A stretch of DNA of 57,102 nt. Source: an uncultured virus (IMG/VR IMGVR_UViG_643886092_000009). Taxonomy: Duplodnaviria > Heunggongvirae > Uroviricota > Caudoviricetes. The DNA lies in IMG/VR virus record IMGVR_UViG_643886092_000009. One strand, given 5' to 3'. Positions 1 through 57,102 of this stretch are shown here, in pieces (positions within the stretch are counted from its first letter, which is position 1; every line of letters begins with the position of its first letter). The translations under genes were made by a program, and so were the position numbers. A model generated the notes under the pieces. That model made no database searches. It saw only the letters and a list, made by a program, of their open reading frames with translations, and was not told where the DNA came from.

Positions 1-2
1 AT

Positions 3-1013
3 GATGTAGCTTATACTGAATTAACAGGCAATAGTCTTTTAGTTCGTATAACACCAAACGATTCTACATGTTTTCGTAATACTCTAGTAACAAAACTGAA
101 TATTGCATTAGGATTTGATATTCTTGATAATGTAGACACATCAAATGTTATTATGTACAGAAAAGATGTATCTATAGACAATGTAAGTATTAAGAGTTCT
201 GAGGAATACTGTAAGTTCTTTAGAACAGATTATAATACAAAGGTATTAGATGTATTAGACTTATCACTAAGAGAGTCCATTTCCAGTAGAAGATTAGATA
301 CAGAAGAGAGTGAGTATCTAGAGCAGTGGGGTATCGAAGAAGGAACTGATATAGAAGTTCATTTAAAAGAAGCCTTAAAACTGTTTTTAAAATATAATGG
401 TTCAGATTATGCATTAAACGTAGCAGGTTTAAATACGAAGCATACTTTTGAAGTAGGAGACGTTGAAAGATATTTAAAATATTTATCAGAAGATAATAAA
501 CTTAGTTTATTCAAATTAATACGTTCAAGATTAAATACAAACAATAACCTACCAATTAACTATGCTACAAAAGATTTTATTAAGGTCAAGAAAGGAAAAA
601 CTTTGGTAAGCGTTACAGTAAACGATGATTACGATTCAAGTGAGTTAATCAATAAATTCATTACAGAGTTGAATAAACTACATGAAGGTGTAGTAGATTT
701 TGTTAACTTTGCAAAAGAACGAGGTAGAATTCATTTTAACATTTTATGTGACAATAAAGACGCACAAGATATGTTAGACTTAATTGCTCTTTTATATACT
801 AACTTATATGGAGAAACAAGCCTAGGTATAAGAGAAGACTTTTATTGTAATATTGAAATTGAGAAAAGTCTATCTCATGAGGGTTATGAACGTGATATCT
901 ATTGTATTGTTCAGGGGTATGAATTTGAACCCGTTATAAGTTTCTTAGAAGAGTTAAGAGCAGAAGACGAGTCAAGATACGAAACAGATATGGTTAAGCT
1001 AATTATAGGTTAG
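3..1013 (+). CDS. Hypothetical protein, paralog family A (5'-truncated at window edge)
   Basis: The frame is open from position 3 through the tracked ATG at 153. The C-terminal ~130 aa align with the next three ORFs (LPI..T..FIK..KG...V; EGVxxV; F.ILC; Y....G..F..V). Confidence 0.85.
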   Translation, partial: DVAYTELTGNSLLVRITPNDSTCFRNTLVTKLNIALGFDILDNVDTSNVIMYRKDVSIDNVSIKSSEEYCKFFRTDYNTKVLDVLDLSLRESISSRRLDTEESEYLEQWGIEEGTDIEVHLKEALKLFLKYNGSDYALNVAGLNTKHTFEVGDVERYLKYLSEDNKLSLFKLIRSRLNTNNNLPINYATKDFIKVKKGKTLVSVTVNDDYDSSELINKFITELNKLHEGVVDFVNFAKERGRIHFNILCDNKDAQDMLDLIALLYTNLYGETSLGIREDFYCNIEIEKSLSHEGYERDIYCIVQGYEFEPVISFLEELRAEDESRYETDMVKLIIG

Positions 1014-1136
1014 ATTAAACTAGGTATTCCAGTTTATTGACTCCTAATATCCTATTGGCACGTAGGTTTTAAATAGTTACAATATATCTTGGTCGTTATA
1101 TTGTAGGAACAAGTCAATAAACTGTTAACCATAACG

Positions 1137-1169
1137 GGATAAGTCATTTAGACTTATCCTTTTATTTTT
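1137..1169 (+). terminator. Intrinsic terminator
   Basis: ggataagtc-attta-gacttatcc stem followed by ttttattttt. Confidence 0.8.
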
Positions 1170-1177
1170 GGTTGAAC

Positions 1178-1206
1178 TTGACAAATAAAGAAACATATGG
1201 TATAAT
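1178..1206 (+). promoter_or_regulatory. Sigma-A consensus promoter
   Basis: TTGACA-17 nt-TATAAT with TG extended -10. Confidence 0.9.
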
Positions 1207-1266
1207 ATAAGAGTAAGCAAAATAAATCCTACAAGAGAGTAGGTAAGGAACAGGAGAGACTGTTAA

Positions 1267-2280
1267 ATGAACAAAGTAGATGAAGTAAGACCAGTAGAGG
1301 AAGATGTAATTGTATTTAATTCAACAGGTAAGCTACATAAGGATAAAAACCTTTTAACTGAAAAGAGAACTAAAGTATTTGAGTTGATAACTTCTCTTAG
1401 AAATAGTTTAAAACCAGAACCAAAGTCAAAAACATATTATTACAGAAAGTCAGTAAAATTAGATTTAGAACAAGCAGATAAAGATTCTAATTCTATGGAA
1501 GAATTAGATAAAGATATAAAACGTAGGGTTAGTCAGTTCAATACATTTGTTATGAACCGTCTGAAAAGAGGGACTTTAGGACAGTATTATCCTTTTAGTG
1601 AGATAGAAGATTTAGACAAGTATAAATTTAAAGACATCAAATTTTTACGTAATAAAGTAATAGAAGAGTACAAAACAATTACGTTTACTTCTTTGTCAGG
1701 TGAAGAGTTAACAATAACAGAAGAAGAATATGAATTACATTCTCACCATATGAAGTTAAGTTCAAAAGGTAAACATCTATTTAGAGTATTAAACGAATTA
1801 GGTTATTGGATAGAAGACATGAGGGAGGAAGAAAGAATTCCTGTAATGTGGAAGACAATACCTTATATCCAGTTTGAAGATAATAAAACGTTTGTAGAGT
1901 TCAGTTTTAGTACATTATTTTCAGATATGGAAACAAAGACGAATATAATTATCAATCAACTTATAACTGAATTAGAGAAAACAGAAGGTATCGAAGTTGT
2001 TAACTTATATTACATGAAATCTTATGCAAAATTCGGGGTATTGTGTGATAACGAACAGCTAACGGAGGTATTAGACTCTTTTGCTAGAAGTTATAAACGT
2101 AGTAGTTACTTAAAAGCAAAAACTTATGCAGTCGAGATTGATGCAACTGTTGATATTGGTAATGAAGATAAGGAAACAGTAGAGTTCTACAAAGTGTTAG
2201 AAGGTGAATACTTCAAACCTGTATATGATATGTTAGAACCTACAGATGAAACATTATTCGGATATAACGTATACTTGTAA
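1267..2280 (+). CDS. Hypothetical protein, paralog family A
   Basis: 337 aa, RBS aggag, shares its C-terminal domain with neighbours. Confidence 0.85.
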   Translation: MNKVDEVRPVEEDVIVFNSTGKLHKDKNLLTEKRTKVFELITSLRNSLKPEPKSKTYYYRKSVKLDLEQADKDSNSMEELDKDIKRRVSQFNTFVMNRLKRGTLGQYYPFSEIEDLDKYKFKDIKFLRNKVIEEYKTITFTSLSGEELTITEEEYELHSHHMKLSSKGKHLFRVLNELGYWIEDMREEERIPVMWKTIPYIQFEDNKTFVEFSFSTLFSDMETKTNIIINQLITELEKTEGIEVVNLYYMKSYAKFGVLCDNEQLTEVLDSFARSYKRSSYLKAKTYAVEIDATVDIGNEDKETVEFYKVLEGEYFKPVYDMLEPTDETLFGYNVYL

Positions 2281-2348
2281 AATACGTTTATCATAGATAA
2301 AGTCCTACAGAGGGTAGGCAAACTAAAGACAGAAGGGTCTGAATAGAA

Positions 2349-3347
2349 ATGAATACAAATCAAAAAGAGACAAAGATAAGTAGCTTTGTTATTCTTCCGC
2401 AAGAAGGGATTAAAAATTTAGTAGATGCTATGAATAGGTCTCAACTGATTATGGAAACGTTAAGGGAAGTAAATAAAGAAAAACTGAAAGTTGATTTTAA
2501 TACCTATCCTTTTAGAAAGCAATTTGAAATAGATGAAGACAAGTATAATGCAGATAAGAAACTAGCAAGTGAATATGATTTTGAACAAAATAGAAATTGT
2601 TCTAGGTTTTCTGTACTTTTACATTCGTTATTTAACCCTTTAAAGAATAAACATAGACTGTTTTTTAATAATAAAACACTAACTGATTACGAAGGCTTAT
2701 CTAAACAAGAAGTAATAGACAGGTTGTTTGAAGAAGGTAAAGGTTCGGTTACTTATACAGACCATAGAAGACGGGAAGTAACAGTAACAAAAGGAGATTT
2801 TGAAAGATTTCAATCTGTAAAACAAGCACATATACATGTAAAACGATTTGATACTTTTGTAGAGAAGATAGGTTCTAGAGACTTTATACCATTTTGTTTA
2901 GAAACATCAAGGTATATAAAAATAAAAGAGGGTTATTCTAAGATTCATTTTGAACTCCCTAAACATAATATGGTAAGAAAGAATTTATCAAATGATATCA
3001 TCAAATTAATGATTACGGAAGCAAACAAGTATGAAAGGGAAGATGTAGAAGTTGTTGATTATAGTCATACAATAACATTTACTTATTTCACTATACTATG
3101 TAAAACTGATAAGATAGAAGGAATGTTAGCTAGTTTCTTCAGAATATATAAGTTACAAGAAGAATTTATCGAAAAATACGATGAACCTTATTATACTTAT
3201 GTATCAGTAACAAAGGATATAGGGACTGAGAACAGAGAAAATAAATGGTATCAAGTATTTACAGGTACACCATTTAATTGTATAAAAGAGAGTTCATTGT
3301 TTGAGAAACAAGAAGAACTATTCCACAGATTTTCAGCAATAAAGTAA
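2349..3347 (+). CDS. Hypothetical protein, paralog family A
   Basis: 332 aa, shared C-terminal domain (IPF..ET.RYIK...VEVVD...ILC...DIG.EN...Y.V..G..F). Confidence 0.85.
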   Translation: MNTNQKETKISSFVILPQEGIKNLVDAMNRSQLIMETLREVNKEKLKVDFNTYPFRKQFEIDEDKYNADKKLASEYDFEQNRNCSRFSVLLHSLFNPLKNKHRLFFNNKTLTDYEGLSKQEVIDRLFEEGKGSVTYTDHRRREVTVTKGDFERFQSVKQAHIHVKRFDTFVEKIGSRDFIPFCLETSRYIKIKEGYSKIHFELPKHNMVRKNLSNDIIKLMITEANKYEREDVEVVDYSHTITFTYFTILCKTDKIEGMLASFFRIYKLQEEFIEKYDEPYYTYVSVTKDIGTENRENKWYQVFTGTPFNCIKESSLFEKQEELFHRFSAIK

Positions 3348-3353
3348 GGTATC

Positions 3354-3386
3354 AGGATGTTAGTTATAAACTAGCGTCCTTTTCTT
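3354..3386 (+). terminator. Intrinsic terminator
   Basis: aggatgttagtt-ata-aactagcgtcct followed by a T-run. Confidence 0.75.
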
Positions 3387-3397
3387 ATGTAACTATG

Positions 3398-3426
3398 TTG
3401 ACATTTTAGGAAACTTATGGTATAAT
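3398..3426 (+). promoter_or_regulatory. Sigma-A consensus promoter
   Basis: TTGACA-17-TATAAT, spacer ends AAACTTATGG. Confidence 0.9.
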
Positions 3427-3485
3427 AGTTATATAAAGAGTAATAGTAAGAAAGTAGTTTTACAGATAGACAGGAGGAAGTAACA

Positions 3486-4511
3486 ATGGCAATGAGAATA
3501 GACGAACTAGTAAACGCAGAACAGAAGGTATTTATTGTAAACATGCGACCTAAAAATGGAAGTGAAGAATTAGAAATAGAGAAACGTCATATGATTTCAA
3601 CAACATGTATGAGTTTAAAAGGTAGAAAAATTGTACAACCATATAATGATAATACGTATCCATATAAAAAGAATGTAAACATCAATGAAAATACGTATAA
3701 CAGTATGTTAGCTAAAATAGACAAGGTATATAAAGGTAGAGGTTTTAACATCGTGTCTATCTGTAAGGATTTCCGAAACATGGTAAGACAGTCTATTAAA
3801 GATGGTACACTGAGACAGAACTTCGGTGTAGATGAAAATCAAGTTAGGGGTATGAACTTCCGTCAGATTATAGACTGTATCTTTGAACAGCATAAAGGTA
3901 AAGTAGACGTAGAATTATCAGGTAAGTCTAGTTTAAAAATTACACTAACTCAAAAAGATTTCCTAGAGTGGATAGAAGCTAAAAGCTATTTAAAGGAAAT
4001 TGAGTCATTAGATAACGTACTAAACATGGTAGGTGTAGATAATCAGAACCTAACTGGTAAGAAGAAGTTACCAATTACATTTGAAACAAAGAAATTCATT
4101 AAATTTGATAAAGGGTTGAGTTTAGTTAGTTTCAGACTAGATTATACAAGTCAAGAAAAGCGTGAATATACAAGAAGATTCTTGCAAAAAGCAATCATGA
4201 AAGCAGAGTCGCAAGGGGTAGAAGTAGTAAACCTGTCTTATTCAAAGCATTTCGGTCTATTGAACTTACTTGTACCAAATGAACGAGCAAATGAATGTAT
4301 TAAACTGTTCTTAGACATGTTTCCAAAACATGTACAAAATCAGCTATATAGTATGAATTATCATCTAGACGTAGAGGTAGAAGAGAATATTGGTCAAGAG
4401 AATTGTAAGTCAGAATGGTACTACCTTTTAAACGGAAGTCGATTTAATAGAATTAAAGAGAGTCTAGAGAAGGAAGAAGGAACATTTTTCGGATTCCCAA
4501 TGTACAAGTAA
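3486..4511 (+). CDS. Hypothetical protein, paralog family A
   Basis: 341 aa, RBS aggagg, shared C-terminal domain. Confidence 0.85.
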   Translation: MAMRIDELVNAEQKVFIVNMRPKNGSEELEIEKRHMISTTCMSLKGRKIVQPYNDNTYPYKKNVNINENTYNSMLAKIDKVYKGRGFNIVSICKDFRNMVRQSIKDGTLRQNFGVDENQVRGMNFRQIIDCIFEQHKGKVDVELSGKSSLKITLTQKDFLEWIEAKSYLKEIESLDNVLNMVGVDNQNLTGKKKLPITFETKKFIKFDKGLSLVSFRLDYTSQEKREYTRRFLQKAIMKAESQGVEVVNLSYSKHFGLLNLLVPNERANECIKLFLDMFPKHVQNQLYSMNYHLDVEVEENIGQENCKSEWYYLLNGSRFNRIKESLEKEEGTFFGFPMYK

Positions 4512-4691
4512 GGTGAAGAACAGTATCTACCACACTATGTATCTATTAGTCTAGTCAAACTTTGGAAGAAATATGAAAATGAGAGTAAAAGACGGTTTCC
4601 ATTTTATCGAACAAGAGCAAGTAGGAGTATAAAATTATGATAGTATTTCTATGAAACTAGGAAAAATAAGAGAAAGACAGGTGATAGAGAA

Positions 4692-5393
4692 GTGTGGCAA
4701 GGTCAAAATGAGCCTGAACAGAAAAGTAAGAACTTATTAATAGGGGTATCAGTCGCTTCTGTCTTATTGTTAGGTGGCGTAGGATATGGTGTTTATTCTT
4801 ACTTTACAAAACCTACAAAAGTAGAAGTAAAATCAGTTGAGAAGTCAGAGAAAAGTAAGGTAAACACCAAATCAGATGTCATCTTACAGAAAGATGTAGG
4901 TAAAGACATTGAGATTGATAACTCAACTGGGTATGAAGCAGACGTACAGAAGAAGATTGATGAAGGAACAAACATTATGAAAGAGCAAGAGGGTAAGCAA
5001 GGAGACTCCTTAACTCAATTATCTGACCGTTTTCAAGCATTTTTGAATAGGAAACCAGTAATAGGTGAAGGAGATTCTTACTTATTCCAAGGTAAGATTA
5101 GTCTAAAACAGTATTATGTAAAAGAAACTGGTATTAGCGTTTCACTAGGTTCAAATGGTGAGATACTAGCATTCTTCTTAGATGTAAAAGACGGAGAATT
5201 AAACAACAAGTATATTCCAGTTGTAACAGGTGAGAATTTCACAATAAACCTAGATACGGCAGGTAGTAATTTAGGGGTAAAACTTGAAAACACCGATAAA
5301 TGGGATATCAAACAGTACAATGCAGATAAGTATGTCGTATATAAACTAAATAAAGGGGTAGATGGTCTTGAGGGTGGCTTTGAGTTCAAGTAA
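4692..5393 (+). CDS. Single-pass membrane protein, unknown function
   Basis: GTG start after aggtg; N-terminal hydrophobic helix LLIGVSVASVLLLGGVGYGVY. Confidence 0.8.
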   Translation: MWQGQNEPEQKSKNLLIGVSVASVLLLGGVGYGVYSYFTKPTKVEVKSVEKSEKSKVNTKSDVILQKDVGKDIEIDNSTGYEADVQKKIDEGTNIMKEQEGKQGDSLTQLSDRFQAFLNRKPVIGEGDSYLFQGKISLKQYYVKETGISVSLGSNGEILAFFLDVKDGELNNKYIPVVTGENFTINLDTAGSNLGVKLENTDKWDIKQYNADKYVVYKLNKGVDGLEGGFEFK

Positions 5394-6615
5394 ACTATCT
5401 AAACATATAAGGTACTTACTTCCTTTTCTACTAGTCGGTTTATTCTTTATCGTACCACATAAAGCAGAAGCGAAACGAGCACCACATGTTGAGGAATACA
5501 TTAACAAGAACAAACAAGCCGCTATAGACGTAGGTAGAAAATACGGTATCTTCCCATCACAGATTTTAGCACAAGGTGGTTTCGAGTCAAACTGGGGTAG
5601 AAGTTCAGTTGCAAAGAATAACAATAACTTCTATGGTATTAAAGGTAGTGGGGCATATAGAAAGTATGCAAGTCCCGCTGAATGTATGGAAGACTTCGTT
5701 ACAAACTTCTATGTAACGAAATTAAAGTCTTATGAAGACATCATTAAAGCAACTTCACCCTATGGAATAGGTAAGTTATTGTACATAGACTATGCACCAC
5801 CTGGTGATGGTACAAATGCTGAGTATCTAACTTCCTATGAATCTATTGTTGCAAATTACGATGTTGTTCAATATGATAAAATTGCATTTCCTGACGGTGT
5901 GAAACGTCACCCTAAGATATCAGAAGTACGAGCAGGGAAGAGAGACAACTTCACTTACGAAGAAGCGGGTAAAATTGATTACAGTGGTAAAGAAGTTGTT
6001 GTAACAGATAAAGATGTAAAAGCAGACGGTACTACTGAGCAAAAGGTAGAACAACCAAACCCTAACGGTGGTCAACCTACTGAAAACGTAGTAATACAAC
6101 CGAAATTTACTTTCTCTGAGGATGCAATTAAAGGTATGCCGAAGAAGAGAGACTGGGAAGAAGAGAAGCTACCTGAGTCTAAGAAATCAGACTTAGCTTT
6201 AGAAGAACATAGAAGTTTAGAGAAATGGAAACAAGAATCTGATACACCAATTGCTGATAAGGTAACAAAAGGGTTTAGAACCGCAGTTTCATTATCAGGT
6301 ATCATTTTATTCTTCTATGGACTACTGATTATTATCGCCTATATCTTTGATAGAGTCACGATAACGGAGTGGAAAGCGTTACCTGTCATTACAAAGAACC
6401 GATTGTTTGCAGTAAAAGACAAGGAAGACTCCACTTATCGCATAAACGCACCACAAGAAGGCTCAAAAGGTATAACGATAGCAGACTTATGTAAGGTACA
6501 GTTCTTTATTATAGGGTTGGCAATGTGTCTCTTAAACGGTTGGATTTACACATTTGTAGACGTGATTATAAGAGGTTTTGCAAACGCCCAACAATACCTA
6601 AGTGGTTTGTTTTAA
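5362..6615 (+). CDS. GH73/glucosaminidase-like peptidoglycan hydrolase with C-terminal membrane domain (start uncertain)
   Basis: Signal peptide ending AEA; KYGIFPSQILAQGGFESNWGRS and NNFYGIKG match GH73 motifs; two C-terminal TM segments. Confidence 0.8.
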   Translation: MVLRVALSSSKLSKHIRYLLPFLLVGLFFIVPHKAEAKRAPHVEEYINKNKQAAIDVGRKYGIFPSQILAQGGFESNWGRSSVAKNNNNFYGIKGSGAYRKYASPAECMEDFVTNFYVTKLKSYEDIIKATSPYGIGKLLYIDYAPPGDGTNAEYLTSYESIVANYDVVQYDKIAFPDGVKRHPKISEVRAGKRDNFTYEEAGKIDYSGKEVVVTDKDVKADGTTEQKVEQPNPNGGQPTENVVIQPKFTFSEDAIKGMPKKRDWEEEKLPESKKSDLALEEHRSLEKWKQESDTPIADKVTKGFRTAVSLSGIILFFYGLLIIIAYIFDRVTITEWKALPVITKNRLFAVKDKEDSTYRINAPQEGSKGITIADLCKVQFFIIGLAMCLLNGWIYTFVDVIIRGFANAQQYLSGLF

Positions 6616-6627
6616 AGAGGTGAGACA

Positions 6628-6945
6628 GTGAAGATAAAAACATTATTACCTCTAGTGGTAGTTATTGTAGCAATAGTTTTTCTTGTAAACCTAAATTTAA
6701 AGAACTTCAATGAAATTGTACCTAAACAAGAAGGTAAGCCTGTAACAGCAGAAGTAATAGATAAGAAATACAGAGTAGACACAAAAGTAGGTAAGGTTCA
6801 TGAAGTAACTTTAAAGGTAGGAGAGAAGACTTACAATACACTTATTAAAGAAGAGTTGTATTCTAAAGTCGATAATGGTACACGGCTAGAAGTGTTACAG
6901 TATAAAGACAGAGTAAAGTTATATGACAGTTATGATTTAAAGTAA
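6628..6945 (+). CDS. Small membrane-anchored protein (paralog of the next two)
   Basis: N-terminal TM, then beta-rich G..V.AEV..K...V..G..+E.+.Y domain. Confidence 0.75.
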   Translation: MKIKTLLPLVVVIVAIVFLVNLNLKNFNEIVPKQEGKPVTAEVIDKKYRVDTKVGKVHEVTLKVGEKTYNTLIKEELYSKVDNGTRLEVLQYKDRVKLYDSYDLK

Positions 6946-7012
6946 GAATCATAAGGGGTATGTTAATAAACAAACCTAGTGAAACATAAGAAGTTAAGTG
7001 GAGGTATCAAAC

Positions 7013-7300
7013 ATGAGAAAAGGATTACTAATCGCATTCATTGTACTTATAGGGGTAGTTGGATTTGGCGGTTATAAGTACAAAACATTAGATAAGACAG
7101 CATTTGCAGAAGGTAATAAGATTCTAGCAGAAGTAACATATGTCTCTGAAAAAGAAGACCAAAAGGTACAATTAGAAGTTGGTGGAGAACAGATTGAAGT
7201 AAAAATGAACAAGGAAAAGATTAAGTCAATAAAAGTAGGAGACAGGGTAGAAGCAGTAAAATATGGTGATTCTTACCGTATAGACCCTGAGTATAGATAG
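7013..7300 (+). CDS. Small membrane-anchored protein
   Basis: ATG at 7013 after ggagg; N-terminal TM; similar to 6628 and 7302. Confidence 0.75.
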   Translation: MRKGLLIAFIVLIGVVGFGGYKYKTLDKTAFAEGNKILAEVTYVSEKEDQKVQLEVGGEQIEVKMNKEKIKSIKVGDRVEAVKYGDSYRIDPEYR

Positions 7301-7301
7301 T

Positions 7302-7832
7302 ATGGATAAAGAAATGACTAGAACTGATAAGGTTGTAGCTTTAAGTATGGTTTCTATAGCTTTTCTTTATATGTCTTTTAACCTGTATCTTAGTTTACAA
7401 GATAATCAGACTGGTAATGTTATCATGAGTATAGCTATACTAGGTATTATGATTCTACCTATCCTAATCAGACGTAAGAAACTAAGTCCTGCATTTGCTT
7501 TATTAGTTATCGTTATGGTTGCAGTATCCTTGATATTAACAATAAACATCCATCAACAAAAAGAAATAAACTTTGTAAAACGAGGAACACCCATTGAGGT
7601 AACGGTAGTAGACAAGATGGAGAGACAGCGTGATGCTTCTATTAGATACTATGTATATGTAGATGCAAACGGAAAGAAAGTTCAATCTGAAATACGAGAT
7701 AGACAAACATTTAAGAAGATACAAGAAGGTAATAAGATTCAAGCTATTGAGTACAGAGGTGAAGTAAAACTAGAAGTAGAAATAGCAGAAGAGTATGAGA
7801 GAAGTCAGACTATGTTTAAAAGAAATAAGTAA
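7302..7832 (+). CDS. Three-TM membrane protein with the same C-terminal beta domain
   Basis: Three hydrophobic segments, then GTPIEVTVVDK...IQEGNKIQAIEY. Confidence 0.75.
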   Translation: MDKEMTRTDKVVALSMVSIAFLYMSFNLYLSLQDNQTGNVIMSIAILGIMILPILIRRKKLSPAFALLVIVMVAVSLILTINIHQQKEINFVKRGTPIEVTVVDKMERQRDASIRYYVYVDANGKKVQSEIRDRQTFKKIQEGNKIQAIEYRGEVKLEVEIAEEYERSQTMFKRNK

Positions 7833-7838
7833 GAAAAT

Positions 7839-7873
7839 AACTGGTAAACCAATAAGGTCTGCCAGTTTCTTTT
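7839..7873 (+). terminator. Possible intrinsic terminator
   Basis: aactggtaaacc-aataa-ggtctgccagtt then tctttt. Confidence 0.55.
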
Positions 7874-7926
7874 GTAATAAATTCACTAAGGGGTAGATAA
7901 ACTCCAAGAAATACGAGGTGTAAAGC

Positions 7927-9240
7927 TTGAAACGGATGAAAAATCAAATGAACTTACTAGTAAAGGTACTGTTAGTTGTTCCAATTGCGTTTCTATTCTT
8001 TTTCAGCAATATGACGAACGAAACAATTGTATCAGCAAATAATGGTGATTATAAGACTTGGAAACAATACGAAGGAGACTGGGCTGATAGGCTTTATGTA
8101 TCTAAATATGGTCAATACAAGTTCGGAGACCATGTAGGTATGGCAAACAAGAGTAAAGGTATGGGAACAATGGCAGACTGGGGTTGTTACTTAACCGCAA
8201 TGGCAATTCAAATTGGTAAGTCTGGAACCGGACCTGCCGATAACGACCCTTGGAAGTTTGCTGAACATATGCATAAAGGCGGTTATATGTTAGCAGGGAA
8301 CGATTCTTTAGTACAAAACGAGAAAGATGGAGTAAACACGTATACAGGTGGTAAGTTTCGAGCGCACGAGCCATTCAGACAAGATGTAGGCGGTAAGTCT
8401 AAGGAGCAGAAAATTGCAGCCATTAAAGCAGTATTAGACGCAGGTGGTTATCCAATCGTTCGTGTAGGGCTAAACGGTGGTACTCACTTCGTAGCAGTAG
8501 ATAGAATCGAGGGAGACAAAGTTGTTCTTATGGACCCAGGTTCATCTAAAGACGACTTATTTGCAAAATATGGTTCTACAGTCAATCAGGTTCGTTTCTT
8601 TGAATCAGACACACCGTCAACAAATGCAAACGGTAATGGTACAGGTGGTGGAGCACAACAACCAACTGGAGAAGGTGGCGCACAACCACAACAACCTACA
8701 AAAGAACAGCAAGAAAAGATTAATATTGCAAGAATGGAATGGGATGAAGGTAAAATTAAAGGTCTTCCAAAACCTCGTAACTGGGAAGAAGACCCTGTAC
8801 AAATCGCGCATTTAAGTGAGTTAGATACAATCCAACATCAATCTTTAGAAAAGTGGAAGAAAGAAGTTAAACAAGAAGAAAAGATAGACATGGTTAAATA
8901 TGCTAGAACTGGGTTAATGTTAATTGGTATCTTACTGTTAGTCTTTAGTTTAATTTATTTAGTAGCTTATATGTTTGATAGAGTTTCCATGTTTGAATTC
9001 AAGTTATTTGAATGGTTAACATTAGGTAAACTTACACCATCAGCTACAGGAGATAGTACTTTCCTTAGAAACAAAGAACAGCAGTACGGACCGAAGTTAG
9101 TAAACTTACGAGATTTCCTTATCGTTGAGTTTTTATTAATTGGACTGTCTATGTTACTGTTAAGCGGAAGTATCTTCTACGTCATTGAAGTAATTATAGA
9201 CTTCTTTAGAGCCATGACAAATTATATTTCAAATCTCTAA
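7927..9240 (+). CDS. C39-like (papain-fold) cysteine peptidase with C-terminal membrane domain
   Basis: WKQ...W, WGCYLTAMA (catalytic Cys), THFVAV (His), LMDPG (Asp); C-terminus homologous to that of the 5362 ORF. Confidence 0.7.
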   Translation: MKRMKNQMNLLVKVLLVVPIAFLFFFSNMTNETIVSANNGDYKTWKQYEGDWADRLYVSKYGQYKFGDHVGMANKSKGMGTMADWGCYLTAMAIQIGKSGTGPADNDPWKFAEHMHKGGYMLAGNDSLVQNEKDGVNTYTGGKFRAHEPFRQDVGGKSKEQKIAAIKAVLDAGGYPIVRVGLNGGTHFVAVDRIEGDKVVLMDPGSSKDDLFAKYGSTVNQVRFFESDTPSTNANGNGTGGGAQQPTGEGGAQPQQPTKEQQEKINIARMEWDEGKIKGLPKPRNWEEDPVQIAHLSELDTIQHQSLEKWKKEVKQEEKIDMVKYARTGLMLIGILLLVFSLIYLVAYMFDRVSMFEFKLFEWLTLGKLTPSATGDSTFLRNKEQQYGPKLVNLRDFLIVEFLLIGLSMLLLSGSIFYVIEVIIDFFRAMTNYISNL

Positions 9241-9257
9241 TACAGGGGTAGGATAAC

Positions 9258-9290
9258 GAGACGGTTTACAATACGTAGACCGTCTTTTTC
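9258..9290 (+). terminator. Intrinsic terminator
   Basis: gagacggtttac-aatac-gtagaccgtct followed by a T-run. Confidence 0.8.
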
Positions 9291-9381
9291 TATGCGTAAA
9301 TAGAGAAAGTAACTTGTATCCTATAATCAGACAAATATAAAGAAACATGCTTTAATTTATGGAACAATATTTCTTAACTAA

Positions 9382-9410
9382 TTGACAAATGCGGAAACTT
9401 ATGGTATAAT
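9382..9410 (+). promoter_or_regulatory. Sigma-A consensus promoter
   Basis: TTGACA-17-TATAAT. Confidence 0.9.
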
Positions 9411-9460
9411 ATAGGTATAGTTAAGAAATATAGAAAGTCGAGAAAGGGGTACACAATAGA

Positions 9461-9613
9461 ATGGAAGTAGTAGACGGGGTAAACCAAGAAAAAGTAGAAC
9501 TACACTATGCAGAGGATGGAGACTTCTTTAAAGGGGTATATTATGCTTCAATTATCTCTATTCATTTTTATGCATTAGTATTTGGGTTAATTAGATTATG
9601 TTTTTATAACTAG
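9461..9613 (+). CDS. Small membrane protein (50 aa), not in the ORF track
   Basis: MEVVDGVNQEKVELHYAEDGDFFKGVYYASIISIHFYALVFGLIRLCFYN; RBS aaagggg; first gene after the promoter. Confidence 0.7.
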   Translation: MEVVDGVNQEKVELHYAEDGDFFKGVYYASIISIHFYALVFGLIRLCFYN

Positions 9614-9630
9614 AAAGGAAACGTTAGAGA

Positions 9631-10419
9631 ATGAAAGTGATAACGGAAGAGGTAATGGGTACATACCTATCAAACTTTAATAACGATTTCAGACGAGTAA
9701 GGTTAGAGTTACAAATATCAGAATATGAAAAATCAGATTATATTCCAATAGAAAGACTTCTTTATATTTCAGGAGACTATGGGTTAAGTCTTGTAAGATT
9801 ACATTTAGAGAAGAGTTTATCTTTCAAAGATATGGGAGCAAAACTAGGGTTACAAAGTAAACTATTGGAGAAGTATTGTAAAGAGAAGTTCAGTGATTCT
9901 GTTCTACAAGCACATAAACAGAGAGTAGAAAAGAAAGAACTAGAAGAGTTAAGCAAAAAGGTTGGAAGAAGTCGGACATTGAAATCCAATGAAATACCGC
10001 TTCATTTTGATTCGAATGTAAGAACAAGAAGACCGAATACAGTAATTAAGAGTTTAGACGAGGTAAGGGAAGTTGTAAAACCGCTTCTAAGTTATGGAAT
10101 TACAGTGACAGGTATTTGTCGTAATTTTGGTATTGTAGAGTGTGATAAGGCAAAACTGAAAATACCAAAACCAAAAATAGATGTAGAGTTAGCAGACAAG
10201 ATATGGTCAAGTCTGTATAAACAAGTATATAATGACCCTTATTTCTTATATGAGACGTTGGATAGATACAATAAGTTTTCATTATCGGAAGAGGTAAGAA
10301 AGCATTTACACTACTGTATTAAAGACCGAAACAAGAATATCAATCTTTATGTAAGGGGTAAGACGGTAGTAAGAAGTAAGAATAAACGATTAATGGATAA
10401 GAAACCAGTAATTGTATAA
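9631..10419 (+). CDS. Hypothetical protein, possible HTH DNA-binding segment
   Basis: 262 aa; LSFKDMGAKLGL resembles an HTH. Confidence 0.65.
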   Translation: MKVITEEVMGTYLSNFNNDFRRVRLELQISEYEKSDYIPIERLLYISGDYGLSLVRLHLEKSLSFKDMGAKLGLQSKLLEKYCKEKFSDSVLQAHKQRVEKKELEELSKKVGRSRTLKSNEIPLHFDSNVRTRRPNTVIKSLDEVREVVKPLLSYGITVTGICRNFGIVECDKAKLKIPKPKIDVELADKIWSSLYKQVYNDPYFLYETLDRYNKFSLSEEVRKHLHYCIKDRNKNINLYVRGKTVVRSKNKRLMDKKPVIV

Positions 10420-10441
10420 AATACAGGGAGGTTTTTTACAA

Positions 10442-11074
10442 ATGGATTTAACACAAGCGAAAGAACGAGTACGTTCAGATATTCATAATGGAAATTTAGT
10501 GTCAGAACTAGAAAATCATGAGTCACAACAAGAGATTCAATTATTTTTAGAAGGTGTAAAACCAGCATTACTACTTAGAAACAAAGGTCAAATTGTAGAG
10601 AGTTTAGTAACTCATTTCCCTTCGGTATCCTTTCCACACCGATTCGGTCAAGTGTTAATCTTCCAAAACGGGGAAGACTTAAAGCAATTCATTTTAAACG
10701 GAACATTCATTAGAGTAGAAAAGCCGATTCTAGACTACAAAACAAGTGAACTCGGTTCAGTTTTAGGGTATCCTCCAAACGCTTGTGAAGTGTTTAAGTT
10801 AAATGGGTTAAAAGAGAACATTGCAAAATCAACAGGTAAAGACCCAATAGATATGATTGAATTATATCCAGTAGACTATCATGGTATCAAGTTCTTTACA
10901 AGTTTAGACCACTTTGAAGAAGATATTGAGTGGTTACTCGCAAAAAGACCAGTACCAACTCATTTAGAAACGGTTATTACAATCGAATTAGATAAACCAA
11001 ACGGTAAGCGTTTAGTTGTAAAGTATGAAGACTTCGATTTACATTATGCGAAAGAGTTAGAGCAATCATGCTAA
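10442..11074 (+). CDS. Hypothetical protein, paralog of 11068
   Basis: ATG at 10442 after gggagg; LF..G+KPAL, LG+PP.ACEV, YHG+.F and EWLL...PVP motifs shared with the next ORF. Confidence 0.8.
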   Translation: MDLTQAKERVRSDIHNGNLVSELENHESQQEIQLFLEGVKPALLLRNKGQIVESLVTHFPSVSFPHRFGQVLIFQNGEDLKQFILNGTFIRVEKPILDYKTSELGSVLGYPPNACEVFKLNGLKENIAKSTGKDPIDMIELYPVDYHGIKFFTSLDHFEEDIEWLLAKRPVPTHLETVITIELDKPNGKRLVVKYEDFDLHYAKELEQSC

Positions 11075-11688
11075 CAACAAGGGAAGACCTGTTAAACGAG
11101 TTAAGAAAGCTGAATGCAGAAAATAAAGTATTACTATTCGTAGCAGGGATAAAACCCGCATTAACAAGTACAAGATGGAGTTCTGTAAGGGAACTTCTAG
11201 AAGCAAACTTTCCTTTTATTCCTTTAAAGCAGAAAAGAACAGGTAAAATTAATATGAACTTGTATTTTCAAACTGAGGAACAAAAAGAAAGATTCGTGAG
11301 AGAGTGTACAGATGATGGAAGATTTACATGTCATATCAAACTAGGTTTAGAGTTAGGTTTTCCACCTTTCGCTTGTGAAGTAGTAGGTAAGAATATAAAC
11401 CTAAAAGATGATGTACATGAGAAGTATAAGGACTATGGCGAACATTGGCTTGCTCATAATGATTCTGTTCTAAACCAAGAGTTAGAAGAACGAGGTTATA
11501 TAAAAGACACGATTGGAATCAATTATCACGGTGTACAATTTGGAATGGAAAGAGGAACAGCAAAAGAAACCTATGAGTGGTTACTGGAAAACATGCCAGT
11601 TCCTTCTAACCTACAAACAGTTGTAATCGTAAAGGATAACTTTACATTTAAAAAGATAGAGCAGTATATACAAGAAAACGAGGTGTAG
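11068..11688 (+). CDS. Hypothetical protein, paralog of 10442
   Basis: Same conserved blocks; overlaps the upstream stop. Confidence 0.8.
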   Translation: MLTTREDLLNELRKLNAENKVLLFVAGIKPALTSTRWSSVRELLEANFPFIPLKQKRTGKINMNLYFQTEEQKERFVRECTDDGRFTCHIKLGLELGFPPFACEVVGKNINLKDDVHEKYKDYGEHWLAHNDSVLNQELEERGYIKDTIGINYHGVQFGMERGTAKETYEWLLENMPVPSNLQTVVIVKDNFTFKKIEQYIQENEV

Positions 11689-11691
11689 TAA

Positions 11692-12657
11692 ATGTTAGTA
11701 TCTGAAATGAAACACACAGAGGGGTATCAGTTCAATGAATTGACTTTAGCTTTAGTTCCAAACAACTGTTTCTCATGTGGTTCACCTTTAAAAATCAACC
11801 CTGTATTAACACATCTAACTTGTAGTAATCCTAGATGTATTGATAAGATTACGTTACGAACAGTAGCGATGTTTACTCAATTAGGGGTAGTTGATATTGG
11901 AGAACCTACAATCAAGAAACTGATTCGAATTTTTGGTATTGATTGTCCGTTAATCTTTTTCTGTTATGAACCGTCAGATTGGCAGTCAGTTTCCTATGAA
12001 AATTACAATGAGTCATTAAAGCGTAAGATAGACGATGTATACGGTCAGTTAGCAAATAAGCGTGATATGACTTTAACACAATTTATTCAAATTGCAAACC
12101 TACCTAACGTACAGACAAGTGCTGATAAACTGTTTGAAGATATCAATACTTTAGATGAGTTTTATGAGCAACTAGAATCAGGTGGGGTAGCATATATTCA
12201 GAAGAAGTTAGGGATTCAAAGAGAAAACTCTTTAAAGAGCTATAAACTGTATGAAACATTTTTAGAGTATAAGAAAGATTTGCAATCCGTGTTAAGTACA
12301 GGCTTCATTAATATCATTGCAGACACAAGAGCAGATATTAGAATTAAAGCAGTATGCACAGACGAGGTAGGCGCACCGTTCAGAAAGAAAGCAGAGTTCT
12401 ACACGTACATGGATGAGAACTTTGGTGATAAAATTTATATAGACTGGGGTAAATCAGCAACAAAATCAATGGATGTATTAATTTGGGCAGGGGCAGATGG
12501 AACACCTGCAAGATATACAAACAAGGTTCAGAAAGCAGAGAACTGGAATGAGCAAGGAGAAGGGATTCCAATTCTTACAGCGAATCAGTTCATTGAAATC
12601 GTACAAGGAAGTGCAAACGGTCAATCTGTATTAGATACGCTAGAGAGTTTAGGTTAA
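11692..12657 (+). CDS. NAD-dependent DNA ligase C-terminal-like protein (C4 Zn finger, HhH, BRCT), with no adenylation domain
   Basis: PNNCFSCGSPL...LTCSNPRC; LGVVDIGEPTIKKL HhH; BRCT-like SATKSMDVLI...NKVQKAE...GIPILT; no KxDG motif. Confidence 0.7.
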   Translation: MLVSEMKHTEGYQFNELTLALVPNNCFSCGSPLKINPVLTHLTCSNPRCIDKITLRTVAMFTQLGVVDIGEPTIKKLIRIFGIDCPLIFFCYEPSDWQSVSYENYNESLKRKIDDVYGQLANKRDMTLTQFIQIANLPNVQTSADKLFEDINTLDEFYEQLESGGVAYIQKKLGIQRENSLKSYKLYETFLEYKKDLQSVLSTGFINIIADTRADIRIKAVCTDEVGAPFRKKAEFYTYMDENFGDKIYIDWGKSATKSMDVLIWAGADGTPARYTNKVQKAENWNEQGEGIPILTANQFIEIVQGSANGQSVLDTLESLG

Positions 12658-12719
12658 ACTATTAAATAAAAATATTTTAATAAAACGTTCTAGTATAAAT
12701 TGAAAATAAATAGTATAAT

Positions 12720-12757
12720 AAGAAGGGGTAGGGTAGTTTTTCGCTCCTTCTTATTTT
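12720..12757 (+). terminator. Possible intrinsic terminator
   Basis: aagaagggg...ctccttctt followed by atttt. Confidence 0.5.
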
Positions 12758-13074
12758 CATAAGAAAGTAAAACACAAACTTTCTCACATTTTGTAAACTA
12801 TGATTTTTCCTCATTACAAACACCATTTAAAATCTTTAAACTACTAGGTACAAATAGTAAGCTACTTCGAAAAATTTAAGTAACTATAAGCGAACCATTG
12901 AGTGTACATGCTCACAAAAAGATAATTAAATTTTTCTTAACTGAAAATAAAGAATAGCTTTTTTATTTGTAAACAAGTAAGTGTAAAGAAAGAACAACCA
13001 TCAAAATAATATCCACATTTTATACATAAACGCTTCAAAACAAGAAGAAATAAGAGGATAAAGGGGAGATAAAC

Positions 13075-14253
13075 ATGACAGTAAACAGTAATTTTACAAT
13101 TGAAGACAGTTATTTGGGGTATGAGAAAACGTTACCATCAAAGTTAAAAGTAGGTCAAGCAGTAAAACAACTAGATAAGAAAATCAGAATTGACGGAGTA
13201 GTAATGAAACAAAAGATGTTTATCCTTACTTTACTTCAAAAAGGATTTAAACCTAAATTTGTAGAGAATTACACATATGTAATGAAGAACGGTGAATACT
13301 CCAAACCAAAAGATTCCTATCAAATGGAACATGAAGATTTATCATTCTACGAAATCAATAAAACACTATTTGACTATGCAAACTACTTAGTAGATAATGC
13401 ATTAATCAGTCCAACAATCGCAGAGGGGTATATTGAGACGGAACGTGCAGAAGTACAATTAGGTATTGAAAGAGAAAAACATGAAGAAGAACAGAAGAAA
13501 AAGGAAGAAGACCTTGCTAAAGAAAAAGAGAAACAAGAATTAGAAGAACGTAAGAAATTACGTTACAGTAAAGGTTTGAAAATATATTCTAGGAAAGCAG
13601 ATTCAATTGTACGAAACGAGGTAACTCGTGTCATGAAATTCTTTGCAGACGAGGGGTATATTAACGATGATGCGTTAGCAAAAACTGAATATGTATATCA
13701 AAACGTGAAGAATAGAGTGGTTTCTACATTAGCAGATTGGAGCAGTATTTTATCCGCTTTAGAACATGCTATTGAAAGACATAGGTCAGGAAAATTTAAC
13801 CTTGACTATATAGATACTAACGTGTATATGATGTATAAAGTATTAGTAAAACTAATAGACGTAGATTTAGATGGAACAGACCGTGACTTACGTAATAAAG
13901 TAAAACTATTTATTACAAAACCGAATATCGTTACAAAAGGAAATCGTCCTTTGTCTGAGATTTTAATAGATGAAAACAACCTTGGAAGTAAAGAGAAACT
14001 ACTAGAATTAGCTTCTCAAATGACAATATCTGATTTAAACACAAGTGGTCATATCTATTTAACATATCATAGAGAAACTGGTGAGTCTGATATTTACGGT
14101 GAAAGTGATATACCATCAACTCATGTGAAAGTAGAAGACGTATCCGTTAAATTACAACATGTATTCCATAGAATGCCTGATGTGAGTAAAGCAAAACCTG
14201 ATTGGAATTTAATATTCTACTATTTAGATAGTAACTTAGAGGATGTTCAATAA
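13075..14253 (+). CDS. Hypothetical protein with a coiled coil and C-terminal family B domain
   Basis: RBS gggggag; C-terminal ILIDENNLGS...HIYL...KVED shared with 14253 and 22025. Confidence 0.8.
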   Translation: MTVNSNFTIEDSYLGYEKTLPSKLKVGQAVKQLDKKIRIDGVVMKQKMFILTLLQKGFKPKFVENYTYVMKNGEYSKPKDSYQMEHEDLSFYEINKTLFDYANYLVDNALISPTIAEGYIETERAEVQLGIEREKHEEEQKKKEEDLAKEKEKQELEERKKLRYSKGLKIYSRKADSIVRNEVTRVMKFFADEGYINDDALAKTEYVYQNVKNRVVSTLADWSSILSALEHAIERHRSGKFNLDYIDTNVYMMYKVLVKLIDVDLDGTDRDLRNKVKLFITKPNIVTKGNRPLSEILIDENNLGSKEKLLELASQMTISDLNTSGHIYLTYHRETGESDIYGESDIPSTHVKVEDVSVKLQHVFHRMPDVSKAKPDWNLIFYYLDSNLEDVQ

Positions 14254-15008
14254 TGGCAACAATTTCGAGTAATAGTAACCAAGTAGAAGTACCTGTAGCA
14301 AAAGAAGAGAAATTACAAATTGTTAGGAAGTATAATAGTTCTATACGGTACACAGACAAGTTAGATAATACAATAACCGCTACTGTTTATCGAGTATATA
14401 ATGATGTTTCCTATCAAGACAAGAAAAGATTAAAAGACCTTGATATTACACAATTACATGGGTTTGTAAAAGATAGTATGCATCAAGTATTAGTAGACGA
14501 AGAAAGTATTCTCAATACAATACTACGTGCAAAACAGTTAGACAAGCTAGGTAAATTGAATGTACAGGAGTTAAAACTGAAAACTTTCATCAAGTACAAG
14601 GCTCTCATAGATTATTTAGGGGTAGACTTGAGTCTGTCTCAGATAGAGTTAAAAACAATTGTCAAACGGATTGTTAGTTTAGATAATTACTATGTTGGGA
14701 ATGTAAGACCTACATCTATGATTCTATTAGATGATGAGAATTTTGGTTCTGTAGAAAGTCTAGTAAACTATTTAAAAGATTTTGCATCAAAATCAGTATC
14801 ATCAGACCATATATTACTAATGGAAAATCCGTTTAGTAAGGTAAGAGAACCTTATGTAGAATCTCAAGCACCTTATGGTTGGGTTAAACTAGAAGATATT
14901 ACAATGAAGATTATAAAGATATTCCAAGTAACGGAATTAACTTACAAAGACCTTGATGTAGAGTTATTTCTAGGTTACATTGATGGGGTATTATCGTTAG
15001 AAAGTTAA
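14253..15008 (+). CDS. Hypothetical protein with family B domain
   Basis: ILLDDENFGS...HILL...KLEDIT. Confidence 0.8.
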   Translation: MATISSNSNQVEVPVAKEEKLQIVRKYNSSIRYTDKLDNTITATVYRVYNDVSYQDKKRLKDLDITQLHGFVKDSMHQVLVDEESILNTILRAKQLDKLGKLNVQELKLKTFIKYKALIDYLGVDLSLSQIELKTIVKRIVSLDNYYVGNVRPTSMILLDDENFGSVESLVNYLKDFASKSVSSDHILLMENPFSKVREPYVESQAPYGWVKLEDITMKIIKIFQVTELTYKDLDVELFLGYIDGVLSLES

Positions 15009-15029
15009 GACTACTTAGGTAGTCTTTTT
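15007..15029 (+). terminator. Intrinsic terminator
   Basis: aagactac-ttag-gtagtctt-ttt. Confidence 0.7.
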
Positions 15030-15082
15030 CTTATGGAAACTTTTTATTTATAAGACAAACTACATAGAGAAAAGAATAATAG

Positions 15083-15111
15083 TTGACAAATCAATGATTT
15101 TATGGTATAAT
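15083..15111 (+). promoter_or_regulatory. Sigma-A consensus promoter
   Basis: TTGACA-17-TATAAT. Confidence 0.9.
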
Positions 15112-15143
15112 AGAAGTGTAAGTTAAAGCAGGAGGTTATAGAT

Positions 15144-16424
15144 ATGTGTAAATCAAACGAGTGTAAAGTTATTAGTTGTAAAGGTAGAGTAGTAAATAAA
15201 GAATATTGTCGTAAACATTTAAAGGCATTACTAGACGGTACATTAGAGTGCAAAGTTTCAGATTGTAATAGAGAAATGTTATATGATGGATATTGTGGCA
15301 AACATCATATGCAATGGAGAAGGTATGATAGAGTCTTTACAGATTTAGAATTTAAAGAGATAAAACCAAATTTATTTTGTAAAGTAGACGGATGTTTAAG
15401 CAAACGCAACTCAGGAGGATATTGCGAAGAGCATGGGTATGTTAAATTAGATGAGAAATTTAAGGATAAATGTAAAGAAAAGGGATGTTCAAGTAAGTCT
15501 GTTGAAGGAGACTTATGTATTGAGCATTATATAGAAAAGAAAAAGTTAAACTTAAAAGATACAGTAACTCCTTATGATAAAGGAGAAGACCGTACAGGAA
15601 CAATGTGTAAAATTGTGTATTGTTGTAATGGACAGGAGATAGATGGTTACTGTGGAAAACATGCTATTCTTATTAGTCTAGGTAAACTTGAAGAGGAAAT
15701 GTCAAGACGAGGGACAGTGAAATGCAAAGTAGATGGTTGTGAATCGTGGGTTAAAAATGGAACTCTTTGTCCTATGCATAAAGCACATATGAAGAGATAT
15801 GGTAGAGTATTAACAAAAGAAGAACATAAGCAGAAAACACCTAAGGCATATTGTAGAGCAGAAGGTTGTTATGTAAGAGAACCTAAAGGTCGTTATTGTG
15901 AAGACCATCAAGATATTGGAATGAAAGAATTAAAGACTTCAAAAATAAAAGATAATCTTTGTCTTCATGAAAACTGTAAAAGAAAAGTATTTATTAATAA
16001 TATATGTACAACTCATTATATAAAAGACGAGGGTGAAATCAGCTTAAACGGAGTATCAACTCCTTATGATAAAGGAGAAGACCGTACAGGAACAATGTGT
16101 AAAATTGTGTATTGTTGTAATGGACAGGAGATAGATGGTTACTGTACAAAGCACGCGATTTTAATCCATGCAAATAAGTTAGAGTCTGAAATGAAACGAA
16201 TTGGAAGAGTAAAGTGTAAAATAGACGATTGTATACAATGGTCTAAAACGGACGGTTTATGTGCTAGACACAAAAACCAAGAAAGGAGATATGGTAAAGC
16301 TCTAACAGACAAAGAGTTTAAAGAAAAGAAACCTCATTTATTTTGTAATATAGATGGTTGTTTAAACCGTAAGGCAGAAGGTAAATATTGTGAAGAACAT
16401 CATCAACTAACAAAAATAAACTGA
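15144..16424 (+). CDS. Tandem CCCH putative zinc-finger protein (11 units)
   Basis: 11 copies of C-x4-C-x9-C-x2-H; RBS aggagg. Confidence 0.85.
   Translation: MCKSNECKVISCKGRVVNKEYCRKHLKALLDGTLECKVSDCNREMLYDGYCGKHHMQWRRYDRVFTDLEFKEIKPNLFCKVDGCLSKRNSGGYCEEHGYVKLDEKFKDKCKEKGCSSKSVEGDLCIEHYIEKKKLNLKDTVTPYDKGEDRTGTMCKIVYCCNGQEIDGYCGKHAILISLGKLEEEMSRRGTVKCKVDGCESWVKNGTLCPMHKAHMKRYGRVLTKEEHKQKTPKAYCRAEGCYVREPKGRYCEDHQDIGMKELKTSKIKDNLCLHENCKRKVFINNICTTHYIKDEGEISLNGVSTPYDKGEDRTGTMCKIVYCCNGQEIDGYCTKHAILIHANKLESEMKRIGRVKCKIDDCIQWSKTDGLCARHKNQERRYGKALTDKEFKEKKPHLFCNIDGCLNRKAEGKYCEEHHQLTKIN
15566..16145 (+). repeat. 88-bp perfect direct repeat (15566-15653 and 16058-16145)
   Basis: aactccttatgataaaggag...gatggttactgt is identical in both copies, 492 bp apart and in frame. 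Confidence 0.95.
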
Positions 16425-16468
16425 AAGCTATACAAAAGAAACTAAAAAGTAAACAATAACGGATAAAT

Positions 16469-16505
16469 AAAACAGGTTCTTACAAAAGACCTGTTTTTAT
16501 TTTTT
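16469..16505 (+). terminator. Intrinsic terminator (possibly bidirectional)
   Basis: aaaacaggt...acctgtttt then tattttt. Confidence 0.7.
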
Positions 16506-16528
16506 GTTCAAAGGTGGGGTATTTAGAC

Positions 16529-17032
16529 ATGAAACTATGTAAAGAAGAAACTTGTTCAAATAGGCATTATAGTAAAGGTTATTGTAGAAAACATTATATG
16601 AAATTTGAATATGGAAAGAAACCTTGTAAAATAAAAGGGTGTCCAAACAAGGTACATGCAAAAGGGTATTGTGACTCACATTATAAAGAACTTATCTATT
16701 TGAAAGGTAAAACTTGCAAGATAGAAGGATGCAACAAACCGTATCATGGGAAAGGTTTTTGTACCAATCATTACTATGAGTATAGAGTACATAGTAGTAA
16801 AGAAAAAGAAGTTAGACTTTGTAGTATAGAAGGTTGTACAGATAAGCATTACGGGAAGGGGTATTGCTCTAAACACTATCGAATGAATCGAAAGACTGGT
16901 AGTCCAATTAGTCCTTCTGAGAAAATACGAAACCAAGGTTGTTCTATAGAAGGGTGTGATAATGAACATAGAGCAAAAGGGTATTGTTCGAAACATTATC
17001 AGTATTACCACAAGAAGGGTTTAATTCAGTAG
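16529..17032 (+). CDS. Tandem CCCH zinc-finger protein (5 units)
   Basis: ATG at 16529 after aaggtgggg; five CxxxGC...KG(Y/F)CxxHY-type units. Confidence 0.85.
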   Translation: MKLCKEETCSNRHYSKGYCRKHYMKFEYGKKPCKIKGCPNKVHAKGYCDSHYKELIYLKGKTCKIEGCNKPYHGKGFCTNHYYEYRVHSSKEKEVRLCSIEGCTDKHYGKGYCSKHYRMNRKTGSPISPSEKIRNQGCSIEGCDNEHRAKGYCSKHYQYYHKKGLIQ

Positions 17033-17057
17033 ACTTATACGTTATGTATCTATACAC

Positions 17058-17086
17058 TTGACAAATTGAGAAATCTATGTTATAAT
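17058..17086 (+). promoter_or_regulatory. Sigma-A consensus promoter
   Basis: TTGACA-17-TATAAT. Confidence 0.9.
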
Positions 17087-17116
17087 AGTAAGTATAAAGA
17101 GTGGAGGACAAAGGGT

Positions 17117-17461
17117 ATGTGTCAGTCAAAACAATGTAAAGTAGAGGGATGCGAAAACAAGAAGAAAGCAAGAGGGTTATGCAACAAACATTATACAAGG
17201 TTTAGCAGATATGGTACACATAAACTATTACATGAAGTAGTGAGTGTGAAAGGGAAACCATGTGAAGTAAACGGGTGTAAAGAAACGCAAAAAGCAAAAG
17301 GGTTATGTAACTATCATTATTTTGAAGAATGGAAGAGAAAGAAAACAAAGGTCTGTTCTATAAACAAATGTTCTTCAAAGGAGTATACAAAAGGGTTATG
17401 TCAAAATCATTATATGCGTCAAAGAGACGAAAAGATAGAGAAACTAGAGAAACTGGGGTAA
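17117..17461 (+). CDS. Tandem CCCH zinc-finger protein (3 units)
   Basis: ATG at 17117 after ggagg; the tracked start at 17066 lies inside the promoter. Confidence 0.85.
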   Translation: MCQSKQCKVEGCENKKKARGLCNKHYTRFSRYGTHKLLHEVVSVKGKPCEVNGCKETQKAKGLCNYHYFEEWKRKKTKVCSINKCSSKEYTKGLCQNHYMRQRDEKIEKLEKLG

Positions 17462-17467
17462 GATGGT

Positions 17468-17608
17468 ATGAAAGAAAGAGAATTAGACTTCTATTCATTA
17501 ATGGAAGGAAAGAAGCAACTAGCACAAGAAATGGCTAACTTGATGAAGAGTGGCTACACAGAGTCACAAGTTATTGATTTAGTTTTAAAAATGTATGGAA
17601 ATCAATAA
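17468..17608 (+). CDS. Small helical protein (46 aa), not in the ORF track
   Basis: MKERELDFYSLMEGKKQLAQEMANLMKSGYTESQVIDLVLKMYGNQ; ggggt upstream; fills the gap in the operon. Confidence 0.65.
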   Translation: MKERELDFYSLMEGKKQLAQEMANLMKSGYTESQVIDLVLKMYGNQ

Positions 17609-17650
17609 ACAAGAGTAGAAACTATTTAGAATCGAAGTGGGGTAGTAATT

Positions 17651-18556
17651 ATGTGTACAGAAAACAAACAATGTAAAGCAAAGAATTGTCAGAAACGAGA
17701 ATTAAGAGAAGGATTCTGTAAAGTACATTTAATTCAATTTCTAAATGGAGAAGAGATTGAAATCGGTACAAACGAATGTATTATTGAAGACTGTAATTTA
17801 GAAGCCGTAACAGCAGTTGGTTACTGTCATACACATAAGAACCAAGCATACAGATGGGGTAGAGCCTATTCAGAAAAAGAGTTAAAAGAGGTCAAACCAC
17901 ATCTATTCTGTAAGGAATCAGGTTGTATCAACAGAAGAAAAACTGGTGGTTATTGTGAAGAACATAAACATCTAGTAAAAGACGATAAGTTAAAGTGTAG
18001 TGAACCAAAATGTAAGCACAAAGTCTTTAAAGATGGAATTTGTAGACAACATTATATTGAGAAACTAGATTTTTCACAATTAAAAGGTGTTGTTACACCT
18101 TTTGACAAAGAAACAGTTCGAAACGATGATTGGTGTCGTATTAAAAATTGTAAAAATGATGCGAAATATGAAGGGTACTGTTTTTTACATGGTAGACTCA
18201 TTTTAGACGGAGAGTTGGATGAGTACATGACAGACAATGGTTCAAAACTATGTACGGTATCAGACTGTGACGAGATTGTAAAAGGAAAAGGTTTATGCCA
18301 TAGACATTATCAACAATTTAATAAATATGGTAAAGCTTTTACGAACGAAGAACACAAGAAGATTGTACCTCAGTTTTATTGTATTGAAGACGGTTGTTCA
18401 GAAAAGAGAGAACTCGTTCAGTATTGCGGGGTACATGCAGTAAAACATAAAAATGATACCGAAGCACAATGTTTCGAACCAAGATGTAGAGATAACATAT
18501 TTAAAGACGGTAAATGTGCGATACATTACTATGATAGTCAAAGACGAGGTGAATAA
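17651..18556 (+). CDS. Tandem CCCH zinc-finger protein (8 units), paralog of 15144
   Basis: Eight units; shares the KPHLFC and VTP(F/Y)DK linkers with 15144. Confidence 0.85.
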
Positions 18557-18557
18557 T

Positions 18558-19160
18558 ATGTTACAAAATAAATTAGGTATAACAGACCAAATTGAGTTAG
18601 CTAGGGAAGAGGAACGTATAAGTAAGTTAAAAGCAAAAACTTTATATGATAGTGGGAAAATAGATAAAATAGAAATTGGGACATTTAAAGGTTTATCAGA
18701 CATTCATAGATGTCTGTTTGAAGATATTTATGATTTTGCAGGAGAACAAAGAAAAGTAAATATTTCAAAAGGTAACTTTAGATTTGCCCCTGTTATGTAT
18801 TTAAGTGTAGCCTTAGACTATATAGATAAAATGCCTCAAACAACATATGATGAAATAATTGCAAAGTATGTAGAAATGAACGTTGCTCATCCTTTTAGAG
18901 AAGGTAATGGCAGAAGTATGCGTATTTGGTTAGATTTAATTTTAAAGAAAGAAATACAAAAGGTAGTAGATTGGAACTTAGTAGAGAAAGAAGCCTATTT
19001 GTCAGCAATGGAACGTAGTCCAGTCAACGATTTAGAAATTAGATATCTATTAAAACAAGCATTAACAGATGATATTCAGAATAGAGACGTATTCATGAAA
19101 GGTATTGACGTAAGTTATTACTATGAAGGGTATACTGAATACAATACAGACGAGTTATAA
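18558..19160 (+). CDS. fic: Class III Fic-domain protein adenylyltransferase
   Basis: [12 protein letters not shown] active-site motif; C-terminal inhibitory SYYYEG (S/T-xxx-E-G); ATG at 18558 after gaggtg. Confidence 0.92.
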
Positions 19161-19250
19161 GAAAGATACCTCTAGAGAAAATTAGGGGTATTCTCTATGT
19201 AAATATACAACAAGAATATAAAGTATAAACGTATTAGGAAGATAAAGTAG

Positions 19251-20105
19251 GTGTTAAAATTGTCATCCAAACAATGTAAAGTAGATAACTGTACAAATAA
19301 GGTATTAGCAAGAGAAATGTGTTCAAAACATTATACGCAATGGAGAAAACATGGTGAATTACGACCTGACTTAGAAAAGCAGAGACATGATATTTGTACA
19401 GAAGAAGGTTGTAACAGAAAGCACTACTGTAAGGGGTATTGTAACAAACATTATAAGCAATATAAATCACATGGTAGAACTACACCTGAACTAGAAAGAA
19501 TCGGTAAAACTAAGATTTGCAAAGTTGATGATTGTAATAAGAAAACGTTAAGTAAAGGGTATTGTAGTAAACACTATTCTCAATTATATAAATATAATAC
19601 ATTAAGACCTGATATCGAAAGAGGTAAGATTAGATTATGTACGGTAGACGGGTGTGAGAATAAGTATAAAGCAAAAGGATATTGTACAGGTCATTATGTT
19701 CAGTTCAAGAAGTATGGTTACATTGTAAAACCAGTTAAGCAAGAAACAAGACTATGTAAAGCAGAAGGTTGTAATGAACCAATACGTGCGAGAGGTTGTT
19801 GTGATAAACACTATCAACAACTAAGAATACACGGTAGTTTGAAGTCTAAGTCAAAGAAACTATGTAGTGTAGAAGGTTGTACAAGCCCACATCAATCAAA
19901 AGGGTTCTGTAACAAACATTATAAACAAATAACTCGACATAATGAAATAATAGACTATAGATTACATAGAGGTTGTATGGTAGAAGGTTGTAACAATAAA
20001 CACAAGGCGAGGGGACTTTGTAAGAAGCATTATCAAAGAGTAATGAACACATTAAACAAGGTACAAAATACATATAACATCAAAGTAGGGGTAGTAAACG
20101 AATGA
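19251..20105 (+). CDS. Tandem CCCH zinc-finger protein (7 units)
   Basis: Seven units, most followed by a Q...(H/Y)G helix. Confidence 0.85.
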   Translation: MLKLSSKQCKVDNCTNKVLAREMCSKHYTQWRKHGELRPDLEKQRHDICTEEGCNRKHYCKGYCNKHYKQYKSHGRTTPELERIGKTKICKVDDCNKKTLSKGYCSKHYSQLYKYNTLRPDIERGKIRLCTVDGCENKYKAKGYCTGHYVQFKKYGYIVKPVKQETRLCKAEGCNEPIRARGCCDKHYQQLRIHGSLKSKSKKLCSVEGCTSPHQSKGFCNKHYKQITRHNEIIDYRLHRGCMVEGCNNKHKARGLCKKHYQRVMNTLNKVQNTYNIKVGVVNE

Positions 20106-20341
20106 TTTGTAAGGAAATAGATTGTCATAGCAAAGTAAGAGCAAAGGGGTATTGTGCTAAACACTATACACAAATACAAAGGCATGGTAGAGTTACACCT
20201 GAGAAAGAAAAGCTTCAAAACGGTGGAATTTGTAAGATAGAAGGTTGTAATCAGAAACTAAGAAGTAGAGGTCTTTGTTCAAGTCATTACTACCAACACA
20301 TGGGATTTTATCAGATGAAAAAGAATAAAGAGAACTCGTAG
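20102..20341 (+). CDS. CCCH zinc-finger protein (2 units)
   Basis: ATGA overlap with the upstream stop; two units. Confidence 0.8.
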   Translation: MICKEIDCHSKVRAKGYCAKHYTQIQRHGRVTPEKEKLQNGGICKIEGCNQKLRSRGLCSSHYYQHMGFYQMKKNKENS

Positions 20342-20364
20342 GTCTACAAGTAGTAGACCTTTTT
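20340..20364 (+). terminator. Intrinsic terminator
   Basis: aggtctac-aagta-gtagacct-tttt. Confidence 0.8.
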
Positions 20365-20380
20365 GTTTACCTTTATATAT

Positions 20381-20409
20381 TTGACAAATAGTAAAACTTA
20401 TGTTATAAT
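20381..20409 (+). promoter_or_regulatory. Sigma-A consensus promoter
   Basis: TTGACA-17-TATAAT. Confidence 0.9.
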
Positions 20410-20438
20410 ATAGTTAGATAATGTAAAGGGTGAGAGAT

Positions 20439-21167
20439 ATGGCAAAGAAGCATAAAGTTTGTACAGTACCAAACTGTAATTTGGTTTACTACGCAAGGGG
20501 TTGTTGTAGGAAACATTATAATCAGATTAAAGAATATGGTAGACTTACACCTGAGTTAGAAATAGTAGGAATAACGAGAAGATGTTCCGAGAGAAACTGT
20601 AATAATTTACATTATGCAATTGGTTTATGCGAGAAACATTATCATCAGAAACGCATATATGGTCAAGTTGTTAGTGAGGTAGAGGACAATGAACCTTGTG
20701 AAGTAAAAGACTGTCCTTTTCCAAGGAGAGCAAAGGGGTATTGTAGAAAGCACTACTCACAAATGTATAGAAACGGTGAAATCAATACCGAAGTAGAAAG
20801 AGATAGAGTTAAATTATGTATAGTAGATGGTTGTACAGGAAAACATAAATCACATGGTTATTGTTCAAAACACAATCATCAAATAAATAAGTATGGTAGA
20901 ATTATAACAGACGAGGAAAAGAAGCAGTATAAGACTTGTCAGTTAGAAGGTTGTAGTAATACTCATGTAGTTGAGGGGTATTGTGGTACGCATTATAATG
21001 AAAAGAGACTAACTGGTAAAGTTACAATTCAAACAGATAAGGTGAGAAGAGAAGGTTGTAAGGTAGAGGGTTGTAAGAATAAGTATTATGCAAGAGGATT
21101 TTGTCGGAAACATAATACAGAAGATAAGAACAAAGGGGTAGTGGTATATGGAACAAATGATAAATAA
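20439..21167 (+). CDS. Tandem CCCH zinc-finger protein (6 units)
   Basis: Six units; start is ATG 20439 or GTG 20430. Confidence 0.85.
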   Translation: MAKKHKVCTVPNCNLVYYARGCCRKHYNQIKEYGRLTPELEIVGITRRCSERNCNNLHYAIGLCEKHYHQKRIYGQVVSEVEDNEPCEVKDCPFPRRAKGYCRKHYSQMYRNGEINTEVERDRVKLCIVDGCTGKHKSHGYCSKHNHQINKYGRIITDEEKKQYKTCQLEGCSNTHVVEGYCGTHYNEKRLTGKVTIQTDKVRREGCKVEGCKNKYYARGFCRKHNTEDKNKGVVVYGTNDK

Positions 21168-21753
21168 GGTAGAACATTTTATTTATGAGATTAATCAGTT
21201 ACATAAAGAAGTTTCACAAGATTACTTTGAAACTAATAAGGAAGAAAGATATAACTTATCAAAAACGATTACACATGTACCTGTAGACTATATTTTAGAT
21301 TACAGATTAAATTTACATGAATGTATAAACGATTATCTGATGAGGGGTTTAAGTCCTTTATTCTTTGTCTACCGTGTTAAAACACATGAGAGTATTATGG
21401 ATAAACTAGAAAGATATGCAAACCGAGAAAATAAGTACCCTGTAAATGGTTGGTTAAATGATATATTTGGTTGTAGATTAATAGTAGATACAGAAACAAT
21501 GGAGTTAATTGAAAATACACTAGATAAGTGGAAAGAACAATTTAATCTGAAAAACTGGTATAAGAAAGACAAAGATGGATATAAAGCGATTCATGTTTAT
21601 TTTAAGAATCAAAACAATGTATATTTTCCTTGGGAACTTCAAATATGGGATGAGAAGGATAAGAAACAAAACATACAAGCACATAGAAGTCAAAAGAGAA
21701 AGTTTATATTAAATAGAAAAACAATGATGGCACAATGGATTAGAGACTATTAA
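21148..21753 (+). CDS. RelA/SpoT-family small alarmone synthetase-like protein
   Basis: YRVKTHESIMDK, LNDIFGCRLI, GYKAIH and WELQI match the RelA_SpoT synthetase motifs; no hydrolase domain. Confidence 0.8.
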   Translation: MEQMINKVEHFIYEINQLHKEVSQDYFETNKEERYNLSKTITHVPVDYILDYRLNLHECINDYLMRGLSPLFFVYRVKTHESIMDKLERYANRENKYPVNGWLNDIFGCRLIVDTETMELIENTLDKWKEQFNLKNWYKKDKDGYKAIHVYFKNQNNVYFPWELQIWDEKDKKQNIQAHRSQKRKFILNRKTMMAQWIRDY

Positions 21754-21767
21754 GAATAGATAAAGAG

Positions 21768-21794
21768 AAGGTCTACTTATTTGTAGACCTTTTT
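21768..21794 (+). terminator. Intrinsic terminator
   Basis: aaggtctac-ttattt-gtagacctt-ttt; same stem as the terminator at 20340. Confidence 0.8.
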
Positions 21795-21812
21795 AATTAT
21801 ATTCTATCTAAC

Positions 21813-21841
21813 TTGACAAAAACTTAAACTTATGGTATAAT
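21813..21841 (+). promoter_or_regulatory. Sigma-A consensus promoter
   Basis: TTGACA-17-TATAAT. Confidence 0.9.
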
Positions 21842-22024
21842 AGTACTATATAAGAAATACAAATGAAGATATAAATAAAGAGACTGGCGTGTAGAAGTAT
21901 CCTGTATAGAGTAGGAAACTGTCCTTAAAAGCAGTCTGAAAAGGTTAAGGTAAAAGAAGTCACCAACAAGATAAGCATATGAAACGAAAAGATAAAAGTA
22001 TCTGATAAGAAAGAAGGGTTAAGT

Positions 22025-22720
22025 ATGAATCAAGTATCAGACCAGTTAGAAGTGGCAATTGTACAAGGTTTAGAGAAACATGTTCGTTCATTTATGAATA
22101 AAGGGGTAGTGGCTTTTACGCCTAGTACATTAGATGCGACTCTTTTACGTATGAAAGGTGAAGTTGAGCGTTTATTTCAGGATAAGTACGCTGTACTAGA
22201 CTTAGTTGATGAAGCAATTGGTTTAAGTCAAAGAAACCGATATAATCAATACAACATGAGTCCATTAGAAATGGCAAAGTTCCATTTTATTAAAGAAGAA
22301 CTAAAGTTTTCAGTAGCTTGGACAAGACAAGATATCCTAAACAGTATAGAAGAGTATCTGAATAAAGATAAAGAGTTGCCTAGAACTAAAGTAAACGTAT
22401 TATCTCTATTAGCAAATGAAGATAATTTTGGTTCAAACGAAGAAATGGTGAAGTTTATTGATGGTCATGAACTGGACATCTTAAAAGACTTTACAAGACA
22501 TATTTACCTTACAATGAATAAGGAAACTGGTGTCCGTGATTTACATTTTTACCATTATGTACCGGAAAACTACTTAAAGTTAGAAAATATCACATTACGA
22601 TTAAAATATGTATTTCTTAACTTAGTAGATAGAAATAAAGAACTAGATTGGAATGAAATTGAGTCGTTATTAAATACTTCAAACTTAGAATTGGTACGTA
22701 AAATTAAAGGGTTAGCATAG
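22025..22720 (+). CDS. Hypothetical protein with family B domain
   Basis: LLANEDNFGS...HIYLTMNKETG...KLENIT, homologous to the C-termini of 13075 and 14253. Confidence 0.8.
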   Translation: MNQVSDQLEVAIVQGLEKHVRSFMNKGVVAFTPSTLDATLLRMKGEVERLFQDKYAVLDLVDEAIGLSQRNRYNQYNMSPLEMAKFHFIKEELKFSVAWTRQDILNSIEEYLNKDKELPRTKVNVLSLLANEDNFGSNEEMVKFIDGHELDILKDFTRHIYLTMNKETGVRDLHFYHYVPENYLKLENITLRLKYVFLNLVDRNKELDWNEIESLLNTSNLELVRKIKGLA

Positions 22721-22723
22721 TAG

Positions 22724-24067
22724 GTGACAAATTTGTGTACAGAACAGTGTAAAACAGAAGGTTGTCAAGAAAAAGTAATAGCAGACGGATATTGTTATAT
22801 ACATTTTATGTCTGTAAGTAGTAAAACAAAAGATAAGAGTCAAAAGGCAAAAGAAACAATTATTGAAAACTATGCTATAACTTGTATGGAACAGGGTTGT
22901 GAGCAAATAAAGACCTACAAAGATAGATGTGATAAACATACTACTTTACACTATTTACAAGAAAAGGTTCAAATTTGTAAAATAAATGGATGTCTAAACG
23001 AAGTACACCAAGATGAGTTATGTAAGTATCATAGCAGACAGAAAGAAGTTTTAGGGTTTACAATCGAGACTGTACCTACCGTTAGACTTTGTAAGGAAGT
23101 AGGTTGTCTTCATGATGGGGTATACAGACAATATTGTAAAAAGCATTACATTGAGCATAAAAGAGAAGAAGATGTAGGGAAAGACTTATTCTGTAAAGAA
23201 GAACAATGTAGTGAAATAGCAGAAATAAAGGGGTATTGTTTAAATCACTATAAATCAGAAGGTAAACAAGTAAAAGGTAAGGATAAAACTCCAAAAGTAG
23301 TCGTAACGTTAGAAATGTCGAATAGGTGTGGGATAAAAGATTGTACAAAAGTTTTATTTGATGAAGATTTTTGTGAAAAACATGCTAACTTAATAAATTC
23401 GCAAGTGTCTGTAGATGAATCTTTCAACAATACAGGTTTTGACAAGAAATCTATACAGACTTGCATCGTAGATGGTTGTGTTCATTTGGAACATAAATTT
23501 GGGTTATGCGAATATCATTATAATGACATAAGTGAATTAGGAGACTTTAAATCAGACAAGGAAGTATTTGAAGACCGAAGATGTGCGGTAGAAGATTGTC
23601 GTTCAAAACGTACTAAGGTAATAAAAGACTCCTGTTTCTGTAAGTCACATTATGAAGAGTTCGTAAATAGAGAAAAGATAGCAAAGAAAATCAAGAAGAA
23701 AACTGAGAAACTATGTAATGTATTTGAGTGTAATGAGCCTAGAGATACAAGACTGTATTGTTCGTATCATGCGGAGCATATCAAAATGGGCTATGACTTT
23801 GAAATGAAAGACTGGTGTAGTCAAACAGGTTGTAAAGAAGAAGCAAACATGATGATAGGTAAGAAATACTACTGTAAGAAGCATGGAACTTGTAAGACAA
23901 GATATTGTAGAAATCCAGTTCATCAAAACGGACTATGTAAAGAGCATGTATTACAAAAGCAAGAAGAAAAACAGTGTAAAACCATGAATTGCGGTGAAAA
24001 AGCGTATAGAAAAGGATTATGTATCAATCATTATACGATAGCAAAGAACTTAGAAAGAGGGGTATAA
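22724..24067 (+). CDS. Tandem CCCH zinc-finger protein (12 units)
   Basis: Twelve units, two with 13-aa loops; the start may be TTG 22733. Confidence 0.85.
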   Translation: MTNLCTEQCKTEGCQEKVIADGYCYIHFMSVSSKTKDKSQKAKETIIENYAITCMEQGCEQIKTYKDRCDKHTTLHYLQEKVQICKINGCLNEVHQDELCKYHSRQKEVLGFTIETVPTVRLCKEVGCLHDGVYRQYCKKHYIEHKREEDVGKDLFCKEEQCSEIAEIKGYCLNHYKSEGKQVKGKDKTPKVVVTLEMSNRCGIKDCTKVLFDEDFCEKHANLINSQVSVDESFNNTGFDKKSIQTCIVDGCVHLEHKFGLCEYHYNDISELGDFKSDKEVFEDRRCAVEDCRSKRTKVIKDSCFCKSHYEEFVNREKIAKKIKKKTEKLCNVFECNEPRDTRLYCSYHAEHIKMGYDFEMKDWCSQTGCKEEANMMIGKKYYCKKHGTCKTRYCRNPVHQNGLCKEHVLQKQEEKQCKTMNCGEKAYRKGLCINHYTIAKNLERGV

Positions 24068-24068
24068 T

Positions 24069-24419
24069 TTGAGTACTTGTAAAGTAGAACATTGTGGTAG
24101 AAACACGAGAGCAAAAGGTTACTGTCACAAACACTATCAACAGTATTTAAGAACGGGAACAACATGGTTAGGTTATAGTGAGTTTCCTACTAAACAGTGT
24201 GAAGTACCAGACTGTGATGGTAGGCACTTCGCTAAGGGGTATTGTAATCGTCATTATCAACAATTTAAAGTACATGGAGAAGTTAAAACTGATTTGGAAG
24301 TACAACAAGAAAGAATTTGTTCCGTAGACGGTTGTTGCGGAAAGGTACTTGCAAAGAAAATGTGTGGTAAACATTACTATCAAGTAAGACGTAAAGGAAA
24401 AGTTGTACAATTAGCATAG
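24069..24419 (+). CDS. CCCH zinc-finger protein (3 units)
   Basis: TTG start after agggg; three units. Confidence 0.85.
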   Translation: MSTCKVEHCGRNTRAKGYCHKHYQQYLRTGTTWLGYSEFPTKQCEVPDCDGRHFAKGYCNRHYQQFKVHGEVKTDLEVQQERICSVDGCCGKVLAKKMCGKHYYQVRRKGKVVQLA

Positions 24420-24446
24420 GAAACAATAAGGTAAGGAGTCTTTTAG

Positions 24447-24707
24447 ATGTCAAAAGGTCAATGTGAAGTAGCAGGATGTAGTATTCCTGTACACTCAAAA
24501 GGGTATTGTAATAAACACTATCTTCAAATATGGAAACATAAGAAGTTAACACCTGAGTTAGAACGAATGAAGGTAACTGATTGTATTATACCGAATTGTG
24601 ATGGTAAGGTGCGTTCGAAGGGGTATTGTAGTAAACATTATTATCACTTTGTTTTAAAAGAAAAAGAAAAGAAAAAGAAGTTAAAGTCTACAGGAACAGA
24701 TAAGTAG
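24447..24707 (+). CDS. CCCH zinc-finger protein (2 units)
   Basis: RBS aaggag; two units. Confidence 0.85.
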   Translation: MSKGQCEVAGCSIPVHSKGYCNKHYLQIWKHKKLTPELERMKVTDCIIPNCDGKVRSKGYCSKHYYHFVLKEKEKKKKLKSTGTDK

Positions 24708-24731
24708 TTCCATTAAACTATATAATAAGAG

Positions 24732-25157
24732 GTGGATAAGGTGACGATTTGCAAGGAAGAAGGTTGCAATTCGAAACAACATGCAAAAGGGTTATGTAAC
24801 ACACATTATCAAAAGAGTAGACGAAATTCTTTACATACAAGTCGTGGCATATGTAGTGTAGACACTTGTAATCTACCGCACTATGCTAAGGGGTATTGTA
24901 ATAAACATTATCAAAGCAGAAGAATGGCTAAGATAGTAGGAGACAAGCCACCGAAACCAAGAAAAGTTTGTAAAGTAGAAGGTTGCCAATTAGACCATAG
25001 AGTAAAGGGTTATTGTCGAAAGCACTACTATCAAGTTAAGAAACACGGTAGAGTATTAGATAAGGTACTAAAAGTAGACTACTGTATAATAGAGGGTTGT
25101 CACCGTGTAAGAGAAGCAAAGGGATATTGTCCGAAACATTATCAAAGAGTACATTAA
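24732..25157 (+). CDS. CCCH zinc-finger protein (4 units)
   Basis: Four units; start is GTG 24732 or 24741. Confidence 0.85.
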   Translation: MDKVTICKEEGCNSKQHAKGLCNTHYQKSRRNSLHTSRGICSVDTCNLPHYAKGYCNKHYQSRRMAKIVGDKPPKPRKVCKVEGCQLDHRVKGYCRKHYYQVKKHGRVLDKVLKVDYCIIEGCHRVREAKGYCPKHYQRVH

Positions 25158-25246
25158 AAGACTAAGAGTTTACTATTGTAATAGATTTAAGTATCAAAAC
25201 TATTACAAATAAATTGGTAAACTCTTTAAATTTGTCTTAAACATTA

Positions 25247-25275
25247 TTGACATATACCTAAATTTATGGTATAAT
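25247..25275 (+). promoter_or_regulatory. Sigma-A consensus promoter
   Basis: TTGACA-17-TATAAT. Confidence 0.9.
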
Positions 25276-25522
25276 AAGTATGTGTTAAGAAAAGGTAGTA
25301 AATACATATGCCTATTAAATGTTATAAGAATACATATGACTAACTAACCATACAGTGTGCTAGGAACGTAAATAATAGGTTTGTGCAATTATGGAACGTT
25401 TGTCTGTATAAACATAGATTCATAGTTTAATAGGGTATGAGACAAAAGAGTAAACAAAATAAACTAATTAAGGGAGGGTTAAGATACTGAAAGAGTCGAT
25501 GGACTACGGTATCGAAAACAAC

Positions 25523-27742
25523 ATGAAGAAATCAGTTAAGAAACAAGCAGTCGCACTATCCACTACGCTTGCCGTTTTAGGTGGTATGCCAGTTGGAGCA
25601 TTAGCAGAAGAAACAGTTAAAACTGAGGTAGACCAGTTACGAATTTCCGAAAGTGACCAAGTAGAGCAGAATAGTTTATATGGTTCTGAGTTGGAACTGG
25701 AAAATAAGAAAGAGGATGTTAAGAAAGAAGTTAAACAGGCAACAGCAGAAGTAAAAACAGAAGTTGCAAAAGAGGAAGTAAAAACAGAAGCTACTACTGA
25801 GAACAAAGCAGTAGAAGTAAAGAAAGAAGAAAAGGTTGAACCTGTTAATCAAGAGGAGGTAAAACAGCCAGTAAAAGAAGAGAAACAAGAAGTTAAGCAA
25901 GAAGTGAAACAACCTCAACAAAAGCAAGAAGTAAAAGAAGAGGTTAAGCCTGAGGTTAAGCCTGAGGTTAAACCAGAAATCAAGCAAGAAAACAAGGAAG
26001 TAAAACCAGAAGTTAAGCAAGAAGAAGTTACTCATGAAGAAGAAGGTCATGAGCATAAGACTGTAGAAGATGTGCAAAAAGCTAAAACTGGTGAAGTAAC
26101 AGAGTTTGAAGCATTACAAAACATCCATAACGCTTTTAAAGGTGAAGACGGTAAAGGTGATGGAAGTTCTCGTGAAATCAAACCGAAACGTACTAAACGT
26201 TCATTAGCTTTCAGCGCACCTACTCAAACAACACAGAAAAAGGGTTCAATTGCAGGTATTCCTTTCACTGAATGGATTGTACCAGCAGGAAACTTAGATA
26301 TTCGTCCACAAAACCCTATGAAAGCGAAATATATCACGATTCATGAAACAGCGAACACGGAGCGTGGAGCAAACGCTGAGAATCATGCGAAGTACCTTTA
26401 CAATCAAGCAACTCAAGGTACTTTCAGAACAGCTTCATGGCATTTCACTGTAGACGATAAAGAAATCTACCAACACTTACCTACAAATGAAAACGGTTGG
26501 CACGCAGGAGACGGTCAAGGTTCAGGAAACATGGAATCTATTGGTATTGAGATTGCAGTTAACCAAGACGGTGATTACAATAAAGCAGTTGAAAACGCCC
26601 AAAAACTTGTTGCTCATTTAATGAAACAAGAAGGTATCAGTGGGGATAACTTACGTAGACACCAACAATGGAGTGGCAAGAAATGTCCTGACATTATGAT
26701 TTCTCGTGGTAACTGGAATAACTTTGTTAATGGTGCAAAAGGATTTGCAGGTCAAGGGGTAGGTATTGATAAACCTCTTGAAGAAAAAGAAGAAACGGTA
26801 AATCCAAACGAACATAATCCCGCATCACCTAACATTAAGTTAACGGTTAATGGTTATGGGGTAAACGTTCGTAGTGGAGCAGGTCAAAACTATGGTGTTG
26901 TAGATAAGCTGAACAAAGGTCGTGAGTTCAAAGTATTATCTATTAAAGACGGTTGGTATGAAATTGAAAAAGGTAAATGGGTATTCTTTAACCCAAGTTG
27001 GATTAAATTGACTTACAATGCCTACGATAAACCAGTACAACCTGAGCAAAAACCGGAACAAAAGCCTGAACAGAAACCTGAGCAACCACAAGTACAACAA
27101 GGTAAGAAGATTGTTATAAACGGTCAAGGGGTACGCCTACGTAGTGGAGCAGGTACAAACCACGGTGTTGTAGGTAAAGCACAATATGGTCGTACTTACG
27201 ATGTATTAGAAGAATCAAACGGTTGGGTAAAAACTTCTGATGGTTGGATTTACAACGATTCAAGTTATATCCGAACAATTAATAATGGCGGTGGAAACAC
27301 GAACCAAGGTGGAAATACTGGTGGAAACCAAGTACAACAAACTGGTAAAAAGATTATCGTAAAAGGTAATGGCGTTCGTGTTCGTAGTGGAGCAGGTCAA
27401 AACCACGGAGTATTAGGCTATGTTTCATACGGTCAAGAGTTTACTGTAGAAGCGGAATCAAACGGATGGGTAAAAACTTCTAGAGGTTGGATTTATAATG
27501 ATTCTAGTTATATTCAAACTGTAGGTCAAGGTGGAGGTAACTCTAACCAAGTACAAGCAGGTAAAAAGATTCAAGTAAACGGTAGCGGTGTTCGTATGCG
27601 TCATGGAGCAGGTTTAAACTATGGTGTTAGTGGGTACGCTTCTAAAGGTAAAACATATACTGTACATGCTGAGTCTAATGGTTGGGTGAAAGTAGACGGT
27701 GGTTGGATTTATAACGACTCTAGTTATATTCGTTCACTGTAA
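25523..27742 (+). CDS. Secreted N-acetylmuramoyl-L-alanine amidase (Amidase_2) with four SH3b-type domains
   Basis: Signal peptide MKKSVKKQ...ALA; ITIHETAN, SWHFTVDD, WHAGDG, SIGIEI, RHQQWSGKKCP; four repeats of GV(N/R)xRxGAG...GW. Confidence 0.92.
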   Translation: MKKSVKKQAVALSTTLAVLGGMPVGALAEETVKTEVDQLRISESDQVEQNSLYGSELELENKKEDVKKEVKQATAEVKTEVAKEEVKTEATTENKAVEVKKEEKVEPVNQEEVKQPVKEEKQEVKQEVKQPQQKQEVKEEVKPEVKPEVKPEIKQENKEVKPEVKQEEVTHEEEGHEHKTVEDVQKAKTGEVTEFEALQNIHNAFKGEDGKGDGSSREIKPKRTKRSLAFSAPTQTTQKKGSIAGIPFTEWIVPAGNLDIRPQNPMKAKYITIHETANTERGANAENHAKYLYNQATQGTFRTASWHFTVDDKEIYQHLPTNENGWHAGDGQGSGNMESIGIEIAVNQDGDYNKAVENAQKLVAHLMKQEGISGDNLRRHQQWSGKKCPDIMISRGNWNNFVNGAKGFAGQGVGIDKPLEEKEETVNPNEHNPASPNIKLTVNGYGVNVRSGAGQNYGVVDKLNKGREFKVLSIKDGWYEIEKGKWVFFNPSWIKLTYNAYDKPVQPEQKPEQKPEQKPEQPQVQQGKKIVINGQGVRLRSGAGTNHGVVGKAQYGRTYDVLEESNGWVKTSDGWIYNDSSYIRTINNGGGNTNQGGNTGGNQVQQTGKKIIVKGNGVRVRSGAGQNHGVLGYVSYGQEFTVEAESNGWVKTSRGWIYNDSSYIQTVGQGGGNSNQVQAGKKIQVNGSGVRMRHGAGLNYGVSGYASKGKTYTVHAESNGWVKVDGGWIYNDSSYIRSL
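25860..26020 (+). repeat. Low-complexity coding repeats (EVKQ/EVKP)
   Basis: Tandem gaggttaagcct and related 12-mers in the amidase pro-region. Confidence 0.75.
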
Positions 27743-27764
27743 GAATTTAGTACCAATAGGGGTA

Positions 27765-27793
27765 GGGCTATAGGTAAAACTGTAGCCTTTCTC
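27765..27793 (+). terminator. Intrinsic terminator
   Basis: ggctatag-gtaaaa-ctgtagcc-tttct. Confidence 0.65.
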
Positions 27794-27855
27794 TATGATT
27801 ATATGGAATGAATATATAAATATTCAAAACTAGCAATATTTTTATCATAACAATG

Positions 27856-27884
27856 TTGACATATGGCTAAACTTATGGTATAAT
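27856..27884 (+). promoter_or_regulatory. Sigma-A consensus promoter
   Basis: TTGACA-17-TATAAT. Confidence 0.9.
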
Positions 27885-28071
27885 AAGTATATAGTAAAGA
27901 AGAGATAACAAAAGAAAATACTAGTATTACATTGGGAAAACATATTAGTAGTTTCAAAGATTCATACTATAGCAAGAGAATATCGAGTTAAACAAAAAAA
28001 AATAACAAAACGAATGGGGGTTCGAGATACTCTATTAAGTCGTAGTAATAGTCGGGGTATCGAACAAAGAA

Positions 28072-30075
28072 ATGAAAAAGTCAATTAAGAAGCAAGTAGT
28101 CGCACTAACAACTGGATTAGCAATTCTAGGGAGTATTCCTGTAAACGCATTAGCAGACCAAACAGACAAATTACAAGTAGCAACTGGGGAACATTTAAAT
28201 CAAGGTACTAACCTTACAAACATCGAATTACAAACACCTGATGTGAAAATTAACGAAGCTGAAATTTCACCTAATGAAAAGGTTTTATTAGACGAATATA
28301 AGCACAAACATGATACATCGGCTGAAATGGAAAAGATGAAAGAAGCTAAAACGGGAGCAGTTGACCCTAACGAGGCAGTACAAAACGTAGAAAATGCATT
28401 TAAAGATGTAGACGGTAAAGGTGACGGTAGTTCTCGTGAAATGACACCTAAACGTCAAAAACGCTCTTTAGCATTTGCACCTACACAAACTACTAAACGT
28501 TATGGTACGTTAGCAGGAACTAAATTTGTAGAGTGGATTGTACCAGCAGGTAACATTGATATCCGCCCACAAAACCCTATGAAAGCACGTTACATTACAA
28601 TTCATGAAACTGCAAACACTGAACGAGGTGCAAACGCAGAAGCACATGCTAAGTACCTATATAACCAAGCAACTCAAGGGACATTCCGTACTGCATCATG
28701 GCACTTTACAGTAGACGATAAACAAATCTATCAACACCTTCCAACTAATGAGAACGGATGGCACGCAGGAGATGGGAATGGACCCGGAAACCGTGAGTCT
28801 ATTGGTATCGAAATCGCTGTAAACCAAGATGGAGACTATAATAAAGCATTAGAAAACGCTAAACGTCTAGCAGGTTACTTAATGAACAAAGAGGGTATCC
28901 CTGCAAGTAACATCGTAAAACATCAACATTGGTCAGGTAAGAAATGCCCAGACATCATGATTTCTCGTGGTAACTTTGCAGGATTCGTACAAGGTATTGA
29001 ATGGTATGCAAGTCTAAACAATACTCTTGAAGGTATGACTGATACACAAGAAAATAACAATTCAAATGAAGTAAACCCTGCTGAACCAGTTATGGAACTA
29101 GTAGTAAAAGGTTACGGTATTAATATCCGTAGTGGAGCAGGAATCGAGAATGGGGTAGTTGGTAAAGCAAACAGCGGTGATAAATTCCGAGTATTAGCAG
29201 TTAAAAACGGTTGGTACAAAACAGAAAAAGGTTGGATTTTCTACGACCCAAGTTACATCAAAATTAACTACAATGTAGAAAACCCACTTCCAAAGCCTGA
29301 GGAAAAGCCAAAGCCTGAAGAAAAACCTGAGGTTAAACCTGAGCAACCAATAGATGATATTACTGGTGGATGGTTCGAACCACATATTCGTGAACTAAAC
29401 AAACGTGGTATCATGGTTGGTGAAGGTAATGGGGTATTCGCACCTTATCGTGCAGTAACTCGTGCGGAATTTGCTAAGTTAATCTCTAACTCTTTACAAC
29501 TTCCAAGTGGTAATGCAAACTTTAAAGATTTAGACCATGCACACCCAACATTACAAGATGGTATTAAACGTACAGCAAGTGCAGGAATCATTCAAGGTCG
29601 TGGAGACGGTATCTTTGACCCTAACTCTCCAATTACTCGTGAAGAGTCTGCAATTATGGTAGATAAAGCGTTACAATATAAAGGTATTGTTGGTGACTTA
29701 AACGGTATGCCATTCCGTGACAAACACCTTATTAACTACAAAGATGCAGTAAGTCGTCTATTCAGTTTAGGGGTAGTAAACGGTGTAGGTAACAATGAAT
29801 TCAACCCACATGGTACAACAACTCGTGGTGAGTCAGCCGCATATCTAATGAAGATGTTAAACGTAATGGAAAACAATAAAGTTATCGGTGAATTAACAAT
29901 TAACGATTTCGGTCTTGAAATTCATAAAGAAGCTACAAACGATAGTGGTTTAGTACGTAAAGCATTTAAAGGTGAAGTAATCAATGTACTTGCAGAGAAA
30001 GACGGTTGGTACAAAGTAGGAGCGAACGAGTGGATTCAAAACTCTCCTTCTAAAATGTCTTACCAAGCAAAATAA
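28072..30075 (+). CDS. Secreted amidase with SH3b, three SLH domains and a C-terminal SH3b
   Basis: Catalytic domain closely similar to 25523; SLH motifs FAPYRAVTRAEFA, FDPNSPITREESA, FNPHGTTTRGESA. Confidence 0.92.
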   Translation: MKKSIKKQVVALTTGLAILGSIPVNALADQTDKLQVATGEHLNQGTNLTNIELQTPDVKINEAEISPNEKVLLDEYKHKHDTSAEMEKMKEAKTGAVDPNEAVQNVENAFKDVDGKGDGSSREMTPKRQKRSLAFAPTQTTKRYGTLAGTKFVEWIVPAGNIDIRPQNPMKARYITIHETANTERGANAEAHAKYLYNQATQGTFRTASWHFTVDDKQIYQHLPTNENGWHAGDGNGPGNRESIGIEIAVNQDGDYNKALENAKRLAGYLMNKEGIPASNIVKHQHWSGKKCPDIMISRGNFAGFVQGIEWYASLNNTLEGMTDTQENNNSNEVNPAEPVMELVVKGYGINIRSGAGIENGVVGKANSGDKFRVLAVKNGWYKTEKGWIFYDPSYIKINYNVENPLPKPEEKPKPEEKPEVKPEQPIDDITGGWFEPHIRELNKRGIMVGEGNGVFAPYRAVTRAEFAKLISNSLQLPSGNANFKDLDHAHPTLQDGIKRTASAGIIQGRGDGIFDPNSPITREESAIMVDKALQYKGIVGDLNGMPFRDKHLINYKDAVSRLFSLGVVNGVGNNEFNPHGTTTRGESAAYLMKMLNVMENNKVIGELTINDFGLEIHKEATNDSGLVRKAFKGEVINVLAEKDGWYKVGANEWIQNSPSKMSYQAK

Positions 30076-30107
30076 TACGTATAAATAATCGAATATAGGG
30101 GTAAACT

Positions 30108-30137
30108 AGCTACAGTTCTATCTGTAGCTTTTCTCCT
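30108..30137 (+). terminator. Intrinsic terminator
   Basis: agctacag-ttctat-ctgtagct followed by a T-run. Confidence 0.7.
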
Positions 30138-30162
30138 ATTAATCTTGTATGGGGTGTAAAAG

Positions 30163-30768
30163 ATGGATAAATTAACAGAAGACTTGTTAAGAGAGTTGTA
30201 CATAGAGAAAGGTATGTCAGACCGAGAGATAGGAGACTTATACGGAGTTACAAGAGCCAATATATCTTATCATCGGAAGAAATGGGGTATTGAAGGAAAA
30301 CCTTCTTTATCAAAGAAAGCTATTCAAGACGTACAAAATAAATTGGATTCTCTAGGGTTTGTAGTAGAAAACATGAAGAAAAAGAATACACATCATATAT
30401 TTGATTTGTTAGTAGAAAATACAATAAGACTAGATATTCGGTCTACAGAAACATTACAAGAAGATACTTTTAGATTTAAGTTATTAGATAGTGATAATTC
30501 ATGTTTACTAGAATCAGATAATAGACTTCAATTGAAAAATGGTCGAACTAAGAAGATTTTAAGAAACACATGTGATTTTGTAATACTTGTAGGCTACTTA
30601 AAAGGAGTAGCAAATTTTTGGGTAATTCCTTCACGAAACTTAAAAGATGATTTAAATGGTATCTCAATTAGACCTTATTCAGATTCCAGTAAGTATTTAG
30701 ATTACAAAGATTCATGGGGTAGTATTCGTCAAACCATTAAGTTGCAAAGAGTGAATAGAGTAGGTTAA
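30163..30768 (+). CDS. HTH + PD-(D/E)XK-like nuclease-fold protein (1 HTH)
   Basis: LRELYIEKGMSDREIG..YGV HTH; LGF.V.N...FDLLV...LDIRS...CDFVILVG...WVIPS. Confidence 0.7.
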   Translation: MDKLTEDLLRELYIEKGMSDREIGDLYGVTRANISYHRKKWGIEGKPSLSKKAIQDVQNKLDSLGFVVENMKKKNTHHIFDLLVENTIRLDIRSTETLQEDTFRFKLLDSDNSCLLESDNRLQLKNGRTKKILRNTCDFVILVGYLKGVANFWVIPSRNLKDDLNGISIRPYSDSSKYLDYKDSWGSIRQTIKLQRVNRVG

Positions 30769-30976
30769 TTTTACCATTTTAAGGGTAGAAAAAGTAAAAG
30801 GGTTAATGATTTTGATTCCCTAGTAGAGAAAGAGAAACGGAATTATAAGAAATAGGTAAAAAGAAGCATGAAGGTTAAACGAAAAAGATAAAGAATAAAA
30901 CAACAAACTTTATGCTAAGGAATTTAAGCTTTATATACATATACATAGTTAAACTATACAAACTAGATAATTAGGA

Positions 30977-31558
30977 GTGGCAAACATGGTAGCAGTTACA
31001 GAAAGCCAATTAAGAGATTTATATGAAGTACAAGGTAAGACTGATAAACAAATTGCAGGAGAGTATGGTGTAGATAGAACCCGTATCTCTCAATTACGTA
31101 AACAGTGGGGAATTACTACAAGACTTACTGTATTCGATAAAGGTGTAAAAGACGTAACAGATAAATTGGAGTCTTTAGGTTTTAAAGTAAAGAACGTGAA
31201 GAAAGATGATAAAACAGCTAACTACGATTTACTGTTAAATGACTTAATAAAGATAGAAGTAAGAACATCATCGGCTTTAGACAGAGGTAGACAGCATTTC
31301 AGATTACTGGAACAAGCTTCTACTGGGGTAGTCGAATCAGATATTCGTATCAAACTAAAGAATGGTCATTTCAGAAAGTTATTTAGACGAACATGTGATT
31401 ACATTATCTTTGTGGGGTATGAAGAAGGAAACATTAATTATTGGGTGATGCGTTCAAGTACGGTTACAGATACGATTCAAAGCCTTGGACTTAATATTTC
31501 ACCAATGGTAACGAGTAAGTTCGATGTATGTAGGGATGCATGGCATATCATCATATAA
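30977..31558 (+). CDS. HTH + PD-(D/E)XK-like protein (1 HTH)
   Basis: YDLLLNDLIKIEVRTS; paralog of 30163; the start may be ATG 30986. Confidence 0.7.
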   Translation: MANMVAVTESQLRDLYEVQGKTDKQIAGEYGVDRTRISQLRKQWGITTRLTVFDKGVKDVTDKLESLGFKVKNVKKDDKTANYDLLLNDLIKIEVRTSSALDRGRQHFRLLEQASTGVVESDIRIKLKNGHFRKLFRRTCDYIIFVGYEEGNINYWVMRSSTVTDTIQSLGLNISPMVTSKFDVCRDAWHIII

Positions 31559-31593
31559 TAAAATAGAATATAAGTAGAGAAGAGGTGATAAAT

Positions 31594-33891
31594 ATGTCAG
31601 AAAGACTATGTAGTGTAGAAGGTTGTGTTGGAAAGCATCAAGCAAGGGGTTTATGTAGTAAACATTATACTGAATACAGAAGGTCATTACAGCCAAAGAA
31701 ACCTAAATTTACAATACCAAAAGAAGAGTTAGTAAAGTTATATGTAGAAGATGGTTTGAATGATAAACAGATAGCAGAACTGAAAGGAACATACCCTTTA
31801 AAGGTTAGTAAGTTGAGAGAAAAGTACGGTATTGCAAAACGAACTTTAAAAGATGTAATACCAAAAGAAGAGTTATATGAACTCTATGTAATGAATGGGT
31901 TAACAGATATACAAATAGCAAAACTGAAAAATGTAGGAGATACTACAATATTTCGTTTAAGGAACGAGTATGGTATTGAGTCGAGTCATAGAAGCTATTT
32001 AACACAAGAGCAATTGTATCAGCTATATGTCGTAGATGGATTATATGACGAAGAAATAGCAAAATTAACAGGGTATCATAAAGACTCTATTAGCAAGTGG
32101 AGAAGAGACTACGGAATTAAAGCACACTCTAGAAAAGGTACAAAGAAAAAGGGTACAAAACGTAGAAGTATAATAGTAAAAGAACAACTATACCGACTGT
32201 ATACAATAGATGGTTTAACAGATAAGCAAATTGCAGAACAAATAGGAATAACAAGTAGTCATGTATCTTACCTAAGAAAGAGTCGGGGTATCGAAACAAG
32301 ACCTACAATTGTAGCGAAATCTATACCTTATGTAGAAAGCGTACTAACAAAACTAGGTTTCCAAGTAACAAACATAAGGGAAATAAAGTATAACGCTACT
32401 CACGATTTATTATTAAACGATAAAATCAGAATAGATGTTAGAACTACAGAGTCTCTACAAAGAAACAATACAGAACTTAAATTTAAGTTATTGGATTCAG
32501 ATGATTCAAATTTGAAAACATCAGATATCCGATTTAGAGTTAGTAGTGGTCGCACAAAACGAGATTTACATCTTACATGTGAATATATCATATGTGTGGG
32601 GTATTTGAATGAAAAACCTCATTGTTGGGTTATACCTTCTAAGGATTTAAGAAAAGACTTACAAGGTATTTCAATCAGTCCTTACGCTGAAAACAGTAAA
32701 TATGAGATTTACGCAGAAGCATGGAACTTGATAAAACCAGTTAAGAAAGAAATACTAACAAAGAAAGAGTTAGAAAGGCTATATGTAAAAGAAAATCTGT
32801 CAGATAGTAGAATAGCGAAACGAGTTGGAGTAAGTACAGCAACAATAGGAAATCTTAGAAGAGCATATGGTATTGAAGCAAAACGAGATATTCAAGAAAT
32901 GTCTAAGCAAGAGTTAGAGAAACTATATGTAGAAGAGGGACTAACAGATAAAGAAATAGCAGAACGTAAGGGTACGTATCCTACTAAGATAAGAAGATTG
33001 AGAGAAAAGTATGGTATCGAAACAAAGTCTAGAGCTACAATTAGTAAAGAGGAATTAACTAAACTGTACGTAGATGAAGGAATGTCAGATAAAGAAATAG
33101 CAAAACAAAAAGATGTATCACTCGAAACTGTGTATCGTTTAAGAAGAGAATACGGTATCAAATCAAGACCTTCTGTACCAATACTAACAAAAGAACAATT
33201 GTACCAGTTATACGTTGTACAAAGATTATCGGATAGTAAGATAGGAGACATATATAAAGTATCGAAGAAAACAATTGCAAAGTTAAGAAAAGAGTATAAT
33301 ATCGAAACAAACCCTACGATTTCTCTTGTAACTAAAGAACAATTACATCATCTGTACGTAGAAAAGGAAATGAGCGATGGTCAGATAGGAAAATTGTTTG
33401 GGGTAACTAGAGAATCAATTTTAAAATACAGAAACAAGTATGGTATCGCTACAAGACTTACAATAGCAAACAAAGCAATCCAAGACGTAGGAAATCATTT
33501 AGTTCAATTGGGTTTTCACGTAGTCAATATAAGAGGGGTAGACTATGCTTCTTTTTATGATTTACTGTTGAATAATAGACTACGTATAGATATAAAAGCA
33601 ACTGAATACGTAACAAAAGATGGATTCTTTAAGTTTAAATTACTGGATAAGGATGAATCAAACTATATAGGTAGTAATTCAAGACTCATTGTAGATAGCG
33701 GTAGAACCAAAAGAAACCTACACGATACATGTGATTTCGTTATTTGTGTGGGGTATTACAACAACAAACCTTACACATGGGTTATACCTTCAAAAGATTT
33801 AAGAAAAGACTTACAAGGTATAACAATAAACCCTAATCTAGAAAACAGTAGATACTTGAGATATTCGGAAGCTTGGCATTTATTAAGATAA
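31594..33891 (+). CDS. Fusion: CCCH finger + 4 HTH + nuclease + 5 HTH + nuclease
   Basis: N-terminal CSVEGC...CSKH; nine ~48-aa KEEL..LY...L.D..IA......LR..YGI units; two nuclease-like domains (HDLLL..IDVRT, YDLLL..IDIKA). Confidence 0.8.
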   Translation: MSERLCSVEGCVGKHQARGLCSKHYTEYRRSLQPKKPKFTIPKEELVKLYVEDGLNDKQIAELKGTYPLKVSKLREKYGIAKRTLKDVIPKEELYELYVMNGLTDIQIAKLKNVGDTTIFRLRNEYGIESSHRSYLTQEQLYQLYVVDGLYDEEIAKLTGYHKDSISKWRRDYGIKAHSRKGTKKKGTKRRSIIVKEQLYRLYTIDGLTDKQIAEQIGITSSHVSYLRKSRGIETRPTIVAKSIPYVESVLTKLGFQVTNIREIKYNATHDLLLNDKIRIDVRTTESLQRNNTELKFKLLDSDDSNLKTSDIRFRVSSGRTKRDLHLTCEYIICVGYLNEKPHCWVIPSKDLRKDLQGISISPYAENSKYEIYAEAWNLIKPVKKEILTKKELERLYVKENLSDSRIAKRVGVSTATIGNLRRAYGIEAKRDIQEMSKQELEKLYVEEGLTDKEIAERKGTYPTKIRRLREKYGIETKSRATISKEELTKLYVDEGMSDKEIAKQKDVSLETVYRLRREYGIKSRPSVPILTKEQLYQLYVVQRLSDSKIGDIYKVSKKTIAKLRKEYNIETNPTISLVTKEQLHHLYVEKEMSDGQIGKLFGVTRESILKYRNKYGIATRLTIANKAIQDVGNHLVQLGFHVVNIRGVDYASFYDLLLNNRLRIDIKATEYVTKDGFFKFKLLDKDESNYIGSNSRLIVDSGRTKRNLHDTCDFVICVGYYNNKPYTWVIPSKDLRKDLQGITINPNLENSRYLRYSEAWHLLR

Positions 33892-33922
33892 ACTAGAAAG
33901 TAGAAAGGAGGTAGTTTATCTT

Positions 33923-35083
33923 ATGGCATTTAAACTATCAAAAGAAGAAATGTATAAGTTATATGTAGAAGATGGCTTATCAGATAGACAGATAGCAGAA
34001 TTAAAGGGTGTGAACACGTCTACAATCAGACGATTGCGAGTAAAGTATGAAATCGAAACAAGGGGTAGACATAATGTAGACCCTACACAAGTATTAAGTA
34101 AAACAGAATTAGAAAGATTGTATATAGAAGAATGTTTATCAGATAAAACAATTGGTAAACAAGTTGGTTTGAGTCATTCAACTGTTCATAGGTTGAGAGT
34201 AAAGTACGGTATCGAAAGAAGACCTGTAAAAAGAGCCTTTACAGAAGAAGAGTTAAAACAGCTATACATTAAAGAAGGTAAGACGGACGAACAGATTGCA
34301 AAATTAAGGGGTATTACGGCAGGAGCAGTAACGCATTTGAGGAAGGTATATGGGATTGAAGCAATAGAAAGGGCTGTAGTACCAAAAGAAATATTGATAG
34401 ACTTATATGTAAAACAGAAAATGACAGATAAAGAAATAGCTGAACAATATAATTGTGCAGAAAAGACGGTCTGTAGTTTAAGGAAAAGATTTGGTATACA
34501 AGCAAACAGAAAAAGATGTTCCTTATCGAAAGAGCAAGTATATAACCTATATGTAGAAAAAGGTTTAAGTGATAATCAAATCGCAAACTTATATGGTACG
34601 TATTCCGCTACAATTTCTAGTTTGAGAGAGCGTTACGGTATTCAAACGAAAGAAGTCATAACAGACCATTCATTACCGTATGTATACAATATTTTAGTTC
34701 AATTGGGCTTCCAAGTTGAAAACATGAGACAACATACGCATATGTTATTTTATGATTTCTTATTAAACGGTAGAATTCGTATAGATGTAAGAACTTCAAC
34801 CACTTTCTATAATAACAGTTTAAACTTCAAGTTATTAGATAAGGATAATTCAGGATACACGGAATCAGATGTAAGACTGAGAGTAGATAGTGGAAGAACA
34901 AAGAGAAATATAAGAAATACATGTGATTTCGTCATTTGTGTGGGGTATATAAAAGGAAAACCGCATTGTTGGGTAATACCTTCTAGAGATTTAAAGGAAG
35001 ATTTACAGGGTATTACAATTAGACCGTATTCAAATAGAAGTAAATATAATTTCTATGCAGAAGCATGGAGTTTAATTAAGTAA
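33923..35083 (+). CDS. 5 tandem HTH + PD-(D/E)XK-like nuclease
   Basis: RBS aaggagg; five HTH units, then YDFLLNGRIRIDVRTS. Confidence 0.8.
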   Translation: MAFKLSKEEMYKLYVEDGLSDRQIAELKGVNTSTIRRLRVKYEIETRGRHNVDPTQVLSKTELERLYIEECLSDKTIGKQVGLSHSTVHRLRVKYGIERRPVKRAFTEEELKQLYIKEGKTDEQIAKLRGITAGAVTHLRKVYGIEAIERAVVPKEILIDLYVKQKMTDKEIAEQYNCAEKTVCSLRKRFGIQANRKRCSLSKEQVYNLYVEKGLSDNQIANLYGTYSATISSLRERYGIQTKEVITDHSLPYVYNILVQLGFQVENMRQHTHMLFYDFLLNGRIRIDVRTSTTFYNNSLNFKLLDKDNSGYTESDVRLRVDSGRTKRNIRNTCDFVICVGYIKGKPHCWVIPSRDLKEDLQGITIRPYSNRSKYNFYAEAWSLIK

Positions 35084-35113
35084 AACATTATCTTAAACGA
35101 GGTGGTAATCGTT

Positions 35114-35467
35114 ATGTCAGATAAGATGAGTAAGGAAGACTTAATAAAAAGGATTCAACAAAGTCCAAGCGGTAAAGTTTGGAATGAAGACGAAATCAAA
35201 CAATTATTAATGACAAACCCAAAAGCAGTATATAGTGGGATTCTTGCAATATATAAGTTACAGACGGAAGAAGAGAAGAAGAGTCGAGAGACTCAAGTAC
35301 AAAACGGTATGGGTTTTAATGCAAACGATAGTGTAATCATGTCTAGCTTTGCAGAACAGATTCTACAAGGCAAGATATTATCACAAAGACAATTCGCAGT
35401 AGCATCTAAACGTATTTTAAAGTATGTAAATCAGTTAACTGATATAGCAAACGAAGATTACTATTAA
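35114..35467 (+). CDS. Hypothetical phage-type protein
   Basis: ATG at 35114 after gaggtgg. Confidence 0.75.
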   Translation: MSDKMSKEDLIKRIQQSPSGKVWNEDEIKQLLMTNPKAVYSGILAIYKLQTEEEKKSRETQVQNGMGFNANDSVIMSSFAEQILQGKILSQRQFAVASKRILKYVNQLTDIANEDYY

Positions 35468-35485
35468 TAAAATAAGAGGTAAGAT

Positions 35486-35812
35486 ATGAAACTATGTAGT
35501 GTAGATGGATGTAAAGTGAAACATAGGGCAAAGGGCTATTGTCCAAGACATTATAGACAAGCTAGAGCAGGAAAAGAAATTACATTGGAGTATATCAATC
35601 AAACTGGTAGGGTTTGTAGTCTAGATGGGCGTAACCGAAAGCATAGAGCAAAAGGGCTGTGCAAGTTACATTATGATAATGCAAGGTATACAATAAGACC
35701 CACTAAACCAATAAGGTTATGTACAATAGCAGGTTGCACAAAGAAACACCAAGCAAAAGGATTATGTTTGAATCATTACAATCAAGAACGGTATAGGAGA
35801 AAGAAGGTTTAG
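35486..35812 (+). CDS. CCCH zinc-finger protein (3 units, one degenerate)
   Basis: The second unit has C to R (CSLDGR). Confidence 0.85.
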   Translation: MKLCSVDGCKVKHRAKGYCPRHYRQARAGKEITLEYINQTGRVCSLDGRNRKHRAKGLCKLHYDNARYTIRPTKPIRLCTIAGCTKKHQAKGLCLNHYNQERYRRKKV

Positions 35813-35813
35813 A

Positions 35814-36317
35814 ATGCTAAATACTAAACTATGTAAGCTATTTGGGTGTAAACAAAAGAGCTACGCAAAGGGGTATTGCAGTTCTCACTACGACCAGTTC
35901 CGTAACGGAAGAAAAGTAGGAGAAGTAAAAAAGTATAAAACACATTGTTCTATAGAAAACTGTAGCTTAAAACATCATGCAAAAGGATATTGTAGAAAAC
36001 ATTATGTTCAAATAAACAAACATGGTAAAACCTTACCTGAGAGGGTAAAAGTTTGTGTTGTAGATGGTTGTGAAGAGAAACATCATGCAAGAGGTTTTTG
36101 TAGAAAGCACTATAACCAAATAGGCAAGCTAGATAAACTATTACCTGAGAAAGATACAACATGTAGTGTAGAAGGGTGTGATGGAGAGAGTCGGACAAGG
36201 AATATGTGTTTAAAACATTACACTAGATGGTATCGTAATGAAAAGAAGAAACCCAGTAACGAGAGTTACTACAGTAAACAATATTATAGTAATAAGGAGG
36301 AAGAAACATGTTTGTAA
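35814..36317 (+). CDS. CCCH zinc-finger protein (4 units)
   Basis: Four units. Confidence 0.85.
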   Translation: MLNTKLCKLFGCKQKSYAKGYCSSHYDQFRNGRKVGEVKKYKTHCSIENCSLKHHAKGYCRKHYVQINKHGKTLPERVKVCVVDGCEEKHHARGFCRKHYNQIGKLDKLLPEKDTTCSVEGCDGESRTRNMCLKHYTRWYRNEKKKPSNESYYSKQYYSNKEEETCL

Positions 36318-36601
36318 GTGAAAGAGGTATAGCACTAATTACACAAACCAATGAGACAAGGATGTTAACGGCAGAGGATTATATGAAATGGTATAATCTT
36401 TACATCATTGAAACAGATGGTACAGTTAAAGGGGTAGAAGATGATAACGAGATTTTATTTGAGGGTTGGTATGACCATTGCGTTCGACCTGATACTTTTA
36501 AGAAACTGGCTGAATCGCTAAATGCATCATACGATGAGAAGACTTGGAAAGCAGTCATAGATATGTACGAAGAAATGACAGACTCCAAGTGGGAAGAGTA
36601 A
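36308..36601 (+). CDS. Acidic hypothetical protein
   Basis: RBS aaggagg, 97 aa. Confidence 0.75.
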   Translation: MFVSERGIALITQTNETRMLTAEDYMKWYNLYIIETDGTVKGVEDDNEILFEGWYDHCVRPDTFKKLAESLNASYDEKTWKAVIDMYEEMTDSKWEE

Positions 36602-36621
36602 GGTTTACTACTCTTCCTTTT
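36590..36621 (+). terminator. Intrinsic terminator
   Basis: ggaagagta...tactcttcc-tttt. Confidence 0.7.
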
Positions 36622-36629
36622 GCTTTTAC

Positions 36630-36658
36630 TTGACAAATTGATAAACTTATGGTATAAT
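36630..36658 (+). promoter_or_regulatory. Sigma-A consensus promoter
   Basis: TTGACA-17-TATAAT. Confidence 0.9.
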
Positions 36659-36705
36659 ATAGGTAGAGGAAATACGAGAAATAGCTAGGTGAAAGGGTGA
36701 ACTAA

Positions 36706-38529
36706 GTGGCAATTAAACCAGATGTATTAGAAGCAATTAATTATTATACAGAGGTAACTGGTGAATCAGTATCACAGTTCTTAGAAGGTATTGATTCCTT
36801 ACTTACAGTAAACGAAGAAGAGTTAACGAATAACGATTGGTTACGTAAACAAATAGCGAAGCTAATTAAGAATAAAGGGGTATCTCTAGACGAGATTATC
36901 AAGAATAAAGATTTATTGATGGCAAAAGATACAAAAGAGGAAGACGGAAGTTTCTACACGCCTTTAGAGTGGGCGGCTGAGACTCATAGAATGATAGAAA
37001 AATATATTCCGAATTTAGAAGATTATGTTGTATGGGATGCAAGTTGTGGTTCGGGAAACTTATTAGCTGAGTTACCACCTTGTAAAGAGTTATATGTATC
37101 CACATTACATCAAGAAGACGCTGAAATCGTACAGAAACGCCTACCACATGCACATGCATTCCAGTTAGACTTCTTAACAGGAATTGATTACAACGAGTGG
37201 GTAACTGAATTTACAGACGGTCTTCCTGAGGGGTTACAACGAGCGTTAAGAAATAACGAACCTATCCTTTTCTTAATGAACCCACCATATAGTATTACCA
37301 ATGCTCATAAAACACAAGTTGCAAAACATTTAAAAGCGATTGGTAAAGAGGAACTTGCTTCGGATTTATTAAGACAGTTCGTATGGCGTGTATATAACTT
37401 AGTAGATATACATGGACTATCGAATTCATACTTTACGTTAATTGGTACAAACAGTCTTTACATCATGAATTCTTGGGAGAGTACAGTAAGAGAAATGCAA
37501 GAACATGCAGACTACTTAGAAGGATTTACATTCCCTGCTAGTGAGTTTGCAGGTATCGAAAAATCAGTTCAATGGGGTATCTTCTCAACGATTTGGAAAA
37601 CAACTGAGTTACGAACTGTAGAAACTTTACCTAGTATTCAGATGACGGCAAAGAAAAAGGATGAAAACGGAGTTATTTACGATGATGGGGTATTGGATTT
37701 TGTATGGGACAAACAATACATGCCAAACTGGATTCAAAGTAAGATAACGAAAGGGAATCGTATTACAGTTCCAGTTACATCCGTTAGAGGTGTTCCAAAA
37801 GTAGACGCTAATGGAGAAGTATCTACAGTAACAGGGTTAGACAATGCACTTGGTTATTTCTTAGTAAAGAGTACATTTAAAGACATTGCTAACTTCAACG
37901 GTATTGGTACATTACCGATAACACTTGGTACTGTTCCTGTAACAGAAGAAAACTTTAAAGACGTATGTGGTTGCTTTGCATTCTTATCTACATACAAGAA
38001 TGACTTTAATGATTTAGCAAGACCATTTAACGAGCCACATACAGGTTCAGATGAATATCGTGAATGGATAGCAAACAGTATCTTATTCTCTATATGTGCA
38101 AGAAAAGGGTACATGTTCTCTGTCAGAAACATTGAATTTAATAGAGAGATTAATAGTGTAAACTCTACTATTTTCCCATTCTCACATGAACAAGTAAGAG
38201 AGTATTGTCAAGATGAGAAGGTACTAAAAGACTTAGAAGAAAACCCAGTAGATAATTCTTACTTCCTAAACTTAGTAGAAGAGTCTAAGCCTTATGCTTG
38301 GAAAGGGGTAATGAACTTATACAATGCAGTAACAAACTTCATTAAGCAGTCTTATAATTATAGACATACAATGGATTATGAAGGAAGTACAGTAGCATGG
38401 AACGCTGGATTCCACCAGTTGAAACAAACAGCTATTTGGACAGACGAAATGGAAGAAGCATATGTACAAGCCTTGTCAATTGCAAGAGACGAGTTTAGAG
38501 AAAGAGTAAAAACTCATTATATCGTCTAA
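36706..38529 (+). CDS. N6-adenine DNA methyltransferase (gamma-class motif order) with long C-terminal specificity-like region
   Basis: GSFYTP (motif X), VWDASCGSGNL (motif I), LMNPPY (motif IV). Confidence 0.85.
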   Translation: MAIKPDVLEAINYYTEVTGESVSQFLEGIDSLLTVNEEELTNNDWLRKQIAKLIKNKGVSLDEIIKNKDLLMAKDTKEEDGSFYTPLEWAAETHRMIEKYIPNLEDYVVWDASCGSGNLLAELPPCKELYVSTLHQEDAEIVQKRLPHAHAFQLDFLTGIDYNEWVTEFTDGLPEGLQRALRNNEPILFLMNPPYSITNAHKTQVAKHLKAIGKEELASDLLRQFVWRVYNLVDIHGLSNSYFTLIGTNSLYIMNSWESTVREMQEHADYLEGFTFPASEFAGIEKSVQWGIFSTIWKTTELRTVETLPSIQMTAKKKDENGVIYDDGVLDFVWDKQYMPNWIQSKITKGNRITVPVTSVRGVPKVDANGEVSTVTGLDNALGYFLVKSTFKDIANFNGIGTLPITLGTVPVTEENFKDVCGCFAFLSTYKNDFNDLARPFNEPHTGSDEYREWIANSILFSICARKGYMFSVRNIEFNREINSVNSTIFPFSHEQVREYCQDEKVLKDLEENPVDNSYFLNLVEESKPYAWKGVMNLYNAVTNFIKQSYNYRHTMDYEGSTVAWNAGFHQLKQTAIWTDEMEEAYVQALSIARDEFRERVKTHYIV

Positions 38530-38546
38530 GTAAGGGGTAGATAGTA

Positions 38547-38732
38547 ATGTATTACGGTTATAAGTGTGAAACAGGTTGTGGTCATATAACGCTTACAGAT
38601 AAGTATTACAAAACGAAACTTACTCATTGTGCAGTATGTGGAGAAAAGAAAACTTTAGTATACATCGGAGAGTTTGAAGCGAAAGCAGTAACTTCAAACT
38701 CTCTAGTTGATAGAAACAGAAGTAGAAAGTAG
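38547..38732 (+). CDS. Small Zn-ribbon protein
   Basis: CETGCGH...CAVCG. Confidence 0.7.
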   Translation: MYYGYKCETGCGHITLTDKYYKTKLTHCAVCGEKKTLVYIGEFEAKAVTSNSLVDRNRSRK

Positions 38733-38741
38733 GTACGAGTT

Positions 38742-39938
38742 ATGGGGTTAGAGTTATTGTTTGACAGACAAAGTATGATGAAGGTTGTCTTGTTATATAC
38801 ACCTTCTAACTCTTTATCTATGTACGTTCAAGACGTGATTAAAAACAGGTTTCAGATTAATAAAGATAGTATTAAAGATATAGCAACTAAGAAGGAATTA
38901 CAGGAAACAAAAGAGTTATACAATGTAGTTCCTTTCTTATCTCAAAAGTGGCTATTTCACGTAAAGAACGGAGATAAAGCAGTTAAGAAAGACTTTTTAA
39001 GGTTAGCTAGAGGAAATACAAGTGGCGTTTATTTTATCGAGTTTGAAAACTATAGAAACTATAAGTTCGTAAAAGATTTACTAAGGAATGAACCGGGGAC
39101 AGTAGACTTATACATGGGTTGGTTAAAACGTGCTGACTTTGAAATGTTATATCGTCATTTGGTTGTCGGTTTCAAGGGGTATGAGTTAACAAAAACATTA
39201 CAAGACTTTGTAATTCGTGGGTATGCAAATGAAATTGAAGCGGTGTTTAAGTTATTCGTGGAGTTACGTGATGGTAGAGAAGTTAAAACACGTAAAGAAA
39301 TTATAGACATATGTGGGATTAACTCAAATACAGTAGATAATTTTATGTTTAGTTTATTAAAAGAACCACCAGTGAAAGATAAAGGGTTAAAAAGATATAT
39401 GTCAAACCGTATTAAGGAAGCGGTAGATTTAGCTGAAAAGTATACATGGTCTACCTTTAGAAACTATTTAAAACGTTCAGTACGTTCGTGTATAGATGTA
39501 AAACTTATTTTAAGTAGTGGAGAGATATATGATAACATTCGGAACTATGAGAACGAAGGTTATGATATGAAGAAGTTACGAAGAATGCAACGATATCTTC
39601 CACAATTAAAAGAGATTAGTATGGCAAGACTATTAGGGTTGTTAGACAATATAGAAAAAGGTGTATGGTACACCGATTTAGAGTTTCTAAACTTCTTCTT
39701 TAATTACATGTTATATAAATATAACTCAAATAAAGAAGTAAAGAAACTGATATTAGAAGCTAGAGCGTTAGTGAAACAAAAGGAGAATAAAGCTAAATCA
39801 GAACCAAAAGAAAAGAGAGTCATCATGCAAGCACATTCACCTGACAAGGAAGATAATGTGAAACCTATGACAAGGAAAGAAGAAAATGATAGGGTGCAAG
39901 TGAGAGACTTCTTTAGGAGGAAGTTAAGTAATGAATAA
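38742..39938 (+). CDS. Possible clamp-loader delta (HolA)-like protein
   Basis: N-terminal beta strand VVLLY and VPFLSQKWLFHV resemble the HolA PF..+.+V motif; size and helical C-terminus are compatible; weak. Confidence 0.4.
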   Translation: MGLELLFDRQSMMKVVLLYTPSNSLSMYVQDVIKNRFQINKDSIKDIATKKELQETKELYNVVPFLSQKWLFHVKNGDKAVKKDFLRLARGNTSGVYFIEFENYRNYKFVKDLLRNEPGTVDLYMGWLKRADFEMLYRHLVVGFKGYELTKTLQDFVIRGYANEIEAVFKLFVELRDGREVKTRKEIIDICGINSNTVDNFMFSLLKEPPVKDKGLKRYMSNRIKEAVDLAEKYTWSTFRNYLKRSVRSCIDVKLILSSGEIYDNIRNYENEGYDMKKLRRMQRYLPQLKEISMARLLGLLDNIEKGVWYTDLEFLNFFFNYMLYKYNSNKEVKKLILEARALVKQKENKAKSEPKEKRVIMQAHSPDKEDNVKPMTRKEENDRVQVRDFFRRKLSNE

Positions 39939-40083
39939 AGAAATTATTTTACAAAATTTACTGAAAACGAAAGAGAAACTAGAAATTATAGAGGGTAGAA
40001 CAGATGATGGTGCAATTTCTGTTATGGCAAATGAAGGATTAGATTATATTGAATCTGCAATGGAGGAACTGAACAATGAATGA
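39931..40083 (+). CDS. Small helical protein (50 aa), not in the ORF track
   Basis: MNKEIILQNLLKTKEKLEIIEGRTDDGAISVMANEGLDYIESAMEELNNE; RBS aggagg; overlaps both neighbours. Confidence 0.7.
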   Translation: MNKEIILQNLLKTKEKLEIIEGRTDDGAISVMANEGLDYIESAMEELNNE

Positions 40084-40459
40084 TTCGTATGTTAAGTTTT
40101 TAAACCGATTACAAGAAGAAACAGGTATCAAGAAAGTAAGCGAACTACTAGATAGTATGTCACCTTTGCAAGAGAAAGTCTTCATGATTATTAGGGGTAT
40201 GGGAGACGTGGAATTCCACGTCCAACCTGAGTTAAGACAAGTTGTAACTTGTTGTATGGATAATTTAAGTAAGGTTTACGATATGATTGAACCTGATGGG
40301 ACAATCCATGAAAACCTAAGATTCGTATTAAATGGTATGAAGAACGACTTAACTACGATTCACTATAAAGCAGACAAGGAAACGGTACGAAATAAAGCTT
40401 TCCATACTTTAAATGAACTGAAGTTTTTAGACTTAGAATTAAAGAAACAAAATAAATAG
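40076..40459 (+). CDS. Hypothetical protein
   Basis: RBS ggagg; within an operon. Confidence 0.75.
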   Translation: MNDSYVKFLNRLQEETGIKKVSELLDSMSPLQEKVFMIIRGMGDVEFHVQPELRQVVTCCMDNLSKVYDMIEPDGTIHENLRFVLNGMKNDLTTIHYKADKETVRNKAFHTLNELKFLDLELKKQNK

Positions 40460-40469
40460 GAGGGTAAAC

Positions 40470-40763
40470 ATGAAACTTGAAAAGATAGAACGTAAGTTAA
40501 ATGCGTTATACATGGATTTGAAGTATGCTCAACTATTTACATCCGAGGATAGTGTAACAGATGAAGTAAATACTGTCATGGAGAACATAAAAGGTATTCT
40601 TACTGAACCGAAAGAAAAGCTAATGGTATCGGCTTTAAAAGAAATTGCACAACAATTAGACTTAGTTTTAAAAGAAGTTTCTTATGGTCAGAATGTAGTA
40701 AACTTATCAGAAGCAAAAGATAGTTTACAGGAAATTATTACAAACTTAGAAAAGCTAAATTAA
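40470..40763 (+). CDS. Hypothetical helical protein
   Basis: RBS aggaggg. Confidence 0.75.
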   Translation: MKLEKIERKLNALYMDLKYAQLFTSEDSVTDEVNTVMENIKGILTEPKEKLMVSALKEIAQQLDLVLKEVSYGQNVVNLSEAKDSLQEIITNLEKLN

Positions 40764-40784
40764 GTAGAAAAGGGGTATTTCAGA

Positions 40785-41486
40785 ATGGCGTTTTTATCAA
40801 TAATAGACGCAGAATCGTTTGATGTGTCAAAATCGTATTTTAATAAGTTAAAGAGCAAAGAGGAAGAATGTTACTTAGTATTAGATAACTATAGGAACCA
40901 AGAAGTAAACGAAATGGTCAAAGCAGTGATAGTTAAAGAAGAAGTAACCGAGATGAAGCAGGGAATACTATACATCAAAATGCTTGAACATTCTTCTAGT
41001 GAATTAGAACTAGAGCAATTTTTAGAGGAACATGTCGACCCAGTAGATGTCTACACATATGTAATTAAATTACATGAAAATTATGTAGACTTACGAAAAC
41101 TAACTGAAATGGTAGATAAGTATACAGAAAGTAAAGTACGATTTATTGGTGGAAACTTGTTAGCTATTCAAGGTGCAGGGGTAGGGATGTTTGCAGACTC
41201 CTTTATTACTGAAAATAAATTAAAAGTAAATAAAACAAGTCGATTTGAAGTAACACAAGTAAAATTACTAGAACTAAGTAAACTTGTAACCCATGAATTA
41301 GAAGAGTATACCGCACGTAAGAATAGACCTAAGAAGTCCACAGTTAAGCGTGAACGAGCGAAGAAAACAAAGTTAGCTGATGGTACAGTAGTAGACAAGC
41401 CTAAGAAACCAAAGTCAGCTAAAAGTAAAACACCTAAACCAAAGAAACAAAAGTTAAGCATGGAAGATATTTTAAATTCTTATTAA
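40785..41486 (+). CDS. Hypothetical protein with Lys/Pro-rich basic C-terminal tail
   Basis: KPKKPKSAKSKTPKPKK tail. Confidence 0.75.
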   Translation: MAFLSIIDAESFDVSKSYFNKLKSKEEECYLVLDNYRNQEVNEMVKAVIVKEEVTEMKQGILYIKMLEHSSSELELEQFLEEHVDPVDVYTYVIKLHENYVDLRKLTEMVDKYTESKVRFIGGNLLAIQGAGVGMFADSFITENKLKVNKTSRFEVTQVKLLELSKLVTHELEEYTARKNRPKKSTVKRERAKKTKLADGTVVDKPKKPKSAKSKTPKPKKQKLSMEDILNSY

Positions 41487-41534
41487 AACTCACAAATTTT
41501 CAATGGAAACAAAATAATAATCCTACAGAGTAAC

Positions 41535-41563
41535 TTGACAAAATCGTAAACTTATGTTATAAT
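41535..41563 (+). promoter_or_regulatory. Sigma-A consensus promoter
   Basis: TTGACA-17-TATAAT. Confidence 0.9.
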
Positions 41564-41597
41564 AGTAATATATCAGAGTGAAGGAGGTGCTTTATAT

Positions 41598-41990
41598 TTG
41601 GAGTCTTTGTTATTGATGGTAGCAGTAGGACTGGGTATCTTAATAGCTTGGAAAATAGTAAAGACTGTAATTGTAAGGTGCATTGTTATTGCAATAGCAA
41701 TAGGAATCTTCATAGTGGGGTATGACTATGTTTTACCCGCAAAGTTTAACATGAATCCTTATAAACTTGATAGAGCGTATCAATTATCACAAGAAACGAA
41801 AAAGGTCAGAGTAGTGGAAGCAGACGGAGAAAAAGAGGTGCAAGTCTACTTCAATGATAATTGGTATTACATAAAAGATTTAGACATAAAGAAAGAGTTT
41901 AAAACAAACAGTTACATGGTAGAGACTAAGGATAATAAGTTTAAGATAGAAGATAAGGAACTCGTAGCGATTTTAGAAACATTGAAGTAA
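41598..41990 (+). CDS. Membrane protein
   Basis: TTG after aaggaggtg; two N-terminal TM helices. Confidence 0.8.
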   Translation: MESLLLMVAVGLGILIAWKIVKTVIVRCIVIAIAIGIFIVGYDYVLPAKFNMNPYKLDRAYQLSQETKKVRVVEADGEKEVQVYFNDNWYYIKDLDIKKEFKTNSYMVETKDNKFKIEDKELVAILETLK

Positions 41991-42003
41991 GGGAGTTTAA
42001 ACG

Positions 42004-42687
42004 ATGGACATATTAAGAGGACCGTTTGACTTTACAAACAACATAACTTACGAAGACACTGAGATTTTCGTAAATCAAATTCAAAAGTATGAAGATGGTA
42101 ACATTGACAGTTTAAAGAAACTAGATACTGGAAAAATGATGGATGTTACATTGAATCGTAACACAAAAATTCCAATGATGAACTTACGTTTTTACAATGG
42201 CAGTATTAAACGTAATTCTAAAAATTCGATTGAAGGTAAATCGAAAAAGAACGAAGTAAACATTACATCTAATATGTCAGAAGACGCAAAAGGTCAAGGT
42301 CAGTCAGCTAAGACAATAGATGAAAACCTGATTATCAAAGAGTCTAAGAACAATGGACCGAGGTATAAACTGGTAAATGATAAGACAATTGATGAGGTAG
42401 AAGAGGTTAAACATTATATTTGGGTATTTAGAGAGTATCAAATTGCATTTGAGAAGTTAGAGTATGTAGACTTATCACATCTTGTTATGCGTTCACTACA
42501 GGGAGTTCAAAACGCAGTTCAAAGTCTACGAAAACTAGTTCGTTATTATGGTGAAAATGGCAGACACGAAGAAAAATTGAAGGCTATCGTATCTCACCAC
42601 GAACCTTTTAATATTGTTATTGAGAAAATTTTAAAAGCAAAAGAAGAAGGTTATGATGTATTTGAAGAAAAGAATGAAGTAGTATAA
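42004..42687 (+). CDS. Hypothetical protein
   Basis: 227 aa with RBS. Confidence 0.75.
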   Translation: MDILRGPFDFTNNITYEDTEIFVNQIQKYEDGNIDSLKKLDTGKMMDVTLNRNTKIPMMNLRFYNGSIKRNSKNSIEGKSKKNEVNITSNMSEDAKGQGQSAKTIDENLIIKESKNNGPRYKLVNDKTIDEVEEVKHYIWVFREYQIAFEKLEYVDLSHLVMRSLQGVQNAVQSLRKLVRYYGENGRHEEKLKAIVSHHEPFNIVIEKILKAKEEGYDVFEEKNEVV

Positions 42688-42714
42688 ACGATAGAGTATA
42701 AAGAAGGTGTAAAT

Positions 42715-43581
42715 GTGTCTGAGAAAACAGGAAAAGGGAACGAAATATCAAAGTTAAAAGTATCAGCAGAAATGTATGGTGGGGCAATTAATACGATTGC
42801 CCTAAACATATTAAAAACTCGAATGAATAAATCATCGAACCAAAAGGCATTAGGGGTAGGTACGCTAGGTTTCGATTTAGACTCTTTAAAGGATGAAGAC
42901 CGTAAGGAACAGAAAATGACAGGTGACTTTACTCACTTTGCTTTAAACAATTCCGATGCTTTCATTCATTTTTGTGAGTCTACACTAGCAAGTAAATTCC
43001 AACCTGAGGATTTCACAAAAGACTTCTTATTTGAATTAAGAAGATTTTTCATTATGTATGGAACGAATTTTACAAATTACATTATTAGTTTCTACTTAGA
43101 GAACCATGATTTATTCCATGCTATTCAAGAAACAAGTAAGTTAACTGAGGATTTCAAGTGTAACACTGATTTAATGACGATTAGACAGTCAAATAACGTA
43201 TCAGTCTATAAAGGTGAACTAAAAGGTGAAGTGAAGAAGGGGTATATCGCTTTTTCAATTGACTTAGCAAAAGATGTAGACACAATACTAGATTACATGT
43301 TAAATAAACCTCTAAAAGAAAACCTATTCAAAGTACACATGTCTAGGTTGGATTACTTTAGAGACTTAGGAAACAATTTCTTTGCTTTCAATAACTTCTA
43401 TGAGCATATCAAGATACAGTTTATAGAGAACATATTAAATCAAACGAATGCGTTATTAATAGAAGTCGTACATGATAAAGTATACTTCTTAGTTAAGACT
43501 GATGCAGTTCCAGTATTAAACTTTAAAATATACGGTATACCATTTGAACAAACATTTAAAATTGAGTTAGTAGGTGAGTAG
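42715..43581 (+). CDS. Hypothetical protein
   Basis: 288 aa, GTG start. Confidence 0.75.
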   Translation: MSEKTGKGNEISKLKVSAEMYGGAINTIALNILKTRMNKSSNQKALGVGTLGFDLDSLKDEDRKEQKMTGDFTHFALNNSDAFIHFCESTLASKFQPEDFTKDFLFELRRFFIMYGTNFTNYIISFYLENHDLFHAIQETSKLTEDFKCNTDLMTIRQSNNVSVYKGELKGEVKKGYIAFSIDLAKDVDTILDYMLNKPLKENLFKVHMSRLDYFRDLGNNFFAFNNFYEHIKIQFIENILNQTNALLIEVVHDKVYFLVKTDAVPVLNFKIYGIPFEQTFKIELVGE

Positions 43582-43583
43582 TT

Positions 43584-44006
43584 TTGATTAACCTAAGCAT
43601 TAGCGTAAACAAGGGGTATGAAGCCATTGTTATTTTAAAGGATGGTCGTATCCTATTCAAAGAAGTAAAGAACGAGAATAAAGCAGTAAAGAAACATTAT
43701 ACAGAGAAGTATTTAGACTTATTTAGAAAGTCTTTACAATTATTAAAAACAGTAACAGAGCAAGAAAATATAGACTATGAAAATCGTTGTATTATGGAAA
43801 TGAAGTGTGAACATGTAGTGAAATGGTTCAACGAGTTAGAAGCCCCTAAGAATCATTCAGAGAAATTCTTAGAGACTTTAAAAGTATTCGATGAGTTACC
43901 GTTCCGATACAGTATTATCAATTCTTCAAATCCAACGGCTATGTACTATGCAAACGAGAAACATGTTGAAAAAGAAGTATTAATGGGTGTAGCTGATTTA
44001 TTCTAA
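43584..44006 (+). CDS. Hypothetical protein
   Basis: 140 aa, TTG start, within an operon. Confidence 0.7.
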   Translation: MINLSISVNKGYEAIVILKDGRILFKEVKNENKAVKKHYTEKYLDLFRKSLQLLKTVTEQENIDYENRCIMEMKCEHVVKWFNELEAPKNHSEKFLETLKVFDELPFRYSIINSSNPTAMYYANEKHVEKEVLMGVADLF

Positions 44007-44028
44007 ACAAACTAAGGGGTGTTAAAAG

Positions 44029-44397
44029 ATGTCAACTGTCATTTCAAAACATAGAGCAAAAGCAATAGCTGAAATATCTGTAGCTAGTGGTATTTTAGAA
44101 ATTATGCCAGTTAGCAATAATAAATTAGCTAACTTAAAAGTAAAAGAAGCAAAACAAGAATTAGAAGAAGTTAAAAACTTTATATTTAATGATGCAAAAC
44201 CGTTAGAAATGTATAATAAGTTGGAAGTACAAGCTATTATCAGCTTAAATACAGTTAAAACATCCCTTAATAACTCATTTGGTAAGCCTTTTAACGGAAA
44301 CGAAGAACAAGTAAAAAGGTATGAAGAGTTGAAACCGAGTATTGAAAAGATATTCCTAAGTATAGATAGTGCTATAAACCACCTATCAGCCGAATAA
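44029..44397 (+). CDS. Hypothetical helical protein
   Basis: RBS aagggg. Confidence 0.75.
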   Translation: MSTVISKHRAKAIAEISVASGILEIMPVSNNKLANLKVKEAKQELEEVKNFIFNDAKPLEMYNKLEVQAIISLNTVKTSLNNSFGKPFNGNEEQVKRYEELKPSIEKIFLSIDSAINHLSAE

Positions 44398-44408
44398 GGG
44401 GTAGTGTT

Positions 44409-44741
44409 ATGAAAAGAGACTTATTAAAGCAAAATTATAGTTCTATTTTAGATAAAATGAACTTAGCTTTTCTCGCTACAGATGATGATTTAATGCAAGA
44501 CCGTATAACAGAAGCTATGTTTGATTACGAGTTTGTAGGTAAGTTACTAACAGGGGTAGAACCTCATTTAGATAACTCTTGTACAGTCGAGGAAAGAATG
44601 AGTTCTATCCTTACAAATTGTATCAGTAACATAGAAGACGCCCTACGTCACATGAAGGATGCAGATTGGCGTTATAGTAAGACGGTAGAAGAACAAGGAA
44701 ACATTGTAGTTTCTATGTTAAAAGAAATTATAGAGGGGTAA
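44409..44741 (+). CDS. Hypothetical helical protein
   Basis: RBS aagggg. Confidence 0.75.
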   Translation: MKRDLLKQNYSSILDKMNLAFLATDDDLMQDRITEAMFDYEFVGKLLTGVEPHLDNSCTVEERMSSILTNCISNIEDALRHMKDADWRYSKTVEEQGNIVVSMLKEIIEG

Positions 44742-44762
44742 GTTAAGAAAGGGGTATAAACG

Positions 44763-45425
44763 ATGGACAAGCAAGTAATTACAGAAGAGTTACACGTTGT
44801 TGAAGAAGATTTAATCAAAGTAAAACTAGGATTAAATAAGGTAGACAAATATGTAGAAAAATTAGAAGATATTCAAGAATATGTAGGAATGCTTGTAGAA
44901 TATTTAAACTGTAGGCTTCCAAAAGGAACTATAAGTGCAAAAGATGATACAGAAGAGGATTATCAAGAGTTATTCTTGTTAACAATAATTACCATAGACA
45001 GAGGTCTTCAAGATTTATTAGATGAAATAGTAGAAACTGTAGAAGGTAAAGAGGATATTAAGAATCTGTTAGTTAAGTCTACTATTGGTATCAGAAAGAT
45101 TATGTACAAGCATTCAGACTTAAAATCAGTCAAGTATGCTTTATCACATACATTAGGTAGTTTAAAAGCAGTTAGTTTTGATACAGTAACATATGAAGAA
45201 ATCTTACTAAACTTATTGAAGCTAACAGATAGAGAATATCAGTATTCAGCTATCCAGTATGAAACGGTTGAAGAAGAGATATTTTCAACATTAGATACTC
45301 TAAATACAAGCCTAAAAGGGCATGTAGAAGGTAAACTTGATGGAGAAAATAAAGAACATTTAGACTACGGTTTAGGTTTTATAAGAGAAGTATCTCTATT
45401 CTTACAAGCAGTACTATCAAAATAA
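44763..45425 (+). CDS. Hypothetical acidic helical protein
   Basis: RBS aagggg, 220 aa. Confidence 0.75.
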   Translation: MDKQVITEELHVVEEDLIKVKLGLNKVDKYVEKLEDIQEYVGMLVEYLNCRLPKGTISAKDDTEEDYQELFLLTIITIDRGLQDLLDEIVETVEGKEDIKNLLVKSTIGIRKIMYKHSDLKSVKYALSHTLGSLKAVSFDTVTYEEILLNLLKLTDREYQYSAIQYETVEEEIFSTLDTLNTSLKGHVEGKLDGENKEHLDYGLGFIREVSLFLQAVLSK

Positions 45426-45436
45426 GTCTTAAACTT

Positions 45437-45465
45437 AGGTAACTATCCAAACAGTAGTTACCTTT
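45437..45465 (+). terminator. Possible intrinsic terminator
   Basis: aggtaacta...tagttacct-tt. Confidence 0.55.
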
Positions 45466-45562
45466 CAATAGGTTTAAAAAGTAAGAGCCTAAAACGTTAG
45501 GGAATAATAGGTAGAACAGGTAAACTAAGGTAATAAATAAGAATTGAAAAGAAGGTGTAAAG

Positions 45563-46147
45563 ATGTTAGACGGTTTCGACTTTAAGGAATTCGCTAGAGA
45601 AAATGCACAGTTAACACATGAGGTTCACATGGGAGACTACATTATTATCCATGTGCAACGAGAAGAAGTAGAAGGTGCTATTTATAGTCGTATTATGAAA
45701 CACATTCGTACTATTGATAAACGTGAGAGTAGAGGATATGCTTCTTTAATTATTACTTTTAATGGATATGATGACATCCCAGACTCCGTATTTGAAATTA
45801 TGGACATTCGAAAGTATGTTCAAGGCTTATTTAGTCGAGTACCACACCTATTATTTTACATGGCAAACATGCCTGAGGTAAGAGAAAATATGTTGTTATG
45901 TATTTGTGATTTTGAAAAGATAGGTAAAAACCACGGATTGTCTTATGAAGAACTATTAGAAATGACATTAGAAGACCCTGATAGCATTCCTAAAGAGCAA
46001 ATTATGATTAGTATTTCTGATTCTAAGAGAAGAGACTTAGGGGAAACACTACGTAAGTATGGTAATAAAGTAAAGAAACAAGAGGAAGCACAAGAGGTTA
46101 TTCAGTGGTTAAACAATACATTTAGTTCAGATAATCGAATCCAGTAA
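45563..46147 (+). CDS. CRR6/DUF1817-like domain protein
   Basis: VQREEVE...LIITFNGYDDIPDSVFEIMDIRKYVQGLFSRVPHLLFY resembles the CRR6 D.REL.EI.EVR.W...L...P...FF pattern. Confidence 0.5.
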   Translation: MLDGFDFKEFARENAQLTHEVHMGDYIIIHVQREEVEGAIYSRIMKHIRTIDKRESRGYASLIITFNGYDDIPDSVFEIMDIRKYVQGLFSRVPHLLFYMANMPEVRENMLLCICDFEKIGKNHGLSYEELLEMTLEDPDSIPKEQIMISISDSKRRDLGETLRKYGNKVKKQEEAQEVIQWLNNTFSSDNRIQ

Positions 46148-46329
46148 GAAAGAAGTAAGGCTTGTTTTAGACGTAGTTATAAGGAGTAAGAATGCAAATT
46201 GAATAGGGGTAGGATAGTGTAAAACATTACTCTTTTCTTAATAACTTGAGGTAAAGTGATTACACATCGGTACTCCTATTCAGTTCGTATTTAATTTCAA
46301 TAAAATTACAATGAAACGAGGGTAAAACA

Positions 46330-46653
46330 ATGCAAGATGTCATTCAATTTAACAGAGACAAGTTTGAAGAGTTACGAAAAGTGATTTCTAGTTGTAGTTA
46401 TGAGGGTGGAATCTTAGGTTATCTATTATCAGAAATGGGTTTGCATAATCGAGTAATAACAAGCATTGAAAAGATAACAGACGAGTTAGAAGCCCCACTA
46501 AAACAGGTAAGAGAAGGTTTAGCAATGCTTTGTGAGAGGGGTATTGTTTCAATTGAGGGTGTAAACCCAAAAAGTCTTGTATTTACAATCAATAAAGATT
46601 ATGCAGTAAGGGTTTATCAGACAAAACGGATGAAACAAATGATAAAACAATAG
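46330..46653 (+). CDS. Winged-helix protein, RepL-like
   Basis: YLLSEM..HN.VI..IEKI..EL......V...L..L.E.GIV...FTIN pattern. Confidence 0.5.
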   Translation: MQDVIQFNRDKFEELRKVISSCSYEGGILGYLLSEMGLHNRVITSIEKITDELEAPLKQVREGLAMLCERGIVSIEGVNPKSLVFTINKDYAVRVYQTKRMKQMIKQ

Positions 46654-46800
46654 TTTCATAGTCTATCAGAAAGTATTAGGTAAATAGCTTTTTATAAAGG
46701 CAAATAAAGGGCTATTTGAAAGAAACAAGTGTAGTAGAGTGAAAGAACGAAAATAGAAACTAGAGTATAAGAGTTGGTAATATAGAGAGGTGTGTAAGTT

Positions 46801-49800
46801 TTGTTAAAAGGACATATTAAATACGATGGGATGCACTACAATGTGTATGGGTTAGACACAAGTGGTAGTATCAATTTGACATTGTGCAATCCGATAACTA
46901 AATCAATGCAGTATCTAGACCCTGATAATACGCAGTTAGCTTATACAGAAAAGCGTATTCAGATTAAAGGAACTACAATGGCGGTAGAGTCAGAACGTGC
47001 GCCTGATGGTAAACGATTTACGCCAAACATGGATTTCTTTGGTCGTCTAGGGGTATTAATGCGTTACATCAAAAACAATTGTAGAAATATTAACAATACA
47101 TTAAAACTAGTAGGTAATGCATTTGACCCAAGGGTTACAACACAACATGAAGTGCAAGTAGGAGACTACTATGCATGGGTTGAATTAAGTTATAGTAATA
47201 TCACAAAGTTCTCATTTGAGGGGTATGGTTTTGATATTAAACTGTATGAGCAAGAGTCTACAGGGTATACAGAAGCATACAGAACAACAAAAGAGAATGT
47301 AACGGCTAAATTCAAGAAAGACGATTTATTTGATTTCTTTGGTATCGTAGAACGTAAGAAAAAGATACTAGACTTCGGTAACATTAATGATATGGATTCT
47401 CCATTCTATCAAACAATTGAAGAGATTATGGAAGCCAATCCTGATAGAGACTTTAGTTGGTTACTAGATAGAAATTATATCATGGTAACAGATGAGACAT
47501 TACAGGAAACGATTGAGTATTTAAATACATTTAAAGTATTAGCAGTCGATACCGAGACAACAGGATTAGACATTACATTCAAGTCAAGAACAGGTGAGCA
47601 TGATGAGTGTGTAGGTTTAATCATAACAGGTAAAGAAGGGGAGAGTTTCTACTTCCCATTCAAACATACACAGTTTGATAACTTATGTGGTGGCGATGAT
47701 TGGTACTTCATGGAAACATACATGAAACCGTTATTAGAAAAGAAAGACATCATTGTCCACAACGCATCGTTCGACTGGAAAGTTATTTATATTTACGGTA
47801 TCGTGTTAAACGTAGTAATAGATACATTTGCGGTATTCTCATTAACACTAAATGCAAAATATCAAACACCAGTTGGTTTGAAGCACTTAATTTCATTATT
47901 GCTTAAACGTGATTCACTGGAATTGGATGATTTATGTAAGAATGGTGATTTTGGTTCAATTGACCAAAACTTCGCAGATTTACCAAAAGAACTTGTACGT
48001 CTATATGCTTGTGCCGATGCTGATAATACGTTAGCATTATATCATTATATGCTAGAAACAAACATGCTAGAAAACTGGGGTGCTACAAAAGTAGTACAAT
48101 TCGAGTCTATCTTCGCATGTGCGATAGGGTATAGTGAGTTTCACGGTCAGTTCGTTAATGTAAATGAAACAGACCAACTAGTACAAGATATTGACCGAGA
48201 TTTACAAGAAGCAGAACGTAAAATGCGTAATGAATTACGTAAAGTAAACTATGATGCAGATAATTTCAACCCACAATCAAACGTGGAAAAACTGAAAATC
48301 ATATATGAAGTGTTTGGTGCGCCTGAGCAGTACAAGTTAGATGGTAAGCTAACAGCGGATAAAAAGGCATTAAAGAACTTGTCTAAGATGACAAACCCTG
48401 ATGATACACCTAAGTATCCGTTCGTTAACTACTTCCAAGAGTTCAATGAAGTAAACACATTACGTAAAAACTTCTCCAAGAACTTACCTGAGTTCTGTAC
48501 GCCTGATGGTTTCATGTTTAGTGGGGTAAAACAGTTCTTAAAAACAGGTCGTGTATCTATTTCGAAACCAAACTACCAGTCTTACAATGATACCGTTAAA
48601 AAGTACATTAAGCCAAGACCTGGTTTTTGGATGGGAGACATGGATTACTCAAGTATTGAGTATCGAGTAATCGCTTCAATGAGTAAACAGTTATCATTAA
48701 TTGAAGCCTTCCAAGACCCGAATACGGATTATCATAAACTACAAGCATCAAACATGTATCAGATACCATATGAACTTGTATCAAAAGCCATGCGTGGTGA
48801 AGCGAAAGCCTTTAACTTCGGTATTCCGTTTGGTATGGGTAATGAGAAACTGGGTATGACAATATTCGGTAAGGTATCAAAAGAGAATACAAGAAAAGCA
48901 ACGGCTTTACGTGAAAGATACTTCAAAGGGCAAGATAACGTTCGTGAGTTCTTCGTAAACGCCCAACGTGATGCAGTTAAATATGGTTATACAGAAACAC
49001 ACTTTGGTCGTAGACGTTACTATAATAAAGAAACAACATCAGTTGGTTCTATTAAACGTCAAGGTGGTAATCAGCGTATCCAAGGTACAGCGGCAGACAT
49101 TTATAAACAAGCAGTTGTACGTTTATTCCTACGAATCATCAATGAAGGTTGGTTAGACAAAGTATTACTTCCGGGCTTCATTCATGATGAACTGTTAATG
49201 GAAGTGTCAATGGAGATTCACCCGCTAGACTGGATGAAAGTATTAAAAGAAGAAATGGAATTAAAAGTAGACGGTTTCTGTCCTCTATACATCGGGTTTG
49301 GGGTAGGTCGTTCATGGTACGAAGCAAAAGCAGTTGAGATTCCTACAGAACTACAACAAGAAATCCAAGGTAAAACAAGTGAGTTCGATTGGAACGGTAA
49401 CTTAGATGAGTTCTGTGAGTGGGTTCCAAAACGTATTAACCAATTCGAACTAGAGTATGCAGATAGATACTTAAATAATAAAGAAAATAACGGTCAAGTT
49501 ATTTCAGCAGTAACTTATGATTACATTAACTCACAAGTCAATAGAGTACAAGACGAGTTAATGAAAAATTACTTCTCACAATTAGAAGCAGGTAACAGAT
49601 ACGATTTCGATGTAAACGTATTATCTATTATCAAGCACCGTGCAGATAAACTTGTACCACCATCTAAAACACATGAAATTACATTAGATGAGAAAGTAAC
49701 AGCATATTGTAAGAAGTTAAAAGTGGACAAACAGTGGTATGTAAATGAAATACCAAAAGATATGGTATTAGGAAACTTTGAAGATTTACAAGTTTTACTT

Positions 49801-50199
49801 GATTTCTATTGCCAATACAGGGGTATTGATAGAGCGACTGTACAGTTGCTATCACCACATGATGTTGATGTAGAGAAAGAACAAGCAAAGTCAGCAGTAA
49901 ACGAGCATGAAGGTGAATATTACTACAATGCAAGGGAAGACGCTGAAAGCAATAAACAACTCTTATTAACAAAAATAAATGAGTATGGTTGTTTCTTAAA
50001 CGTAGAAGAGAAGAAAGCATACTTCAAGTTTGTTCCAAGTATTATGCAAATCATTAAACCGAAGGTTCATCAAGATAAAACAGGATATCAAGTCGTATTC
50101 ATTGATGTAGAAAAGGATAAAGAAATCCTTACAAACGCTTATATCACAAGTGCGAATTTAAATGCAGTACAACGAGAGGTTATGTTTGCGGTAGCGTAA
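46801..50199 (+). CDS. polA: Family A DNA polymerase with 3'-5' exonuclease
   Basis: ExoI DTETTGL, ExoII HNASFD, ExoIII YACAD; motif A DYSSIEYR, motif B RGEAKAFNFG, motif C IHDEL. Confidence 0.93.
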   Translation: MLKGHIKYDGMHYNVYGLDTSGSINLTLCNPITKSMQYLDPDNTQLAYTEKRIQIKGTTMAVESERAPDGKRFTPNMDFFGRLGVLMRYIKNNCRNINNTLKLVGNAFDPRVTTQHEVQVGDYYAWVELSYSNITKFSFEGYGFDIKLYEQESTGYTEAYRTTKENVTAKFKKDDLFDFFGIVERKKKILDFGNINDMDSPFYQTIEEIMEANPDRDFSWLLDRNYIMVTDETLQETIEYLNTFKVLAVDTETTGLDITFKSRTGEHDECVGLIITGKEGESFYFPFKHTQFDNLCGGDDWYFMETYMKPLLEKKDIIVHNASFDWKVIYIYGIVLNVVIDTFAVFSLTLNAKYQTPVGLKHLISLLLKRDSLELDDLCKNGDFGSIDQNFADLPKELVRLYACADADNTLALYHYMLETNMLENWGATKVVQFESIFACAIGYSEFHGQFVNVNETDQLVQDIDRDLQEAERKMRNELRKVNYDADNFNPQSNVEKLKIIYEVFGAPEQYKLDGKLTADKKALKNLSKMTNPDDTPKYPFVNYFQEFNEVNTLRKNFSKNLPEFCTPDGFMFSGVKQFLKTGRVSISKPNYQSYNDTVKKYIKPRPGFWMGDMDYSSIEYRVIASMSKQLSLIEAFQDPNTDYHKLQASNMYQIPYELVSKAMRGEAKAFNFGIPFGMGNEKLGMTIFGKVSKENTRKATALRERYFKGQDNVREFFVNAQRDAVKYGYTETHFGRRRYYNKETTSVGSIKRQGGNQRIQGTAADIYKQAVVRLFLRIINEGWLDKVLLPGFIHDELLMEVSMEIHPLDWMKVLKEEMELKVDGFCPLYIGFGVGRSWYEAKAVEIPTELQQEIQGKTSEFDWNGNLDEFCEWVPKRINQFELEYADRYLNNKENNGQVISAVTYDYINSQVNRVQDELMKNYFSQLEAGNRYDFDVNVLSIIKHRADKLVPPSKTHEITLDEKVTAYCKKLKVDKQWYVNEIPKDMVLGNFEDLQVLLDFYCQYRGIDRATVQLLSPHDVDVEKEQAKSAVNEHEGEYYYNAREDAESNKQLLLTKINEYGCFLNVEEKKAYFKFVPSIMQIIKPKVHQDKTGYQVVFIDVEKDKEILTNAYITSANLNAVQREVMFAVA

Positions 50200-50246
50200 A
50201 CAGACCTCTAGTAACCGTAATCAAGTAGAAAGAAGGGGTAGTAATT

Positions 50247-50627
50247 ATGCAAGTATACGAAGAAGAGGTAAGACATAAAGAAGTAGCAGGTATTACAGAT
50301 AAGATTACACGAAACGTAGTAACAGGTATTCAGTATCCTGTTGTAAATATATTATTAACAGATAATATGCCAAAACATAAAATGACAGCTTTAGTAAGTC
50401 TTTTAAAAGCAGAAGTAACGAAGTCAGAAGATAGTGAAGACCAGTTAAACAAGGCGGTTTATATTTCATTAAAGAAGGGTGATGAAGTAAGAAAACCAAT
50501 TGGTCGTATCTTGCCAAAACAGGTTAAAACGATGATGTCTATTCTTACAGGGGTAGACTTAGAACTAGAAATGTCACAAGGCGAAATCATGGATAGCAAA
50601 TATATCTATGCATTAAGTTCTTATTAA
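50247..50627 (+). CDS. Hypothetical protein
   Basis: RBS aagggg, 126 aa. Confidence 0.75.
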   Translation: MQVYEEEVRHKEVAGITDKITRNVVTGIQYPVVNILLTDNMPKHKMTALVSLLKAEVTKSEDSEDQLNKAVYISLKKGDEVRKPIGRILPKQVKTMMSILTGVDLELEMSQGEIMDSKYIYALSSY

Positions 50628-50644
50628 GAATAGGTAGTAACGAG

Positions 50645-50682
50645 AAGGTATGTCATTCAAACTATGAGTGGCATACCTTTTT
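50645..50682 (+). terminator. Intrinsic terminator
   Basis: aaggtatgtcattca-aacta-tgagtggcatacctt-ttt. Confidence 0.85.
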
Positions 50683-50978
50683 ATTATAGAAAGAAACATA
50701 TTTAAAGAAAAGTATAGGTTAAAATTAGTGCAAGTTGTAAGGGGTAGGAGGAAACGGAAAGATAATAAAAGTTGAGGTAAGAGGGTGAGAATCGTTAAAA
50801 TTAGGCTATTTTTAATTGAACTTATAAAATTTTATCTAACTTAGATTCTATTCCACTGTCTGTACAGACAACCCAACTTGAGCAAGTTTTGGTCTAAAAC
50901 ACCATCTTTAAACTATACTTATGATAGAAAGACGTATGGGTATTAGGAGGTGAAGCAGAAGGAAAATCTGCGAAAAAT

Positions 50979-51197
50979 GTGATAGATAAACAATTTGAAA
51001 TTCCGTACATGGGAAATACGGTGAAATTAAACGTATTTCATAGAACAGACGAGTCAGTTGAAAGTGGAATGCCAGTCTTATCTTTTGGAAGATTGAGAAC
51101 TTTACTTGAATCAGGTAATCAAACTTATGTAGCTTTATTAAACAAAGTGTCTGAATTAGAATTAGAGTTACAAAAGTACAAAGAAAAATTAAACTAA
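50979..51197 (+). CDS. Small hypothetical protein with C-terminal coiled coil
   Basis: 72 aa; start uncertain. Confidence 0.55.
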   Translation: MIDKQFEIPYMGNTVKLNVFHRTDESVESGMPVLSFGRLRTLLESGNQTYVALLNKVSELELELQKYKEKLN

Positions 51198-51208
51198 TAC
51201 AAACATAC

Positions 51209-51237
51209 TTGACAAATAAGTAAACCTATGGTATAAT
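51209..51237 (+). promoter_or_regulatory. Sigma-A consensus promoter
   Basis: TTGACA-17-TATAAT. Confidence 0.9.
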
Positions 51238-51383
51238 AGTATTAGATTTAAAATAAGTAAAAAAAATAGCGGTTAAAATAAAATACATGTGTATAAGGTT
51301 TATTAGGGAAGGCATTCATATATTATATAAACATGCAATATCTTATATACAAACCGCCTTATAGGAAAAGGAGATTATTAAAC

Positions 51384-52469
51384 ATGAAAAAGAAAATCGT
51401 TGCAACAGCACTAACGGCATCATTGGTAGTACCAACTTTAACTACAGGGTTAACAGTGGCATCAGCAGAAACAGGAGATACTACGCCTAAACAGTCACAA
51501 ACTTCTACTGACACAAAAACTTCAACTGACTCTACAAAAACAAACGGTAGTGACAAAATCCAAAAAGATGATGTAGTACATGAAACTTGGTCTGAACCAG
51601 TATTCGTAAAAGGGGTATCTTTAAAGGAAGCTGATTTAGGTTCAGTTAAGAAAGACCTTGCAGTAAAAGAAAACTTTAAAACACTTACTATGGATGGTAA
51701 GAAAATGGTTGAACTTTTAGGTGAAGGTGACCCATCTTCAAACATTTATTCTTCTGTAGTAGTTCAAAAGACTGATAAAGGTGATGGAGTTAAGGTAGAC
51801 ATCAAAACACCTAAAAACATTACTCGTATTACACAAGACCAATATCGTAATGCGGCACTAACAGCTGGATTAACTGATGTAAACATTGAGGTAGCTTCTT
51901 CTGTTAAAGCAACTGGTGAAGGTGCACTTGCAGGGGTATATTATGCATTTAAAGAAAACGGTGTTGAACTTGACCAAAAAGATATGAAACTAGCACAAGA
52001 TGAAGTTTCTATGTTAGGTAAAATCAACGAACAGAATAAAGATAAGAAAGACTTCTCTGACCAACAATTAAACGTTGCTATCGCTGATATGAAACAAGAT
52101 ATCGCTAAGTTAGATGAAGCCCAAAAGAAACAATTAACAAAAGAAGATGTTGAAAAGATTGTAGACGAGAAGTTAAAAGCCCTTGAACTTGAACAAGCGG
52201 TATCTGATAAGCAAAAAGATATAATTGTAAACTTCATGTTCAACTTTAAAGATTCAAACATTGCAAACAGTGAAGAGTTTGTAAAACAAATCGGTACATA
52301 CAAAGATAGTATCGTAGAAGGTTCTAAAGAACTGTTTGGTAAATTAAAAGACTTTAAAGATAGCGAAGCAGGTCAAAATTTCATTCAGTCTTCATGGCAG
52401 TTCATTAAAGACATTGGTTCAGCAATTGGAAACTTCTTCTCTAGTCTGTTTGGAAGTTCTGAAAAGTAA
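51384..52469 (+). CDS. Secreted DUF1002 (YpuA-like) protein
   Basis: ATG at 51384 after aaggag; signal peptide; IYSSV...PKNIT.IT..QY.NA.LTAG...ATGEGALAG.Y.A. Confidence 0.8.
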   Translation: MKKKIVATALTASLVVPTLTTGLTVASAETGDTTPKQSQTSTDTKTSTDSTKTNGSDKIQKDDVVHETWSEPVFVKGVSLKEADLGSVKKDLAVKENFKTLTMDGKKMVELLGEGDPSSNIYSSVVVQKTDKGDGVKVDIKTPKNITRITQDQYRNAALTAGLTDVNIEVASSVKATGEGALAGVYYAFKENGVELDQKDMKLAQDEVSMLGKINEQNKDKKDFSDQQLNVAIADMKQDIAKLDEAQKKQLTKEDVEKIVDEKLKALELEQAVSDKQKDIIVNFMFNFKDSNIANSEEFVKQIGTYKDSIVEGSKELFGKLKDFKDSEAGQNFIQSSWQFIKDIGSAIGNFFSSLFGSSEK

Positions 52470-52475
52470 ACATAT

Positions 52476-52504
52476 TTGACAAATTAATAAACATATGGTA
52501 TAAT
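52476..52504 (+). promoter_or_regulatory. Sigma-A consensus promoter
   Basis: TTGACA-17-TATAAT. Confidence 0.9.
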
Positions 52505-52547
52505 AGTACTATGAGATAAAGTAAATCTTGTAGTACTATTTTTTTTT
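52502..52547 (+). terminator. 16-bp hairpin plus T-run overlapping the -10 box
   Basis: aatagtactatgagat-aaagtaa-atcttgtagtactatt-ttttttt. Confidence 0.7.
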
Positions 52548-52581
52548 ATTTATATAAATGAAACGTATTGGAGGAAATATC

Positions 52582-52878
52582 ATGTCAATGACAAAAGAAG
52601 AGTTAATTGAAGAAATTAAGGTTTCTTTACCTAATCCAGACTTGTTACGTGTAGTAACTTTTGCAGGAATAGAGTTAAACGATAGAGTAATTGTATTAAA
52701 AAGTAAATCTGATTTTAGATATACAGACCTTAAAAACCAATGGATTAAGTACAATAAATCTTATCAAGAAGAACATAATCCAAAAGAACTGTTAAAGAAA
52801 AATGTTGTTTTTACTTCGGATGTATTAAGCAGAAGAGGAAAAGAAGCATTACGTAAACTAGAAGAACTCATGAAATAA
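52582..52878 (+). CDS. Hypothetical protein
   Basis: ATG at 52582 after ggagg. Confidence 0.75.
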   Translation: MSMTKEELIEEIKVSLPNPDLLRVVTFAGIELNDRVIVLKSKSDFRYTDLKNQWIKYNKSYQEEHNPKELLKKNVVFTSDVLSRRGKEALRKLEELMK

Positions 52879-52911
52879 ACTAGATAAACTTATAGAAAGG
52901 TAGCATAAACG

Positions 52912-53097
52912 ATGTCTAACTCTATAATCATAATGGTTGGTCTATACTTCATCATATTAGGGGTAGTTTGCATTCTAGTAAAACCTTCTAATAGAAAAGA
53001 TGTAACCGAGGATGAAATGCGTAAAATGAAGATAGTGAATGTGATAACAGGTATATTCTTCACTATAATAGGTAGTAGTTTTATCATATGGCTTTAA
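52912..53097 (+). CDS. Small two-TM membrane protein
   Basis: Two hydrophobic segments. Confidence 0.75.
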   Translation: MSNSIIIMVGLYFIILGVVCILVKPSNRKDVTEDEMRKMKIVNVITGIFFTIIGSSFIIWL

Positions 53098-53121
53098 TAG
53101 TTCAGAAAGGGGTATAGTGAA

Positions 53122-53520
53122 ATGGAACGTACAGAAGTGTATTTAAACCAATTAGCAAAAGAGTTGTGTAAAGAGAATTGGGGTTTAGATTTAACGATAC
53201 CTGTTAAAATAAACGGTAGATTACGTAAACTGTTTGCAAGATTTACTGGTGCTTTAATCTATGAAAACGGAAAAGAAACTAGAAAACCGAAAAGCATAGA
53301 TATTAGTTCATTTGCAAATAAACATTTTAAAAATGAAGCAATCGTTGATGTGCTGAAACACGAGTTATGTCATTATGCTTGTTTCGTAAAGAATAAACCT
53401 TTTAAAGATGGTGATGTATACTTTGAAATGGAATTAAAACGAGTAGGTGCATGTTCTAACGCAACAAGTAAGGAAGAGAAAATAAATAGAGGGTATGTAT
53501 ATAGAAGTATGGTGGCTTAA
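53122..53520 (+). CDS. SprT-like zinc metalloprotease
   Basis: INGRL...F; VLKHELCHY (HExxH); PF.DGD..F. Confidence 0.8.
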   Translation: MERTEVYLNQLAKELCKENWGLDLTIPVKINGRLRKLFARFTGALIYENGKETRKPKSIDISSFANKHFKNEAIVDVLKHELCHYACFVKNKPFKDGDVYFEMELKRVGACSNATSKEEKINRGYVYRSMVA

Positions 53521-53537
53521 ACAAGGAGGGTTAAAAG

Positions 53538-53735
53538 GTGAGTAAAGAAAACTGGTATGATAGTACAACTTGGGAATCAGTACCGATGTGGAAAGCAATG
53601 AAACTATGGGCTGAGGAAGGTAAGAGTATTCGATGTCAAGTGAAACGTTCACAGTACTATTTTAAAGGTGGAGAGACGATACATAAATTAGACCAAGACT
53701 TCGTAAAAGAAGGTCAATGGTTTGTAGAGGGGTAG
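53538..53735 (+). CDS. Small protein, paralog of the N-terminus of 53742
   Basis: W..VPMWKAMKLWA...C...YYF.G...G.WF+E. Confidence 0.8.
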   Translation: MSKENWYDSTTWESVPMWKAMKLWAEEGKSIRCQVKRSQYYFKGGETIHKLDQDFVKEGQWFVEG

Positions 53736-53741
53736 GGAACT

Positions 53742-54305
53742 ATGAGTAGAGCAAGTAGATATACAGATAAAGACAGGTTCGGTCTTGGGGTAGACTGGAA
53801 AGAAGTTCCGATGTGGAAAGCAATGAAGTTATGGGCAAACAATCAAACACATGTAAAGTGTAAATTAGGAGAAACAAACTATTATTTTCACGGTCAAGAG
53901 TCGATGGCTGATTTAGAACCTGAATTTATCTCAAATGGTGTATGGTTTATAGAAGAACGTAAAAACAAGATGAAAGAAGCTAGAAAGAAGAAACTAGAGA
54001 GTGAAGAAAAGAAACCTTTATTCTTTATCTATCAGAACGGGTTTAGACAAATTTCTCTACCGCCTAAACAAGAAGGATTTAGAAATTTTGATATTATACA
54101 ATTGACATCTTGTGATGATGGTTGTTTGATTACAGTAGAGGGAAACATGGAAGAAGTAGCAAGAGAACTAAGTACCTTTGTAGGTTATCCAATTGTAGAA
54201 ATTTATTGTGATACGAATGAGATAACAAACTACGGATATACTTTAAAGGGTGCAAGTATTCGAAAAGGAAACGTTGGAGAGAAAGTTATTTATTTAGATT
54301 TCTAA
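53742..54305 (+). CDS. Two-domain hypothetical protein
   Basis: N-terminal domain duplicated in 53538. Confidence 0.8.
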   Translation: MSRASRYTDKDRFGLGVDWKEVPMWKAMKLWANNQTHVKCKLGETNYYFHGQESMADLEPEFISNGVWFIEERKNKMKEARKKKLESEEKKPLFFIYQNGFRQISLPPKQEGFRNFDIIQLTSCDDGCLITVEGNMEEVARELSTFVGYPIVEIYCDTNEITNYGYTLKGASIRKGNVGEKVIYLDF

Positions 54306-54355
54306 ACTATAGATAAATATTTTAGAAACAAGTTAGGTAAGATATGGAAACATAC

Positions 54356-54384
54356 TTGACAAATTAATAAATTTATGGTATAAT
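54356..54384 (+). promoter_or_regulatory. Sigma-A consensus promoter
   Basis: TTGACA-17-TATAAT. Confidence 0.9.
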
Positions 54385-54432
54385 AGTGTTATAAGTAAAT
54401 GAGAAAAATACTTGTAGCACTATTTTTATTTT
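54382..54432 (+). terminator. 16-bp hairpin plus T-run overlapping the -10 box
   Basis: aatagtgttataagta-(11 nt)-tacttgtagcactatt-tttatttt. Confidence 0.7.
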
Positions 54433-54442
54433 GGAGGATAAA

Positions 54443-54910
54443 GTGCAAACAGGTAATAAAGAAAGGATGTTCATAATGACAAAGGAAAACCATTTTGAAT
54501 CATGGAATAAAACAATCAAAGAGGTATATGGTAGCGAAGAAACTGATTCTTTACAAGTAGCAAACGAAGGTTCAACTATTACGATGAAAGAAGAGAAAGA
54601 ACTACCTACTATAGAGGATTACAATAAAAAGGTTAAGGTTATCGAAGACCAAAAGAGACGAGTAGAGATACAATTAGCAAAAGTAGTGGCAGAAAAGAAA
54701 CTGGTAGAAAACGAGTTAAAAGAGAAGTTAGAACGTGCAAAACGTAAGATTGAGTCTTTACATACAAGAGTAGAAAACGGAGACGAGATATTCGAATCAG
54801 ATGGGTTACAGAGTTTAGGGGTAGACATTGATGTTTTACAATCAAGACTTGTATCTTACAATAAGTTCATTGCGTATTTAAAAGAGTTTGAAACAGAAAT
54901 AAACGAATAG
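54443..54910 (+). CDS. Coiled-coil hypothetical protein
   Basis: GTG 54443 after ggagg, or ATG 54476. Confidence 0.7.
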   Translation: MQTGNKERMFIMTKENHFESWNKTIKEVYGSEETDSLQVANEGSTITMKEEKELPTIEDYNKKVKVIEDQKRRVEIQLAKVVAEKKLVENELKEKLERAKRKIESLHTRVENGDEIFESDGLQSLGVDIDVLQSRLVSYNKFIAYLKEFETEINE

Positions 54911-54926
54911 AAAGGGATGTAGAGTT

Positions 54927-55271
54927 ATGGCAACATACTTTAAACTAGGGTTTTCGGAATATGCAGACTATGAAGCAATTATTATGGTATCATTATCAGG
55001 TATATCAAACAAGGAATTCATAGATATGTATAACGAAGTCGTACAAGATAAAGAGTATAGAGACTTGGAGGAATTAGCAGAGGAAATGGAAAGAAGATTC
55101 GATTTAGTTGTAGCTAGAGAGAAACTTGAAATTAGAGCCACAACTGAAGTATATAAACCTGTATCAGATACCGATGTTATTCCTTACGAAGAAGGTAAAG
55201 ATTATATTGACATTGCAACCGTGAAAGAAAAGAAACAACCTAGAAAAATAGTATGGAATAGAACAAAATAA
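54927..55271 (+). CDS. Hypothetical protein, paralog family C
   Basis: ISNKEFIDMYNEVV...LAEEM..RF...LEI. Confidence 0.8.
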   Translation: MATYFKLGFSEYADYEAIIMVSLSGISNKEFIDMYNEVVQDKEYRDLEELAEEMERRFDLVVAREKLEIRATTEVYKPVSDTDVIPYEEGKDYIDIATVKEKKQPRKIVWNRTK

Positions 55272-55286
55272 CAGGAGGGGTAGGCG

Positions 55287-55586
55287 ATGAAATCATTTCG
55301 TATATCAGATGGAACTTTTGGAGATTATACATTTATAACTTTACTAACTGAGAAAGATTTAAGCAAACAAGAGTTTATTTCCATGTACAATCAAGTGGTG
55401 TCAGAAGGTATAAATTTAAATCGTGAGCAGATAGCAGACGAGTTATGTAAACGTTATGGTTTTGTAAAAGAAACTCACTTTTTCGAGATTCATGCAATGA
55501 GTGGATTTGGTATTGTACAAGATTATAAGAAAGAAGACGTAGTAAGAGACGATTTAAGACGTATAGAAGTATATTCACCATACTAA
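55287..55586 (+). CDS. Hypothetical protein, paralog family C
   Basis: LSKQEFISMYNQVV...IADELC.RYGF...EIHAM. Confidence 0.8.
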   Translation: MKSFRISDGTFGDYTFITLLTEKDLSKQEFISMYNQVVSEGINLNREQIADELCKRYGFVKETHFFEIHAMSGFGIVQDYKKEDVVRDDLRRIEVYSPY

Positions 55587-55599
55587 GGGGTAGTTAAAC

Positions 55600-55788
55600 A
55601 TGAGTAAAGGTTTTACATTAATCTGTAATGAGTGTGAGAACAAAGTAGACTATAAAGAGTTAGAAAATAAACGGCATAATATAGAGAAACAAATGTCTGT
55701 TACAATTCATTCGTTAACAGAGTGTGGGTTCATTTGTTTCTCGTGTGAGAATAAAGTAAAGTTAAACGATAAAGAGAATCAAGAATAG
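55600..55788 (+). CDS. Small Zn-ribbon protein
   Basis: CNECENKV...CFSCENKV. Confidence 0.7.
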   Translation: MSKGFTLICNECENKVDYKELENKRHNIEKQMSVTIHSLTECGFICFSCENKVKLNDKENQE

Positions 55789-55798
55789 GGGTAGTAAA

Positions 55799-56314
55799 AT
55801 GGAGATTTTAAATAAGTATGATGAATTAGGTTTTGAAGTGACGGTTTATGAAATGACTAAAATGAGAAAAGGTGAGAAGACTGAGATTTTCAAAGCAGAA
55901 ATTAAAATTGCAGATAGAGAAGAACTACTTACAACACTAGAAGCATCTTCAAAATTTCAACTGAGAGAATTATTAGAGAGTTGGTTAGAGTATGAAGAGA
56001 CAACAAAAGAAAAGTTACAAGGATTACCTAAAGTAAGATTTGTACGCTTTGCAACAGATGAGCATAGTGAATACTCTTACTCTACACTTATGATTCGTGG
56101 AGACATAACAAACGAAGAATTCTTAGACTTATATCATCGAATTGTAAAACAAGTAGATACAAATCAACATGAAGTAATTGCTCAAGCAATGTGTCGTGAG
56201 TATGGATTCCAGTTAGTAGAAGAAGACTTAGAAATTCATGCAATGTATAGTAAATTTAGTATAGTAGACCGTGATGTGAGCTATAAAACAGCAGGATTTA
56301 CTACATTAGGGTAA
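55799..56314 (+). CDS. Hypothetical protein with C-terminal family C domain
   Basis: ITNEEFLDLY..IV...IAQAMC.EYGF...LEIHAM. Confidence 0.8.
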   Translation: MEILNKYDELGFEVTVYEMTKMRKGEKTEIFKAEIKIADREELLTTLEASSKFQLRELLESWLEYEETTKEKLQGLPKVRFVRFATDEHSEYSYSTLMIRGDITNEEFLDLYHRIVKQVDTNQHEVIAQAMCREYGFQLVEEDLEIHAMYSKFSIVDRDVSYKTAGFTTLG

Positions 56315-56317
56315 GAG

Positions 56318-56533
56318 GTGTCTTATATGCCACAAAAGAAAACGTACATCGGTAAAGTAGTAGAGCAAGAAATTGATTATGGAAACAGTAATGCACTTTA
56401 CCATGATGTATACATAAAAGAAATTAATGATTATTTAACACAAGACCTGTTTAACTTTGAAGGTAAGAAGGTTAAAGTAACGGTTGAAGTAATCGAGGAA
56501 GACACAAAGGAGTGTCAAAATGAACGAAAATGA
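56318..56533 (+). CDS. Small hypothetical protein
   Basis: Within an operon; start is GTG 56318 or ATG 56327. Confidence 0.65.
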   Translation: MSYMPQKKTYIGKVVEQEIDYGNSNALYHDVYIKEINDYLTQDLFNFEGKKVKVTVEVIEEDTKECQNERK

Positions 56534-56705
56534 ATTTTATAAACCTGTAGTTCCTGAGTGGGTTGCAAAGATTCTTGAAAAGAAGAAAAGGAATGACCCT
56601 TTAGCCACAATAGGACACTCGAAAGAATGGGAAAACTGGAAGAGAAAGTATCCAAGAAAGTATAAATACGCTATGTTAAACGGTTGGATTGTAGAAGAGA
56701 AATGA
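56520..56705 (+). CDS. Small phage protein, DUF1642-like
   Basis: KPVVPEWVA...AMLNGWIVEE resembles the DUF1642 ends. Confidence 0.5.
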   Translation: MNENEFYKPVVPEWVAKILEKKKRNDPLATIGHSKEWENWKRKYPRKYKYAMLNGWIVEEK

Positions 56706-56714
56706 GGGGTAGCA

Positions 56715-56891
56715 ATGAAAACGAAAAATAATCATGTATTATATACAAAAGAAGACTTTACAAACAAGAGTCCCGAAGAAATGGAAAGTGATACAATAGC
56801 AAACTTAGTATTAGATGGAGGTCTTGCTATTTGTAAAGTATGCGGTGAATTCGAAGCGGGATTAGATAAAGAGTGTAAACCAAAAGAATAA
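56715..56891 (+). CDS. Small Cys-containing protein (58 aa), not in the ORF track
   Basis: MKTKNNHVLY...GLAICKVCGEFEAGLDKECKPKE; RBS gagggg. Confidence 0.7.
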   Translation: MKTKNNHVLYTKEDFTNKSPEEMESDTIANLVLDGGLAICKVCGEFEAGLDKECKPKE

Positions 56892-56907
56892 GAAAGGAGA
56901 CTCTACT

Positions 56908-57102
56908 ATGTATCCGAAAGAATTACTAAAGAAGTATAGTGAGAAAAAGGAAGACTCTACTCAATTATTAAGTATGCAAGGGGTAGTTGAAATAGACAAA
57001 GGTAAAGATAGTTCGGAGTATATGGAAATCGAAACTAGATTAAAAGAGTTAGAAAACGAAATGACTGATATTGCAAAAGTCTTTATTGAAAGCTTTATTT
57101 AA
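56908..57102 (+). CDS. Small hypothetical protein
   Basis: RBS aaggag; ends at the window edge with TAA. Confidence 0.65.
   Translation: MYPKELLKKYSEKKEDSTQLLSMQGVVEIDKGKDSSEYMEIETRLKELENEMTDIAKVFIESFI

Follow-up and report, generated by a model that had tools for sequence, protein, structure and literature searches.

Zinc fingers in long tandem arrays are commonly regarded as peculiar to eukaryotes. At the locus described here, a bacterial conjugative plasmid spends 14 genes on a single finger type, in 71 copies. The DNA analyzed, a stretch of 57,102 bases that we call the window, belongs to pXO16, a conjugative plasmid of 350 kb found in Bacillus thuringiensis sv. israelensis (record of 349,600 bases). 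Unless stated otherwise, coordinates are window positions and features lie on the + strand.

A cluster of tandem Cys3His fingers

A six-frame scan of the window recovered the motif C-x4-C-x9-C-x2-H 67 times, exclusively on the + strand and within 14 ORFs, with no match outside these ORFs or in other frames. From ORF 15144 to ORF 35814, the strict units number 11, 5, 3, 7, 7, 2, 6, 10, 3, 2, 4, 1, 2 and 4. Four variant units, namely one with a 10-residue loop (residue 43 of ORF 17651), two with longer loops (residues 287 and 365 of ORF 22724) and one in which Arg replaces the second Cys (residue 44 of ORF 35486), bring the total to 71 fingers; two more regular-expression hits overlapped true units and were left out. 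An earlier note, made from the letters of this DNA, had counted 11, 5, 3, 8, 7, 2, 6, 12, 3, 2, 4, 1, 3 and 4 fingers in the same ORFs, and the 67 strict and four variant units reproduce these figures. In 1000 rounds of shuffling the residues inside each of the 14 proteins, the mean number of motif occurrences was 0.06 and the maximum 2. A profile built from the 67 units and run against the whole plasmid record returned 69 matches, all on the + strand between record positions 85457 and 106552 (window 15159-36254), such that one 21-kb stretch holds every profile match of the plasmid. The 14 genes devote about 10 kb of coding sequence to the 71 finger copies.

The series opens with an array of the divergent class (15144..16424; 426 aa, 11 fingers), which is organized around a 164-aa four-finger super-repeat, followed by a canonical array (16529..17032; 167 aa, five fingers), a shorter one (17117..17461; 114 aa, three fingers) and a paralogue of the ORF 15144 super-repeat (17651..18556; 301 aa, seven strict fingers and the one with the 10-residue loop). 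Next are arrays of seven (19251..20105; 284 aa), two (20102..20341; 79 aa) and six fingers (20439..21167; 242 aa). Further downstream lie another divergent array (22724..24067; 447 aa, 10 strict fingers and the two with longer loops) and arrays of three (24069..24419; 116 aa), two (24447..24707; 86 aa) and four fingers (24732..25157; 141 aa; the RefSeq start is at 24741). ORF 31594 (31594..33891) combines one N-terminal finger with many HTH_23-type repeats, recognized by Pfam in the same protein, and a ~135-aa domain, present twice, that contains a D..(D/E)x(K/R) motif and is a possible PD-(D/E)xK nuclease. The last two are an array of three fingers, the middle one bearing the Arg substitution (35486..35812; 108 aa), and one of four (35814..36317; 167 aa). 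Junctions between genes are tight or overlapping across the region (e.g., 20102/20105, 24067/24069 and 35812/35814). Searches with Pfam, NCBIfam and PADLOC bore out the absence of a catalytic domain from 13 of the proteins.

The four ligands are invariant in all 67 aligned units, and variability is highest at loop positions 6, 7, 9 and 10 and helix positions 16, 20 and 22-25, which agrees with the contrast between near-invariant ligands and variable loop and helix residues drawn in the earlier note. Comparison between units shows saturation at synonymous sites (median pS 0.64 over 2080 pairs), and none of the 14 frames is interrupted in this DNA of about 32% G+C. Each of the 14 proteins is basic (pI 8.1-10.2, net charge +4 to +40), with canonical arrays at +10 to +40 and three divergent arrays only mildly so (pI 8.1-8.8). 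A P[ED]x[ED] linker motif follows seven of the 67 units, and there is no conserved inter-finger linker. We considered and rejected a Kruppel-type C2H2 identity, as the pattern is not C-x2-4-C-x12-H-x3-5-H and no TGEKP-like conserved linker is present.

A catalogued family, its nuclease partners and its predicted fold

Two array proteins exceed the gathering cut-offs of existing Pfam families. ORF 19251 scores 40.3 bits over four stretches against Zf_WRKY19 (PF24906; cut-off 27), the remaining 13 proteins being below the cut-off (best 17.4 bits) or without a hit, and ORF 20439 scores 30.8 bits against DUF5763 (PF19067; cut-off 26.3), with ten further array proteins at 11-23 bits. Twelve of the 14 proteins fall under both cut-offs. 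In ORF 19251, one Zf_WRKY19 match (residues 88-108) takes in precisely profile positions 2-22 of 24, i.e., the C-x4-C-x9-C-x2-H span, and both Pfam profiles span the unit, beginning shortly ahead of its first Cys and reaching its His. By these profile scores, the pXO16 finger belongs to the catalogued family Zf_WRKY19/DUF5763 and is not new; neither family name carries a function. In the literature searched, we found no paper on these families by name or accession, and neither an experimental study nor a structure of the Cys3His finger.

From a library of 1.84 billion representatives, the unit profile retrieved 25,644 cluster representatives, and single proteins contained as many as 25 matched stretches. 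Tandem arrays are common in the family across phages, plasmids and many bacterial phyla, and they, rather than the single finger mentioned in the earlier note, are its common form. The same finger occurs in array proteins of oomycetes and fungi, including two oomycete (Aphanomyces) proteins with 24-35 motif matches that score strongly against the pXO16 unit profile. The arrays are thus more than the prokaryotic analogue of eukaryotic fingers named in the earlier note, because the oomycete and fungal proteins carry the same Pfam family. Likewise, the notion of a reader repertoire is no peculiarity of this element, given that tandem arrays are widespread in the family; pXO16 stands out by how far a widespread domain has expanded on it (69 fingers by profile versus at most 8 in about 800 sampled genomes).

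Domain architectures of the relatives point toward DNA. A homing-type nuclease is present in 53 of the 150 best array proteins (40 HNH-type, eight Endonuclease_7, four LAGLIDADG and one GIY-YIG) and an HTH domain in one more, and in a further relative the finger occurs together with AP2 and HNH_3 domains. As 95 of the 150 have no recognized partner domain, the nuclease link rests on a minority. The finger that the earlier note mentions N-terminal to phage HNH nucleases is the same one, as seen in the PHROG, phage and array-protein searches. None of the 14 pXO16 proteins matches HNH, HNH_3, HNH_5 or Endonuclease_7 of Pfam at E <= 1; profile scans found no HNH_3 or Endonuclease_7 domain on the whole plasmid, and its single HNH domain (record 63793-63930) lies outside the cluster and has no finger. 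The PHROG label "HNH endonuclease" is therefore wrong for the pXO16 arrays. Where PHROG matches extend over the full length (phrog_12058, 1675 bits; phrog_5351), the plasmid's own proteins may be what was matched, since phage records hold no homologues of ORF 31594 beyond one weak partial match.

An AlphaFold model of the three-finger ORF 24069 protein (mean pLDDT 78, pTM 0.38) shows, in each unit, short strands and then a helix beginning at C-x2-H, with lower confidence in the linkers, and the units are accordingly predicted to be independent treble-clef-like beads on a flexible string. Foldseek returned no match at E <= 0.001. The best structural matches of a single finger are A20 ZF7 (Z 3.7; 31 residues, rmsd 1.7) and ZnF4 (Z 3.1), ahead of GATA/AreA (Z 2.1-2.6). 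The predicted shape of the pXO16 unit, a knuckle, a hairpin and a helix with the last two ligands, superposes on these fingers (rmsd 1.6-1.7 over 31 residues for the two of A20), but the A20 and GATA fingers have Cys4 ligands in contrast to Cys3His and no significant sequence relation to the pXO16 units, and scores of Z <= 3.7 are too low to show kinship. The closest sequence match with a solved structure is marginal (E 0.26), namely the Cys3His zinc site in domain V of Sulfolobus topoisomerase III. Taken with the invariant Cys3His set, it suggests that each unit would bind one zinc ion.

We consider, with moderate confidence, that the pXO16 arrays are nuclease-free, zinc-dependent modular DNA-binding proteins. 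The units behind the earlier idea of modular nucleic-acid or protein readers are real, modular and numerous, and nucleic-acid reading fits because the family is fused to four nuclease classes; what we infer is that the fingers bind zinc, that their ligand is DNA, that each finger has a specificity of its own, and what part the arrays play biologically. A different reading takes the arrays to be protein- or RNA-binding modules that act as scaffolds or decoys holding proteins of the host or of rival elements. The ligand of A20 fingers is ubiquitin and not DNA, the 95 partnerless relatives are without a nuclease or other DNA-related domain, and the weak charge of the three divergent arrays is in keeping with such a role. 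However, the A20 matches are weak and reflect a general treble-clef shape that is also that of the DNA-binding GATA fingers, the recurrent partners of the family are DNA nucleases, HTH and AP2, and the canonical arrays are strongly positive, which together make this reading unlikely.

Transcription units, neighboring genes and length variation

Four perfect sigma-A promoters lie ahead of array genes or their operons, as the earlier note had claimed for several arrays: an extended -10 promoter ahead of ORF 15144 (15083..15111), one ahead of the unit from ORF 17117 to ORF 20102 (17058..17086), one ahead of ORF 20439 and a RelA/SpoT-like gene (20381..20409) and one ahead of ORF 22025 and the four arrays of 22724-25157 (21813..21841). 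ORF 22025 (22025..22720), the first gene of the latter operon, is a paralogue of the genes at 13075-14253 and 14253-15008. Since perfect sigma-A promoters are a plasmid-wide feature, with 14 in the window, they are no sign of a special role of the arrays. Terminator-like hairpins close the unit begun at 17058 (20340..20360) and follow the RelA/SpoT-like gene (21765..21794). Contigs from two RNA-seq-labelled runs of one study, X11 and X4, whose libraries may contain DNA, span 14000-26000; they are contigs rather than reads, and depth varies among them by as much as 16-fold. In X11, the contigs are interrupted where gaps between terminator and promoter are predicted, with ends at 20335 and 21747; an X4 contig ends at 20392.

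Two array operons include putative host-modifying enzymes. A Fic-domain gene (18558..19160; Pfam Fic E 5.5e-14) starts 1 nt beyond ORF 17651, and the end of ORF 20439 overlaps the start of the small RelA/SpoT-like gene (21157..21753; Pfam RelA_SpoT E 1.6e-7; phrog_4012 E 1.1e-63). Both products match candidate defense families of PADLOC (Fic, PDC-S04, E 1.4e-104; the synthetase-like protein, PDC-S33, E 2.1e-9), and this, with the close spacing, could be taken to mean that some arrays are antitoxin-like inhibitors or targeting subunits of these enzymes. Against it, tight or overlapping junctions are the rule in the region, only two of the 14 arrays have such a neighbor, and the Fic protein itself ends in a region with an S-x3-E-G motif, presumably the mark of a self-inhibited class. 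Moreover, a conserved pairing of array and RelA/SpoT-like protein is improbable because the latter has 804 homologues (55-81% identity, many phyla) in the same database that yields only two distant relatives of array 20439. We hence regard an enzyme-partner role as quite unlikely.

The array of ORF 15144 varies in length among copies of pXO16, with alleles of 262, 426 and 590 aa that carry 7, 11 or 15 fingers. A ~90-nt patch (15564..15653) recurs 492 nt downstream (16056..16145), with perfect identity between the copies from about 15594 and 93% in the first 30-nt bin, and appears as an 88-nt contig at roughly double depth among the RNA-library contigs. This patch is probably the site of unequal recombination. 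Nuclease fusions among relatives, the one finger without a ligand (residue 44 of ORF 35486) and the unequal array lengths might suggest that the arrays are functionless leftovers of homing endonucleases, in decay since the loss of the nuclease domain, but this is very improbable in the face of a strict motif in 67 of 71 units with one ligand loss despite the saturated synonymous sites, 14 open frames in A+T-rich DNA, a dN/dS of about 0.43 between the diverged super-repeat halves, perfect promoters, presence in RNA libraries and a B. cereus homologue (40% identity) that keeps the four-finger super-repeat.

Possible roles and relation to known systems

Under the preferred reading, that of modular DNA-binding proteins, the 14 genes would encode strings of small, independently folding Cys3His treble-clef zinc fingers, a module that in relatives from many phages, plasmids and bacteria serves as a variable-copy N-terminal part of homing-type nucleases. 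Each array would contact an extended DNA site, with fixed scaffold residues and with variable loop and helix residues that set its preference. Host sigma-A RNA polymerase would transcribe the arrays from very strong promoters together with the host-modifying Fic and RelA/SpoT-like enzymes, and the arrays may serve the plasmid's own program as regulators or by occluding sites. The earlier note suggested possible roles in host takeover, anti-defense or competition between elements. A bolder version, which we hold to be doubtful, is that the finger is a true DNA-reading module whose positions 6, 7, 9, 10, 16, 20 and 22-25 set base preference, and that 13 diversified, recombining, nuclease-free readers are expressed at plasmid establishment to silence, mark or protect sites in host, phage or rival-plasmid DNA. 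If so, polydactyl zinc-finger families would have a counterpart in prokaryotes and on phages. The finger could then also be the evolutionary source of the WRKY19-type arrays of oomycetes, fungi and plants, because it is the same domain; a similar origin has been argued for AP2 domains and HNH nucleases.

Should the fingers read DNA module by module, they would constitute a new natural system of modular DNA recognition, which would also explain site-finding by many homing nucleases, and pXO16, with many diverged arrays in one genetically tractable and non-pathogenic strain used as a biopesticide, would be the best case for study. Should they not bind DNA, the analysis still provides useful annotation: 14 "hypothetical proteins" of a plasmid that has been called terra incognita gain a domain, and the "HNH endonuclease" label of PHROGs is corrected.

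Several known systems share part of this organization. Domain V of the Sulfolobus solfataricus topoisomerase III (PDB 6k8n) has the same C-x9-C-x2-H-Y half and Cys3His ligands, but differs in its C-x2-C knuckle and in being a single copy inside a helical domain; the zinc was seen by anomalous scattering and the authors ascribe a mainly stabilizing role to the site (bioRxiv 10.1101/706986). The phage and actinobacterial HNH and endonuclease VII proteins of PHROGs 5351, 1271, 3593 and 19978 (all "HNH endonuclease") have N-terminal Cys3His fingers with the same C-x4-C-x9-C-x2-H followed by Y, often in at least two tandem copies, and differ from the pXO16 arrays by their HNH, HNH_3 or Endonuclease_7 domain. 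Closer in kind are gp9 and gp10 of Bacillus phage 0305phi8-36 ("Cys-rich domain protein; may contain zinc fingers"), which are nuclease-free arrays of the same finger on another B. thuringiensis element. These adjacent paralogous genes, with replication and repair genes as neighbors, have seven profile matches in total and 28% identity to ORF 35814, and number two versus the 14 of pXO16. By analogy only, the arrays also resemble eukaryotic C2H2 polydactyl families and TALE repeats, which likewise comprise tandem modules with a fixed scaffold, a variable surface and recombination-driven change in length, and which differ from the pXO16 units in fold and ligand pattern.

The array genes and their predicted transcription

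A six-frame scan for the C-x4-C-x9-C-x2-H module (the unit, or finger) returned 67 matches, on the + strand only and every one within the 14 array ORFs, which we name by their start positions; residue shuffling within the 14 proteins gave a mean of 0.06 motif matches and a maximum of 2 (1000 trials). Four variant units (in one the loop has 10 residues, in two it is longer, and the fourth carries Arg at the position of the second ligand) raise the total from 67 to 71, which reproduces the gene-by-gene finger counts and the sum of the earlier note. A profile built from the strict units found 69 units in the whole 349,600-base plasmid, all of them at window 15159-36254. The arrays fall into two classes, namely 11 "canonical" genes and three genes (15144, 17651 and 22724) with more diverse units. 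Canonical units are spaced by ~36-41 residues and share the consensus C-[KS]-[VI]-[ED]-G-C-x2-K-x2-A-[KR]-G-[YL]-C-x-K-H-Y-x-Q; the variation from unit to unit that the earlier note had described is borne out in these, with the highest entropy at positions 6, 7, 9, 10, 16, 20 and 22-25 and conservation of the scaffold positions. ORFs 15144 and 17651 are instead built from a super-repeat of 164 residues with four different fingers. All 14 array proteins are basic (pI 8.1-10.2).

The region 15144-25157 is 100% identical to a ~350-kb plasmid in ten Bacillus thuringiensis records (e.g., pAM65-52-2-350K and pBTHD789-1), which, according to PMC6199540, represent pXO16, a large plasmid that makes serovar israelensis capable of conjugation. 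Counterparts of pXO16 are reported from serovars yunnanensis and pondicheriensis. RefSeq labels 13 of the 14 array genes "hypothetical protein" and the remaining one, ORF 31594, "putative DNA-binding transcriptional regulator". Zinc, cysteine and HNH go unmentioned in the available text of the reviews PMC6199540 and PMC9673590, and a literature search restricted to papers readable without subscription returned none on the function of the finger.

The window contains 14 perfect extended -10 sigma-A promoters of the form TTGACA-N14-TGNTATAAT, all on the + strand, at 1178, 3398, 9382, 15083, 17058, 20381, 21813, 25247, 27856, 36630, 41535, 51209, 52476 and 54356, versus 0 expected. Those at 15083, 17058, 20381 and 21813 head array operons, in line with the sigma-A promoters earlier placed before several arrays. 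Even the spacers of the 14 sites are alike (e.g., AAAT....AAACTTATGG), and the set appears to be a promoter type shared across the plasmid, one that calls to mind the early promoters of phages. Terminator-like hairpins are found at 15007, 20340 and 21765. Contigs of two runs labelled as RNA-seq from one study (X4 and X11) cover nearly all of 14000-26000, with depths of 36 to 586 in X4 and breaks at four terminator/promoter gaps in X11; this pattern fits transcription in the predicted units, the data being contigs only, with possible DNA carry-over.

Genes in and around the array operons

Two predicted enzymes are encoded inside array operons. The first, a Fic protein of 200 aa (18558-19160), matches the PADLOC candidate defense family PDC-S04 over nearly its full length (E 1.4e-104), and displays an HPFREGNGR motif and, at its C-terminus, S-Y-Y-Y-E-G, which may mark a self-inhibited Fic class. 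The second is a small RelA/SpoT-like protein (21157-21753) that matches phrog_4012 over its full length (E 1.1e-63) and has 804 homologues with 55-81% identity across many phyla, a degree of conservation that is unusual for a mobile gene. Three further paralogous genes, of which 13075-14253 and 14253-15008 immediately precede the first array gene and 22025-22720 opens the 22724 array operon, gave no hit to Pfam, PHROGs or PADLOC. The finger cluster is divided in two by a pair of paralogous secreted N-acetylmuramoyl-L-alanine amidases (25499-27742 and 28072-30075), each with its own perfect promoter; the wall-binding domains are SH3 in one and both SH3 and SLH in the other.

In a second paralogue family (30163-30768, 30977-31558, 31585-33891 and 33923-35083), as many as about ten HTH_23-type repeats are joined to a C-terminal domain of ~135 aa bearing a D..(D/E)x(K/R) motif. 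The domain is present twice in ORF 31585, and ORF 31594 adds one finger to this architecture. Weak leads (PADLOC REase_II, E 3.8e-4; PDDEXK_16 and DpnI as Atlas neighbors) point to a possible PD-(D/E)xK nuclease; sequence comparison of the domain with the PDB gave chance-level matches only, and its AlphaFold model is poor (pLDDT 59.6, from a 5-sequence alignment). ORF 31585 also has a short, HTH-level match to PADLOC mad1, and a 607-aa protein at 36706-38529 matches N6_Mtase (E 7e-4) and PADLOC mad2 (E 1.9e-5) weakly. In an all-against-all BLASTP of the whole window, nine paralogue families take in 37 of the 72 + strand ORFs of at least 60 codons, the largest being the finger/HTH group with 17 genes.

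The finger family, its predicted fold and its proposed function

Pfam Zf_WRKY19 and DUF5763 cover the unit, with one array protein passing each cut-off and the others scoring below; NCBIfam has no match for the array proteins, and the PHROGs families that match them carry the label "HNH endonuclease". Against 1.84 billion representatives, the unit profile matched 25,644 proteins at E <= 0.001 and 299 at E <= 1e-30, and the best 150 of the 25,644 contain 3-25 matched stretches each. Among these 150 relatives, the partner domains are HNH-type (40), Endonuclease_7 (8), LAGLIDADG (4) and GIY-YIG (1) nucleases, an HTH (1) and a Cas12f-like TNB (1), and 95 have no further domain; one additional relative joins the finger to AP2 and HNH_3. 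Eukaryotes are represented among the top matches by Aphanomyces (oomycete) proteins, in which the motif is matched 24 and 35 times, and by one fungal protein, and the exact motif A-K-G-Y-C-x-K-H-Y occurs at at least 120 loci in many bacterial phyla and one archaeon. A pattern search for loci related to ORF 19251 yielded 27 pattern matches, with 0 confirmed.

The AlphaFold model of the three-fingered ORF 24069 (mean pLDDT 78, pTM 0.38, alignment of 25 sequences) displays short strands in each unit and, after them, a helix starting at C-x2-H, with low-confidence linkers, so that the fingers are modeled as independent beads on a string. A Foldseek search of the PDB returned no match at E <= 0.001. 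An exhaustive structural aligner ranked A20 fingers at the top (Z 3.7 and 3.1, rmsd 1.6-1.7 over 31 residues), followed by GATA-type fingers (Z 2.1-2.6); both are treble-clef fingers, and their Z scores against the pXO16 finger are too low to establish kinship. The sole, marginal, sequence look-alike of the unit profile among solved structures is the Cys3His site in domain V of Sulfolobus topoisomerase III (E 0.26), where bioRxiv 10.1101/706986 reports observed zinc. A conserved TGEKP-like linker between fingers was considered and dropped because two such patterns follow just 5/67 and 7/67 pXO16 units, and 24/944 and 20/944 units in the 150 relatives.

We lean toward the nuclease-free arrays being zinc-dependent, modular DNA binders, which would engage DNA module by module and need zinc to do so. 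This reading is chiefly based on the fact that this finger, whose copy number varies, is fused to four mutually unrelated homing-nuclease classes as well as to HTH and AP2 domains, which is known behavior for nuclease-associated DNA-binding modules (PMC5714182). It also agrees with the positive charge of the proteins, the bead-on-string model and the coexistence of a finger with HTH repeats in ORF 31594. Counted against DNA binding are the ubiquitin-binding role of the best structural look-alikes (the A20 fingers), the many relatives (95 of 150) that lack a partner domain and the lack of a conserved inter-finger linker. Binding of protein or RNA by the arrays appears unlikely. A partnership of the arrays with the neighboring Fic and RelA/SpoT-like enzymes, whose genes adjoin arrays 17651 and 20439, respectively, we consider quite improbable.

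Divergence and copy-number variation of the arrays

Between units the median pS is 0.64, that is, saturated, and the median pN 0.49; the units are old duplicates, and pairwise pN/pS between them is uninformative because of the saturated synonymous sites. Despite this saturation, the strict motif survives in 67 of the 71 units and a ligand is lost in one, upholding the near-invariance of the ligands claimed before, and the diverged halves of the ORF 15144 super-repeat have a dN/dS of ~0.43; that the arrays represent decay is very improbable.

Between pXO16 copies sharing at least 99.9% identity elsewhere, the first array gene, at window 15144-16424 (301-1089 and 1079-2851 in the plasmid loci L129 and L130, respectively), differs in length, with alleles of 262, 426 or 590 codons that correspond to 7, 11 or 15 fingers. 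The allele step is 492 nt and lies around a ~90-nt patch that is almost perfectly identical between repeats otherwise 50-70% alike, and we read the alleles as the probable outcome of unequal recombination at this patch, or else as an assembly artefact. The super-repeat is kept in a Bacillus cereus homologue (P0023; 589 aa, 15 motif matches) with 40% identity to ORF 15144. In a B. cereus relative, the RelA/SpoT-like protein is 77% identical, whereas the best ORF 15144 homologue is 40% identical, both apparently encoded on one contig 125,950 bases long; with orthology presumed, this comparison hints that the arrays may change faster than the neighboring genes.

Unit-profile counts were 69 for pXO16, 7 for phage 0305phi8-36, 6 for a 628-kb Rossellomorea plasmid, 4 for a Cytobacillus plasmid and 1-5 in each of five genomes chosen for having the motif, the profile being less sensitive to distant relatives because it was built from pXO16 units. 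An even sample gave any unit in 10 of 401 genomes of an order containing a Bacillus genome (maximum 4), and 48 of 401 genomes of an actinobacterial class had one (maximum 8). ORF 19251 matches 27 of 72,556 plasmid records, comprising ten pXO16 copies with 26-27 places each and 17 others with 1-5. The Cytobacillus plasmid (NZ_CP065512.1) has a four-finger array frame (6001-6504 of its locus L004) where its gene table shows no gene, just after a gene annotated "replication protein".

A Megablast of window 15144-25157 against phages found no match. The B. thuringiensis phage 0305phi8-36 carries two adjacent nuclease-free arrays of the same finger, annotated in 2007 as "Cys-rich domain protein; may contain zinc fingers". 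Since the finger already has catalogue entries and nuclease-free arrays built from it had been annotated earlier, the pXO16 genes belong to a known, functionally uncharacterised kind; what is peculiar to pXO16 is how large and how tightly clustered the expansion is, together with the super-repeat of four fingers and the variation in its copy number.
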